DNA from: Adineta vaga
Taxonomy: Eukaryota > Animalia > Rotifera
Length of the DNA stretch: 64,000 nt
Direction of reading: 5' to 3'
Assembly (NCBI GenBank): GCA_021613535.1
Contig: CP075492.1
Location: 19,840,001 to 19,904,000, forward strand
The notes beneath the pieces were generated by a model. The model was given only the letters and a program-made list of their open reading frames with translations. It searched no databases and was not told the origin of the DNA. The position numbers were made by a program, and so were the translations under genes. This document shows, piece after piece, positions 1 to 64,000 of this stretch; within the stretch, counting starts at the first letter, position 1, and the number at the start of each line of letters is the position of its first letter.

Positions 1-426
1 AGTAATAGCCAACTGCTTAATTATCCTACTGGTATTTATCTTGATGAAATTAATTCATATATTTATATTGCGGATTCATATAATAATCGAATTCAACGAT
101 TTCGATTGGGCAATTTAATCAATGGTACTACAGTTGCTGGCGGAAATGGTCCGGGATCATGTAACAATCAATTCAATACACCTTATAGTGTGTATGTTTC
201 AATAAACACAGGATTTATGTATATTGCTGATGGTAATAATCATCGTATATAACGCTGGGCTATTGGAGCCTCATATGGAGTGACAATAGCTGGAATTACT
301 GGCTCTACTAGTACTAGTTTAACACTTTTAAATCAACCATCACGAGCTATTTTAGATCCTAATGAAACAAATGTGTATGTAAATGATATGATGAACAATC
401 GTGTTCTTCGTTTTACTCTTATCTAA
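1..426 (+). pseudogene. 3' end of NHL-repeat (beta-propeller) protein gene with in-frame nonsense codon
   Basis: Frame +1 reads LNYPTGIYLD..IYIADSYNNRIQRF..GTTVAGGNG..FNTPYSVYV..MYIADGNNHRI*RW..LNQPSRAILD..YVNDMMNNRVLRF, i.e. three NHL repeats. TAA at 250-252 replaces the expected Q; natural stop at 424-426, AATAAA at ~449 and ~511. Confidence 0.8.
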
Positions 427-696
427 GAATCAATATTATTTATAACTTAATAAAAAGTACCTTATTTAAACTTTTCTGTTGTATTGTAAAACACTAGAAG
501 TTTTATTATTAATAAACATTTTCTGAAACAAATATATCATTTCATATATCTTTGTATAAATAAGAATTTCACTTCTATAAATATAAATGACATAGATATT
601 TTAATTGAGATACTATTGATGAGGTTATGACAAATCTCAAATTGGTACCAACTTTTACTAAAAATCTGATCGTGGGGTGTATGGGTGAGGGTGAGA

Positions 697-3600
697 CAGA
701 GCTCCGCGGGACGACCAAAAAGTCGTCCCGTCCCGCCCCGTGTCCCGCCTCTTTTCGTCCCGTCCCGTCCTGTCCCGCGTTAGTTTCGATCGAGAGTCCC
801 GTCCCGTCCCGTATTTCGAGCTCTTCTGTCCCGTCCCGTTCGTCCCGTCCCGCATCATGTTTTACTTTTTCAATCTAAATAATTTATTTTACCTCTTAAA
901 TATATTTAACTAACATTAATATTACAAAAAATACTTTTTATCACAAAAAATTGAATGTTCAGCAAGAAGAATCTTTTTCTATGAAAAAAGAATAAGTTTG
1001 AATACTGCTCATCTAGTAACTGATCTAAGAAAAAGTATGTTGTTGAGATTTTCTGGATTGATTGAAGCACGACGTTCACTCATAACGAGCCCACCTCCAC
1101 TAAATTCACGTTCAACTGATGATGTTGTAGCGGGAATACAATGAATCATTCGCGCCAGTTTCGATAATAATGGCAGATTGTTTTGGTTTTCCTTCCAGAA
1201 TATTAAAGGATTGTCAACGAGCAGCTCAGGATTAATATGCATTGATAAGTATTTGTCGACTTCATCATCATCTAGTTCATCATATTCGTCACTGAGATTA
1301 CCGACTTCATATTCTTGACCAAATCGTTTTTTCTTCTTGAGAGGTGGTTCACCTTGAGCATTCGTTTGAAATAATTGTTGTTTTCCTCGATTATGTAACA
1401 AACGTTTTACTTTTTCTCGTTCAGCTATTTCTTTCAATTGTCGTCGTACATAAATCTTGCAAGAATCAATTTCTTCATTGGAACATTTGCGAAGATATCT
1501 GTATCTAGGATGAAGAAATGTTGCTGCAAAATGAATGGGTTCTAAGACAAACATATCTTTTAGTAATTCAAGTAGACGAAGTCGAAAAAATCGAATTCCT
1601 GAAAGCAAAAAATAGTCTTGCTTGAATTATTTTACAAGTGTTCAACTGATATATTCTATCAGATAGAACTATTAAACTCACCATCCGACTCCTCCGATTC
1701 GATATCATATTGATCGTCATCACTTTCTTTTCTTTTCGATGACATATTATCAGAATCATCATTTTCTTTATTGAAATTGATCAAATATTCGAATGAACTT
1801 AATGCTTTACGTAAAGTCATGACACAGATAAGAACTAAATACAACGATGGTTGATTTCCTTTTTGTATAATGGTTAGGATATGCTTGAATGGACGTAATA
1901 AATATACAAGACGTTTGATAATCAATCGATCAATTAAAAATGATTTCTTCTTCTCCTGCAAAACCTTTTTTGTTTCTTTAAAAGAACGATCAATTGATTC
2001 CAACAATTGCATTATCGAAAGCCAACGAACTTTGCTTGATTGATGTAAACTAAAACCACCTTCAGATTGAATATCTTTGTTCAATCCATTCTAGAATATG
2101 GAAAAAAAAGTAAATATTTGTTCATTCGTTAACTCACCAATTTGACATATTTCACAATATCTTTGCAATTGTTGAGCACTTTCAAGACTTCTCGAGCACA
2201 ATTAGGCAGATCTTTAACTTTTGTCTTTGACATATTAACGAAAACAATTTCATCAATATCACCATCCAAAATACTGCTATTGAATAGATCTTCTGAATTT
2301 ACCACATTTTCACCTGTTGAATCAGAAGAAACACCTGTTTGATTTTTGATTGACTCATTCTGGTAGAAACACAACACCAGAATATTGTTCAGTCGGTGAG
2401 CAAAGCAGAAATATGAAGAATAATTCTTCATTGCCTTTACGAAGTTAGAACCACGATCTGTCACAAATTTAAGAATAGATAAATCAGTAATGTTGAACTT
2501 TCCCAATGCTTTATGTAATGCCTAAAAAATACAAGCAATTATAGTGAGAAGAGAAAAAGATCCTCACCTCAATGACACTTTCAGCAGTTTTATCATCTTC
2601 TTCAAATGGAGAGCAACAAAGATCATACGATCGATACTCAAATTGATCATTAACAAATGCGGCAGCAATTCCAAGATAAGAAACTTGATGAACAGGATCG
2701 CTCCATAAATCGGGACAAAATGTAACAGCCTCGCTCTCAAGAGGTTCAATTAATTCTTCACTAATACGAACACGATGTTGATCAGCGAGTTTGGATACAT
2801 GTGCAGCGGTTGTATCAGCACCTCTCAACACTTCATCCACATCAATACAACCACGACGAGCACCTTAATGAAGAGATAAAACAGATATTATTAGAGTTTT
2901 ATGATCAGCTAATTACCAATTGAAATACATTCCTGGATCAATCGCCGAAGTCCTTTATCTTCAACTACTGAAAATGGACGAATACTTTGACAAACCCATT
3001 CTGCTTGTAAATCCTTTATCTTCATAATTTCAGGTGCTTTTAAAACCGGTGATTGTCCTGCATAAAACGTAGTTAAACGTCGCTGTGTCGAAGGTGTTCC
3101 ATTTGCTGCTAATCTTTTATTTCGTTCTTTTGAAGCTTCACAATCATGTCCATTGAGTAATCTCGTACTGTTTGATATGAATGAATATGTGCAAAAACAC
3201 TTCCGGCACGAAACAAATCCATTAATTCGTTCAGCATCACCATTACTATTGATAACTGCGGGAAATCCAAACAAAGTCCAACAATCAGATGTGCGCTTGC
3301 CTGTATTTTCAATAATAATATATTCATTAGATCTTGTTTTGAGCATCGATTGAATTTCACCACATCTGGCTTTATCCACATTTCGAGGAGAAGAAGGTGA
3401 TGAACTGACTAAAGTGATCTGCGAACCACGATGTGCTGCATTTCCAACACGTGAGATAGAAACTGGTGACAAAAGTTCTGGTGACGACATGAAATCGATA
3501 TTTAATTAATAATAAGTATTAATTGCTGAAAATTTATTAAATAAATCAGTGATACAAAAAGAAAAGTGTAGTTGAACAAAGAGAAAGAAAAAGAATGATT

Positions 3601-3845
3601 TACTGTATATTCAATAATCTGAGGATGATTAACCAGATTCGTTCTATAAGCTAACTATCCATTCGTGTATGTTCAAGTTGTAGATGTCGCGGGACACCAG
3701 AAAAAGTTATCGTGTCCCGTCCCGTCCCGTCCAGCGGCCAGTCATGTCCCGTCCCGCTATAGCTTTAATTTTATCGTCCCGTCCCGTCCTGGGACGGGAC
3801 GGGACGGGACGGGACGGGATTTATCCCGTGTCCCGCGGAGCTCTG
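697..3845 (-). mobile_element. Full-length hAT DNA transposon
   Basis: Perfect 16-bp TIRs CAGAGCTCCGCGGGAC (697-712 / 3830-3845), 8-bp TSD GGGTGAGA (689-696 / 3846-3853), subterminal (GTCCC)n arrays at both ends, internal hAT transposase. Confidence 0.97.
1009..3490 (-). CDS. hAT transposase, 5 exons, ~750 aa, apparently intact
   Basis: Exons 3490-2917, 2863-2568, 2521-2138, 2090-1682 and 1598-1009 join through GT-AG introns into one open frame of 2253 nt. BED-type Zn finger (W..F..CRKC..H.C), catalytic-type motifs PDLWSD, VTDRGSN, CFAH, RW, SVEREFS, and a C-terminal hAT dimerisation region (FWK..LPLLSKLAR). Confidence 0.93.
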
Positions 3846-4143
3846 GGGTGAGACAAGCTGCCATGATCGGTTTCGAACCTATTACATATCATCATCAGAT
3901 GGCTTACGACACCAGAAAATGATTTAGTTGTATAATGTGTTCCGAAGTATGATAGAAATACATGCAATCGTGCGCGGCGAAGTGAACTTGTATAGTGATG
4001 AATTCATACTTATGAGATTCAGAGAATGATATGTTTAGAAGGACTCTTTACCGTAAGATAAACTGGGGTAACTAACTATATGTATAAAGATTGATTCTTG
4101 GCTAGTAGGTGCAGTGTTAGTTTAGTCAGAGAAGCTAAGAATA

Positions 4144-4396
4144 GGATTATCGGAAGTTCGCCAATAAGACTTTCGCAGTTTGGGCTTTCGCCAATACACA
4201 TACTGGACATTCGCCAATTCACGAGTTTCCATTGGAATTATGCCATTAAATACTTCTAGTAGTTGGTGATCAAAGAATGATAGAATCTACTCGACTCTCG
4301 CCAATATGTCCTATAGAAATTCGCCAATTGGTGAATGTCCATTGTACTTTCGCCAATAATTGGCGAAAGTCACAATTGGCGAACTTCGGAATTCCC
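4144..4396. mobile_element. MITE-like element with internal TCGCCAAT motif repeats
   Basis: Imperfect terminal inverted repeats (GAAGTTCGCCAAT ... ATTGGCGAACTTC) and about 8 copies of TCGCCAAT/ATTGGCGA in total; no TSD seen. Confidence 0.6.
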
Positions 4397-4589
4397 AACC
4401 AAAGCTATACTTGAATTTGAACTATCTATTCGCCGTATATACAGTCTACTGATAAGTCGTGCTGTTTATTCTCCTTTCTCTCGATTGTTTACATACTTTC
4501 TTCTCCGTTCTGTCCATCTTCAACACGTGTTAGCGTGTAATCGAGGAATTTAAAATTAAATTAATTCCTCTTTTTTGGAATTTTAAGTC

Positions 4590-6257
4590 ATGTCTATGAC
4601 TTCTAATTCTAATAAAAATCATATTAATGATGATGAAGAATTTGAACAATCAATTTTTAATCATGGTCCTAATTTAGTTCATGGTCATAAAGATGCTGAT
4701 GGTTTTGGTAATGTTGTTTCAAATCGTGGTGTTAACACATCAGCAACTGATTCTCTTCTTGTTAATTCTTCAAGTACATCGGTTCGACGTCCACTTTCAG
4801 TGGATGGTACTGATGATTTTCAAGTTGTTTCACATAAAAAACATTCGAAACAACAGTTGCATGGAGTTTCTGATCGTACTGATTCCTTTGTTATTCAAGA
4901 TGCTATTAATGTTAGTGTTCCAGGTGATATTATTGATGGTTTAGTAGCTACTACAACTCATCAATTTACAATTACTGATGAATCTGCTAGGTATGCAAAG
5001 TCACGTTATCCATTTGCTCCTTATGTGCTTTTATTTAAAACTGGAAAAATATCTATTGATCAAGTTAAAAATGAATTATTTAAACATTGTAAAATGGTTT
5101 ACAAATTTGATCTTCAACTATTAAACTGTCGTATAATTCATTCTGATCTTGCTGGTAAAAGTTATAATGTCCTTATTTATGTTAAAAATGCCGAGTCTTT
5201 CTCATTTCTTTTATCTAATGAACATTGGCCTACTACATTTGGTGGTGAACCTTATATATTACATTCGGTACCGTCGATACCACCTCAATTAAGTTTATTA
5301 GTGAAGAATGTTAATTTGGACATTGATTTTGATGAATTTTGTAAAATGGTTAAAGATAAATATCGTCATGTAAAAAATGTCATTCGTTTGAAAAATAAAT
5401 TTCAAAATTTTATTAAATTGGTTAAATTAGAATTGACTTGTGCAACAACTCGTGAAAAAATGTTAAATGATCGACGTCTTCTTATTAATCATATAGCATA
5501 TGATATCGTTGAATTTTTAGCACCTGTTAATGTTCTTATTTGTTCAAAATGTATGGCTCTCGGTCATTTTAAGAAACAGTGTCCTCAACTTAAAGAAACT
5601 TGTCGAACATGTGGTGAATTGGTGGATAATATGAAAGATCATGTATGTTCACAAATAGAAAAATGTATTCACTGTCAATCAAATCATAAGTCCAACTCTC
5701 TTAAATGTCCAGTGGTAAAAAACTTTCGTGCTGAATTAACCAAGAAATTATTACATATTAATAATTCATCTGCACCTGTTTCTAATGGTTTTGTTACAAC
5801 ACAAAATTATGCTTCAATTGTTTCAAATCTTCCTCCACCTCAATCTTCTATTGGTGATTTAAATAATTCTATGTTAAAAAAACTTGATGAAATTATGGGA
5901 ACAATGATTGATATGAAGAAAAAAATAGTTTCTTTTGAAGAAAAACAAAACACAATCGAACAATTCCTACTTGTTAAAAAAACAGGTGATGATCTTATTG
6001 CACAAAACCTGATTGAACTTTCTACAAATCAACAAGGATTAAAGAAGGATATCGTTCAACATAGTCTTTTTATTGAACGTCATGAAAATATGTTTATGAA
6101 ATTAATGTTACCAATGTTCCAGGATTTTATTCCAGTTATTTCTTCTTGTAACCAAGACAAAAAAGGCAATGTACTTGATGCTGATCTGAAATGTAGATTG
6201 GAACGTTATTTGGTACAAATGAAAAAAGCAACTGAAGGTAAAAATTTCTCTAACTAA
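4590..6257 (+). CDS. LINE ORF1, gag-like nucleic-acid-binding protein with three Zn knuckles
   Basis: 555 aa; CSKCMALGHFKKQC (CX2CX4HX4C), CRTC..H.C, CIHCQSNH..C, followed by a coiled-coil-like region. Confidence 0.9.
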   Translation: MSMTSNSNKNHINDDEEFEQSIFNHGPNLVHGHKDADGFGNVVSNRGVNTSATDSLLVNSSSTSVRRPLSVDGTDDFQVVSHKKHSKQQLHGVSDRTDSFVIQDAINVSVPGDIIDGLVATTTHQFTITDESARYAKSRYPFAPYVLLFKTGKISIDQVKNELFKHCKMVYKFDLQLLNCRIIHSDLAGKSYNVLIYVKNAESFSFLLSNEHWPTTFGGEPYILHSVPSIPPQLSLLVKNVNLDIDFDEFCKMVKDKYRHVKNVIRLKNKFQNFIKLVKLELTCATTREKMLNDRRLLINHIAYDIVEFLAPVNVLICSKCMALGHFKKQCPQLKETCRTCGELVDNMKDHVCSQIEKCIHCQSNHKSNSLKCPVVKNFRAELTKKLLHINNSSAPVSNGFVTTQNYASIVSNLPPPQSSIGDLNNSMLKKLDEIMGTMIDMKKKIVSFEEKQNTIEQFLLVKKTGDDLIAQNLIELSTNQQGLKKDIVQHSLFIERHENMFMKLMLPMFQDFIPVISSCNQDKKGNVLDADLKCRLERYLVQMKKATEGKNFSN

Positions 6258-9250
6258 TGTCTTTGTCGCCTTTCGCTTCTCCTTTTTTCTCTTGTACTTC
6301 TTCTGAAAAAAATTGTAAACGTAATGATTTGTTATCTAAAGCTAAAAATAGTTTGTCTCGTTTTGATTTTCATCTTATTTCTACTATTCTTTCAGAATGG
6401 GAGGATAGTTTAACCCTTTCTTCTTGTTTTTCATTGTGGCAAAAGTTTGTACCGAAACTTGTTTGCTCTTCTACTTCTTCTTTACATGTTCTGTCCTTTA
6501 ATGTTCGTGGTTTAGATTTGAGATGGCAAGAAGTTCTTCTTCTTATTTCTTCTTTTAATCCTGATATTATTATTCTTCTAGAAACGGGTAAAATTGATAT
6601 GTCTTTTCATGAGAAAAATTTCCATAACTTTAAAATGTTTTTTCAAAAAGGAGAAAATAGTCATGGTGGTGTTTTAATTCTAGTAAGAAATGATATGATT
6701 GTCTCTCGTATTGAGTGTTGTATTCCTAATGTTTGTGTTGTTGATGTCAAAGGTTGTGAAACTTTAAGAATTCTAGGTGTATATGCACCAACAAGTAAAT
6801 CATGGAATTGGCATGATTTATCGTTCTTTTTATCTATGAAATGTGTTGTCTTTGCTGATTTTAATGTTGATCTTTATCAAGACACTCAGAAATCTGATGT
6901 TTTATTTGAATGGGCTGATAGTCAATTTCTTGCTCCGTTTTTACCTGATAAATCGACCTCTCGAAGATCGGATAGAATTATTGATTATGCTTTTGCTAAT
7001 TGTTCGAACATCTCTATTCAAACTCTGCAAAGTACTACTACTGGAGATCATTGGCCGATCTTTTCTGTTGTTCCGTTTGAAATGAAACAAAATCTTGTTG
7101 GTACAAATGTTCATTGGAAGGTCTTTTCGTTATTTACTGAATATACTTTTAGTTTTTGGGAGAGCTTATGGAATCTTAAAGATATTGATTTGATTTACAA
7201 TGATTATAGTAAATTTCTATATCTTCTTTCTTCTCGATGTACAATTGTCTTTCCTAGAGAAAAATATCGACCTGCTATTCCAGGTGAAATTCGTTCTTTT
7301 CTTTCATACATCAGAGCACTTTCTTTTCAACAAATGAGAACAAAAAATTATGAATTGAAACGACAGATTAACTCTTTAAAAAATCTAGCAAAGATCAAAC
7401 TAAAAACATTTTTTTCTTCTAACCTTTCTTCTCTTCTATATCTTCGTAATACTTCTTCTCCTGCTGCTAATTTTTTTTGGAATAGAACTAAAGGACATCT
7501 TAAACCTTGTTCATCTTCGCTTCATGGTTTTATAGATTCATCAGGTAATGCGTGTAAAGATTCAGAAATGATGTGTAATATTGCGGCTGATTATTATGAA
7601 AAATTCTTTAGTAAATCGGAGATTCACAGACCACATCCATATACAGATTTTCCGCCTATTGAACATGATAATATTGGTGAACAAATTCCTGAAATTACTT
7701 TAGATGAATTACTTGATACTGTTCATTTTAAGCGTAAAAAGAAATCGGTTGATGCAAATGGCCTTTGTAACTTTATGTTCAACTATCTTGATTTGAATCA
7801 TTGGAGTTTATTTCTAAAACTTTTCAATTTTTCCTTTCAGCACGCTGTGCTTCCTAATGGTTGGAAAAACACTAGGATGGTTTTGATTGCTAAAAAAGAT
7901 TCTATTTGTTTGCCTTCTCTTACTCGTCCAATTTCTTTAATTGATTCTTTTCTTAAGATTGGTGAAAGATTATTTCTAAATCGATTTCGTGATGTTCTTG
8001 TGCGTAGAGGTTTACTTCCTGATAATCAGTCTGGATTTAGAGAGGGTTTTCGTTTGCAAACTAGGTTGTTATTATTCTTGGAGGATATCTATAGTATTTT
8101 ATGTAATAGTGAACCAATTTGTACTATTTTTATAGATTTTAAGTCAGCTTTTGATCAGTTGTGGCATTCAGGTTGTATTGGAAAGTTGAGAAATATTGGT
8201 ATTCCTACTGCTTATCTGAATTGGATAGATGTATGGCTTCGTAATAGAAAATGTTTTATTGATATCAATGGTTGTCGTTCACGTTTATTCTCAATTGATA
8301 AAGGTGGTCCACAAGGTAGCGTCCTAACTCCGACGCTATTCATCACCTATCATTGTGACATGAGTGCATTTCTATCTCGTTGTACTAGTCATTTTTTTGC
8401 TGATGATGTTGCTGCTATTCTAGCTGGTCAACTTGGTATACGTTATACTGATCAATGTATTGATCTTGAAAAACGTGTTAAGTTTTTTCTTGATCTTCTT
8501 GAGTTTTATTCACTTTTATCGGACCAACCGCTAAATCGATCAAAGACAGAAGCTTTATTTAGTGCTCGAGCGATTGGATCCCCTAAGTTTTTAGTTGCAT
8601 TTGATACTGATGGTGGTGATGTGGTGAAGTGGGTGAAAGAATATAAATATCTTGGATATATTATTTCATCTAAACTTGGTTGGGGTAAATTAATCAAAAG
8701 TGTTGAATGTAAAGTTCGAAAAAGAATAGCACTTATTCGATCTTTTAAACTTTTTGGTTGTTCATCAGCTGGTCTTCGGAAGGCTTTGTTTTATTCTCAT
8801 GTTTTACCAATATTCACTTGGATATATCCAGTTTTTCCACTATTAACTCGTAAACAACAAGAAAATATGTCCAAATTTTATTATACATCTTTACGACGTA
8901 CTCTCAACTGTCTTGAATGGAATGAAATATTTTTTGCACAGTTACTTGATGAATTATCTTTAGAAGATAGATGTTCGGCTTATTGGAATAGATATTTAGT
9001 AGCACTTTCTAATTCTACGGATGGTAATCTCATTTTTGAAAAAGCTAATCTTTGTGAGTTTAGGAAAAGTTGGTTAGATAGAGAATATTCTATATCTTGC
9101 TTAAGAAAGTCCAAAAGATTTGTTCCTTACACATCGATTTTAGAAAAGGTAGTTACGTGGCTTTCTTCTATTCCTCAGAATTCTTCAGTTTTTCATTATG
9201 ATCTACAAGATATTGAGCTTCTTCAATCCTTTCCTGATTCTTTCTGTTAA
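6257..9250 (+). CDS. LINE ORF2, AP-endonuclease + reverse transcriptase
   Basis: 997 aa open frame. EN motifs SFNVRGL, LLET, GGV, YAP, DFN, IDY, DH; RT motifs RPISL, QSGFR, FIDFKSAFD, PQGSVL, FADD, YKYLG. Overlaps the ORF1 stop as TAATG. Confidence 0.95.
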   Translation: MSLSPFASPFFSCTSSEKNCKRNDLLSKAKNSLSRFDFHLISTILSEWEDSLTLSSCFSLWQKFVPKLVCSSTSSLHVLSFNVRGLDLRWQEVLLLISSFNPDIIILLETGKIDMSFHEKNFHNFKMFFQKGENSHGGVLILVRNDMIVSRIECCIPNVCVVDVKGCETLRILGVYAPTSKSWNWHDLSFFLSMKCVVFADFNVDLYQDTQKSDVLFEWADSQFLAPFLPDKSTSRRSDRIIDYAFANCSNISIQTLQSTTTGDHWPIFSVVPFEMKQNLVGTNVHWKVFSLFTEYTFSFWESLWNLKDIDLIYNDYSKFLYLLSSRCTIVFPREKYRPAIPGEIRSFLSYIRALSFQQMRTKNYELKRQINSLKNLAKIKLKTFFSSNLSSLLYLRNTSSPAANFFWNRTKGHLKPCSSSLHGFIDSSGNACKDSEMMCNIAADYYEKFFSKSEIHRPHPYTDFPPIEHDNIGEQIPEITLDELLDTVHFKRKKKSVDANGLCNFMFNYLDLNHWSLFLKLFNFSFQHAVLPNGWKNTRMVLIAKKDSICLPSLTRPISLIDSFLKIGERLFLNRFRDVLVRRGLLPDNQSGFREGFRLQTRLLLFLEDIYSILCNSEPICTIFIDFKSAFDQLWHSGCIGKLRNIGIPTAYLNWIDVWLRNRKCFIDINGCRSRLFSIDKGGPQGSVLTPTLFITYHCDMSAFLSRCTSHFFADDVAAILAGQLGIRYTDQCIDLEKRVKFFLDLLEFYSLLSDQPLNRSKTEALFSARAIGSPKFLVAFDTDGGDVVKWVKEYKYLGYIISSKLGWGKLIKSVECKVRKRIALIRSFKLFGCSSAGLRKALFYSHVLPIFTWIYPVFPLLTRKQQENMSKFYYTSLRRTLNCLEWNEIFFAQLLDELSLEDRCSAYWNRYLVALSNSTDGNLIFEKANLCEFRKSWLDREYSISCLRKSKRFVPYTSILEKVVTWLSSIPQNSSVFHYDLQDIELLQSFPDSFC

Positions 9251-9595
9251 CTTCTATGTTATACTCATTCTTGTTATTTCTCTTCTTCATGTTCTTATTT
9301 AACAACTTACTGTTTTTCTTCCTCTTGGTTTCTATGTAATCGTTATATCTATACTTATTTTTCTCGTTCTTGGTTTTAATGTATTGCTCTTGATTTAATC
9401 ATTATATTTCATTCCGTTTCTGTTTTTTTTTCTTCTCTCTTTTTCTCCTTTTACTACAAACATTGTACTGTTAGGATCGAATGATCACAGTTATTTAGCA
9501 AAAAAAAAAAACTGTTTTACCTATAGTTTTTACTAAGGTAGTAAGAGCACCTAACTGTTTCGCACCTGAGATAGGTATACTTAGAGCAACACATC

Positions 9596-9804
9596 TGTAA
9601 CGATAAAGATATCACTCTATGTGGTGATATCAATATATGATCATCTCTCCCAAACATGCGTATCCTCTTGTTCTTCTCTCTTTCCCTCTCTCTATATAAG
9701 CGTGCATTGTATTGTAGAGTGGTTACACTCTGGGTATGTGAGATAGCCGAATAAACATCTATACCGTGAGAAGCGGTCAGCTACTCAACCAGTTTGTCGT
9801 TACA
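9596..9804 (+). mobile_element. Solo LTR (209 bp)
   Basis: TGTAACGA...TCGTTACA inverted termini, 5-bp TSD ACATC (9591-9595 / 9805-9809), internal TATATAAG (~9693) and AATAAA (~9750). Confidence 0.9.
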
Positions 9805-11955
9805 ACATCCACATGATTTCCATTGAAATCCCCGGGACACATCTAGGTATGTTCCCTTGTGAGAGCGTGCCTTGTTCTTTTTCTTAAGTACTTAAAATGT
9901 ACTGACTATTCGTTGATAGACTGATCTAGCTCATTTATTTTATTATCGAATGAACTACGATTTGAATATACCAACTGAAATTGATAAGCATTTATATAAG
10001 ACATCGAGAATACAATTGATCGTATAATTATAATGTAATGAAGTATCTACAGATATATACATCAAGTATGACAATGACAAAATTGTAAATAGAAATAAAT
10101 GTATCCCATAGAAAAATATCATGTGCATCATCTCTGTAAAACAGATACAAAACTTTTTCTTATATTTCAAGTAAATTAGATAATAAACTATATTTTAAAA
10201 GCGATTGATATATTGAAGTTTTAATATACAGGATGGTATCCTCGTTAAGAAGATCGCTGCTATCTCATACTACAGACAGGGTGTATATTGATGATTTCAT
10301 TTTATTTATTTTTCGAAACCTGCATGTAATAACTCTATAAAAATTATAATGATATTTGCATAATAAATTGTTTCTCCAGAAATTAAAAAGACAAACTATA
10401 TGTCTTTATTTTATAAAGTAAAGATAGAGTAACACCCCTATTTTTAATTATGATGTTCATTCTCGAGATTTGATGTCGACTGAACGGTATTAGTAGCAAA
10501 AGTAATGAAAAATAAATCTATCTATCAAACCAAAATCTTGTTAGAATACTTTCTTTTTACTACTTTATTTAACGCAATTGAATAAGCGATAGTTTTATAT
10601 AGTTACATTAAAGAGAGAGAGAGAACATCAAAGATCGAGGTTGTTGTACTTGTCATTCATAAAAATATTTTTATAATATAAATACTTTTTTCTATGCAGT
10701 TTCAAATCATGCACTGAGAAGATAATCGTTGTAGTAAAAGAAATCATTTATCGGAGATTATGTTTATTCTGGCAGCCATTCAGAATAATTGATATGAAGT
10801 GATCTAGACAGACAGTTTTAGAGATAAATAACAATCAAACAAATGAATTAATTGCTTCGAAGATTTTTCTGTCGGACAAAAAATATGACTAAAAGCATGT
10901 TACAATAAATTAAATCGTTAAGATGTGCTACATTGGCAAATGTTCACAATTAAACGTGAATTTTCTCATCGCAGAACATTTATTAGATTATAGATGCTAT
11001 CTATGAATTGACAAATATTATTTATAAAAGTATAGCAACATAAGCATTCTTTCATCAGTGAATAATTTGCATCATATGCTATCCACAAGCTATGTATTTT
11101 GTTTCGTACACTTTGAGAGCAAGTCGAGCAATCATTCTGATGATGTGAGTATGAGTGGAAGTGTGACGAATAATGAACATCCTCACTCACATCCTTTTAA
11201 TATTTAACATTAATTTCAGTCGTGTACTGTTAAGCACAATTGCTAACATCTAACTTTTTCTTTTCATTCTTATTTATGCTTATATTTCTAGAGCTATAAT
11301 GAAAATTGTTTTAGTTTTCTGAAATGAAAAGAAATTTAATACTTTGCGTTATTTATTTACACATGACTCATTCTTTCTACGATCATCTCAATTACTAATA
11401 AACAAAGAAAATAATTCATGCTGACAAGTCATATAAGTGTATAGAATACTATGAATAGGATAGATGATAACATGCCTCGAAAAGTATTTAAAAAAAACTT
11501 CCAGTGACGGATGAATCATCGTGATGTCTATAGAAATTTCGTTGCAATCTATTCATAAGTGATTCATTATTACTCTAGTTGTGCATTTGATGTGTCGGCA
11601 ATGAATAGAATGATGATAGAAAAAAAACTGTGAAACATGTTAGACAAAGAATTTGACCAATAAGAAGTAGATCGTTAATAAACGTCATTAGGAATATATA
11701 AAAAGGAAAAAGAAGAAACGTAGATTTTTAAGTATATAAAAAGGTTGTTTTTTATATGTAAAATGCGTTATTCTAGCCTGAAATGTTCATCAGTAGCATT
11801 ATTCAAACCTTTTTGTATCCGTTTTACGTTCACTGTTAATAATTAAATTGTCTTGCTAGGTTTTGATAATCTTTTTCACTTTTAATGAACTGATGGATAG
11901 AAACAATATTGCATAGAATTCATTATCGTTATACTTTCATTTCTTCGTAGCACTA

Positions 11956-13027
11956 ATGATAAATAACAGTAGTAACTTATCTTCGAACAACCTTGACAAT
12001 ATACCGACTTCCAATACAAACGAATCTTCTTATGTTAGTCTTTTTTCAAGTCATTCAGTTGTTATTATCGTTCAATTATCAATATTATCTCTCACAATTG
12101 TTCTAGCTCTAGCTTACACAGCTCTCATACTACTTCGACCGACATTTCGTAATAATAAGATTAACTGGTTCACAATCAATATTTGTCTCGCAAGCTTATG
12201 CTTTGCTATTATTTTTTTACTGATGCTCGTTCGTCAATTATTGAGCATATACACTGGCTTATCTTGTAGTTTTCATATGTTTCTGACGAACATAGCTGTA
12301 TGTCAAGTCATGTATTCACATTGTGTCTGTGCTATTAGTAGATTATTCACGATTGTTTATGTACATAAACGTATCTTTCACTCAAATCGTTATCTTTGGA
12401 GTTATATTATTCTAGGATGGCTCGTCGGTATACTTGTCGCTCTACCACTCTTATCTGCCGACGAAGTTTTATGTTCTACTTCGATTCAACTATCTTCTTT
12501 CTCATATTACATGCTGCACGTCCGGATGGTCAAGTAACGCACAAACGTGATGTACTTTTAGTCAAAATAACCATCGGCACCTTTGTCGCATTCGTAATGG
12601 ATTGGATTCCTTCCTTCGTTGCCCATCTATTCGTCAGCAGTGCTTTCATTCCCACCATCGTGAACTATTGTTTGTGACTTTACCATCGATCACTGAGTAG
12701 CTGCCTAATTCGACTTATAATATAAATGGATTTTCATTATTATATATCTATACATCTATCAACAGATATAGATATAGATATAGATATAGATATAGATATA
12801 CACCTATAGATATGGATATATATATACCTCACCCATGTTCAGTTAGGAATATAGGAATAGAGTGGATGAGGAAGTCAGTATTACATCTGTCTAACACCCA
12901 CACCCACACCCTCAAGATGATATATATATATATGTATAAGTGAAACTATATCTATTCCTATATTCCTAACTTAACATGGGTGAGGTATATCTATCTATAA
13001 ATGAAAGTATATCTATTTCTATATTTA

Positions 13028-13058
<31 letters not shown>

Positions 13059-13218
13059 TCGAATTGATATGATGCTTGTGAGTGTCCATTTATATTATAA
13101 CTATAATTAGGCAGCTCATGCGATCACTGTGCTTTTTGATGTACTCTTGTTGATATTTACGAATCAACCAGTACGTACTTTTCTGAAACAATCCATTATT
13201 AAGATTGTCAAGGTTTAA
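11956..13218 (+). pseudogene. 7TM GPCR-like pseudogene (internal deletion, frameshifts, MITE insertion)
   Basis: N-glycosylated-type N-terminus and TM1-4 (NWFTINICLA, CAISRLFTIVY, IILGW) in ORF 11956-12537; TM6 (FVMDWIP) in another frame. After removing the 12696-13120 insertion the sequence resumes as TLPSITVLFDVLLLIFTNQPVRTFLK..*, with the stop at 13216-13218. Confidence 0.75.
12696..13120. mobile_element. Foldback/Mutator-like MITE
   Basis: 9-bp TSD CGATCACTG (12687-12695 / 13121-13129), imperfect ~35-bp TIRs (AGCTGCCTAATT....TTATAATATAAATGGA), a second internal inverted repeat (12824-12860 / 12951-12988), and (ATATAG)n and (TA)n tracts. Confidence 0.85.
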
Positions 13219-13305
13219 TCTTATTATGAACTAAGCTGAATATCAATCAAAAATGTTCATGTGCTGTTCCTCTATCAAGAACTTTTTGGAAGAGAACATG
13301 TTTAT

Positions 13306-13380
13306 AGGGTGTGAGGGTGAGCGTGAGTGTGGGTGATGCATTTCTCCTGGTTCTCACCCACGCCCACACCCTCACCCTCA
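13306..13380. repeat. Short hairpin with telomere-like (TGTGGG/TGAGGG) arms
   Basis: AGGGTGTGAGGGTGAGCGTGAGTGTGGGTGA ... TCACCCACGCCCACACCCTCACCCTCA inverted pair. Confidence 0.7.
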
Positions 13381-13597
13381 ATAAAATATACTCAATTGCA
13401 ATCTGTTAGTCGTGGTTATGTTCATTCTTTTTTGTCTCGTTCTCCTTTCGACACTTCATTTTTCTGTTTTTTGTATTACGTTCAGTTGGTGTGCGGACGC
13501 ACCATTTCATTCGGAGAGTACGTGTTAGCGTACTCCTTCTATGTCTTTTCTCGCTCTCTCTTCTTTGTTCTTCTAATTATATAAAGTTGTGTTATTT

Positions 13598-14770
13598 TTA
13601 TATTGAGAAATTCAAATAAACTATACGCTCGAAAGGAGCTAACAGTGTTGTTTGAACAATTTTCATGAGATCTTTCAGAGATTTTATTTTTATATTCAAA
13701 TCAATAAGATTTATGTATAAAACAGAAAGATATGTAGAGAAGCGAACTACTGTTTCAGGAATTAATATGTTAGTATCATGATGAGGTAAACTCTCGTCAG
13801 ACCATATGGTAAGACTTTTTAAATTCATTTTGAATATCCATTTGTCATATTCAGATATATTACCAATGTATAATAATGATTGAAGTTGTGGAAATGAACA
13901 ATTATCTAATAAATAAAAATAAAATCGATCAATTTCAAGTATTTGAATTGTTGAGCCAAGCCATTGTAACTCTTGTTGATTGTGACATAATGATGAAGAA
14001 AGAACAAAACAATTTCGTTCAACATAAAAATGAATTCTTTTATATTTAAAATTTTACTTGATGTTTTTCTTTCTTTTTTTTCTTCAGAATCATGCAGAGA
14101 ATGAAAGACATTTGTGTTTATTCATCATCTGTCATTTAAACTTTCAATTTTTTTGTTCTGTCAATATCGATGCAGTTGATTAGGAAATTTAGTTGAGATT
14201 GAGAATATGAGTATTAGTCATAGGACAATCTACACCCACGCTCTGAAGATGTGATAATCAAATGTTATATCAAGATAAGTCGATCCCACTAGCCTTGCTG
14301 TTCTTCTAAAAGCGTATCAACAATTTAATCTAGAATAATAATAACAATAAATGAAATGACAAGCAAACACTTTGGATATCGATTCTTTCGTTCTCAAGTA
14401 AACAGTATCCATACAGATGTTCGAAAGACACTGAAAAGAAAGAAAGAGAAAAATGTGATTTTGCAAGATGTTGAATACATTCACTGAAGATCATATCATA
14501 AATAAATATAAGATTAAATCAGAGAAATTTTCACTTTAATAATTCGAATACATTCGATAGAATGTGTTCTAAACAATTCAAATGAGTAAGAAATTGTGAA
14601 CAGAAGTCTCATTATTCTACTTATCCATGAGATATCTCAAATAAAAGCGATTCATATTTGTTTCACTCAATGAACAATACCATGGTTAACTAAGAATTGA
14701 TAGAAAAATCTTCGGACAAAATGTTGACTGTTGCGATTTCTATATACAAGCTGTTAGGGCAGATTCTTTT
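13598..14770 (-). pseudogene. Degenerate fragments of an intron-containing gene, possibly from the expanded F-box/LRR-like families
   Basis: Leucine-periodic fragments (LNLKSLTIWSD.., FEHLYGYCLLEN.., SFPQLQSL) with splice-like boundaries; frames are broken. Confidence 0.3.
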
Positions 14771-14901
14771 TTTACTCTTTCCATAGTTTATCACGTCCCA
14801 TATTTATGCTATAAGTTTCAAAATTTTCGACTGAACAATTGTTGAGAAAATAGTTAATCTCTGTGAACATGTTTTTTATGCTTTGGATACAATGAAAAAT
14901 C

Positions 14902-14958
14902 TTGAGGGTGTGGGTGAGGGTGTGAGAAATTTATATGTTCGCCTCATCCACACCCTAA
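14902..14958. repeat. Short hairpin with telomere-like arms
   Basis: TTGAGGGTGTGGGTGAGG ... CCTCATCCACACCCTAAA (16/18 inverted match). Confidence 0.7.
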
Positions 14959-15539
14959 AAATGATTTTTATTATAGAAAAGCGAAAGAAAAAAAGAATTG
15001 TCAATGTGATGCGATATGTTTACCAAACTGTACATTTGTTTATTCGACTGTTACCTTGACCAGGTTTACATCCAAATACTCGATCAAATTCAATAAAGTT
15101 TGATGTTGCCCCAATCACTCTAAAAGTTTAGATACATAGTTATTTGTATCAATAGACTTGAAAAAGGAGGCGTGTTTCACCTATACATAGATGGAGAATG
15201 AGTATCCAATTTCACTAGAATTGCTAGAACTGAATCTCGCATTTTCGAACACCACAGATGTCCAAAATTCATAAAGAATAGTTGTTCTGCTGAATATTTT
15301 TCCAGATCAGCTAGTTTCTTATCAATGTTTCGATTTTCTTGTGCCCATTTTTGATATGCCTAAGATTAATGAATATCATATGAGAACTTTATCAATAAAC
15401 ATTTTTACATAAAAAGATGCCTTCAAACCATCATTATCGGCAATATTTTCAACTTGTGTCAATACACCTTGGATTAGGGGTGGCACATTTACGTTTATTT
15501 AAAATTAACGTTAACGCAAACTCAACGGATAAAGAATAA

Positions 15540-18028
15540 CAGTTTCCATTCCGTAGATTGAAACGAAGGTCATATGGAAACAAGCGTCATATGTATCCAG
15601 GCTCATAGTCGGATCAAAGCTGAAAGCTTCAAAACAATTCAACAAACGGAGCAAAATAAATTTTCAGTGAAAAACAGATGAATGGAAAAGAGAACAGAGT
15701 GGCATAAACAGGTTTTTTATGCTATCGAAACTCGTCGGATGAATATGATCCAACCAGTAGCGCATATTAAAAAATATCTTATAACAAAAACAACTCAATC
15801 CAGTTGATACTTGCCACCAATAACCACTTGAATCTAATTTCTAACCTCAAATCACAACCTAATTTTCCCTTTGATTTACATCATCATACAGCTAAAGATA
15901 TATTGGTTTTCTTTTCTTTTCAGATATATCAAGACTACTATTCATTTCATCCATCACATCATACAAAAGATTCCCAAAAACCATAAAAAACACTTACAAT
16001 TATCATCACTTTCAACATATCTCAATACTACAAAGCAAATAAACCAATTACTAATGACCAAATTATTCTAAAAAGCATATCCACCAAAATGCACACCTCA
16101 ATCATATTAACTTCCATTCAACAACGTCATTAACACTAAAAGTATGTTCTAAGATCGTCTTCTTAATTATACTTAACCTGTGCAATAAAAAAAGCCATTT
16201 GGAAACGTCCTATAATAGGGACGAAGCCGATTATGGCAGCTTATACTCACACCCTCAATAATATTGATTTTGTTCGAGAATTGGAAAATATCGCGCTAGT
16301 GGTCGTCTTTTACCAACAACACTATTTGTTACTGCTGATGTTACTAATCTAGATACAATGATACCTCGAGATGGAGCAATATTTACTTTACAAAAATTCT
16401 TAGAAAACTATACTAGAAATTGTCGAATTGATGGAATGACAGTTGATACTATCACAAAATTGACTCATTTAGTTTTAGATACAAATTGTCTTGTATTCGA
16501 AGATAAATATTATCTACAAATTCGTGGTGGAGCTATGAAATCACCATTTACAATGACATTAGCAAATATCTATATGTTCGAATAGGAACAATCGTTAATT
16601 GAATATCAAAACGCGCGCAATGAAATCTATGGTCGGTAAGTTACACAAAAGAAACTATTTCTAATTTATTTTCTATGCTTTTTTTCTTCATTTTTTCAAA
16701 ATAGATATATTGATGATATCTTCATGACAACGAATTCATTACGTGATCTGAATATTCCATTAAATAAAATACAGAAAAAAGATGAAAACATTCGAATTAC
16801 TCCATCAATTGTTTCGACAATGGAATTTCTTGATGTATTAGTTGAAAATAATAATTGACAATTAAGAACTTCAGTATTTCATAAACCAGCAGCAGAACCA
16901 TACATTATACCATTTTTATCAGATCATCCACGTCATGTTCATCGTAATACAATCAAAGGACAATTACTTCGAGCAGCACGTCTCTGTTCTCATGTTGAAG
17001 ATTTTGATAAAGAACAATTAAATATCGAATTTATGTTACTATAAAATGGCTATCCACCAAGACTTCTTTCTTATCATTTCAAACGATTTTTCCAAAAACA
17101 CAATGTTATGCCCATATTTGAACAACTTGACGAATCCGTTTATAAAGATTTTCATAAACAATTATTAAATCAATCAACACGAAGAGACAAACAACAACAA
17201 AACATCATGTGCAATGTTAATCGACAACGACATTCAAAGAAAAAAGAAATTCATATATGTTATACTTTTGAAACTGGCCCAATGTTGAATTTCAAAAACG
17301 AATTAAACCTCTTGTGGCAAAAACATTACAAAAATAACAATACATACATGAATAATATTGAATTAAAGGTTGGCACAAGAAGCAATAAAAACCTCAATCA
17401 ATTATTCGTCAAGAAAAAGCCACCAAAACATATGTTAATGGATCATATATTAGTACAAGCAACCATTGTCACGAACACAACTCGTCCTTCATGAATATCA
17501 ATAAAGACATTTGAAATCTTCAATTCACAGCAGTTCAAGTACACTAGATGTATATTATATTATAACCAAAAGACTACTTGTTTCCTTTAGAATGAAACAA
17601 AAACATTTCTACAAAAATTGCACATGAATATAAGTTCTCATAGAATAACACTACAATCGTTTTCCGTCTTCCATTTCAGATAATATTTCTCAACGGCTTC
17701 TATATGTTCTACAAAAACTAATAAATTCTACTGAACATCTCACTGATATCTATCCAGCCACATATCTACAAAACTCACTACATCAACAAAACCCGTTCAT
17801 AAACCAACCTAACAGCGAAAAACGTCTAAAATCAACAAATCATGATTTTAATTCAATATTTCAAACATATGCAACGCACCATACCAACTGCAAAAACTTT
17901 TCTAACATCGTTTAGCATATTCTACATAAAACTATCATTCCTACCTGAGGATTGACCCTTGAAAAAGGTCGAAACTATATAGTCGTAGGAAATCTTCTAC
18001 ATATTACACACTCACACCCACACCCACA
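15540..18028 (+). mobile_element. Decayed Penelope-like retroelement lacking GIY-YIG endonuclease (Athena/Terminon-like)
   Basis: PLE RT motifs TLFVTADVTNL.TMIP, YYLQIRGGAM.SP..LANIYM, YGR|YIDD split by a GT-AG intron (16636-16704), EFLDVL, SVFHKP, SDHP, NGYP. The C-terminus ends ..LFVKKKPP with no GIY-YIG. Several stops and frameshifts; 3' hammerhead ribozyme followed by CACACC repeats. Confidence 0.85.
17938..17991 (+). ncRNA. Type I hammerhead ribozyme
   Basis: Stem I TTCCTAC/GTAGGAA; core CTGAGGA (17945-17951); stem II GACC..GGTC; GAAA (17971-17974); short palindromic stem III ACTATATAGT; cleavage triplet GTC ending at 17984. Confidence 0.9.
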
Positions 18029-18454
18029 TTCATAAATGGGAAAATTGCCTAACTTCGGTCAACCTCGAAACCCTACCACAACAGTTCCCACTTCACTACG
18101 GCGACCAACAACATCTGTGAAGACTCTCCACTCACACTTCGACTTTCGACACACTTTCCACGGCATCTGTCCTTTGACGACGACATCCAATCAATATGAA
18201 TCCTCGAAAAAACATTCTCTGTAACGCAGGCATCTGAACAACCGCCGAGATTAGTCGAAACGCACCATGGCAATTAGTCACACCCACACCCTCAAGTGAA
18301 CCTCGGTTCCACACCTAATCTGCTCCCTAAAGACTAAAAGCAACCTTAATGTACAACACACTGAGTCATTTTGGTGTACCGTACGTATGTTAATGCCGTA
18401 CTTAACTTCACCTTCAGAACGGTACGTTCTGTCCATCCCTTCTGTCAATCACGA

Positions 18455-18662
18455 CATATAAAAGCGACGCACGTTTTTCTTCTCTTCTGTTGCATTCACG
18501 GCAAACATCAGAACACAGTTATAATGTAAGACAACATACAAGTGACGTTTTTCAAAACGACGACAGCAACCGAAGACAAGTTGCTCAAGAATGTTTCAGT
18601 TTTGACACTAGCGTACTATAGTCAGTGAGAAAACTAACGCTTGTATTTTTTGTATGTTTCAG
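18455..18662 (+). promoter_or_regulatory. Putative TATA box and 5'-UTR intron of the NmrA-like gene
   Basis: TATAAAAG at ~18457, GTAAGA donor at 18526, polypyrimidine..TTTCAG acceptor at 18662, just upstream of the ATG at 18699. Confidence 0.5.
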
Positions 18663-18698
18663 ATCGAACAAGATAAATACAATAGTGATCTTTGACTG

Positions 18699-19643
18699 AT
18701 GTCCTTGCCGAAAATCTATGTTATCACGGGTGGAACGGGTGCGCAAGGTGGAGCCACTGTCCAAGCTCTTCTTAAGACATCTTTTTCTCAGCCGATCATC
18801 ATCCGTGTACTTGTTCGCGATCCGACGTCATCGGCTGCTAAAGCCGTTGTTTCGCGTTCGTCGCAGCTGACACGAGTGGAAGTGGTGAAGGGTGACTTGA
18901 ACGATATTGACTCTTTAAAATCAGCACTCGCTGGTGCTACTGGTGTCTTTTCTGTTCAAGCAGCCGGTCCCGAAGAAGAGATCCAGGGCTCAAATCTGGT
19001 TAAAGCCGCCAAGGAATGTGGTGTACGAGTGTTTGTGCACACGAGTGTTTCAATGACTGGCAAGCATGAATCATTCCCACGGTGGAATGCTGATTGGTCC
19101 TATGCCTGGTATTGGCTATCTAAACATGCGGTAGAAGAAGCTGTTCGTAATGCTCATTTTGATTCCTTTACCATTCTTCGACCAGCCTTGATGATGGATA
19201 ATTTCAAAAAGCCCCATTGCGACTTAGTTTTTCCACAATATGCCGAACGAGGTGTAATTCTCACCATCGGTGGACTTTCAACGACTACTATTCAGTTAAT
19301 TGCTGCGGAGGATGTGGGAAAATTTGCAGCTGCTGCCTTCGCCGATCCAGTGAAGTTCAATCGTTTAGAAATCGAGTTAGCCGCTGAGTGGTTAACATTT
19401 CTTCAAATCGCTCAACAAATAAACAGCGTGACAGGCAAAAATGTCCGATCAGAAGTTGTGGCGCAAGGTGATGCACTATCCGCTGGCATACATCCACAGC
19501 TTATTGAAGGTGGAGTCTGGTGGAACGAGGTTGGCTATTCAGCAGCTGATGTAGATATTGCAAAAAGCTATGGAATACCTTTGATTTCGTTCATAGATTG
19601 GGTGCAAATGCACAAGAATGAAATCATCAGCAGCTTACCTTAA
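18699..19643 (+). CDS. NmrA-like NAD(P)-binding protein (atypical SDR), probably horizontally acquired
   Basis: 314 aa uninterrupted ORF; VITGGTGAQGG Rossmann motif, VRVLVRD, GDL.D..SL..AL.GA.GVF, YWLSK, TILRP...MDNF, IAAEDVGKFAAAAF.DP. Visibly more GC-rich than its flanks; AATAAA at ~19755. Confidence 0.92.
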   Translation: MSLPKIYVITGGTGAQGGATVQALLKTSFSQPIIIRVLVRDPTSSAAKAVVSRSSQLTRVEVVKGDLNDIDSLKSALAGATGVFSVQAAGPEEEIQGSNLVKAAKECGVRVFVHTSVSMTGKHESFPRWNADWSYAWYWLSKHAVEEAVRNAHFDSFTILRPALMMDNFKKPHCDLVFPQYAERGVILTIGGLSTTTIQLIAAEDVGKFAAAAFADPVKFNRLEIELAAEWLTFLQIAQQINSVTGKNVRSEVVAQGDALSAGIHPQLIEGGVWWNEVGYSAADVDIAKSYGIPLISFIDWVQMHKNEIISSLP

Positions 19644-20038
19644 TAGTATCCACTTATCTTGACTCTTTATTACTCACCTATTCATAGTGTTTCAGCATAG
19701 ATGTTAGCCTACAAAGCTGACTTTTCTTTTTTTAAATGACCAACTCAATTTCAAAATAAATCTTAAAACGTTCAAAGAGTGTGTATTCATTCTGAAAGTT
19801 GCCTGCTACAATTTTGATACAAGGCCTTTGAAGACTTATTTAGCCGGATATAACAATCAAATCTCAAAGAATAATACCTAGGGCATACCAAAAGTAGTGG
19901 CAGTGACACTTTTTTTTTACTCTATAACAGGCTTGGAGAAATTTTCTTTTTATACACATCGATAGAGAAAAGGAAGCTCTATCTTTCTGTACTAGTTGAT
20001 CATACTTCAACTAATACTATAATATTAAATCAAGTGGT

Positions 20039-20095
20039 TGGGGGTGTGAGTGTGGGTATGAATATAATCTTCCTTCACTCACATCCACACCCTCA
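20039..20095. repeat. Short hairpin with telomere-like arms
   Basis: TGGGGGTGTGAGTGTGGGT ... ACTCACATCCACACCCTCA inverted pair. Confidence 0.65.
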
Positions 20096-20623
20096 GGATG
20101 GATGATCACGGCACGGAAGCATTTCGTCGGAAGAGATTCAGAAAAATCAATGAGTATCTAATGACGAGCATTGAACCGCAATCGAACGATCTTTTGTGCT
20201 TTCGATACTGTTGATATCACTCGTTGAAATGGAATACTCGTAGATTTACACGACAAATCATCGACATACTTGCAAATACATCGTTTAAGTTTCGTATCGA
20301 TATGTCGCGCAACAGTGGGTGTTTGACAAGTGTCCATGTGAAGACTGAACTGACTGAGTATAGAACGAGAGATGTTATAACCCATCACCATTCAGTAGGA
20401 AGCTTGAAGATTGAAACAATCGCGCTCATAGGATTCACTTACGGCAAGAAATCTCACGTAACAGTTACAACAAGTCAGTCGATTCATCATTCGATCTAAC
20501 AATTTTACATTCACATAGGTATTTTGAATCGACGACAATCAAATACTCATAACTCTGTAGGTGTTCAGTGAACAAATAGGAACAGATGACGAAGGTCTCT
20601 TTCGACAGATCGAGAAGACGAGT

Positions 20624-21175
20624 TAGGGAACTGCAAAATCACTTTTTTCTGGTCCCGGTCCCGGTCCCGGTCCTGGTCTTCATACTAGTTTTAAAATAGT
20701 TATGCTATGATTCATATACTAAATTTTCTCTTTAAAACGAAGTAATTGTAGATTTGCTGTTTTAGAAATTATGTGAAGACACTTATTTTTGATCAAAGTA
20801 ATTTTTCACAATGATTTGCAATATCCGATAAGGATTAACGCTTTCTTCAAGATTAAAATAAAGAACTGCTGAAATACTTCTTCAAGGAGTTGTAAAACAA
20901 ACATAGAAATATACATTCCACGAAATAAACAGTACCAGTTTATTTATTTTCTTCTTCACTACCTCTATCCGTTTTTCCACGATAGCAACGGAAATAATTT
21001 ATTTGCCACTTCTTAATTTTGCGAATTACAGACAAGAAAACATCTAGTTTAATGTATGATAAAAAAGATTCGCGGGACTAGATGACTATTTCGGTCCCGT
21101 CCCGGTCCCGGTCCCGGTTCTAGTCCCGCGGGACCTGGAGTGGAACTGGGACCGGGGCCACTTTGCAGTTCCCTA
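20624..21175. mobile_element. Non-autonomous hAT-like MITE
   Basis: 14-bp perfect TIR TAGGGAACTGCAAA, subterminal (GTCCCG)n repeats at both ends; flanks show no matching 8-bp TSD. Confidence 0.8.
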
Positions 21176-21681
21176 GTCAGAAGGCTAATGTTGCTATGCG
21201 AATTGCTCTTTCAAACTGTCAAGTCTAGCCAAAAGCAAGAAAGGGTTAAGTTTCCAGATCAATTCATCTCACTATTGAGTCAAGCTGAAAATACCCCGTC
21301 CTCCACAGTCGAGGGTTAAGTGAGTCGGCCCGACGAGCGTTACTTGTGAACAATATTCATTTAAAGATTGGTACAAGATCTAATAGAGATTTACATCAAT
21401 TATTGGTTCACAAAAAAACCCAAAAGCAATATTTATCAATGTTACATAGGATGATGTAACAACATTAGAAAAACATCTCCAGTACTACATAGTTTATTTA
21501 CTACTATTATACAAACAAAGACTTTTCACAATTATGCGAAAATTCATCCATTTATACTTAATATACTCTAAATGAATGTGTGACATACAACGTTTCTTTT
21601 GTCTTCTTATAACTTTTTTGTTCTTACAAGAATTATCATTTTCAATCTAAAAAAATAATCATTTCTTTCTCGTTCTAGATA

Positions 21682-22619
21682 CATAGGGCAGTCAATAAGT
21701 TCTCGGAATTTCGAATATCTATTCATAGAGAAAACATTTTGCTAATCTTTTTACAGGAAATATTCAAGTTACTCTTCACGGTATTCTAAAGTAAGTTTGC
21801 TCGTTTTAATCTATTGGTAGAAGGATTTTTGGTATCACTGAATGTGTATGAAATTGAGCTCTGTGATTATTGAAGTAGCCAAACTTGTAGCATCTGAATT
21901 TATACCCAGCGTACATTTGAAATAACCGGATACGCAAGAAATCGAAAGCACAAGGTAAGATCTGTATTGTGAATAATTAATAAGTTTGAATTTTCTTTGT
22001 GAGGATAAAGAAGATCAGAAACAATATTATGAATGTATTTTTCTGAAGTTTAAAATGCATATTTTATATCATGTTCTGCAACAGTACTATCTTTTATGCG
22101 TGTTTTTGACTAAGCGTTTTGAACATTCGTAGTGGTATTACATTTAATTTAGTAGGTCTCAGATGATGATTGTATAGCACTACTAATATATGGATTATCA
22201 TTGGGTAAGTCGTAAACAGAGTCAATAATTCTTGAATAATAGCGGTTATTGGATGATCATTTGAAGACCCTTTTACAACGTCTCTCGCTCATTTGAAAAT
22301 CGATGAATCCAACGAGTTACTGTATTATATGAAGCAACATCTTACTCTCAACTAATAGCTAATTCATCATGAACTTTTATGGTAGTTAGACTTAATAGCA
22401 AATTGATCTTTAAATATGACTAATTTCAGTCCATCTATGCGAAAATAGAGGCATGAAACGATTTCGTTAACAGTTTACCGCAATTGATGCTTACGAAAAT
22501 TTGTCTTGGTATTTTAATACACAATAGACGCCCTTACTTGAATAGTATAACAGAACAGATAAAACTAACTAGGGCGAAAATTGAAGTGACTATTACGAGA
22601 ACTTATTGACTACCCTATG
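21682..22619. mobile_element. Tc1/mariner-type non-autonomous element
   Basis: 24-bp TIR CATAGGG(C/T)AGTCAATAAGTTCTCG with one mismatch, flanked by TA on both sides (21680-21681, 22620-22621). Confidence 0.85.
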
Positions 22620-23700
22620 TATAATCATTCTAATTACTATGTGTTGATCCTTATTTTCTATCCTGTTACTATATAAATTTTCTGTTTTGTTTAAGTATAC
22701 AGATTTCTCAATAAAGAAAACCGCCAGTTACTAAAATTCGATCTCGATTACACAGATCACCACATGTTCTCTTCGTCTTCTTTTTATTCTCTTCCACTCA
22801 TCTGAATGCTCTACCTATGATCCTCTAATGCATTAATAACACTTCTCATTACGCTATAAACTAAAACACCACATTTCACTTCAAATAAAACGACAAAAAA
22901 ATCACCACATATCTAATTATTCAACACGACTTTCTCAATGACAACTTTGTTTCTTCAACGCTATCCTACCACTAACTTTATCCCAATCAATTCATCAGCG
23001 AGTGATATCTGATTAACTAAACATATAACTACTAATCTTATCGTAACATTTCCTATCCTATTCTAATGTACTATTACTTGCCATTTGATAATCTATATTC
23101 ATAATAGTGAAAAGCTTTGTTTTATGGTAATTGTACACACCCTCATCTTAGTCTTACTTTACCGTTCGAATGAATCAACACGAACGCTACTAATAAAAAG
23201 GTTAGCTGTATTACGTCTAACAGAAAAAAATGATATAAATTGCTATAATCATTATTGAGTCACAAGAAAAGAAACATTCTAGTCGAGTGAAATTAAAGGA
23301 AAAAAAATTGTCACGATAGTAAATGAGCACAAAAATGACTGCATTTAATATTTCTCGTTTTTTTTTAATATGTCATCACCTTTCTTTACAAAATGAAACA
23401 ATGGAAAAAAATGTGGAGTGTTTTTGAGCCGATAGAAAGAACAAAAAAATATTTTTTATTGCCTTGCATCTTTAGTCTATGCCATTCATCTTAAAAATCT
23501 CTATATAAACGATGAGAATCACAAAATTTTTCTGTTCTTTTCCTGTGATTCGCTGGCAGCCTACACTCTGATTTTTATTTTCTCTTTTTTTTACTGAAAA
23601 ATCTAGTGAGCTGCCTCTTTCTGAGTGTTAATAAATTCATTTCTTCACAATATACCGCCTGTTGCGTTGCTTCCGTTTTGTACAAGTAAGTTAGTTCACA

Positions 23701-24737
23701 AGAGAACCCTCAAATGTGTGTAACTTCGATTACCTTCATTCGTCTATCATTGGATACAGGACGTGAGGATCGTAAAAAGCCTAAAAAGATTTGACCAGAG
23801 AGAATTTTCTCGAAAGGTTAAGACCATTTTCTTGCTTTTCTCAGTGAAATTCGCCAACAATTAAAAATCTTATGACGAACTCAAACACATCGTACATATT
23901 TGAAATTTTTTGCAGTACAAGCTCACATATACAACTCGTTAGCTAAAGAATTCTAGATTGTTTGACATTTCATTCTTGAGTTACAGATTATTAACTCAAC
24001 TTGAAAAAGTACAACGCTACAATTGATTACAGTGCTGTTTTTCTCTTAGGTTTAGATCCGTTTTTAATCTTATCTTTTAATAAGAAAAGGTCCCTGACAA
24101 GTTCGGTCAATGAAAAAACTCTTTGACTTTCGATAGAGATGTGCCGTCATGCGACCACTACTTTGAGAAAAACGCGCAACTATTTTTTTCAATAACGTAA
24201 ATATATAGCGACGACCGTACTTTGTGGAAGAAATCGAAAACATGAATATTTGATTATTTGAAGTTTCAACCATTCAATAATCGAAGAACTGAATAATTGA
24301 TGAGATAAAATATTAGAATAATTAAATTCAAGTTTCGACTTTGACACAACTGAAGTGTGGTTATGGGTATTATTAGATAGACGACGAACTATTTTGTACA
24401 ATATTTGGTTTCATCTTAACTCCGAAGCTTTCACACCAAGATCAGATTTCTTGAGACTACGGAATTCATATTTTTGCATGCTTAGCAGAAATCATCTGAG
24501 TCAAGAATCAAATACCTAAACATTCCAAAATTTTCTGGTTAATCAGCAACGTGTATGAGTTTATAGTGCCGAAAATTTTAAGTATGTACAGTCTTTTATG
24601 ACCGAGTTGTAAAGTTTCCAGTTAATTATTCAAGATCTCTGTATTCAAATGATTCTAGGCTTTTTACGATCCCGATATCCGTTGTCGAACGATGTATGAG
24701 TGAAGGATTCGGAGTTCGACAGCTCCAGTGGTTCCCC
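23701..24737. mobile_element. Old MITE with long degenerate TIRs
   Basis: Perfect inverted core GGATCGTAAAAAGCCTA (~23768 / ~24672) extending outward as ~80 bp of patchy inverted similarity. Confidence 0.65.
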
Positions 24738-26373
24738 GGTAAGAGTATTTCTACGTAGACCTAAAAAAAGTTATTAAGTTGTCTCTGCATAGCACTTTGA
24801 CAGTTAATAACGACACTCCTGAATACCTCTAAGATAACTGATACTATGCTGATACGATATCTATATGCCAAACTACGGACTCTAAGTTGACTGGTTCATT
24901 TTTTTTTCATATGAAGTGAACCACATTTCTTTGGTTAGCATGTTTGCCTCACTTCCTATGACCTTCTTACTGTAGTTAAATAAGCAAAACAACTAGTGTC
25001 TTTTAATGGAAATTTAAGGTTTTTTTCTGTTCTATTCTGTCATCATAGAATCAATATATAAAAATACCGCCGTACGCTGACTGAGAAGAACCATTTCAAT
25101 GCGCACTGTTTCGTTCTATTTTTTTAATTGTGTACATGACGACAAATACATTTAAGAAAAAAGTATTTTTCATTTTTCTCTCTACAACAATAATCGACCA
25201 TCTTACAAAATAAAACCGTAGATGATACTGAAAAAGTAGGTACCATACGAAATCGAAAAGAAATTTCGAGAGTTCAAACCATTTTGAAACTCTTCTTTCT
25301 CTCGAATTAAGTTGCATCAAACTGCAACCAAATAACTTCTAAAGTTTTATTAAAAATTAATTTTAAATTCGTCTGGATATGTGAACGAGAAAATATTCAT
25401 TTTGTTCTTCTTGAACATTATTTTTATGTGTAACGTTTTGCTTATCTTCTGATCTTCTAATGATGCTTGTTGGGAGACCAGAATTTCGATGATTTTTCGA
25501 GCAGAACTCAGTAGTTGTGACTGGGGTGTTCTGCTTACGACTACGAAGTACACGCATAAGGCATTTAAATATGACTGTTTAAAGCATTGCATCACGTGGC
25601 TTCAGACTCGGACCGAAAAGGCCTTGGATCGAAATTCAGCTAAACCGTAATGGATGTCTTCCAATTGCATGAATTTTTTCGAGATACTTAATATTTTCAG
25701 GTAGAATCGACATCCATATGATTGTTATAGACAAGTTATTATTAGAATTTGTCGATCATCTTCTCTCGTTCCTTATTTGCAACTTCTGAATACTGAGGAA
25801 ATTTTTGACGAGTTATTACCCAAAGAATTGAAAATTGCAATCAATGTGATAATTAACGGTGATTATATGAAGGGTTTACACGTGTAGCTATTATCTTAAC
25901 GGTAGCGTACAATGTCTTATAAGTATTTATCTGCAAAAAAGGAAAATTTTCAATAGTGACTCACTCTTATGCTTCACCAAGATTATTCAATATAATTAGA
26001 TCATCTATCTCCCACGTCCTTTTTTTAGGGTCCTTTCAGATAAGTATGAAAATATAGCTACTTAACGACCTTAGTCAGACTTTTCGGATTACAATAAATA
26101 TTTAAGAGCAGGTTTTATTTTGATAGTACAATTAAGATTCTGCAGTCAATAAGTGATCAGCAGGAATATACTACTATACTGTCCTTTTCCCAACTTACCG
26201 TGATCAATCAGATAAACGAGTAGAACATAACGATGACAAAATATTTTCCAAGAGACTTTTTAATATGATAATACTATGATATTTAACTTCTTGTCACAAA
26301 CATATCTTCCATAACAGATACATCAGTACCTTCACTAGAACGAACTCTAAAAATTAAATACTTCTATCTAGAA

Positions 26374-26625
26374 ATGGGATCATGCATTAGAAAAACAACC
26401 GGTACGACAAAACAACACCCGTGTGGTGGCAATCCCTGTCCTCGTTGTGGAAAATGCACTGATTGGACTTATGATGGTGATTTAAAGGGTGCTATGGAGC
26501 ATTGGATGCGTGGCGAATCTGATGAAATAACTGATCAGAAGCGTTGGCATCGTCATCCTGGTGCAACATGTGCTTATATTGCTATTCGTGCTCGTCGCAC
26601 TGATCATGTCTGTCAATGCGATTGA
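26374..26625 (+). CDS. Small Cys/His-rich protein (83 aa), unknown function
   Basis: Good start context (GAAATGG), MGSC N-terminus, HPCGGNPCPRCGKCTDW, WHRHPGATC, CQCD*. More GC-rich than flanks; AATAAA at ~26743. Confidence 0.7.
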   Translation: MGSCIRKTTGTTKQHPCGGNPCPRCGKCTDWTYDGDLKGAMEHWMRGESDEITDQKRWHRHPGATCAYIAIRARRTDHVCQCD

Positions 26626-28280
26626 TAGCAAACATGTTTGTTCTATTTTGGCGTTTACCCTTTGACCTTGATGGTCTCAAAGGGACAATTGCTGGACAAC
26701 AGATATATCTGATATAATATTTATTGAAAAGAAAAATATGAAATAAAGATAAACATACCATTATGTAAGAGTAAAGCATAGACAAGTCGCTGCTCAGAAG
26801 GGGTGGCCATGAAAACAGAGATTTATGAGGTGAGGAAATGTTGAAGTTTAAAAATAAGAAGCTCGAGATTCTAGAATATCACGGAAAATTAAGCAAGCCA
26901 TCTAATATCGTCTTTGATAATAAGGACTACGGAGTTCGACGTAATGACGTACTTTCGAACTTGATCGGTTGGAATTCAATCAGGATCGTGCTACTGATAG
27001 ATACCCGTCCTGAGACTAAGCAAGTTTTTGTAGATATTTTGTTTAGTACACATAATACAGATAATCTATTGTACGTTTGTTATAGGCGAAGGCGAAGAAT
27101 ACGCCAGTTAGAAGAGGATACAGTTCATAAATCCATGTGATAAAAGATATCACAAATATTAATAAAAGAGTTCGACGAAGAGATGTTGGTGTATAGCAAG
27201 GAATATTTCGATGTTCTAAGTTGACGAGTGTTTACATAAATAATGCGTGGCAAAGAAGAATTCAGATTGTAACATTTTAATGCTGACTGTTTGGGTCAGT
27301 TAGCTGAAATATTTATAGAGGAAGACGTAATCGCAATTCTCAATGTATCAATATTCAATATGTGAACTCATCTTGTTTTATGCAGCTTTAAGGTAAAACG
27401 TAATTGTACAATGAATTCAAGAAGATGAGGTTAAGTGATTTTTGTTCAACATTTATCAATGGACGTTTCGATTGCTATATCAATGTTGCTGTTTGTATGA
27501 AAAGGGTTTAATATATAGCTTTCATTCTTCATTATTTTAGCTGTGATTTAAGATAGGCATAAATAAGGATAGTTTGATGGCCAGCGATTTTTCTGAGTTA
27601 ATATAGAAAAATAAATAACTCAGCATTTACAACTCAGGCGGGGCCTAGAAAAGTTGATATTCTGCTGATATAATGCGGATTTCAATAACCAATTTGTTGT
27701 TTACATCTGCTCTTTGAGAATGAACTACTAATCAGTCGTATTTCCATTTCGTTATTAATCGAGAATTCGGTGAAATATTAACCATGAACCAAAGAAAAGA
27801 TGCCTTTATCTCGGGAAAACAATCAAAGAGCTTCGCCGCATAAGCTAAGTCGAAGTAGTACTCATTTGCTTTCAGCTATCAATCAAACTGTCAGCTAATG
27901 TAACAGTGGAATTAAACATAAGAGAGCAATGAATATAATGAATCAAGTGTCGAGCAACAGAGCAAGTTGAGACGCCACAGCGTATGCATTGTTCGTACAG
28001 ATGTTGTGAAGTAAGTGCATTGGGACTACGCACCGTCGACCCGACTCTAACCACCCTTTAGTACGCACGCTGACAATCTACAACACTACTGCCACACATA
28101 TCAGAAGTATTGCTGTCCCTCCAGTGCCACAATTTCTCGACAATTTGAACATAATCCCCATCATTGATTCGTTTCATGTTGATGAAACAAATAGCAATAT
28201 GAAGGTGAGATTGCGGATCAGGGTGTTGATGTTTGACTTCATATTCAGAAGAAGAAGATCGAATCGACAGAGTCGCCAAC

Positions 28281-28813
28281 TGTGACGATTTCTGATGATA
28301 GAGATGAGAAGTAGTATTTGTATTCTTTTATTTCATCCAAAGAAATCGTACCTATACTGTATTTCCCTCATCCTTATATAGTTCTCGGTACATACAGTAT
28401 TACGCCACAGAAAAATATCAAACTCCATAGATAATATGTAAAATCTATTGCTATCATTACATGAGATTATAGGTCAAAGAAGCATGCGATCAAAGTTCGC
28501 TCTAGAGGAAGATAATCTATGTCAAGCATGAGGGGAAGTCGAAACATTTTATGCATAAGAGTAGAACTATCATATGGATATCATATGAATGTCACACCAT
28601 AGAAATATATAAGGAAAGAGAACATGAGTATATCGATATCTCTCCGTTGGGTACATACGAGGTTAATATCTAAGTGTAAACAGGAAGTAGGAAAATAGAG
28701 GATGATCGTTTAGCTCGTCTACACAAGAGAAGAAGGGAGAAATGCACTCCCACGACAAATATCGTAATGTATGAGAAGCAGAAAGATAGTGTACAATCAT
28801 TTAGATTGTCACA
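28281..28813 (-). mobile_element. LTR (533 bp) of a truncated LTR retrotransposon
   Basis: On the minus strand TGTGAC...GTCACA termini, internal TATATAAGG and AATAAA, followed after 2 nt by PBS-like TGGCGACTCTG (28278-28268). Decayed internal sequence runs toward ~27870; no second LTR. Confidence 0.85.
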
Positions 28814-31659
28814 TTAAGTGGTTTTTAGAAGAAGCAATATACAATTGGATGATCTGTACACTTGGAAGAAGTGCAGGAATATTTAAACGTAAGAAATCGT
28901 ATGTTGTACGACCTCCAAGAATATAAACACTAGCTGCAAACTGTCGAATAGTATTATCATAACGATAACCTCGTTCACCACTGATTAAATTGTTAAATAT
29001 GGTCTTTAAAATGATATTTAAAATTGTAAAGTCAATCTTGTTGGTCATAATCAATTTGGAATAAGTAATAATTATTCGAATAAATGGAAATTTTCCGAAA
29101 ATATCATCAGAAACTATGACACCAGACGAATCAGAAGAATTGCGAGAATTTTTATTAATCGAATACCGATGATTAAGAGTACGAAGAGATTACTGAGATA
29201 AATTCCTGCTTTTTTCTTCAATGAAATCAGGTCGTCGGAGTCAAGTTCTAAGAATATAAATATGTTATTGATTTCAAGAAAACATTCGACCGATGAAATA
29301 TCCTGTGCTTCCATAATTTCAATAGCCACATTACCATATTGTTCTTCGACCAAATTATAAAATTCATCGCCATGAAACGATAAAACTTCTTCTGTTAAAT
29401 TAGTAATGGATGAATCAGATAACATTTTCTAGAAAACAAAAACTATTAATAATCAAATGGCACTATTCAAAAGCTACATTTATAAGAAGGGCATTTAGTC
29501 TCATAATACTCTTTATACTTTCCATGAGGAAAAATTCTTCTAGTCGAATTATACTATTATCATACGATATTTTATTCTTTCAAAACAAGTTGTCAAGATT
29601 ATGATAGATCCTGATAATAAATTGCCAAGCATGTCGACTAATCTTTTAAAAAAATTCGAATTAAATAATAAATTTAGCATTTGAAACCAATTAATTTCAT
29701 AATGATTGAGGAATATAAAACAAGTCCCTTAGATAAATGATTAATAGGAACAATAAATAAATAAAAATGTATTTAGAAAATAATTTTAAAGTTTCTTTTT
29801 TTTCTTTGATACTGACGATTCGACTGTTCGATTTTGTTTTCCTTTTTCACTTAATGATGGAAGAGATGAATTTGCATTTGACATGGTACTGGTTTCTGCA
29901 TCGATATATTCGTTAACATCATTGTCATTGGAAATGGTATTTGTATTTGTATTTGTATTCTCATTAATGTTTGATAGTTGTTGTTGAACCATAGTGCATG
30001 GTTTTTGTATGTATTAAATGACGAATGAAGTTTGACAACTGAAATATAAAAATTTTGATGTATCAATACATAAAATGATCAACCCAGACTATAGACTGAT
30101 ATCAACAATCAAAGTTAATATTTCATTAATATTCTTATTCTATGTTGTTCATTAAGGCATCTATCTTTTCTATAAACAAAAGAAAGATTCTTGGTATTAC
30201 TTTCAATATATTTATTACTTTTTTTAAACCTAAAACCGACTTTACAACACATTGACATTTGATTACTACCTTGTTTGATATCAGATCGATTACACTTTGA
30301 TAGTCGACATCTTGTTTTATATAAAAAGCAGAATGATTTTTGTTTTTTTCCGATTTCTTACACCAGTCATCGATTAAATCAATTAAATGTTGTTTAAGTT
30401 TATCTTCACTTCCATAATTACTAAGAGTCGAAGACGAAAGATTATTCGATTCTTGAACAGACACTTGTGTCAGATGATTAACAGCGTTGTCAATTGAATT
30501 GTTCAGTGATGCACTACCTGTTCCATTAATATTAGAAGCTATGTTCGGTTTTTTAGACAATGTTCCTTTTAAAATCTTCATTTTACATGTCAAACCAGGT
30601 AGAATAACAAACTCGTTGCTTTTTAACTTTATACATGTTTGCTTTTGTAAGTCAAATAAATCATCTGAGTTCAATGTAAGAATTTCAAATGGATCGTCGC
30701 AAGCCAGAAGACATTGTGCATTACTAATATCTTGAAATTTAACAACACTTGCCAGTTTTTCACCTGCAAATAATTTCACAAATTCGAAGAAATAATTATC
30801 TTCTAGTTCTAATACATCATCTGGTAAAACAGGATTTTCGATAGACATGCTGAAAAATATTCAATAAATCAATACAAAATCATTGAAAGGAAATTGGATA
30901 CCAGGTTAACTTCGTTGAGTGATAGTTGAATCATGTTTTATATACGTGCAAAAGCACATAGCATTTGCTACTTTTCATGCTTCATCAAAAACATAGTTAT
31001 CAATAGAAATTCTTTAATAAGCATCAAACGAATTAAACTCAAGAAAACTTCCTTGTTTTCCATCTTTTTCATCTTAAAATATCTAGAAATTGAGCTCAAG
31101 GATGACAATCTCTCCATTTCAATTATATATTCAATAACTTCGAAAAATATTCATATATAGTAAAAAGAGCTATCATTGATATCTTTTGATTTTCTGTGAT
31201 TTCTCGTCGGAAAATCACATTTCTCCCACTTGGAATATAGTGAGTAATTTATTTAGTGACGCAGAGTAATAAACTTTTGCATATGGAATAATCAATGCTT
31301 ACTCGTAGAATGTTAAGATGATTATTCGATAGATAGTAAATTCTTGTCGGTAAAACAGAGTGATATACCTATCTACGCCAAACGTACTATAATATTTCCA
31401 AATAAGGATAATAAAATACCCTTATATGGAAAAAGGGTAATAATCAACTCATATTGGTTGCACCACCTACTCTTATCTCCATAAGAAACCCTCCTATACG
31501 AATTATATACCCTTTGAAATTTTATAAACGGAAAGTGTGATAAATGCTCAGCGTATTAAACCCTTCAAGGGTTCATTGGGTCTGTATCAACCCTTGAAAG
31601 GTTTATTGACAAAGTTTTTAAGGGCAAGAGTAGATTACTATGCTGATTTTTTTTCAGTG
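28814..31659 (-). mobile_element. Truncated DNA transposon with CACTG(A)n terminus and two ORFs sharing an N-terminal domain
   Basis: End reads CACTGAAAAAAAA on the minus strand (31659), subterminal palindrome at 31560-31602. ORFs 30848-30135 and 29425-29114 have similar N-termini; fragment 29054-28814 has FAASVYILGGRTTYDFLRLNIPALLPS, resembling P-element/THAP9-type transposase N-terminal motifs. Cut by the LTR. Confidence 0.6.
30135..30848 (-). CDS. Transposon accessory ORF (helical N-terminal domain, C.C near end; probably continues to ~29786)
   Basis: 237 aa ORF; LPDDVLEL....FFEFV...G......QDIS..CLL..D.F..L.L.SDDL..L pattern is repeated in the neighbouring ORF. Confidence 0.5.
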   Translation of the reverse strand: MSIENPVLPDDVLELEDNYFFEFVKLFAGEKLASVVKFQDISNAQCLLACDDPFEILTLNSDDLFDLQKQTCIKLKSNEFVILPGLTCKMKILKGTLSKKPNIASNINGTGSASLNNSIDNAVNHLTQVSVQESNNLSSSTLSNYGSEDKLKQHLIDLIDDWCKKSEKNKNHSAFYIKQDVDYQSVIDLISNKVVIKCQCVVKSVLGLKKVINILKVIPRIFLLFIEKIDALMNNIE

Positions 31660-32888
31660 TAGCCACACGTAGTTTTCCGATTATTTCCTGTATACTTTCC
31701 GTCACTGATTCCGGTATTAAAAAAAGCTACACGCATAAATCATTATGCGTGAATATGAATCAGATCGAGACTATCTCTCCCTAGAGTCTCGGTCTCGGTA
31801 CATCCCTCTATAAAACGTTTTGAAGGAATGAAAAGCAAATTGTTCTTTCCCTATATGTAAATATAGATATAAATGTTTTTCGATTTATACCGTTTCATAG
31901 AAGAAAAAAAGAAAATACACGAAGTAGTTTGATTGTTTTTATTCTGTAAACTATATGATGTCGAACACAGATTTCAATAATCCAGAAAAAATACTTTGAA
32001 AATGTTTTTTCATGTAATGGCAATTGCACATGTTCGAACAAAATATTTTCGTAAAAATTCAATAAAACGTTTTTGGCAGCCTCGATCGCATTCGTTCAAA
32101 CGCCGATGGATAGTGCAGCATCCACTCTACCTGAAAGAGAAATAATTTTTTTCCGATTTTCATTAAAAAATAGGGGAATACCCTTAAAGTCTACATTAAC
32201 AGAAATCTGATTTTTATCTTGTCTTAAATGTATCATGTATAGGATATTCGAAACAGAAGTTAATGTAACGAAAATATTGGAATAATTTAGTGAATATCTT
32301 GAGAAAAGACTTAAAAGAAGATGTATGCTTTTAACTGGTATCACGTTGTAAAGGAATCAGACAACTTGCATACATCATTATGAAATGGCAATTTTCTAAT
32401 TGATTTATTCCATAGGATGAGATTTGAATAAGTAATTCAGAGTCAAATCTAACAGAAGAATACATTTAAATTGGATGTGTATGAGTAGCAAATAGCAAAA
32501 GACGACAAAAGTGTACTGAATACGTTGGGTATATCATAGAGATATTGATCAATTGAAAAGTTAATGAAAAGAAAATCTGTTTTACATGATATATTATATT
32601 GATTAAATAATTTTTCCCAACACTTACCACCAATCATAGAAAATATTTTATGCATTCAGACTTTTTCTATATTAAAATCATTTATTTTGTTTTCATTCTG
32701 AGATGCAAAAACAGATCATGTGAAAATGAAATGACTATATGTATCATTAGACTGGAATTAGAAACAATAATGAATGAATAGTTCAAGCAAATCATGCTTT
32801 CAATGACGTAGACAAAGCAATATCCACAAATCATCACGCACAAAGCGGAATATGCAGAGTATTATCATACTAGCGTGCGTAATTTCAT

Positions 32889-35800
32889 TTATCTTTGTGA
32901 CTTACGTGCAGGAAGACCTTTCCATTGTGTGTTTGGTAGCAATAGATCATTTTTCATTACAAGTGTAAAAGGATAAAGTCGGTTGTTACCCATTAATTTA
33001 CAACCTGACATTACAACTGAGCCACTCATAAGAACACAGGCGTTGCCTATGGTAACAGGAACTAGTTTCAGAATACGTTGTTCGAAAGTGTGACACTGAA
33101 ATAGTTGTATAGAACAATAATATATAGAGAAAAAATGATAAGAAACGCATATATTACCACAATATGAGCATCCATATGAAGCCGAACATCATCTCCAATA
33201 GTCACCAAGTTGTAATCAAAAAGAGACGAAAGACTAGGTAAAATCACATTGTCGCCAATGTTCGCACCATATGCTCGAAATAATCGAATTAGCCATTGCG
33301 TATTGCCAAGCAATGAAGAAATCAAAATTTCGTGATCATCTTGTAGTTTTTCTATTATCTGTTTGATTGTTTGATTGTGTACACATGCTTTCCATCGAAA
33401 GAAACTGCAAACAATTATTGTATGAATGATTGATCCACCAACAAGCCCGCCAAAAAAATAGATACTTATGAGAAGACATTTACTAATATAATGAGAAAAA
33501 CATGTCTTCCAAAATGGAATAGTTTTAATTTGATCTTCTATCGCTTGTCTAAAAGGCATGTGAAATGGCATAGCACGAGCTGGAACGCCAATAAAAACAT
33601 CTCCGTTGTTGCTAATTGTTTCTCGAGTAATACGTGTTAAATTACCAACCATAGTATGAGATGCAAGATTACTACCCGGCAAAATTGAACATCCATTCGC
33701 AATGTTTGTATGAGATCCGAGCGTCATTTGATCTACACGATGGTCGCCTGAAAGCGTCATTTCACTAGGAACTAATAAGACATAACCAAAACTAGTGAAA
33801 CCTGTTTCGATTTTTAATAAATTTGTTGGATAGGACAAGAAGATGTCTATATGACGGAGTTTGACATCATCTTCAACGTGAGCACCTAGCCAACGAAGAA
33901 TAAAAGAATAAATATGATCGTATCCAGTTGGCAGTGACCAAGCATGACGAAAACTAGATACAATTAACTGGCGAAGCCACAGTTTATGTAAATATGACCA
34001 TGATGCCATTGAATATGTCTCACCAGCAATACAAGAACCGACTACAAATTTTAACAGGAAGAGAGTGACAAAACAAGCCATAATTGACCACAAAGTCCAG
34101 CAAAAAGCAATATTAATTGGTAACGGTATTTGTTCAACTGAATAAACTTTGTAAACAGTGATTAAAAATGCTCCATGAATACAAATAAGTGATATGAGCG
34201 CAATAACTTGGTAGATTTTGTGCCATATCGAAAATGATCTATTACTGTTTGTAATGAGAGTGTCGGATGGAACAGCTTCGTGTTCTTCACCATCAATAAT
34301 CGTTCGAGATGCAATAAAGCCAGTGACTGATGACATTGGTTGAACAATAACATTATCTTGTATATCAACTTCACCAGATAAAATCGAACGTGCACTGATT
34401 GAACAGTGGCAACCAATCTTAATTGAATGTAATGCAAAAGTATCATTATCATTGAAATACAAACAATTTAGAGTCGTGTTATCAGCAATATAAGTTTCAT
34501 CACCAATCTGTAACAACCATGGAGCATCAATAGTTACGCTATAAATATGTGCATTGAAACTAACTCGAGCACCACAAAGACATAGATAGCAATTGTACAA
34601 TGATGTACCAACAATATGTTGCAACCAAAACGCATTATTATTCCATAGTCGATTCAAAAACCACCAACGGTAATAGCTGCAAGAGAAAACATTGTCATTC
34701 TTGATGTTTTGTGGAAACAGTAGACGTGAACAGATGACATAGAAAAAAAGATGCAATACTGGCAGGATAGGGAAAAGAAATGGACACCATTGATGAATTA
34801 TCATAATTGGCCATAGCCATTGACAAACAAGAATTACAATACCAACCGATTCTATGACGAAAGAAGGTGCAAGGCGAATATATGAATCACCAGTCTGATT
34901 CTTCGTGGATGCTGTCTTTATTAATGGCTCACAAACCAATAAAGGTTCAACTACTTGAGCCAATTCTCGAATAGATGGATTTGCGAATAAAAGATCGATG
35001 TCTACTTTGTTCGAAACATGCTGTCGAATCAAACTGATTGCATGCATAGCATTCAAAGATGTTCCACCAAGACGACCAAAAGAAATATCAATATGAGGAG
35101 ACTCAACATGAAAAGCTTGACTAAAAATACATTGCAGTTGCTGCTCTAGTGCAGTGCGCGGCAAAACGCCGTCATGATTATTATGTGACGATAAAAAGTT
35201 AGGTGAAGGAAGAACTTTCCGATCTATTTTACCATTTGAATTCAATGGTAGTTTGTCAAGTATCATGAATATTGATGGAATCATGTGTGATGGTAAATAT
35301 GATTGACAATGTTGACGTAATTGTGTTTCATTCATATTATCAGAACTTTGAACATAAGCAACTAAATGATCATCACCCCATTTCATCACAATACACACAG
35401 AAATAGATGATATGTTAAGTAAACATCGTTCTATTTCACCAAGTTCAATACGTTGTCCATGTAATTTGATTTGATGATCTTTTCTTCCTTGATAATGAAG
35501 AAGACCATTACTATCCCTTTTGACGAGATCACCTGTTCGATAATATATTTCACTATCGATTTCAATAAATGCTTTTGATGTCAAATCATCACGTCCAAGA
35601 TAGCCAGCAAAGACACCAACTCCTCCTACAAACAATTCAGCTTCTTCATTGATCATCACATTTTGCAAGAATTCATCTAGAACTAGAGTTCGATAATTTG
35701 CAAGGGGTGCACCTATGGGAATGCTCTGTATATTGGATGATATGTTGATATCATAGAATGTGCAAGCAATAGTTGCTTCCGCTGGTCCATATAGATTCCA

Positions 35801-38386
35801 TAGAAGACAGTTTTGTAAATTGATGTTTTTGATTGAATCAATCAATTTAATCGTGAAAGGTTCACCTATAAATGAAAAATCAAATGAGTTAAGATGAAGA
35901 AATAACTTCATGTCACATGCTCACCAATACTACAAAGCGATCGAAGATATGCAAAGCCATCAGACATATTACCTTGTTTCACAAAAGCGAAAAAACTCTG
36001 TAATAAACTCGGTACAGCATGCATATATGTGATTTGTTTATTTCGTAAAACTTCATATAAATAATCAAAATCAATTGTTCCTCTTGGATGAAGCATAACC
36101 AATGTGGCACCATGGATTAAAATACCAAGTATTTCTTGAACATGAATATCAAATGAACATCGTGCCATTTGTATAGCTATATCGTATTGATTGAATGAAT
36201 CAATAAAAGTTAAAGAATCGATACATTTAACGAAATTCTCATGTCGAACTTGAGCCTACAAAGAAGAAGATTAAAAACAGTTAAATATTTAAAAAAAAGA
36301 AGGAAACAATTAACAAACCGCTTTTGGTATTCCAGTTGAACCACTTGTAAAGATGATGTAAGCTATGTTATGAGATGTCACTCTTATACTTGATAATTCA
36401 TCAATATCAACATTATTCTCCATATCATTGTTAGTTAATATAGAATCCATATTAACTAAGATAATATTATCATTAAACTTCTCTTTAGTCAATGAATGAA
36501 CAAGAACAAGACGAGATTGAGTTTGTTCTATGAGAGAATATAATCGATGTTGTGGATCTCGTGCTGATAATGGACAATAAACACTACCAATCATTTCAAT
36601 GGCCATTATACCAATAACCTATTCAAGATCAATATTCATTCTCATTCTCATTCTCATTCTCATCAACTACTCACCATTGATATACTTCTCTCGACACATT
36701 GACAAATTATTTCACCTACACAAATATGATATTCATTGAGTAGATTCGAAGATAACAATTGAACATAATACAATAGTTCAGAATATGTCAAAGATTGATC
36801 ATCTAATTCAACAGCTAACTTTTGTGGATATATCTTTGCTTTCGAAGCAAACTCATGATGAATACAATTAGTAGTAGTCGAAGAAGAAGGAAATGATATT
36901 TGTGTTTGATTTAGAGATTGTATTAGAAATTGTTCATTTGGTAACAGTAATGATAACTCATAGATTGATGTCTCTTTTCTAGTAGTATGAATAGATGTCG
37001 ATAAATGATGTAACATTGAATGAAATTGATGTGAAATCTTTTCAATTGTCTTCACATTGAATAAATCAAGAGATGCATTGATTGTGCATGAGAGTTCATT
37101 CATATCTAGATTATGTTGATAACTAACGATAAAATCAAATTTACTCATGATTTCATCTTCACTAATCTTAAGTGACAATGGTACTAAAGAAAGTGGACTA
37201 TCACCAATTCTTATTTCATTATTGTTGTTATATGATATGAATTCAAATGATATGTCGAGAAATGCAGGATGTAATATATTAGGATGTTGATCAAGGATAC
37301 GTTGAAGTGGAAAATATGAATATTTCATACTATTTCTTATCATTTCACTAACATAATCGAGTAGTTGACAAAAAGACCAATGAGAATCTAATTGGCATCG
37401 TAATGGAATAGCATTTACAAACATACCAATCACTGACTTGAGTTCATCTCTATATCGACCATGTGTATTCATTCCAATGCATAGATCATTTTCTCTATTT
37501 GTTAATTTAAATAAGAAGATGTAGTAGATTGCAAGAGATAGATGTTCGATGGAATGATTGTGTGCGGATGCATAGGAAAGAAGATGACGTGAAATATCTT
37601 GACCAAAATCAAAAGAAATGAATGTTCCACGACCTGTTCGATGTTCATTTACAAGACGATATCGATCATATGGTAATGATAAAGATTGATCAAGTTTGCA
37701 ATCATAAAGAGTATCATGCCAAAACAGATTTGCGCCACTCATCGGCATTTGTCGTTCAATAACAGCATCTAGATGAAAAAGAAAGAATCGATGAATTAAG
37801 AAAGAAATAGAGTTTTAGTTACAATCAACATAACGTGGAATAGTATCATCGGTGTTAGATAGTTGACTTGTTGTATATGCTTGATTAAGATCATGAAGAA
37901 ACACATTCATTGATGGAACATCAAAAGTAGCATGATGAAAATTGAAAATAATTACATCTTTGTCAGAGAGAAGATCATTTGAAGAGATGTGTTTGTAGTA
38001 AATAAGATGACATCGAAAGACAAGACCTTGAGCTAGATGAAAAAGTTGAGGATTACGTTTTTCTTCATGTATTATATTAGTGAGTTGTTGATGTGTTTCA
38101 TAAGTGCTTTGAATAAATGTAAATAATGTATTGTTATCATTGTTCGAAGTCATGATTTGTTGCATGAATGAGTTTGTTTCTGTATTAAAGACAAGTGATG
38201 TACGAAGTGATTCATGTTTTGTAAGGATTAGTTGAAGAGCATTGTAGAGTTGTTTAATTGATAGAGTATGTGTTGAGGAGAGACGATAAACAAAAGGCAT
38301 ATTGTAGATTGCTACTTGTGGTTTCTCAGGATCGAAACGAATTCGTTCATCAAGCCAAATACGAGCTTGTGCAAATGATGCTGGTG
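32889..38386 (-). other. NRPS terminal module: C(HHATFDV)-A-T(GGTSL)-Pls-like terminal domain
   Basis: Introns 37769-37822, 36619-36674, 36256-36318, 35866-35924 and 33096-33157. After T come hydrophobic segments alternating with three hexapeptide beta-helix blocks (LCGARV..LQIGDET, WLGAHV..GVPAR, AYGANIG..VTIGDDV..CHTFEQRILK..LVMKND..WKGLPAR). Confidence 0.92.
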
Positions 38387-41300
38387 CTATAACAGTGCAA
38401 CTTTTGTTGAACTTGAACGAAATTCATCCATTAGCACATGTATCCTGAGAGTTTTTCGACTCATATTACAACTCCTCCCTTGAGCTAGCTAAATGGTTCA
38501 CCTAGGTTGCTTTTTTATAGATCAATGTTGTTATGCAGTGAAAAGCAAAAAAGCTTCATATATGAACATGTTCTAGGTTATAACTGTTCAGAAATTTTTG
38601 TCTTTATCAAAAATTGTATACTAAGTTTTGATTTCATTTATTTTCACTATAAACTTATTATATTGGACATTTACAGATTGGTTCTGTTTACACAATTGCT
38701 CGTAAAATTCTCTACAAACAGATTTAGAAATTGTTCATCAAATAATAAAGATGTGAAAGGCTGTATGAAAAATGTTGAGAAACTTTAAAGTCTTCGTTGT
38801 TCAAAAAATTTCATGTTGAAATGATTTCTTATGATGTAAAAGTTAAACAGAAAAGTATTCAAGTTTAACTATAGAAGAATCGGAACTACAAGCAGAAGAT
38901 AACATTTTTCACGCACGACGAAATGATCACTAATCGACTGTCTTGTCCTATACTTTCCAGTTTCTTATTTTTTCCTTACTCTAAGGCAAGAGTCTTTTCG
39001 ACTGAAAAGTAAAAACAATCTTCATTGGAGTTCAGGATGACACGAACTTCGTCTAATCAATCAGAAATAAAAGAATCAGAGGAGAATTGTAAGATATTCA
39101 AAATATACTTTAAGTTCAGAAAAGAGTCTTTTTCTTTTCTTTCAAAAAAAAGTTTACTTGATAATTATGAAAAGCCAGAAGCTGGAAAAAATATAAGATA
39201 TATGGAACTTCTTAGTGTTCAGACAAGATTCTCGTCATAGGAAAGAAAACGATTCTTGTCAGTTTTCCAAGATAAACAGCACGTAATTTTGCCATTGTGT
39301 AATTATATATATAAAGGAGTACTTGAATATTGTTTATTGATTACTAATATGATAGTTAGTATAATGTCGCTTTGAATTTGTGCTTTTCCTAAAATGTTCA
39401 TCTCGTTCACACGACATTTGACAACTCTTTATTTCAGCTCGATGCAGAGGAAATAACTGAAGATATAATAGCCATCTTTTTCCGAAAAACTACACTTTTA
39501 TTGAACACATTTCAGTATTCTACTAATCAATATCTTTCTATTTATTCTAGTTTTTTAGATTTTTTTCATCAACTGCAAAAGTCTTCTATGGACAGACGAA
39601 GGATACTTCGATGATTTGTTCAAAAAATTATTGTTTGACAATGCTCTTACAAGAGAACTTTCCCAGATACCCATTCGCTTTTGAATCGGGACTTAGCGCA
39701 TCTCATAGATTTTAATGAGTTATGCTTACCATAAAAAAGTTCGTGCCACTAGCTTGTCCCTGAGGAGATCGAACGTTTTCACTATCACTGCCGTAAGGAT
39801 AATTCGATCAGAGAAAATCACTAACTCAATCAATATGAATTGAAATGAGTTGAGACTTTACACACGTATAATCATATTTTCGTGGCAGATGACATGAAGT
39901 TTGAATTCAAGTTAACTTAACAAGACCAACTATTGCAGATATTAGCGTGATTTTAATCTCATTGGTTTTATTACTACTTAAAATAGCAAGACAAATAAAG
40001 GAAATTGTTAGAATAGTGAACATAAATATCACAAGACAAATTCGGATGCTGTAGAGTTGTAGATTTTCTCGTACCTTGATGTTTGCATCGAAACTTATAT
40101 TATAAATTAAATATTCAGAGATTTCGTTCGTGTACAAAATCATAACATCTGATGAATAATAAATAATGAATCGAGCATGCGCATTCAGTTGAATTTTTAT
40201 TACGTGAACAAAAAGATAATAGTGTGCACTCTTATACGAAAACGATTTCAATTGCATCTAACCAAAATGACAGATGCATCGGTTATATCTTCTTTTCTCT
40301 TTGTAAGATTTTCTCAATCTGTTATATCCACGAACTCCAATGTTTCGAATGTATCAATTTATGAACAAGAAATTGCTAATCATCGTCCTGGGGTGTTGAA
40401 TTCGATTATCCACCACCATTTATTTTGTATAGAAAGTGAAAGTTCACTTGATCTTATCTCAAATGAAATATTGGAAGAAGACATTGACCAGTATGCTGAT
40501 GATGATAATGTTAAATTGGATTTAGATTTTACTGACACTGACAACGATGCATATGGTGCTTCTCTGCAAAACTTTTCTCCTGATTACATAAAAAAGTCAC
40601 AGGCTATGGCGATGCGAAGGATCCGGGGACGCAAAAAGCGTCTTCGATCGTGGAAGTATGTAAAACGTTGATTTCGACGTGTTTATACATGTGTAAAGTC
40701 TTAATTCATTTAGGTAATATATACATGTACTGAATACCTTGTTGACTCACATATCATCCATTTTTAGAGTTACGATTACGTGCACGTAAACAAGACCAAC
40801 TCTAGCGCATCGAAACGAAAATTTCGTGTTTTTTTATTATGTGTCTAAAATTGTTAAGCTGCAATAGGTACATGTGAAATTAAGCATAATTATCTTGTTT
40901 CTTTTACAATTTTTTCAAACTTTGCTCCGAAAATTCATAATAAAATACGACGAAAAAGGTGCTAATAATAGCTTATAAAAAGCTTTATCAATCTAGCGCA
41001 AATCAGGTAAGACAACAACAAATAAGATTGAGACAAGAAACCAAGATTTGGTATACATGAATCTTGTCAGACAGACAAAGTCAGTTTTTTTAGGCAAGAA
41101 TCTCTTATAGAAGGAATGGAAGAAGAATCTTGTTTGAAATCGAGGAAAACAAGAATTTGAAAAGAAAAGGACAAGACGACCGATTAGTGTATAGTTAGAG
41201 CACCTGTCATAGTCTATGCGTGAGAGAAACAGACTGAAAATGAATACAAATTCCTACTTATATACGCTTCAACACTGTTTTTATATCATGCTTCACAAAA

Positions 41301-44300
41301 CGATATTCATACATTTTTCTCTCATATAACATATGTAATAAATATAAAAAAGATATACCTTCGTATGTGATATTTGGTTGACGACAAAGAACTATCTGGT
41401 GCAATTCATTTACTTCATCCGGCAAAATAAGACTAAGTTTGGTCACAGGTGAAATAATTAAATCAGTCTGATTGACATCGAAATCCATTGAAAAAAGTTG
41501 TTCGAAAAAATATTGAAATCTTTGACCAATTTTTGCAATTGTCGTATCTTCAAATAGATCACGTGAACAAATAAGATGACATGATAATATATTATCATCC
41601 GATGTTGAATTATAAACAAATCTCAACAAGAAGTCAAATTTAGCGGCTTCAAATAATTTTTCTAATAGCACTGGTTTTAAACTGACATCATCAAAAGAGA
41701 ACTGATTGATACTTGAGAATATAGTCATAAGATCAAAAGATATTTGAAGAAAAGGAACTGTTGATTGATTAAGATGCAAATCAGTAAGAATATTTTGTAA
41801 TGGATAATGAGAATGTTCAAGTATTGATAAACATTTTTCTCGTACATGTTTCACAAGTTCATTAAATGACCAATGTGTATTAAGTTGAATACGATATGGT
41901 AATGTTGACACAAACATTCCCATCATATTTTGTAATTCAGTTCTGTATCGATTAGCATTAAGACAAGTGACACATAAATCATTTTGATCATGAGTTAATT
42001 TGAACAAAAAAGAATAAAATATAGCTAGACCTAATTGAAATGGTGTTACATCATGTATAGAAGCATAATCAAGAAATGAAGTCGAAATCTGTCTATCGAA
42101 AGAAATTTGAGCGGTAGAAGCAAAACCAGATCGTTGATCATTAGATGTATAATGTTGATCAACTGGTAATGATAATCGATGTTCCAAATTATATCCTTCA
42201 AATTGCAAATACCAAAATTCATGTGATGATGTCATATCTATATTACGTTCGTGGACTGTATAATCAATATATTGTAATGATTCTTCATCTTCAATCATTA
42301 TCGTATTGCTGTTATATGCGACACATAAATCATTAAAAAAAATTTGACGAGAAGATCGATCAGTTGCTGCATGATGAAATGCTAATAAAAGAATATCAGA
42401 GCCTGTGATAAATTCATTGCTATCCACTTCTTTATTCGACATCATTTGCTGTCGAAGTATTTGACAATGAAAAACACGACCAATTGATAAATCAAATAGA
42501 GAAGGATTAATAGTTATTTCATTAATAATATCGTGAAGTTCATTTTCATCTTTGAATTTTACAACGGTATTCATTATGAATGCTTGATGATTTTCCATAA
42601 TCTCTTGTTTTAGAGTGCCATTATCGTTATTAAAATTAACCGATGTACGTAATATTTTATGTTTATATAAAACATATCGAAGAGCTTGTAATAGACGACT
42701 AATCAACATCGATCCTTCAACTACCCGCAGAACAGACAGCTCATTGTAGATACCAATTTTACGAGAAAAACGCACTTGTTCATCAAGAAAAATACGTTCT
42801 TGAGCGAAAGATGCAATACCTTGAAATTTAAAAATAATTATTACAACTTTTTTCGAATATTAAACTTATAGATTCCTAACCTCGATCAATATGTAATGTA
42901 CGCCATTCTGCTGATTTCATTTGGTGAATTGAAACAGATTGAAGTAATTGTGAATGCTGAACAATTGTTGGTTGTAGAAGAAACAGCCCAATGGAAAGCT
43001 TACGAGTGTCAAAACCGAATGATGATTGATAACGATGATAAAGTTCAATAAACAAAAGTGAATGACCACCAATACTAAAAAAACTGACAACCGTCGAAAC
43101 TTGTTTTTCTTTGTATCCAAGAACCTGACGCCAAATATCACATATACGTTCCTCTACTTCATTTTGCGGTACATTAAGTTCCTTTGAGGTCGACATAGTC
43201 GATGATCCTAAGTTAGGAGAAGGAAGAACTTTCCGATCTATTTTACCATTTGAATTCAATGGTAGTTTGTCAAGTATCATGAATATTGATGGAATCATGT
43301 GTGATGGTAAATATGATTGACAATGTTGACGTAATTGTGTTTCATTCATATTATCAGAACTTTGAACATAAGCAATTAAATGATCATCACCCCATTTCAT
43401 CACAATACACACAGAAATAGATGATATGTTAAGTAAACATCGTTCTATTTCACCAAGTTCAATACGTTGTCCATGTAATTTGATTTGATGATCTTTTCTT
43501 CCTTGATAATGAAGAAGACCATTACTATCCCTTTTGACGAGATCACCTGTTCGATAATATATTTCACTATCGATTTCAATAAATGCTTTTGATGTCAAAT
43601 CATCACGTCCAAGATAGCCAGCAAAGACACCAACTCCTCCTACAAACAATTCAGCTTCTTCATTGATCATCACATTTTGAAAGAATTCATCTAGAACTAG
43701 AGTTCGATAATTTGCAAGGGGTGCACCTATGGGAATGCTCTGTATATTGGATGATATGTTGATATCATAGAATGTACAGTCAATAGTTGCTTCCGCTGGT
43801 CCATATAGATTCCATAGAAGACAGTTTTGTAAATTGATGTTTCTGATTGAATCGATCAATTTAATCGTGAAAGGTTCACCTATAAATGAAAAATCAAATG
43901 AGTTAAGATGAAGAAATAACTTCATGTTACATGCTCACCACTACTGCAAAGTGATCGAAGATATGCAAAGCCATCAAACATATTACCTTGTTTCACAAAA
44001 GCGAAAAAACTCTGTAATAAACTCGGTACAGCATGCATATATGTGATTTGTTTATTTCGTAAAACTTCATATAAATAATCAAAATCAATTGTTCCTCTTG
44101 GATGAAGCATAACCAATGTGGCACCATGGATTAAAATACCAAGTATTTCTTGAACATGAATATCAAATGAACATCGTGCCATTTGTATAGCTATATCGTA
44201 TTGATTGAATGAATCAATAAAAGTTAAAGAATCGATACATTTAACGAAATTCTCATGTCGAACTTGAGCCTACAAAGAAGAAGAGTAAAAACAGTTAAAT

Positions 44301-46744
44301 ATTTAAAAAAAAGAAGGAAACAATTAACAAACCGCTTTTGGTATTCCAGTTGAACCACTTGTAAAGATGATGTAAGCTATGTTATGAGATGTCACTCTTA
44401 TACTTGATAATTCATCAATATCAACATTATTCTCCATATCATTGTTAGTTAATATAGAATCCATATTAACTAAGATAATATTATCATTAAACTTCTCTTT
44501 AGTCAATGAATGAACAAGAACAAGACGAGATTGAGTTTGTTCTATGAGAGAATATAATCGATGTTGTGGATCTCGTGCTGATAATGGACAATAAACACTA
44601 CCAATCATTTCAATGGCCATTATACCAATAACCTATTCAAGATCAATATTCATTCTCATTCTCATTCTCATTCTCATCAACTACTCACCATTGATATACT
44701 TCTCTCGACACATTGACAAATTATTTCACCTACACAAATATGATATTCATTGAGTAGATTCGAAGATAACAATTGAACATAATACAATAGTTCAGAATAT
44801 GTCAAAGATTGATCATCTAATTCAACAGCTAACTTTTGTGGATATATCTTTGCTTTCGAAGCAAACTCATGATGAATACAATTAGTAGTAGTCGAAGAAG
44901 AAGGAAATGATATTTGTGTTTGATTTAGAGATTGTATTAGAAATTGTTCATTTGGTAACAGTAATGATAACTCATAGATTGATGTCTCTTTTCTAGTAGT
45001 ATGAATAGATGTCGATAAATGATGTAACATTGAATGAAATTGATGTGAAATCTTTTCAATTGTCTTCACATTGAATAAATCAAGAGATGCATTGATTGTG
45101 CATGAGAGTTCATTCATATCTAGATTATGTTGATAACTAACGATAAAATCAAATTTACTCATGATTTCATCTTCACTAATCTTAAGTGACAATGGTACTA
45201 AAGAAAGTGGACTATCACCAATTCTTATTTCATTATTGTTGTTATATGATATGAATTCAAATGATATGTCGAGAAATGCAGGATGTAATATATTAGGATG
45301 TTGATCAAGGATACGTTGAAGTGGAAAATATGAATATTTCATACTATTTCTTATCATTTCACTAACATAATCGAGTAGTTGACAAAAAGACCAATGAGAA
45401 TCTAATTGGCATCGTAATGGAATAGCATTTACAAACATACCAATCACTGACTTGAGTTCATCTCTATATCGACCATGTGTATTCATTCCAATGCATAGAT
45501 CATTTTCTCTATTTGTTAATTTAAATAAGAAGATGTAGTAGATTGCAAGAGATAGATGTTCGATGGAATGATTGTGTGCGGATGCATAGGAAAGAAGATG
45601 ACGTGAAATATCTTGACCAAAATCAAAAGAAATGAATGTTCCACGACCTGTTCGATGTTCATTTACAAGACGATATCGATCATATGGTAATGATAAAGAT
45701 TGATCAAGTTTGCAATCATAAAGAGTATCATGCCAAAACAGATTTGCGCCACTCATCGGCATTTGTCGTTCAATAACAGCATCTAGATGAAAAAGAAAGA
45801 ATCGATGAATTAAGAAAGAAATAGAGTTTTAGTTACAATCAACATAACGTGGAATAGTATCATCGGTGTTAGATAGTTGACTTGTTGTATATGCTTGATT
45901 AAGATCATGAAGAAACACATTCATTGATGGAACATCAAAAGTAGCATGATGAAAATTGAAAATAATTACATCTTTGTCAGAGAGAAGATCATTTGAAGAG
46001 ATGTGTTTGTAGTAAATAAGATGACATCGAAAGACAAGACCTTGAGCTAGATGAAAAAGTTGAGGATTACGTTTTTCTTCATGTATTATATTAGTGAGTT
46101 GTTGATGTGTTTCATAAGTGCTTTGAATAAATGTAAATAATGTATTGTTATCATTGTTCGAAGTCATGATTTGTTGCATGAATGAGTTTGTTTCTGTATT
46201 AAAGACAAGTGATGTACGAAGTGATTCATGTTTTGTAAGGATTAGTTGAAGAGCATTGTAGAGTTGTTTAATTGATAGAGTATGTGTTGAGGAGAGACGA
46301 TAAACAAAAGGCATATTGTAGATTGCTACTTGTGGTTTCTCAGGATCGAAACGAATTCGTTCATCAAGCCAAATACGAGCTTGTGCAAATGATGCCGGTG
46401 CTACAATAAGCAGAATAGAGACGAGAATAACTAATGATAATGTCAATTATCAAATCATGTCTCCTGTTAGTATTGTCATCATTTTTCATGGTATCATCGT
46501 TCTGAGTGTAAAAGTATATTCTTATTAACTGCATAATACTAATCTTCTTTTTCTTGCTTCGTTGCGAAACTGATTGTTACTAGAAAACATCACTTTTGTT
46601 CAAGTATGTCTTTTTTCGCTATCGCAAAACAGCTTCTCTACAGATTGTGAGAAAACTATTCAAAATGAACGATGTATAATATCAATCCTTTCAGACCAGT
46701 AGTATCAAAAATGCTACACATGTTCAGTCATTCGATTTCCAAGA

Positions 46745-46780
<36 letters not shown>

Positions 46781-49700
46781 TGCCTCATCAGGATAATAAA
46801 AACAGTAGAAAATATTTATACTTCTTCTTGTCCAGTCTCTAAGTTAAACAAATAATCATACCTTCATCAGTAATATTGTCTAATCTATGGAAGATTATTG
46901 ATTTCATTTGTTCAGCTTCTTCTGGTAGAATAAGAGAGAGTTTGTTAATCGATGTCTTAGACTCATGCATCGTAGTATCACGAGACTTCGTCTGAAAAAG
47001 TTGTTCGAGGAAATATTGAAATCTTTGAGCAATTTTTGTCACTGTTCTTCTCTCAAAAAGATCATATGAGCAAACAAATGCACATGACAACTCATTAACA
47101 ATCGATGTCGACTTGTTCAAAAAATGCAATGAAAAGTCAAATTTCGCCACTTGATATGATTGTTCTAGTGACACTTTCTCCAAATCTACGCCATTCATAC
47201 ATAACTCATTGACATCTTCTGATTCAGTGATAAAGTCAAACATTGTTTCAAGAAATGAAGCATTTGATTGATTAACATGTAGGTCACTAAGAATATGTTG
47301 AAGTGGATAATGAGAATGTTCAAGTATTGATAAACATTTCTCTTGTACATATGTAACAACTTCATTGAATGACCAATGATGATCAAGTTGAATACGATAT
47401 GGTAATGTTGACACAAACATTCCTATCACATTGATGATTTCACTTCGATATCGATTAGCATTTATACTAGCAATACATATATCATTTTCATGATGAGTTA
47501 ATTTGAATAGAAAGACATAAAATATCGAGAGTCCAAGTTGAAAAAGTGTCAGATGATGTGATGAGGCATAATTTAGAAATGATGTACATATATCATCATC
47601 AAAAGTAATTTCAACAGTAGAAGCTAAGCCTGTTCGTTGATTCGTTGATAAACGAGATCGATCAATTGGTAATAATAATTGATGATCAAGATTATATCCT
47701 TTGAGCTCTGATCGCCAGAAGTGTTGAGATAATGTCATATCCATAATATGTTCATGAATAGAATAATCAACATATTGAAAGGAATGATCATCATCTATAG
47801 GTAATAAATCATCAGTCTGATAGGCAAGAGAAAGATCACGAATAAAGATTAATGTAGATGCACCATCAAAAAATGCATGATGAATAGTAAATAATATTAA
47901 ATCATCTGCATTCAATAAATCATCATCATTGTTAGTTAACAAAGCATCAGATCGATAATGGCGAAGAATATGACAATTAATAACATGTCCTTTCGATAGA
48001 TCAAATAAATCAGATTGATTTAATATTCTTTTCACAATTTCACTCTTTTCACTATTCACTTCTTCAAGATTTATCACAATAAAACTACATGATTTCACAT
48101 TATCAATAAGAACATTTTCATCTAAACAATGTTGTATAATAATACCATTTGTATCAACATCAAGTGATGTTCGAAGAATATTATGTTTTCTTATGACAGA
48201 TTCAAATGCATGTTGTAATCGTGCAATCGATATATGATCATTATTAGATGAAATACTAAAAAGTAATGGAATAACATACATGTTCTGATTATTATTATTG
48301 TTGTTGTTCGTAGATGAAAAACGAATTTGTTCATCTAAGAAAATACGTTCTTGTGCATAGGATGCTTTTGCTATAAACAATAAATTACAAAATATAAAAA
48401 AATATAGTTAGAAAATAAGCACTCTATACCTCTAACGAGATGTAATGAAGACCAATGATAATTATCGATAGTGAGATTAATATGCATTATATGATGAATT
48501 AGTTGAGCATGATTCATGATGGTTGGATGTTGAAATAAATCAGAAATAGAAAGAGAATTTGTTTCTAAATTAAATTCTATTTTATAACGATGAAATAGTT
48601 GCATCATAAGTAATGAATGACCACCAATAGTAAATATATTTGTATTGATTGAGATTTGTTCGTGTTTGAGTATATCACACCAAATATGATGAATAAGAAG
48701 TTCGATTTCATTTGTTGGTTGTGTCAGTTGGATATCATTTGTGAGATGTGTCGATGGTAGATGAGAAAAGTTAGGTGAAGGAAGAAGTTTCCGATCTATT
48801 TTACCATTTGAATTCAATGGTAGTTTGTCAAGTATCATGAATATTGATGGAATCATGTGTGATGGTAAATATGATTGACAATGTTGACGTAATTGTGTTT
48901 CATTCATATTATCAGAACTTTGAACATAAGCAATTAAATGATCATCACCCCATTTCATCACAATACACACAGAAATAGATGATATGTTAAGTAAACATCG
49001 TTCTATTTCACCAAGTTCAATACGTTGTCCATGTAATTTGATTTGATGATCTTTTCTTCCTTGATAATGAAGAAGACCATTACTATCCCTTTTGACGAGA
49101 TCACCTGTTCGATAATATATTTCACTATCGATTTCAATAAATGCTTTTGATGTCAAATCATCACGTCCAAGATAGCCAGCAAAGACACCAACTCCTCCTA
49201 CAAACAATTCAGCTTCTTCATTGATCATCACATTTTGAAAGAATTCATCTAGAACTAGAGTTCGATAATTTGCAAGGGGTGCACCTATGGGAATGCTCTG
49301 TATATTGGATGATATGTTGATATCATAGAATGTGCAAGTAATAGTTGTTTCAGCGGGTCCGTACATGTTGCATAGCCGACAGGTGGCTGTTATAATACTG
49401 GAAATTAAGTTTATGAGTTTTTTAGAAAACGGTTCACCTTGAAAAAATGAAATATTTTGTATAATGAGACTTTTCACATAAAAATCACATACCACCGGTC
49501 AAAATTGCTCGCAGCCATTGTATAGCATCCATTCGATTCGACGATTGTATAAAGTCAAAGAAATTATAAAGTACAGTTGGAACAGTACTGAGAGATGTAA
49601 TACTCTTGTCTTTCATAACTGTAGCAAGATAGTCAAAGTCTAAATTTCCTTTCGGATGGAGCATAACTAATGTGGCACCATTGATTAAAATACCAAGTAT

Positions 49701-52297
49701 TTCTTGAACATGAATATCAAATGAACATCGTGCCATTTGTATAGCTATGTCATATTGATTGAATGAGTTAATATAAATCAAAGAATGTGTACATTTAACG
49801 AAATTCTCATGTCGAACTTGAGCCTACAAAGAAGAAGAGTAAAAACAGTTAAATATTTAAAAAAAAGAAGGAAACAATTAACAAACCGCTTTTGGTATTC
49901 CAGTTGAACCACTTGTAAAGATGATGTAAGCTATGTTATGAGATGTCACTCTTATACTTGATAATTCATCAATATCAACATTATTCTCCATATCATTGTT
50001 AGTTAATATAGAATCCATATTAACTAAGATAATATTATCATTAAACTTCTCTTTAGTCAATGAATGAACAAGAACAAGACGAGATTGAGTTTGTTCTATG
50101 AGAGAATATAATCGATGTTGTGGATCTCGTGCTGATAATGGACAATAAACACTACCAATCATTTCAATGGCCATTATACCAATAACCTATTCAAGATCAA
50201 TATTCATTCTCATTCTCATTCTCATTCTCATCAACTACTCACCATTGATATACTTCTCTCGACACATTGACAAATTATTTCACCTACACAAATATGATAT
50301 TCATTGAGTAGATTCGAAGATAACAATTGAACATAATACAATAGTTCAGAATATGTCAAAGATTGATCATCTAATTCAACAGCTAACTTTTGTGGATATA
50401 TCTTTGCTTTCGAAGCAAACTCATGATGAATACAATTAGTAGTAGTCGAAGAAGAAGGAAATGATATTTGTGTTTGATTTAGAGATTGTATTAGAAATTG
50501 TTCATTTGGTAACAGTAATGATAACTCATAGATTGATGTCTCTTTTCTAGTAGTATGAATAGATGTCGATAAATGATGTAACATTGAATGAAATTGATGT
50601 GAAATCTTTTCAATTGTCTTCACATTGAATAAATCAAGAGATGCATTGATTGTGCATGAGAGTTCATTCATATCTAGATTATGTTGATAACTAACGATAA
50701 AATCAAATTTACTCATGATTTCATCTTCACTAATCTTAAGTGACAATGGTACTAAAGAAAGTGGACTATCACCAATTCTTATTTCATTATTGTTGTTATA
50801 TGATATGAATTCAAATGATATGTCGAGAAATGCAGGATGTAATATATTAGGATGTTGATCAAGGATACGTTGAAGTGGAAAATATGAATATTTCATACTA
50901 TTTCTTATCATTTCACTAACATAATCGAGTAGTTGACAAAAAGACCAATGAGAATCTAATTGGCATCGTAATGGAATAGCATTTACAAACATACCAATCA
51001 CTGACTTGAGTTCATCTCTATATCGACCATGTGTATTCATTCCAATGCATAGATCATTTTCTCTATTTGTTAATTTAAATAAGAAGATGTAGTAGATTGC
51101 AAGAGATAGATGTTCGATGGAATGATTGTGTGCGGATGCATAGGAAAGAAGATGACGTGAAAGATCTTGACCAAAATCAAAAGAAATGAATGTTCCACGA
51201 CCTGTTCGATGTTCATTTACAAGACGATATCGATCATATGGTAATGATAAAGATTGATCAAGTTTGCAATCATAAAGAGTATCATGCCAAAACAGATTTG
51301 CGCCACTCATCGGCATTTGTCGTTCAATAACAGCATCTAGATGAAAAAGAAAGAATCGATGAATTAAGAAAGAAATAGAGTTTTAGTTACAATCAACATA
51401 ACGTGGAATAGTATCATCGGTGTTAGATAGTTGACTTGTTGTATATGCTTGATTAAGATCATGAAGAAACACATTCATTGATGGAACATCAAAAGTAGCA
51501 TGATGAAAATTGAAAATAATTACATCTTTGTCAGAGAGAAGATCATTGAAGAGATGTGTTTGTAGTAAATAAGATGACATCGAAAGACAAGACCTTGAGC
51601 TAGATGAAAAAGTTGAGGATTACGTTTTTCTTCATGTATTATATTAGTGAGTTGTTGATGTGTTTCATAAGTGCTTTGAATAAATGTAAATAATGTATTG
51701 TTATCATTGTTCGAAGTCATGATTTGTTGCATGAATGAGTTTGTTTCTGTATTAAAGACAAGTGATGTACGAAGTGATTCATGTTTTGTAAGGATTAGTT
51801 GAAGAGCATTGTAGAGTTGTTTAATTGATAGAGTATGTGTTGAGGAGAGACGATAAACAAAAGGCATATTGTAGATTGCTACTTGTGGTTTCTCAGGATC
51901 GAAACGAATTCGTTCATCAAGCCAAATACGAGCTTGTGCAAATGATGCCGGTGCTACAATAAGCAGAATAGAGACGAGAATAACTAATGATAATGTCAAT
52001 TATCAAATCATGTCTCCTGTTAGTATTGTCATCATTTTTCATGGTATCATCGTTCTGAGTGTAAAAGTATATTCTTATTAACTGCATAATACTAATCTTC
52101 TTTTTCTTGCTTCGTTGCGAAACTGATTGTTACTAGAAAACATCACTTTTGTTCAAGTATGTCTTTTTTCGCTATCGCAAAACAGCTTCTCTACAGATTG
52201 TGAGAAAACTATTCAAAATGAACGATGTATAATATCAATCCTTTCAGACCAGTAGTATCAAAAATGCTACACATGTTCAGTCATTCGATTTCCAAGA

Positions 52298-52333
<36 letters not shown>

Positions 52334-55300
52334 TGCCTCATCAGGATAATAAAAACAGTAGAAAATATTTATACTTCTTCTTGTCCAGTCTCTAAGTTAA
52401 ACAAATAATCATACCTTCATCAGTAATATTGTCTAATCTATGGAAGATTATTGATTTCATTTGTTCAGCTTCTTCTGGTAGAATAAGAGAGAGTTTGTTA
52501 ATCGATGTCTTAGACTCATGCATCGTAGTATCACGAGACTTCGTCTGAAAAAGTTGTTCGAGGAAATATTGAAATCTTTGAGCAATTTTTGTCACTGTTC
52601 TTCTCTCAAAAAGATCATATGAGCAAACAAATGCACATGACAACTCATTAACAATCGATGTCGACTTGTTCAAAAAATGCAATGAAAAGTCAAATTTCGC
52701 CACTTGATATGATTGTTCTAGTGACACTTTCTCCAAATCTACGCCATTCATACATAACTCATTGACATCTTCTGATTCAGTGATAAAGTCAAACATTGTT
52801 TCAAGAAATGAAGCATTTGATTGATTAACATGTAGGTCACTAAGAATATGTTGAAGTGGATAATGAGAATGTTCAAGTATTGATAAACATTTCTCTTGTA
52901 CATATGTAACAACTTCATTGAATGACCAATGATGATCAAGTTGAATACGATATGGTAATGTTGACACAAACATTCCTATCACATTGATGATTTCACTTCG
53001 ATATCGATTAGCATTTATACTAGCAATACATATATCATTTTCATGATGAGTTAATTTGAATAGAAAGACATAAAATATCGAGAGTCCAAGTTGAAAAAGT
53101 GTCAGATGATGTGATGAGGCATAATTTAGAAATGATGTACATATATCATCATCAAAAGTAATTTCAACAGTAGAAGCTAAGCCTGTTCGTTGATTCGTTG
53201 ATAAACGAGATCGATCAATTGGTAATAATAATTGATGATCAAGATTATATCCTTTGAGCTCTGATCGCCAGAAGTGTTGAGATAATGTCATATCCATAAT
53301 ATGTTCATGAATAGAATAATCAACATATTGAAAGGAATGATCATCATCTATAGGTAATAAATCATCAGTCTGATAGGCAAGAGAAAGATCACGAATAAAG
53401 ATTAATGTAGATGCACCATCAAAAAATGCATGATGAATAGTAAATAATATTAAATCATCTGCATTCAATAAATCATCATCATTGTTAGTTAACAAAGCAT
53501 CAGATCGATAATGGCGAAGAATATGACAATTAATAACATGTCCTTTCGATAGATCAAATAAATCAGATTGATTTAATATTCTTTTCACAATTTCACTCTT
53601 TTCACTATTCACTTCTTCAAGATTTATCACAATAAAACTACATGATTTCACATTATCAATAAGAACATTTTCATCTAAACAATGTTGTATAATAATACCA
53701 TTTGTATCAACATCAAGTGATGTTCGAAGAATATTATGTTTTCTTATGACAGATTCAAATGCATGTTGTAATCGTGCAATCGATATATGATCATTATTAG
53801 ATGAAATACTAAAAAGTAATGGAATAACATACATGTTCTGATTATTATTATTGTTGTTGTTCGTAGATGAAAAACGAATTTGTTCATCTAAGAAAATACG
53901 TTCTTGTGCATAGGATGCTTTTGCTATAAACAATAAATTACAAAATATAAAAAAATATAGTTAGAAAATAAGCACTCTATACCTCTAACGAGATGTAATG
54001 AAGACCAATGATAATTATCGATAGTGAGATTAATATGCATTATATGATGAATTAGTTGAGCATGATTCATGATGGTTGGATGTTGAAATAAATCAGAAAT
54101 AGAAAGAGAATTTGTTTCTAAATTAAATTCTATTTTATAACGATGAAATAGTTGCATCATAAGTAATGAATGACCACCAATAGTAAATATATTTGTATTG
54201 ATTGAGATTTGTTCGTGTTTGAGTATATCACACCAAATATGATGAATAAGAAGTTCGATTTCATTTGTTGGTTGTGTCAGTTGGATATCATTTGTGAGAT
54301 GTGTCGATGGTAGATGAGAAAAGCTAGGTGAAGGAAGAAGTTTCCGATCTATTTTACCATTTGAATTCAATGGTAGTTTGTCAAGTATCATGAATATTGA
54401 TGGAATCATGTGTGATGGTAAATATGATTGACAATGTTGACGTAATTGTGTTTCATTCATATTATCAGAACTTTGAACATAAGCAATTAAATGATCATCA
54501 CCCCATTTCATCACAATACACACAGAAATAGATGATATGTTAAGTAAACATCGTTCTATTTCACCAAGTTCAATACGTTGTCCATGTAATTTGATTTGAT
54601 GATCTTTTCTTCCTTGATAATGAAGAAGACCATTACTATCCCTTTTGACGAGATCACCTGTTCGATAATATATTTCACTATCGATTTCAATAAATGCTTT
54701 TGATGTCAAATCATCACGTCCAAGATAGCCAGCAAAGACACCAACTCCTCCTACAAACAATTCAGCTTCTTCATTGATCATCACATTTTGAAAGAATTCA
54801 TCTAGAACTAGAGTTCGATAATTTGCAAGGGGTGCACCTATGGGAATGCTCTGTATATTGGATGATATGTTGATATCATAGAATGTGCAAGCAATAGTTG
54901 TTTCCGCTGGTCCGTATAGATTCCATAGAAGACAGTTTTGCAAATTGATGTTTTTGATTGAATCAATCAATTTAATCGTGAAAGGTTCACCTATAAATGA
55001 AAAATCAAATGAGTTAAGATGAAGAAATAACTTCATGTTACATGCTCACCAATACTGCAAAGTGATCGAAGATATGCGAAGCCATCAAACATTTTACATT
55101 GTTTCACAAAAGCGAAAAAACTCTGTAATAAACTCGGTACAGCATGCATATATGTGATTTGTTTATTTCGTAAAACTTCATATAAATAATCAAAATCAAT
55201 TGTTCCTCTTGGATGAAGCATAACTAATGTGGCACCATGGATTAAAATACCAAGTATTTCTTGAACATGAATATCAAATGAACATCGTGCCATTTGTATA

Positions 55301-58300
55301 GCTATATCGTATTGATTGAATGAATCAATAAAAGTTAAAGAATCGATACATTTAACGAAATTCTCATGTCGAACTTGAGCCTACAAAGAAGAAGAGTAAA
55401 AACAGTTAAATATTTAAAAAAAAGAAGGAAACAATTAACAAACCGCTTTTGGTATTCCAGTTGAACCACTTGTAAAGATGATGTAAGCTATGTTATGAGA
55501 TGTCACTCTTATACTTGATAATTCATCAATATCAACATTATTCTCCATATCATTGTTAGTTAATATAGAATCCATATTAACTAAGATAATATTATCATTA
55601 AACTTCTCTTTAGTCAATGAATGAACAAGAACAAGACGAGATTGAGTTTGTTCTATGAGAGAATATAATCGATGTTGTGGATCTCGTGCTGATAATGGAC
55701 AATAAACACTACCAATCATTTCAATGGCCATTATACCAATAACCTATTCAAGATCAATATTCATTCTCATTCTCATTCTCATTCTCATTCTCATCAACTA
55801 CTCACCATTGGTATACTTCTCTCGACACATTGACAAATTATTTCACCTACACAGATATGATATTCATTGAGTAGATTCGAAGATAACAATTGAACATAAT
55901 ACAAAAGTTCAGAATATGTCAAAGATTGATCATCTAATTCAACAGCTAACTTTTGTGGATATATCTTTGCTTTCGAAGCAAACTCATGATGAATACAATT
56001 AGTAGTAGTCGAAGAAGAAGGAAATGATATTTGTGTTTGATTTAGAGATTGTATTAGAAATTGTTCATTTGGTAACAGTAATGATAACTCATAGATTGAT
56101 GTCTCTTTTCTAGTAGTATGAATAGATGTCGATAAATGATGTAACATTGAATGAAATTGATGTGAAATCTTTTCAATTGTCTTCACATTGAATAAATCAA
56201 GAGATGCATTGATTGTGCATGAGAGTTCATTCATATCTAGATTATGTTGATAACTAACGATAAAATCAAATTTACTCATGATTTCATCTTCACTAATCTT
56301 AAGTGACAATGGTACTAAAGAAAGTTGACTATCACCAATTCTTATTTCATTATTGTTGTTATATGATATGAATTCAAATGATATGTCGAGAAATGCAGGA
56401 TGTAATATATTAGGATGTTGATCAAGGATACGTTGAAGTGGAAAATATGAATATTTCATACTATTTCTTATCATTTCACTAACATAATCGAGTAGTTGAC
56501 AAAAAGACCAATGAGAATCTAATTGGCATCGTAATGGAATAGCATTTACAAACATACCAATCACTGACTTGAGTTCATCTCTATATCGACCATGTGTATT
56601 CATTCCAATGCATAGATCATTTTCTCTATTTGTTAATTTAAATAAGAAGATGTAGTAGATTGCAAGAGATAGATGTTCGATGGAATGATTGTGTGCGGAT
56701 GCATAGGAAAGAAGATGACGTGAAAGATCTTGACCAAAATCAAAAGAAATGAATGTTCCACGACCTGTTCGATGTTCATTTACAAGACGATATCGATCAT
56801 ATGGTAATGATAAAGATTGATCAAGTTTGCAATCATAAAGAGTATCATGCCAAAACAGATTTGCGCCACTCATCGGCATTTGTCGTTCAATAACAGCATC
56901 TAGATGAAAAAGAAAGAATCGATGAATTAAGAAAGAAATAGAGTTTTAGTTACAATCAACATAACGTGGAATAGTATCATCGGTGTTAGATAGTTGACTT
57001 GTTGTATATGCTTGATTAAGATCATGAAGAAACACATTCATTGATGGAACATCAAAAGTAGCATGATGAAAATTGAAAATAATTACATCTTTGTCAGAGA
57101 GAAGATCATTTGAAGAGATGTGTTTGTAGTAAATAAGATGACATCGAAAGACAAGACCTTGAGCTAGATGAAAAAGTTGAGGATTACGTTTTTCTTCATG
57201 TATTATATTAGTGAGTTGTTGATGTGTTTCATAAGTGCTTTGAATAAATGTAAATAATGTATTGTTATCATTGTTCGAAGTCATGATTTGTTGCATGAAT
57301 GAGTTTGTTTCTGTATTAAAGACAAGTGATGTACGAAGTGATTCATGTTTTGTAAGGATTAGTTGAAGAGCATTGTAGAGTTGTTTAATTGATAGAGTAT
57401 GTGTTGAGGAGAGACGATAAACAAAAGGCATATTGTAGATTGCTACTTGTGGTTTCTCAGGATCGAAACGAATTCGTTCATCAAGCCAAATACGAGCTTG
57501 TGCAAATGATGCCGGTGCTACAATAAGCAGAATAGAGACGAGAATAACTAATGATAATGTCAATTATCAAATCATGTCTCCTGTTAGTATTGTCATCATT
57601 TTTCATGGTATCATCGTTCTGAGTGTAAAAGTATATTCTTATTAACTCCATAGTACTAGTCTTCTTTTTCTTGCTCGGTAACCCCACATCATCCGACAGT
57701 CGAGATTTGTCGGATAGAGCCGTTTATGGCATCAACGACTATTTTATAATTCTAATAGATTTTGTGCGGTCTTTAGGCTGTAACAAACTTTTCAGAGCTG
57801 GAATTTATCAGTATAAACATTCTCCATGAAGATACAACGATGTACACATACAGATGCTTTAACTTTATGCGAAAATATATGATAAACTTTTTATTACTAT
57901 ATTTTTGATATATTTTGCATTTCAGAATAGAAGATTTTTCCTTGAAATAGATATATAGTTTTGATTTAAAGTTTTGCTGATTAAACAATTGTTCCTTATG
58001 AGGTAAGATGTGCTTTATTGCACGTTTTTTCCAGAACTTACGGGTTTAAAAGAAATAAACTGTGAAGATAATCATTTTTTGTGAAAATAATAACAAAAGA
58101 GAATCTCTGACTTTTCATAAATTGCTTTGCAATGTAATTACATATAGCACAAAAATCAATGTTTGATTTAATTTTAGTTTATTCGAAATTTTTATATTCT
58201 TAGGCAGATAAATGTTGAAATTGATCATCTTTCTATATAAAACAAAAACGATAGAAATAGATTACTCCGCCAATATAACTCTCACATAAAAAATTCATAT

Positions 58301-61300
58301 ATTCAACTGTATGTTTCGATACTCAGTAGTATATTCGATCACCATTGGATTTGTAAAACTTTGAATTGTTTCATGGTAAGTAATTTTTATTTGTAGAAAA
58401 TTTTTTCATTCTTTTTCTCGCTTCATTATGAAACTGATTGTTACTAGAAAACATCACCTTTGTTCAAGTATGTCTTTTTCTGCTATCGCAAAACAGCTTC
58501 TCTGCAGATTGTGAGAAAACTATTTAAAATGAACGATGTATAATATCAATCCTTTCAGACCAGTAGTATCAAAAATGCTACACATGTTCAATCATTCCAT
58601 TGCCAAGAAATAATATGTATATATATGAATGAGTTGTAACTTTATTGTACGAGTGATGAAAAAAAATGAAAATGAGTTTAGAAAGAATCTGATGCCTAGA
58701 TATTGTTCTCCGTCATTTTCTAAGTATCATATAAAAATTTCTCCCACTACCAGACGCAAAGGAACCGAGATATTTAAAATCCAAAAGTCCAACGCCTAAG
58801 GACATGGATTTGGGAGGATTAGGATGAGGATGTATGTGTGTGAGGATGAGAATGAGAGTTCAGGAAAGACACATCCATCCTCACGAATACCTTTACTCCC
58901 ATCCTCAAGATGAAAATCGAGAACACATCCTCATCGAGATTATAGAATTTCTGATGAAGTTTCTGGAAAATGACATAAAAAACTCGATTCAACAAAGGTA
59001 CATTTTCGTGATAAAACAGTAGCCTATAGAAGTATTCTAGTTTGTTTACCTCTAAATCATACTCAGCGTAGTCTCAGGAGTCAAATGATATATAACGAGA
59101 CTACCTGTGGCCAAAAGCCTCTCGAAAATCAGTAAAAGAAATCTGAAGCTACATTCCGACGTAAAATGTAAATTTCTTCTAAAATTTACATGCAGTATAG
59201 CTGAAATTGTGACCACTGAAAGAACTTTTTTTTTACTAAGTTGGATGAAAGCTTGAGCGAAATCGGTCAAGCACATCAAAAGCTATTGACGAAACACTAT
59301 CGAAAATCTGGAGCTACAAAGTGAGTGACAGAAGGGGTTTTTCTTCTTCTTAGCGTAAAAACGAAGTTTTTTTTGAGTATTGTAGGCCGCTTCGGTACAG
59401 TTTTATGCTGTATCGTGCAGTAGATTAATTTTTTTCAAAACTAGGTTTCGTGATCTGACAGTGCTGGGTTTCGTCTAGAGCTACATGTGTTTGTAAAAGT
59501 ATTATCTCCATAAACCATCACAAAAAGAAAAGAAAATAAATTTATGAATCGTATGTTTCGATAGCCTGAGAGTTGCTCCACAAAACGTGCTATTTATTTT
59601 CTCTTTTATTTTTCTTTCTTTGCTCGAAAAATCAGTTTCGGCTTGGATGAGTCATCCGAGACTGTTTATTTATTATCCTCCAATACGACCATCTCAACGA
59701 GGGTGCAAGGTAGAGACTTGAAAATTATAACGTACTACGTTAAACGTAGTACGAGCATGAGTTAAGAAGTAAAACAAAACAAAAAAAGTTTAAATCTGTC
59801 AAAAAGAACCGGAGTTATCAGCAAAACACATAAAAAACCCAACCGTACAATAAAGTTGCTACTCATTCATATATATATATACTGCCTCATCAGGATAATA
59901 AAAACAGTAGAAAATATTTATACTTCTTCTTGTCCAGTCTCTAAGTTAAACAAATAATCATACCTTCATCAGTAATATTGTCTAATCTATGGAAGATTAT
60001 TGATTTCATTTGTTCAGCTTCTTCTGGTAGAATAAGAGAGAGTTTGTTAATCGATGTCTTAGACTCATGCATCGTAGTATCACGAGACTTCGTCTGAAAA
60101 AGTTGTTCGAGGAAATATTGAAATCTTTGAGCAATTTTTGTCACTGTTCTTCTCTCAAAAAGATCATATGAGCAAACAAATGCACATGACAACTCATTAA
60201 CAATCGATGTCGACTTGTTCAAAAAATGCAATGAAAAGTCAAATTTCGCCACTTGATATGATTGTTCTAGTGACACTTTCTCCAAATCTACGCCATTCAT
60301 ACATAACTCATTGACATCTTCTGATTCAGTGATAAAGTCAAACATTGTTTCAAGAAATGAAGCATTTGATTGATTAACATGTAGGTCACTAAGAATATGT
60401 TGAAGTGGATAATGAGAATGTTCAAGTATTGATAAACATTTCTCTTGTACATATGTAACAACTTCATTGAATGACCAATGATGATCAAGTTGAATACGAT
60501 ATGGTAATGTTGACACAAACATTCCTATCACATTGATGATTTCACTTCGATATCGATTAGCATTTATACTAGCAATACATATATCATTTTCATGATGAGT
60601 TAATTTGAATAGAAAGACATAAAATATCGAGAGTCCAAGTTGAAAAAGTGTCAGATGATGTGATGAGGCATAATTTAGAAATGATGTACATATATCATCA
60701 TCAAAAGTAATTTCAACAGTAGAAGCTAAGCCTGTTCGTTGATTCGTTGATAAACGAGATCGATCAATTGGTAATAATAATTGATGATCAAGATTATATC
60801 CTTTGAGCTCTGATCGCCAGAAGTGTTGAGATAATGTCATATCCATAATATGTTCATGAATAGAATAATCAACATATTGAAAGGAATGATCATCATCTAT
60901 AGGTAATAAATCATCAGTCTGATAGGCAAGAGAAAGATCACGAATAAAGATTAATGTAGATGCACCATCAAAAAATGCATGATGAATAGTAAATAATATT
61001 AAATCATCTGCATTCAATAAATCATCATCATTGTTAGTTAACAAAGCATCAGATCGATAATGGCGAAGAATATGACAATTAATAACATGTCCTTTCGATA
61101 GATCAAATAAATCAGATTGATTTAATATTCTTTTCACAATTTCACTCTTTTCACTATTCACTTCTTCAAGATTTATCACAATAAAACTACATGATTTCAC
61201 ATTATCAATAAGAACATTTTCATCTAAACAATGTTGTATAATAATACCATTTGTATCAACATCAAGTGATGTTCGAAGAATATTATGTTTTCTTATGACA

Positions 61301-64000
61301 GATTCAAATGCATGTTGTAATCGTGCAATCGATATATGATCATTATTAGATGAAATACTAAAAAGTAATGGAATAACATACATGTTCTGATTATTATTAT
61401 TGTTGTTGTTCGTAGATGAAAAACGAATTTGTTCATCTAAGAAAATACGTTCTTGTGCATAGGATGCTTTTGCTATAAACAATAAATTACAAAATATAAA
61501 AAAATATAGTTAGAAAATAAGCACTCTATACCTCTAACGAGATGTAATGAAGACCAATGATAATTATCGATAGTGAGATTAATATGCATTATATGATGAA
61601 TTAGTTGAGCATGATTCATGATGGTTGGATGTTGAAATAAATCAGAAATAGAAAGAGAATTTGTTTCTAAATTAAATTCTATTTTATAACGATGAAATAG
61701 TTGCATCATAAGTAATGAATGACCACCAATAGTAAATATATTTGTATTGATTGAGATTTGTTCGTGTTTGAGTATATCACACCAAATATGATGAATAAGA
61801 AGTTCGATTTCATTTGTTGGTTGTGTCAGTTGGATATCATTTGTGAGATGTGTCGATGGTAGATGAGAAAAGCTAGGTGAAGGAAGAAGTTTCCGATCTA
61901 TTTTACCATTTGAATTCAATGGTAGTTTGTCAAGTATCATGAATATTGATGGAATCATGTGTGATGGTAAATATGATTGACAATGTTGACGTAATTGTGT
62001 TTCATTCATATTATCAGAACTTTGAACATAAGCAATTAAATGATCATCACCCCATTTCATCACAATACACACAGAAATAGATGATATGTTAAGTAAACAT
62101 CGTTCTATTTCACCAAGTTCAATACGTTGTCCATGTAATTTGATTTGATGATCTTTTCTTCCTTGATAATGAAGAAGACCATTACTATCCCTTTTGACGA
62201 GATCACCTGTTCGATAATATATTTCACTATCGATTTCAATAAATGCTTTTGATGTCAAATCATCACGTCCAAGATAGCCAGCAAAGACACCAACTCCTCC
62301 TACAAACAATTCAGCTTCTTCATTGATCATCACATTTTGCAAGAATTCATCTAGAACTAGAGTTCGATAATTTGCAAGGGGTGCACCTATGGGAATGCTC
62401 TGTATATTGGATGATATGTTGATATCATAGAATGTGCAAGCAATAGTTGTTTCCGCTGGTCCGTATAGATTCCATAGAAGACAGTTTTGCAAATTGATGT
62501 TTTTGATTGAATCAATCAATTTAATCGTGAAAGGTTCACCTATAAATGAAAAATCAAATGAGTTAAGATGAAGAAATAACTTCATGTCACATGCTCACCA
62601 ATACTACAAAGCGATCGAAGATATGCGAAGCCATCAAACATATTACATAGTTTCACAAAAGCGAAAAAACTCTGTAATAAACTCGGTACAGCATGCATAT
62701 ATGTGATTTGTTTATTTCGTAAAACTTCATATAAATAATCAAAATCAATTGTTCCTCTTGGATGAAGCATAACTAATGTGGCACCATGGATTAAAATACC
62801 AAGTATTTCTTGAACATGAATATCAAATGAACATCGTGCCATTTGTATAGCTATATCGTATTGATTGAATGAATCAATAAAAGTTAAAGAATCGATACAT
62901 TTAACGAAATTCTCATGTCGAACTTGAGCCTACAAAGAAGAAGAGTAAAAACAGTTAAATATTTAAAAAAAAGAAGGAAACAATTAACAAACCGCTTTTG
63001 GTATTCCAGTTGAACCACTTGTAAAGATGATGTAAGCTATGTTATGAGATGTCACTCTTATACTTGATAATTCATCAATATCAACATTATTCTCCATATC
63101 ATTGTTAGTTAATATAGAATCCATATTAACTAAGATAATATTATCATTAAACTTCTCTTTAGTCAATGAATGAACAAGAACAAGACGAGATTGAGTTTGT
63201 TCTATGAGAGAATATAATCGATGTTGTGGATCTCGTGCTGATAATGGACAATAAACACTACCAATCATTTCAATGGCCATTATACCAATAACCTATTCAA
63301 GATCAATATTCATTCTCATTCTCATTCTCATTCTCATTCTCATCAACTACTCACCATTGGTATACTTCTCTCGACACATTGACAAATTATTTCACCTACA
63401 CAGATATGATATTCATTGAGTAGATTCGAAGATAACAATTGAACATAATACAAAAGTTCAGAATATGTCAAAGATTGATCATCTAATTCAACAGCTAACT
63501 TTTGTGGATATATCTTTGCTTTCGAAGCAAACTCATGATGAATACAATTAGTAGTAGTCGAAGAAGAAGGAAATGATATTTGTGTTTGATTTAGAGATTG
63601 TATTAGAAATTGTTCATTTGGTAACAGTAATGATAACTCATAGATTGATGTCTCTTTTCTAGTAGTATGAATAGATGTCGATAAATGATGTAACATTGAA
63701 TGAAATTGATGTGAAATCTTTTCAATTGTCTTCACATTGAATAAATCAAGAGATGCATTGATTGTGCATGAGAGTTCATTCATATCTAGATTATGTTGAT
63801 AACTAACGATAAAATCAAATTTACTCATGATTTCATCTTCACTAATCTTAAGTGACAATGGTACTAAAGAAAGTTGACTATCACCAATTCTTATTTCATT
63901 ATTGTTGTTATATGATATGAATTCAAATGATATGTCGAGAAATGCAGGATGTAATATATTAGGATGTTGATCAAGGATACGTTGAAGTGGAAAATATGAA
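32889..64000 (-). CDS. Giant spliced multimodular NRPS: ...C-A-T-[C-C-A-T]x4-Pls-like membrane domain (5' end outside window)
   Basis: A-domain cores LTYSEL, AYIIFTSGSTGIPK, FDIH, NLYGPAE, GYLGR, YRTGDL, GRKDHQIKLHGQRIELGEIE, NGKIDRK. T motifs GGHSL x4 and GGTSL. C motifs SxAQxR, HHxxxD, IGMFVxxxPxR, YP(F/L). ORF pieces join in frame through GT-AG introns; stop TAA at 32891-32889; one 1-bp frameshift at ~51547. Confidence 0.95.
38928..41189. mobile_element. Decayed DNA transposon with CACTA termini inside NRPS intron 38387-41358
   Basis: TIR CACTAATCG...GTCTTGTCCT.T.CTTT (38928-38956 / 41161-41189); internal broken ORF 40177-40671 on the + strand; TSD not clear. Confidence 0.75.
41359..42819 (-). 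other. Divergent condensation-domain exon (HHAATDR)
   Basis: GIASFAQERIF start after intron 42820-42880, HHAATDRSS, MGMFVSTLPYR, HYPL, AKFDF; clearly diverged from the three identical HHAFFDG exons. Confidence 0.9.
42881..46400 (-). other. NRPS module 4: C(HHATFDV)-A(code DIQHCSLIDK)-T
   Basis: Same exon structure as the terminal module; unique T domain FFSIGGHSLL. Confidence 0.9.
46862..51953 (-). other. NRPS module 3 plus downstream C: C(frameshifted)-A(code DIQSLGMITK)-T-C(HHAFFDG)
   Basis: Repeat unit with ~5553-bp period; divergent patch ~49340-49790; 1-bp deletion at ~51547. Confidence 0.9.
52415..57517 (-). other. NRPS module 2 plus downstream C: C-A(code DIQHCILIAK)-T-C(HHAFFDG)
   Basis: Near-identical copy of the repeat unit with all frames open. 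Confidence 0.9.
58627..59868. mobile_element. Non-autonomous TIR element inserted in a (TA)n tract of NRPS intron 57518-59963
   Basis: 25-bp TIR GAATGAGT(T/A)G(T/C)AACTTTATTGTACG, TA repeats on both sides; the paralogous introns have only (TA)n at this site. Confidence 0.9.
59964..64000 (-). other. NRPS module 1 (as visible) plus downstream C: partial C-A(code DIQHCILIAK)-T-C(HHAFFDG)
   Basis: Near-identical copy of the repeat unit, cut by the window edge within the C domain. Confidence 0.9.

Follow-up and report, generated by a model that had tools for sequence, protein, structure and literature searches.

A divergent Pls/PosA-type membrane domain at the end of a hybrid PKS-NRPS gene of the rotifer Adineta vaga

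Pls, the epsilon-poly-L-lysine synthetase of Streptomyces albulus, and PosA, the delta-poly-L-ornithine synthetase of Acinetobacter baumannii, belong to the "Pls/PosA family NRPS" of NCBIfam (TIGR02353). The characterised enzymes of this family consist of a single A-T module without C domains (PMC10522769, PMC9205021), and they polymerise a diamino acid. Their T domain is fused to a membrane domain with paired helices and three hexapeptide beta-helices, and the family is described as having six membrane helices in three pairs with three soluble segments between them (PMC10522769). Pls passes the residue on its T domain to an amine acceptor that diffuses freely, and free oligomers are among the acceptors (PMC9205021). 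The left-handed beta-helix (LbH) acyltransferases, including LpxA, LpxD, QdtC and the maltose/galactoside and serine O-acetyltransferases, are soluble homotrimers of one chain and use pantetheine thioesters as donors. In Adineta vaga, Nowell et al. 2024 (PMC11258130) curated the locus studied here by hand as one 16259-aa unit and listed it in Supplementary Data 9 as "region 3.8" with an added domain "NRPS_term", without comment; the terminal domain is not discussed in their paper. An earlier note, made from the sequence alone, had regarded this architecture as not characterised in an animal. It is indeed uncommented and unexplained, but it had already been listed in that supplement.

The window, that is the whole stretch of 64,000 nucleotides analysed (C3:19840001-19904000), lies in a subtelomeric part of A. 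vaga chromosome 3, and A. vaga I4U23_017075 matches its sequence at 100%. On the minus strand, positions 32889-64000 hold the 3' half of a PKS-NRPS gene of ~70 kb, which runs on for ~39 kb past the window edge up to a PKS. From 5' to 3', the gene encodes KS-AT-DH-ER-KR-ACP, followed by C', eight C-A-T modules and the terminal domain (Table 1). The PKS part is located on the same strand directly before the first condensation domain (L012 and L011 ORFs), and the order of the predicted domains classifies the locus as a hybrid highly reducing PKS-NRPS. Here C' is a second full condensation-type domain after every T but the last, and there are sixteen condensation-type domains versus eight A domains in the whole gene. 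The core motifs of NRPS elongation modules (HHxxxD, SGSTGxPK and GGxS) were found by Pfam matches and by reading the translations, and the DNA identity among the module copies is 97-100%. In the window, five A domains with C and T were found, plus a sixth module in part at the edge, in agreement with the at least five C/A/T modules counted by the earlier note. That note had missed the PKS start, the C' domains and the 1-nt deletion described below.

Table 1. Positions of the gene features in the window
Feature	Coordinates	Strand	Remark
Module 4 (A-T, C cut by window edge) and C' after T4	59954..64000	-	gene continues upstream
Second enlarged C'-to-C intron, with ~1.27-kb element, inverted ends	57519..59953	-	
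Module 5 (C-A-T) and C' after T5	52405..57518	-	
Module 6 (C-A-T) and C' after T6 (48365-46862)	46862..51954	-	1-nt deletion ~51547; A-pocket exon divergent
Un-enlarged ~460-nt C'-to-C intron, phase 1, (TA)n run inside	46401..46861	-	
Module 7 (C-A-T)	42881..46400	-	
C' after T7, diverged copy, motif HHAATDR	41359..42819	-	
Enlarged C'-to-C intron, inserted dispersed repeat with inverted ends	38387..41358	-	
Module 8 C domain, motif HHATFDV; exons a 38386-37823, b 37768-36675	36675..38386	-	
Module 8 A domain; exons c 36618-36319, d 36255-35925, e from 35865	35144..36618	-	
Last T (carrier) domain, GGTS, same exon as terminal domain	34952..35143	-	PF00550, residues 257-320 of ORF 35911-33068
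Terminal domain, main part: helix pairs, beta-helix blocks 1, 2 and start of 3	33158..34894	-	
Intron inside terminal domain, 62 nt, GT..AG, phase 0	33096..33157	-	
Last exon: end of third beta-helix block and stop codon; H-x-x-E motif (CHTFEQR) at start	32889..33095	-	

The last T domain and the terminal domain of ~645 aa are located in one exon and one open frame (35920-33071), and the ORF (35911-33068) also contains the C-terminal part of the A domain; the earlier note had read ~640 aa after the last T in the same exon. Neither a TE nor an R domain was found in the terminal ORF or downstream, as that note had said, and there is no terminal C domain either; the terminal domain directly follows T. 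The absence of TE and R is common to this gene and Pls/PosA. In addition, the final exon starts with CHTFEQRILK, the ending picked out before, and runs to KGLPARKSQR and a stop codon. TIGR02353 was the best specific family for the terminal domain, with E = 5.7e-30 for the ORF alone and E = 3.5e-46 for residues 320-976 of the public spliced model P0001. However, the latter match scores 157.9 bits, whereas the curated cut-off is 423.1 bits and the bacterial-type relative P0143 reaches 605. Thus, the terminal domain is clearly homologous to TIGR02353 at the sequence level, falls short of equivalog-level membership, and is to be regarded as a divergent relative because its score is far under the cut-off. 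It may not share the activity of the characterised family members.

Hydropathy and the AF2 model (pLDDT 89, pTM 0.89) agreed that hydrophobic helix pairs alternate with three left-handed beta-helix blocks in a pseudo-threefold fold. The model places the helices at residues 16-40/42-62, 227-255/262-289 and 465-504, which corresponds to the six-helix, three-pair layout except that the third pair is one long kinked hydrophobic helix of ~40 aa. This helix distinguishes the A. vaga domain from Pls/PosA, as does its length (~645 versus ~730 aa). In ESM-Atlas, the domain matched clusters named Pls/PosA family NRPS with TM 0.83-0.87 over ~630 residues. Therefore, the Pls-like layout proposed by the earlier note was recovered both as sequence homology and as a whole-domain fold, although the profile score is under the cut-off. 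The structural matches in the PDB were single hexapeptide acyltransferases only (e.g. QdtC, LpxA/D, and sugar or serine O-acetyltransferases), and the same kind of matches was reported for the PosA model (PMC10522769). The LbH enzymes, the only solved structures that match, share the left-handed beta-helix units; unlike them, the A. vaga domain has three non-identical repeats in one chain, has membrane hairpins and is fused to a carrier. Furthermore, a His and a Glu of block 3 that are invariant in bacterial-type relatives are kept.

In the rest of its architecture, the A. vaga gene differs from the single A-T module of Pls/PosA, having eight C-A-T modules with canonical C domains and a PKS. 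This bears out the suggestion that a templated assembly line is combined with a Pls-type domain. We found the terminal domain at no fewer than 13 A. vaga loci (at least 13), most of them with open frames of more than 900 aa and a common intron position; the position of the 62-nt intron is shared by at least eight paralogous loci of the genome. The bdelloid terminal domains formed one long-stemmed clade (support 100/100) apart from the characterised polymerases. From the open frames, the common intron and the clade, we infer that the terminal domain is a functional family in A. vaga. A search for the same architecture, as the earlier note had proposed, also found canonical C domains and 2-3 A domains before a TIGR02353-like end in a second A. 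vaga protein (I4U23_004507), the amoeba Mastigamoeba balamuthi, another eukaryote (assembly GCA_017884045.1) and a bacterial Pseudomonadota MAG (MFH0784194.1). However, these four are limited to 2-3 modules and lack both a PKS and doubled C domains, and their terminal domains are only 25-38% identical. To our knowledge, no multimodular TIGR02353-like NRPS has been characterised, and we know of no acceptor, product or enzymology for any of them. In the same genome, region 5.2 (AVAG|g48151) resembles region 3.8 in having KS-AT-DH-KR-ACP, NRPS modules and NRPS_term, and the two terminal domains are ~43% identical. Region 5.2 is shorter (8748 aa), listed intact and pathogen-induced (PMC11258130), whereas region 3.8 has a larger number of modules, which are near-identical, and seems to carry frameshifts. 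The product of g48151 was predicted as a cyclic heptadepsipeptide, with the terminal domain left out of account (PMC11258130).

Considering these results together, we propose that the 3' part of this PKS-NRPS ends in a Pls/PosA-type domain that probably serves as a membrane-anchored chain-release acyltransferase and not as a homopolymerase. We know of no published explanation or test of what the Pls-type ending does in this gene. In the proposed mechanism, all soluble parts would be kept by the helix hairpins on the same side of the membrane, and the pseudo-trimeric beta-helix body would act on a phosphopantetheine-bound thioester, as Pls/PosA and the acyl-ACP-dependent hexapeptide acyltransferases do. 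The terminal domain would therefore accept the complete acyl-octapeptidyl chain from T8, and a nucleophile at the membrane would receive it; this nucleophile could be water, a free amine or a hydroxyl, the last possibly in the same molecule. It would thus stand in for a thioesterase or reductase and place release at the membrane, and no homopolymer would be expected. It is also conceivable, as a more tentative proposal, that in bdelloids the Pls/PosA membrane domain has become an off-loading device of general use for templated (lipo)peptides, which ligates the finished chain, directly at a membrane, either to a free amine or to an acceptor of the membrane or surface.

The release reading is preferred to a homopolymerase because the A-domain pockets do not look diamino-acid-like and the N-terminus of the peptide would be acylated. 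In our hand alignment to PheA numbering, no acidic diamino-acid-type pocket was found in the eight A domains; two look Ser-like, and the pocket of module 8 reads D-I-Q-H-C-I-L-I-A, with no acidic residue. The earlier note had favoured a polymerase giving repeating-unit polyamides, in which finished oligopeptide units would be ligated head-to-side-chain, iteratively like Pls. The homology and common fold with the Pls/PosA polymerisation domains, as well as the use of free oligomers as acceptors by Pls, speak for such ligation. However, the PKS-ACP-C' start implies an N-acylated peptide, so that there would be no free alpha-amine and no obvious amine for self-ligation. Together with the pockets, the separate clade and the low family score, this makes the polymerase improbable.

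The unity and integrity of the gene have to be considered as well. The introns of the last module are all canonical (GT..AG, 54-63 nt, in-frame joins), the 62-nt intron is used alike by P0001, and an in-frame GT..AG solution exists for every junction. The exact bounds given by the earlier note for the large intron 41358-38387 were confirmed from the splice sites (donor GAAG/GTATAT, acceptor TTATAG/CA, phase 1, in frame), and a DNA contig at single-copy depth spans it. The 54-nt a/b intron is removed in one RNA-type contig, whose source could be any identical module copy. If the gaps of ~460 nt to 4 kb were intergenic, the locus would be a tandem array of separate C-A-T-C' genes and a final C-A-T-terminal gene. 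These gaps are far longer than the other introns, a stop is found a few codons past the putative donor after each C', the public annotation of the gene end is a partial 976-aa model only, and no RNA contig bridges any C'-to-C junction in the three RNA-type runs, where only 8-20% of the sampled words occur. Nevertheless, neither exon a nor its C1 motif is preceded by an in-frame ATG, donor and acceptor fall at the same codon and phase in all modules, diverged ones included, the long gaps are the short gap plus repeat insertions, and a unit that starts with C and ends with C' has no obvious logic. We therefore consider the array highly improbable. Region 5.2, in addition, is a single annotated gene model (PMC11258130), and from the junctions, the manual curation of Nowell et al. 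and this paralogue we infer that the modules and the terminal domain form one gene. The "one frame" of the earlier note, however, does not hold for the assembled sequence, because exon a of the ~52 kb module carries a 1-nt deletion (AAA to AA, ~51547) relative to six otherwise identical copies. A 1-nt insertion was found in module 1, upstream of the window, and Nowell et al. listed "2 frameshifts, 1 stop codon" (PMC11258130). If real, the indels and this stop codon would truncate the protein; because the assembly carries frameshifts, this copy may or may not be translated end to end. Region 3.8 might then be a decaying subtelomeric paralogue whose architecture is real but which no longer makes the full-length enzyme. 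The dispersed repeats with inverted ends in two introns, the hAT and LINE remnants on the flanks and the small part of the region held in RNA-type runs are consistent with decay. However, both indels change the length of short A-runs and lie in repeats of 97-100% identity, in which assembly polishing performs worst, and the insertions are in introns, not exons. The frames of all other exons in the eight modules are open, and so is the terminal frame of 950 codons. Furthermore, "defective" calls may be assembly error because several such clusters are highly expressed (PMC11258130). Decay of this copy is thus somewhat unlikely.

The finding is tempered by the published locus and "NRPS_term" label (PMC11258130) and by the possible defect of this copy. 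The characterised Pls/PosA enzymes are all single-module homopolymer makers, and the same kind of domain at the end of an eight-module PKS-NRPS implies an unstudied release chemistry. We know of no organism in which NRPS chain release by Pls/PosA-type off-loading has been characterised, and NRPS engineers might use the domain as a module for intermolecular ligation or for release. If the off-loading reading is true, the published cyclic depsipeptide predictions for pathogen-induced bdelloid clusters would need revising. Among the loci with this domain is a PKS-NRPS that Nowell et al. 2024 (PMC11258130) found to be induced in the response to a fungal pathogen. Since so many loci carry it, one of them pathogen-induced, the chemistry of these animal-made antimicrobials probably depends on the domain, and so do, probably, their cellular location and their export.

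The terminal domain, which follows the last T domain (T8) of the gene, is real, correctly placed and homologous to Pls/PosA. In its ORF, the end of the A domain and the T domain (GGTS) are followed by ~580 aa, and 68 aa are added across a 62-nt intron. This terminal ORF matched, at 100% identity, the A. vaga 'hypothetical protein I4U23_017075, partial' (the public partial spliced model, P0001), which is encoded on a 20.35-Mb contig. The best specific family was TIGR02353 'Pls/PosA family NRPS', with E values of 5.7e-30 for the ORF and 3.5e-46 (157.9 bits) for the public spliced model; both matches lie below the 423-bit cut-off, and a bacterial-type relative scored 605 bits. Hydrophobic pairs were found by hydropathy in three places, dividing three soluble blocks, and in the AF2 model (27 homologues, pLDDT 89, pTM 0.89) helix hairpins alternate with beta-rich blocks. 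Furthermore, this model matched ESM-Atlas clusters named Pls/PosA with TM scores of 0.83-0.87 over about 630 residues. Its PDB matches were only single hexapeptide acyltransferases, as was likewise reported for the model in the PosA paper (PMC10522769); a solved Pls structure was not found by sequence or by Foldseek. In addition, 42 of the 88 conserved columns of distant relatives are retained in A. vaga, including, where the last exon begins, the invariant His and, three residues on, a Glu. Because both TIGR02353 and Pls/PosA structural matches exist, the objection that the domain lacks an HMM or structural counterpart fails, and the Pls-like domain described in the earlier note therefore stands. 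Two alternatives were seen at the 3' end: P0001 splices GLPAR|GTAAGT to a distant mini-exon (...RVDAALSIGV), and the read-through form ends in ...KSQR-stop.

The window corresponds to A. vaga C3:19840001-19904000, ~450 kb from the contig end, and its G+C is ~31%. Every large ORF between 33 and 64 kb is carried by the minus strand, with matches to Condensation, AMP-binding, AMP-binding_C and PP-binding. A repeating unit of ~5.55 kb with six exons emerged from stop-to-stop segments and tblastn mapping; exons were searched singly by reference, and the last two were represented by P0001. Since the 60 kb upstream of this part hold, on the same strand, three further modules and then KS, AT, DH, ER-type, KR and ACP, the overall order is PKS-ACP-C', then eight C-A-T modules, with C' (a second condensation-type domain) after modules 1-7 and the terminal domain after module 8. 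The coordinates are collected in the table.

Features of the PKS-NRPS locus and its surroundings (window positions unless a handle is given; L009-L012 are DNA upstream of the gene part, beyond the window end)
Feature	Position	Strand	Content
Exon a		-	N-terminal half of C domain, HHATFDV
Exon b		-	Remainder of C and beginning of A
Exons c, d		-	A core and substrate pocket
Exon e		-	A end and T
Exon f		-	Complete C' domain, HHAFFDG
Pocket exon d	35925-36255, 43939-44269, 49488-49823, 55036-55380, 62585-62929; L009/L010 copies	-	
C' domains	41359-42819, 46862-48365, 52405-53918, 59954-61467	-	
C domains	36675-38386, 44680-46400 and so on	-	
Terminal ORF	35911-33068	-	A end, T, terminal domain
3' end alternatives	32889-32905; 32096-32130	-	Read-through; mini-exon
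Highly reducing PKS	L012:562-9376, ~30.5-39.4 kb past window end	-	KS in two exons, AT-DH, ER-type, KR, ACP; heads the PKS-NRPS gene
Enlarged C'-to-C introns	38387-41358; about 57519-59953	-	
Intron repeats	38450-41250; 58614-59881		
1-nt deletion	~51545-51548 (~51547)	-	Module 6, exon a
1-nt insertion	L011:3340-3440, ~23.4 kb past window end	-	Module 1
NmrA-like ORF	18699-19643	+	Intronless
Transposon-rich flanks	1009-3490; 4590-9250	-; +	hAT transposase remnants and LINE-like element

Remnants of hAT transposases flank the cluster, as does a LINE-like element in which an unnamed ORF is followed by one that matches reverse transcriptase and, weakly, endonuclease. These elements are typical of a subtelomeric, transposon-rich setting. 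An NmrA-like / NAD(P)-binding ORF (E 2e-40) was also observed at a local G+C peak (0.42 vs ~0.31); it may be a foreign-derived tailoring gene or an unrelated gene.

After every T domain but the last, C' and C stand in tandem, giving sixteen condensation-type domains against eight A domains. The two types share ~35% identity and the HHxxxD motif, and the nearest relatives of both are ordinary C domains, not E domains. C' sits at the position of an E domain, and it was thus considered as an epimerisation domain. This reading was ruled out because C' starts with a C1-type motif, carries HHAFFDG and has ordinary C domains as its best solved relatives (AB3403, TycC, Txo1/2 and LgrA, with 0 E domains among them). 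In the table of Nowell et al., the antiSMASH labels of C and C' are both Condensation_LCL (PMC11258130).

At the DNA level, the modules share 97-100% identity, swapped pocket exons excepted. An assembly artefact in the number of modules is unlikely, because in an independent DNA run of 2013 the unique intron was covered 33.6x and the repeated exons ~230x, and this ratio of about 7 agrees with the assembly's seven near-identical copies. These otherwise near-identical modules carry no fewer than four versions of pocket exon d, which match exon d of the reference module at 100%, 65%, 45% and 34% identity. Such a mosaic is suggestive of gene conversion in which exon-sized pieces were exchanged. 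The pocket residues were read from a tentative hand alignment to PheA numbering. On this basis, modules 4, 5 and 8 would have D-I-Q-H-C-I-L-I-A, modules 1 and 7 the Ser-like D-I-Q-H-C-S-L-I-D, and modules 2, 3 and 6 three other sets; none of the eight A domains showed a diamino-acid-like pocket.

Canonical GT..AG introns of 54, 56, 63, 59 and 62 nt, all in frame, occupy the junctions of the last module. The C'-to-C junction has a phase-1 intron (donor GAAG|GT, acceptor AG|CA) with a plain form of ~460 nt. In the window, two C'-to-C introns are unusually long because dispersed repeats with inverted ends were inserted, and the repeats, which make up the extra DNA, have copies on other chromosomes at 69-85% identity. 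For the enlarged intron nearer the 3' end, the coordinates proposed in the earlier note are exact, and it joins in frame.

The description of the modules as spliced into one frame is nearly, not fully, true of the assembly. A single A is missing from exon a of module 6, which has AA where six otherwise identical copies have AAA; across 615 nt, nothing else distinguishes it from the module-7 copy. This deletion would break the frame if real, but may be an assembly error in the repeat. In module 1, an insertion (AAA to AAAA) at NGK|VDRK (A10) also shifts the frame. The entry of Nowell et al. for the locus gives '2 frameshifts, 1 stop codon'; the authors caution that such defects may be assembly errors, because several clusters of this kind are highly expressed (PMC11258130). 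Three observations favour one gene: there is no in-frame ATG before exon a, the splice phase is the same in diverged modules, and the paralogue AVAG|g48151 is a single gene model. Three runs were used as RNA-type, their RNA nature being guessed and no listed run being recorded as RNA. In these, one contig had the 54-nt a/b intron removed, and a 158-nt piece lay on the unique C' exon. A contig bridging any C'-to-C junction, including 41359/38386, was not found in the three presumed RNA runs, which gave small contigs only; this is not evidence against splicing.

The terminal domain occurs at a minimum of 13 loci in the A. vaga genome, most with open frames >900 aa, and the position of the last intron is common to at least eight of them. 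Many relatives occur in A. steineri, A. ricciae and Rotaria, and environmental matches (40-45% identity) lie on eukaryote-like contigs whose C exons are split in the same way. In the phylogenetic tree, the bdelloid sequences formed a clade with 100/100 support and a long stem, apart from bacterial-type Pls/PosA. Further multimodular proteins with a Pls/PosA-like ending are A. vaga I4U23_004507 and proteins of Mastigamoeba balamuthi, a eukaryote assembly (GCA_017884045.1) and a Pseudomonadota MAG (MFH0784194.1).

The locus is already catalogued, uninterpreted, in a published supplement, where it is region 3.8 with the tag NRPS_term. Regions 3.1, 3.2, 3.6 and 5.2 have the same tag, and region 5.2 is the pathogen-induced AVAG|g48151, whose product was predicted as a cyclic heptadepsipeptide (PMC11258130). 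Two published descriptions of bdelloid NRPS/PKS genes say nothing in their text of an ending that is lysine-synthetase-like, hexapeptide or transmembrane. In addition, we found no literature linking rotifers to Pls, NAPAA or TIGR02353, and none on TIGR02353 in multimodular enzymes.

The earlier note had read the terminal domain as a polymerase. A homopolymerase role is unlikely, because the pockets in the tentative hand alignment are not diamino-acid-like and the PKS start implies an N-acylated peptide. Hexapeptide acyltransferases generally use pantetheine thioesters as donors. In Pls, the acceptor of the T-bound residue is an amine that diffuses freely, and at no stage is the chain tethered (PMC9205021). 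The simplest carry-over of the Pls logic would make the terminal domain a release acyltransferase for the T8-bound acyl-octapeptide, acting at a membrane.

Follow-up and report, generated by a model that had tools for sequence, protein, structure and literature searches.

[quoted passage not shown]

Introduction

How can one module of a nearly uniform NRPS gene carry a substrate pocket unlike that of its neighbours? The question is raised by module 3 (M3) of an NRPS gene of A. vaga. The original prediction for this locus described M3 as near-identical to its sister modules except for a patch of ~450 bp, and explained the patch by gene conversion from a paralogous donor locus that had swapped only the pocket. 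Here we describe the structure of this mosaic, the search for a donor, the occurrence of the same pattern elsewhere and the explanations that can be offered for it.

Organisation of the locus

The window, i.e. the whole stretch of DNA that was analysed (64,000 bp), corresponds to C3:19,840,001-19,904,000. The gene lies on its minus strand, ~0.45 Mb from the chromosome end (subtelomeric). In the A. vaga Av20 assembly this locus is NRPS cluster 3.8, and the ORF coordinates coincide with those of the cluster 3.8 CDS (Supplementary Data 9 of Nowell et al. 2024, PMC11258130). This cluster has been catalogued at Chr3 19853598-19938546, with a product of ~16,259 aa and an NRPS_term domain (Nowell et al. 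2024, PMC11258130). Its annotation contains 2 frameshifts and 1 stop codon, and the published supplement cautions that defects of this kind are possibly assembly errors (PMC11258130).

The module architecture is C-A-T with a second C-type domain (C*) after it, and the last module terminates in a Pls/PosA-like domain (TIGR02353, E 6e-30, under the curated cut-off). Of the eight A domains located, five are within the window and the others at C3:19.909, 19.918 and 19.928 Mb; past the window edge the gene was covered by hit tables and one 3.4-kb locus. Module numbering follows the original prediction and starts at the 3' end. The modules and spacers in the window are as follows.

33068-35911, minus strand: large terminal ORF encoding an A C-terminus, T and the Pls/PosA-like terminal domain; A. 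vaga I4U23_017075 matches it with 100% identity over the part covered by the match
35194-38392, minus strand: C-A block of module 1 (the last module), code DIQHCILIAK
43779-44105 (approximate), minus strand: pocket core of module 2, code DIQHCSLIDK (Ser-like), differing from M1, M4 and M5 at codons 301 and 331
44236-49338, minus strand: spacer downstream of the M3 pocket, comprising A C-terminus, T, second C-type domain, a 440-bp intron, C and the A N-terminus of M2
48766-51959, minus strand: C-A block of module 3, from the alignment of five C-A blocks
49790-54891, minus strand: spacer upstream of the M3 pocket, by spacer comparison a near-exact copy of 44236-49338
54892-55216, minus strand: pocket core of module 4, code DIQHCILIAK
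61868-64000, minus strand: A block of module 5, continuing past the window edge, code DIQHCILIAK

Another locus gave a 98-100% match to A. vaga UJR12976.1.

Mosaic structure of module 3

Alignment of the five C-A blocks bore out the near-identity of M3 to its sisters: the differences are almost confined to 49339-49789, and divergence is not spread evenly over the module. The ~450-bp patch had thus been located correctly, but a single tract of that length is ruled out, as a sister-identical A4 stretch splits it into a 321-bp core and a 41-bp relic with ~90 bp between them. The parts of the mosaic are as follows.

49339-49659, minus strand: diverged pocket core (two exon ends and an intron), with code residues 278, 299, 301, 322, 330 and 331
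49438-49492, minus strand: pocket intron of 55 nt, phase 1, GT..AG, at the same site as in the sisters and in other bdelloid A domains
49660-49748, minus strand: A4 region with code residues 235, 236 and 239, sister-identical (0-2 differences in 89 bp)
49749-49789, minus strand: small relic island, encoding the helix after A3 and no code residue (10 of 41 bp differ)

When M3 is compared with module 4, the 5' island edge is sharp, with 0/31 differences at 49820-49790 and 10/41 at 49789-49749. On the A4 side the counts drop to 0/66 (49748-49683) and 1/23 (49682-49660), rise to 76/166 (49659-49494) and 37/97 (49435-49339) in the core, and fall again to 0/203 in the sequence 3' of it (49338-49136). 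The core is 57-58% identical to the sisters, with saturated synonymous sites. The sisters have an intron of 59 nt at the identical site, unrelated in sequence to that of M3, as had been stated; the translations quoted for M3 and its sisters were also correct.

The two 5.1-kb spacers that flank the M3 pocket differ, their 440-bp introns included, by 2 substitutions and one 1-bp frameshifting deletion. Because divergence is ~0.05% in the flanks over 5.1 kb and 42% in the core, the mosaic is not a chance pattern. Core and flank trees disagree as well: the M3 core forms a long branch of its own, whereas both flank trees put M3 amid its sisters.

The breakpoints of the mosaic A domain fall inside the A-core, and on its 3' side the diverged core stops within the conserved motif A5. 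M3-specific sequence ends with base 49339, which is position 1 of codon 331, the codon of the final code residue in the subdomain. The A4-A5 subdomain had been named as the exchanged unit; the diverged part does encode the pocket, but the core begins only after A4 and covers code residues 278 to 331.

Specificity codes

Code positions were read via motif anchors, with 322, 330 and 331 anchored by a match to GrsA 1amu residues 319-398; the remaining positions were placed according to GrsA numbering. The code is DIQSLGMITK in M3, DIQHCILIAK in M1, M4 and M5, and DIQHCSLIDK in M2 and the module at C3:19.928 Mb. The first two had been read correctly in the original prediction, but the sisters are not uniform. 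Residues 278, 299, 301, 322, 330 and 331 lie within the core; 235, 236 and 239 lie outside it and are common to M3 and its sisters.

The near-identical sisters alternate two coupled residues, Ser-like S301/D331 versus I301/A331. The two codons occur as AGT+GAC or as ATT+GCT, although the intervening sites have been shuffled. The S301/D331 code has 7/10 matches to the Ser code DVWHLSLIDK (PMC11566119), and the alternation of S and I at 301 recurs in several separate clades and dominates ~120 metagenomic homologues.

The M3 code shares 5/10 positions with the Gly code DILQIGLIWK (PMC11566119) and 7/10 with the M-variant Gly code cited in the original prediction. A firm Gly assignment was rejected, the match being partial and Q278 and W331 of Gly codes missing. 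We infer that the substrate of M3 is different from that of its sisters; G301 and the lost H278 suggest one other than Ser, and our guess from the code would be a small, Gly/Ala-like substrate.

Search for a donor of the module 3 pocket

In the haploid, six-contig assembly of 100.8 Mb, a DNA search with the core matched only the core itself. A protein search of the same assembly gave 90 other places, the best of them 58% identical in amino acids. The paralogous donor locus of the original prediction was not found in this assembly; what stands of the proposed pocket swap is that recombination was involved and that the code was changed. Compared one by one with 20 further A domains, among them the sisters, the core showed 48-61% DNA identity, being about equally distant from all of them (pS 0.66-0.83, pN 0.32-0.43). 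Among 24 sampled A domains, no near-identical pocket pair from different clusters was present, the closest pair having ~21/166 differences.

The nearest public relative of the M3 pocket is found in A. steineri (CAF4042098/CAF3968487; 56% amino acid identity in the core, code DVQTCGMIDK). We therefore regard the M3 pocket lineage as old. The 56% figure and the codes of public proteins were obtained from a scan of proteins with the two exon pieces placed side by side; database searches were done exon by exon and not with the spliced model, while reading of the codes, counting of changes and tree building also used the exon pieces placed next to each other. A search for an orthologous multi-module gene recovered only fragments or other family members, and a search with a 60-residue region gave no match.

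Conversion among sister modules and recurrence of the pattern

The 66-bp part of A4 without a difference in M3 was compared with 128 paralog pairs of comparable core divergence, all of which have at least 7 differences there (median 16). Zero differences where at least 7 are expected demonstrate conversion from the sisters into M3. The overwritten stretch carries the three code residues that M3 has in common with the sisters.

Exchange is also visible among the sisters. In the five sister-type modules, 21 of the 35 variable sites in 2,250 nt fall within the 328-nt core (binomial p=8e-10, a value for sites that are not independent), and the patterns of the variable sites are mutually incompatible, as expected from short conversion tracts. 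Flanks group by cluster, with 97-100% identity within the gene versus 74-81% outside.

A second module of the same gene, at C3:19.918 Mb, has flanks that are 97-100% identical to those of M3 and a pocket only 31% like it. The same pattern was found at three other clusters (C1:17.98-18.01, C3:0.25-0.33 and C3:1.58 Mb). The flanks of the modules at C1:17.975 and 17.991 Mb are identical over more than 1 kb to either side of an island of 700 bp, whose divergence drops at A4 as well. Three pockets that have diverged from one another sit on largely identical flanks at C3:0.251, 0.280 and 0.327 Mb, and the modules at C3:1.580 and 1.588 Mb show a similar pattern with shorter flanks. The island of M3 is the narrowest of those observed.

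Stability of pockets and flanks in other animals

A four-way test was performed on two copies of one NRPS gene, present on long contigs (ENA ERZ26165376) that are presumed to be bdelloid by their common intron positions. Pockets at the same position show 0-3 differences per 100 nt between the copies, against 26-48 between modules. Flanks of same-position modules are up to 29/100 apart, and their tracts group by copy or across positions. In this gene pair the data point to the pockets as the stable part and to the flanks as the part that moves, which for the direction of events in A. vaga may serve as a proxy from another animal only. A noisier contig (ERZ25073694) showed a similar trend, and one locus was too error-prone for module comparison. 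The homogenisation pattern is not universal, because the modules of a two-module gene of A. steineri (L042) are not homogenised across the C domain.

Origin of the module 3 pocket

We consider it probable that concerted evolution has spared an old pocket in M3, with the scaffolds homogenised by intragenic conversion or unequal exchange and the pockets spared by selection and heterology. The tandem C-A-T-C* modules would repeatedly be overwritten by one another, through intragenic gene conversion or paired unequal exchange, and scaffolds and introns would thereby become identical. Tracts that replace code residues would change the peptide and would presumably be removed by selection, while a diverged pocket may act as a heterology block where tracts tend to end. 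The M3 core would then be what erosion has left of an old A domain that had a specificity distinct from its sisters'. For M3 we infer the direction: sister sequence may have advanced from the 3' side up to codon 331 and overwritten the A4 stretch.

The likeness of the spacers demands either a very recent duplication or one long tract. A fresh tandem copy that was then given a pocket fits this likeness as well, a point against concerted evolution.

Import of the pocket is the less likely course of events. Here a recent tandem duplicate of a sister would have received its pocket by gene conversion from another NRPS A domain, be it one lost since then, one on the other haplotype or one from another individual; A4 would afterwards have been overwritten by conversion from the sisters. 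The near-exact spacer copies on both sides of the pocket agree with this, as do the sharp boundaries, of which the 3' one lies within motif A5, a place where import, too, would be expected to leave a breakpoint. Bacteria provide documented cases of the process (PMC8097286; PMC9205934, the latter with its donor identified). In some clusters pockets at two positions have identical match scores, so that a pocket can probably be copied from one module to another of the same gene. Against import stand the lack of a donor in the haploid assembly and of a near-identical pocket pair across clusters among the 24 A domains sampled. A separate vanished donor would moreover be required for every island at four clusters, the pockets were stable in the four-way test (ERZ26165376), and the two-island shape requires a second event.

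It is doubtful, too, that bdelloid NRPS genes form a cassette system in which uniform scaffolds serve as homology arms and DNA repair carries pockets from one module, haplotype or individual to another, with M3 as a recent product. If it were true, an asexual animal would have fast heritable variation in its defensive peptides.

An assembly artefact, in which collapsed or polished repeats were equalised in their flanks or a pocket was attached to the wrong flanks, is very improbable. Polishing is able to erase small differences between near-identical repeats, and the published annotation of the cluster does have 2 frameshifts and 1 stop. However, paralogous flanks of 75% identity cannot be made identical in this way, and the sisters have retained distinct SNPs and indels. 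The assembly offers no second place to which the pocket could belong, the reading frame continues across both junctions, the splice sites are intact, and the pattern is present in independent assemblies of other animals.

Sister substitutions do concentrate in the core and affect code residues. A recent duplication followed by rapid local point mutation, driven by diversifying selection, was nevertheless rejected as next to impossible, since protein-level selection cannot yield the synonymous and intron divergence seen here (pS ~0.7, pN ~0.35 and an unrelated intron beside flanks ~0.05% divergent).

Comparison with known systems

In bacterial NRPS and PKS genes, concerted evolution is known in which internal recombination homogenises the modules while parts that have diverged in function are shielded (Medema et al. 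2014, PMC4256081). As in these systems, the domains of the A. vaga gene group by cluster rather than by position. The A. vaga gene differs in that it is intron-bearing, that its introns are homogenised as well and that its 321-bp island, lying within a single A domain, stops at the codon of the last code residue.

Natural A-core subdomain swaps (Baunach et al. 2021, PMC8097286; wollamide wolG1A2, Booth et al. 2022, PMC9205934) likewise give a mosaic A domain with breakpoints in the A-core, in which the C-A linker and the A-sub/T interface are kept and the pocket is changed. For these swaps a minor parent was identifiable and an orthologous comparison available, whereas for M3 no donor was found and A4 is sister-type; the proxy test (ERZ26165376) also points to flanks moving and not pockets. 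In outcome M3 thus resembles both bacterial mechanisms; it has the grouping and the mosaic sharing of sites of concerted evolution, but not the donor of a swap. GRINS (PMC8256042) are also long near-identical repeats in an assembly-line gene that are tied to gene conversion, but they are skew-rich repeats in bacterial PKS, and the bulk skews measured here are small (GC 0.08, AT 0.03).

Duplication and recombination of A. vaga NRPS genes have been proposed in general terms (Nowell et al. 2024, PMC11258130); in the parts of its text and supplements covered here, the term 'gene conversion' is absent and no module-level analysis was found. We found no published description of the pattern for NRPS of bdelloids or of other animals, including intron-bearing ones; the mechanisms as such are known from bacterial NRPS. 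The locus gives a base-resolution view of how an animal may maintain a horizontally acquired multi-module synthetase, with scaffold and introns homogenised and specificity held in a small old island. M3 and M4 form a natural experiment, their A domains being the same outside ~150 residues, and between M2 and M4 two code residues are different. Both the bdelloid code and the smallest unit of specificity thereby become directly testable, which bears on NRPS engineering, and a testable route to variation in defensive chemistry is provided for a largely asexual lineage.

Frameshift upstream of module 3

The 1-bp deletion that distinguishes the spacers is located near 51546-51548 (minus strand) in the upstream spacer, and shifts the frame of the C domain that feeds M3. 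If the deletion is real, M3 would not be translated in the full-length protein of this allele, and present-day selection on M3 would be weakened.

Pocket variation among modules and isolates

Between near-identical sister modules, the A-domain code residues 301 and 331 (GrsA numbering) switch together, S301/D331 versus I301/A331. Despite this coupled switch, the sites between 301 and 331 were shuffled among near-identical sisters. The modules in which the switch was noted, and a second unique pocket island of the same gene, are as follows.

window 43779-43945: coupled switch, module 2
C3:19.928 Mb: coupled switch, sister-type module L023
C3:19,918,469-19,919,116 (A. vaga assembly, G000): second pocket island, ~650 bp, flanks 97-100% identical

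Two loci from A. steineri isolates, L042 and L048, are identical over more than 2.2 kb up to the pocket and diverge from there, with D versus G at 331; this pocket difference is either allelic or paralogous.

Module and gene organisation

In each module the T domain is followed by a second C-type domain; after this come an intron and then a C domain whose motif is HHATFDV. The second C-type domain carries HHAFFDG (HHAATDR in module 2) and may be epimerising, inactive or dual in role. In place of a thioesterase, the gene ends in a Pls/PosA-like domain; many A. steineri homologues also contain a methyltransferase domain.

window 41258-42823, 46839-48380, 52392-53933, 59941-61482: second C-type domains
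window 33068-35911: large terminal ORF with the Pls/PosA-like domain

Between modules 5 and 4, the intron (window 57540-59860) contains two additional stretches, of 747 and 1238 bp, compared with the 440-bp version. In this assembly, the C domain lying upstream of module 3 is frameshifted by a 1-bp deletion in a run of three A (window 51546-51548); in the other copies the corresponding run is an intact three A. The deletion may be real or an assembly error. For cluster 3.8, the published table gives two frameshifts and one stop (PMC11258130).

Other elements in the window

1009-3490, minus strand: hAT transposase fragments
4590-9250, plus strand: LINE-like element (ORF1, endonuclease-RT ORF2)
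18699-19643, plus strand: NmrA-like gene, single ORF

The NmrA-like gene was possibly acquired horizontally; the GC content around it is raised (0.42).
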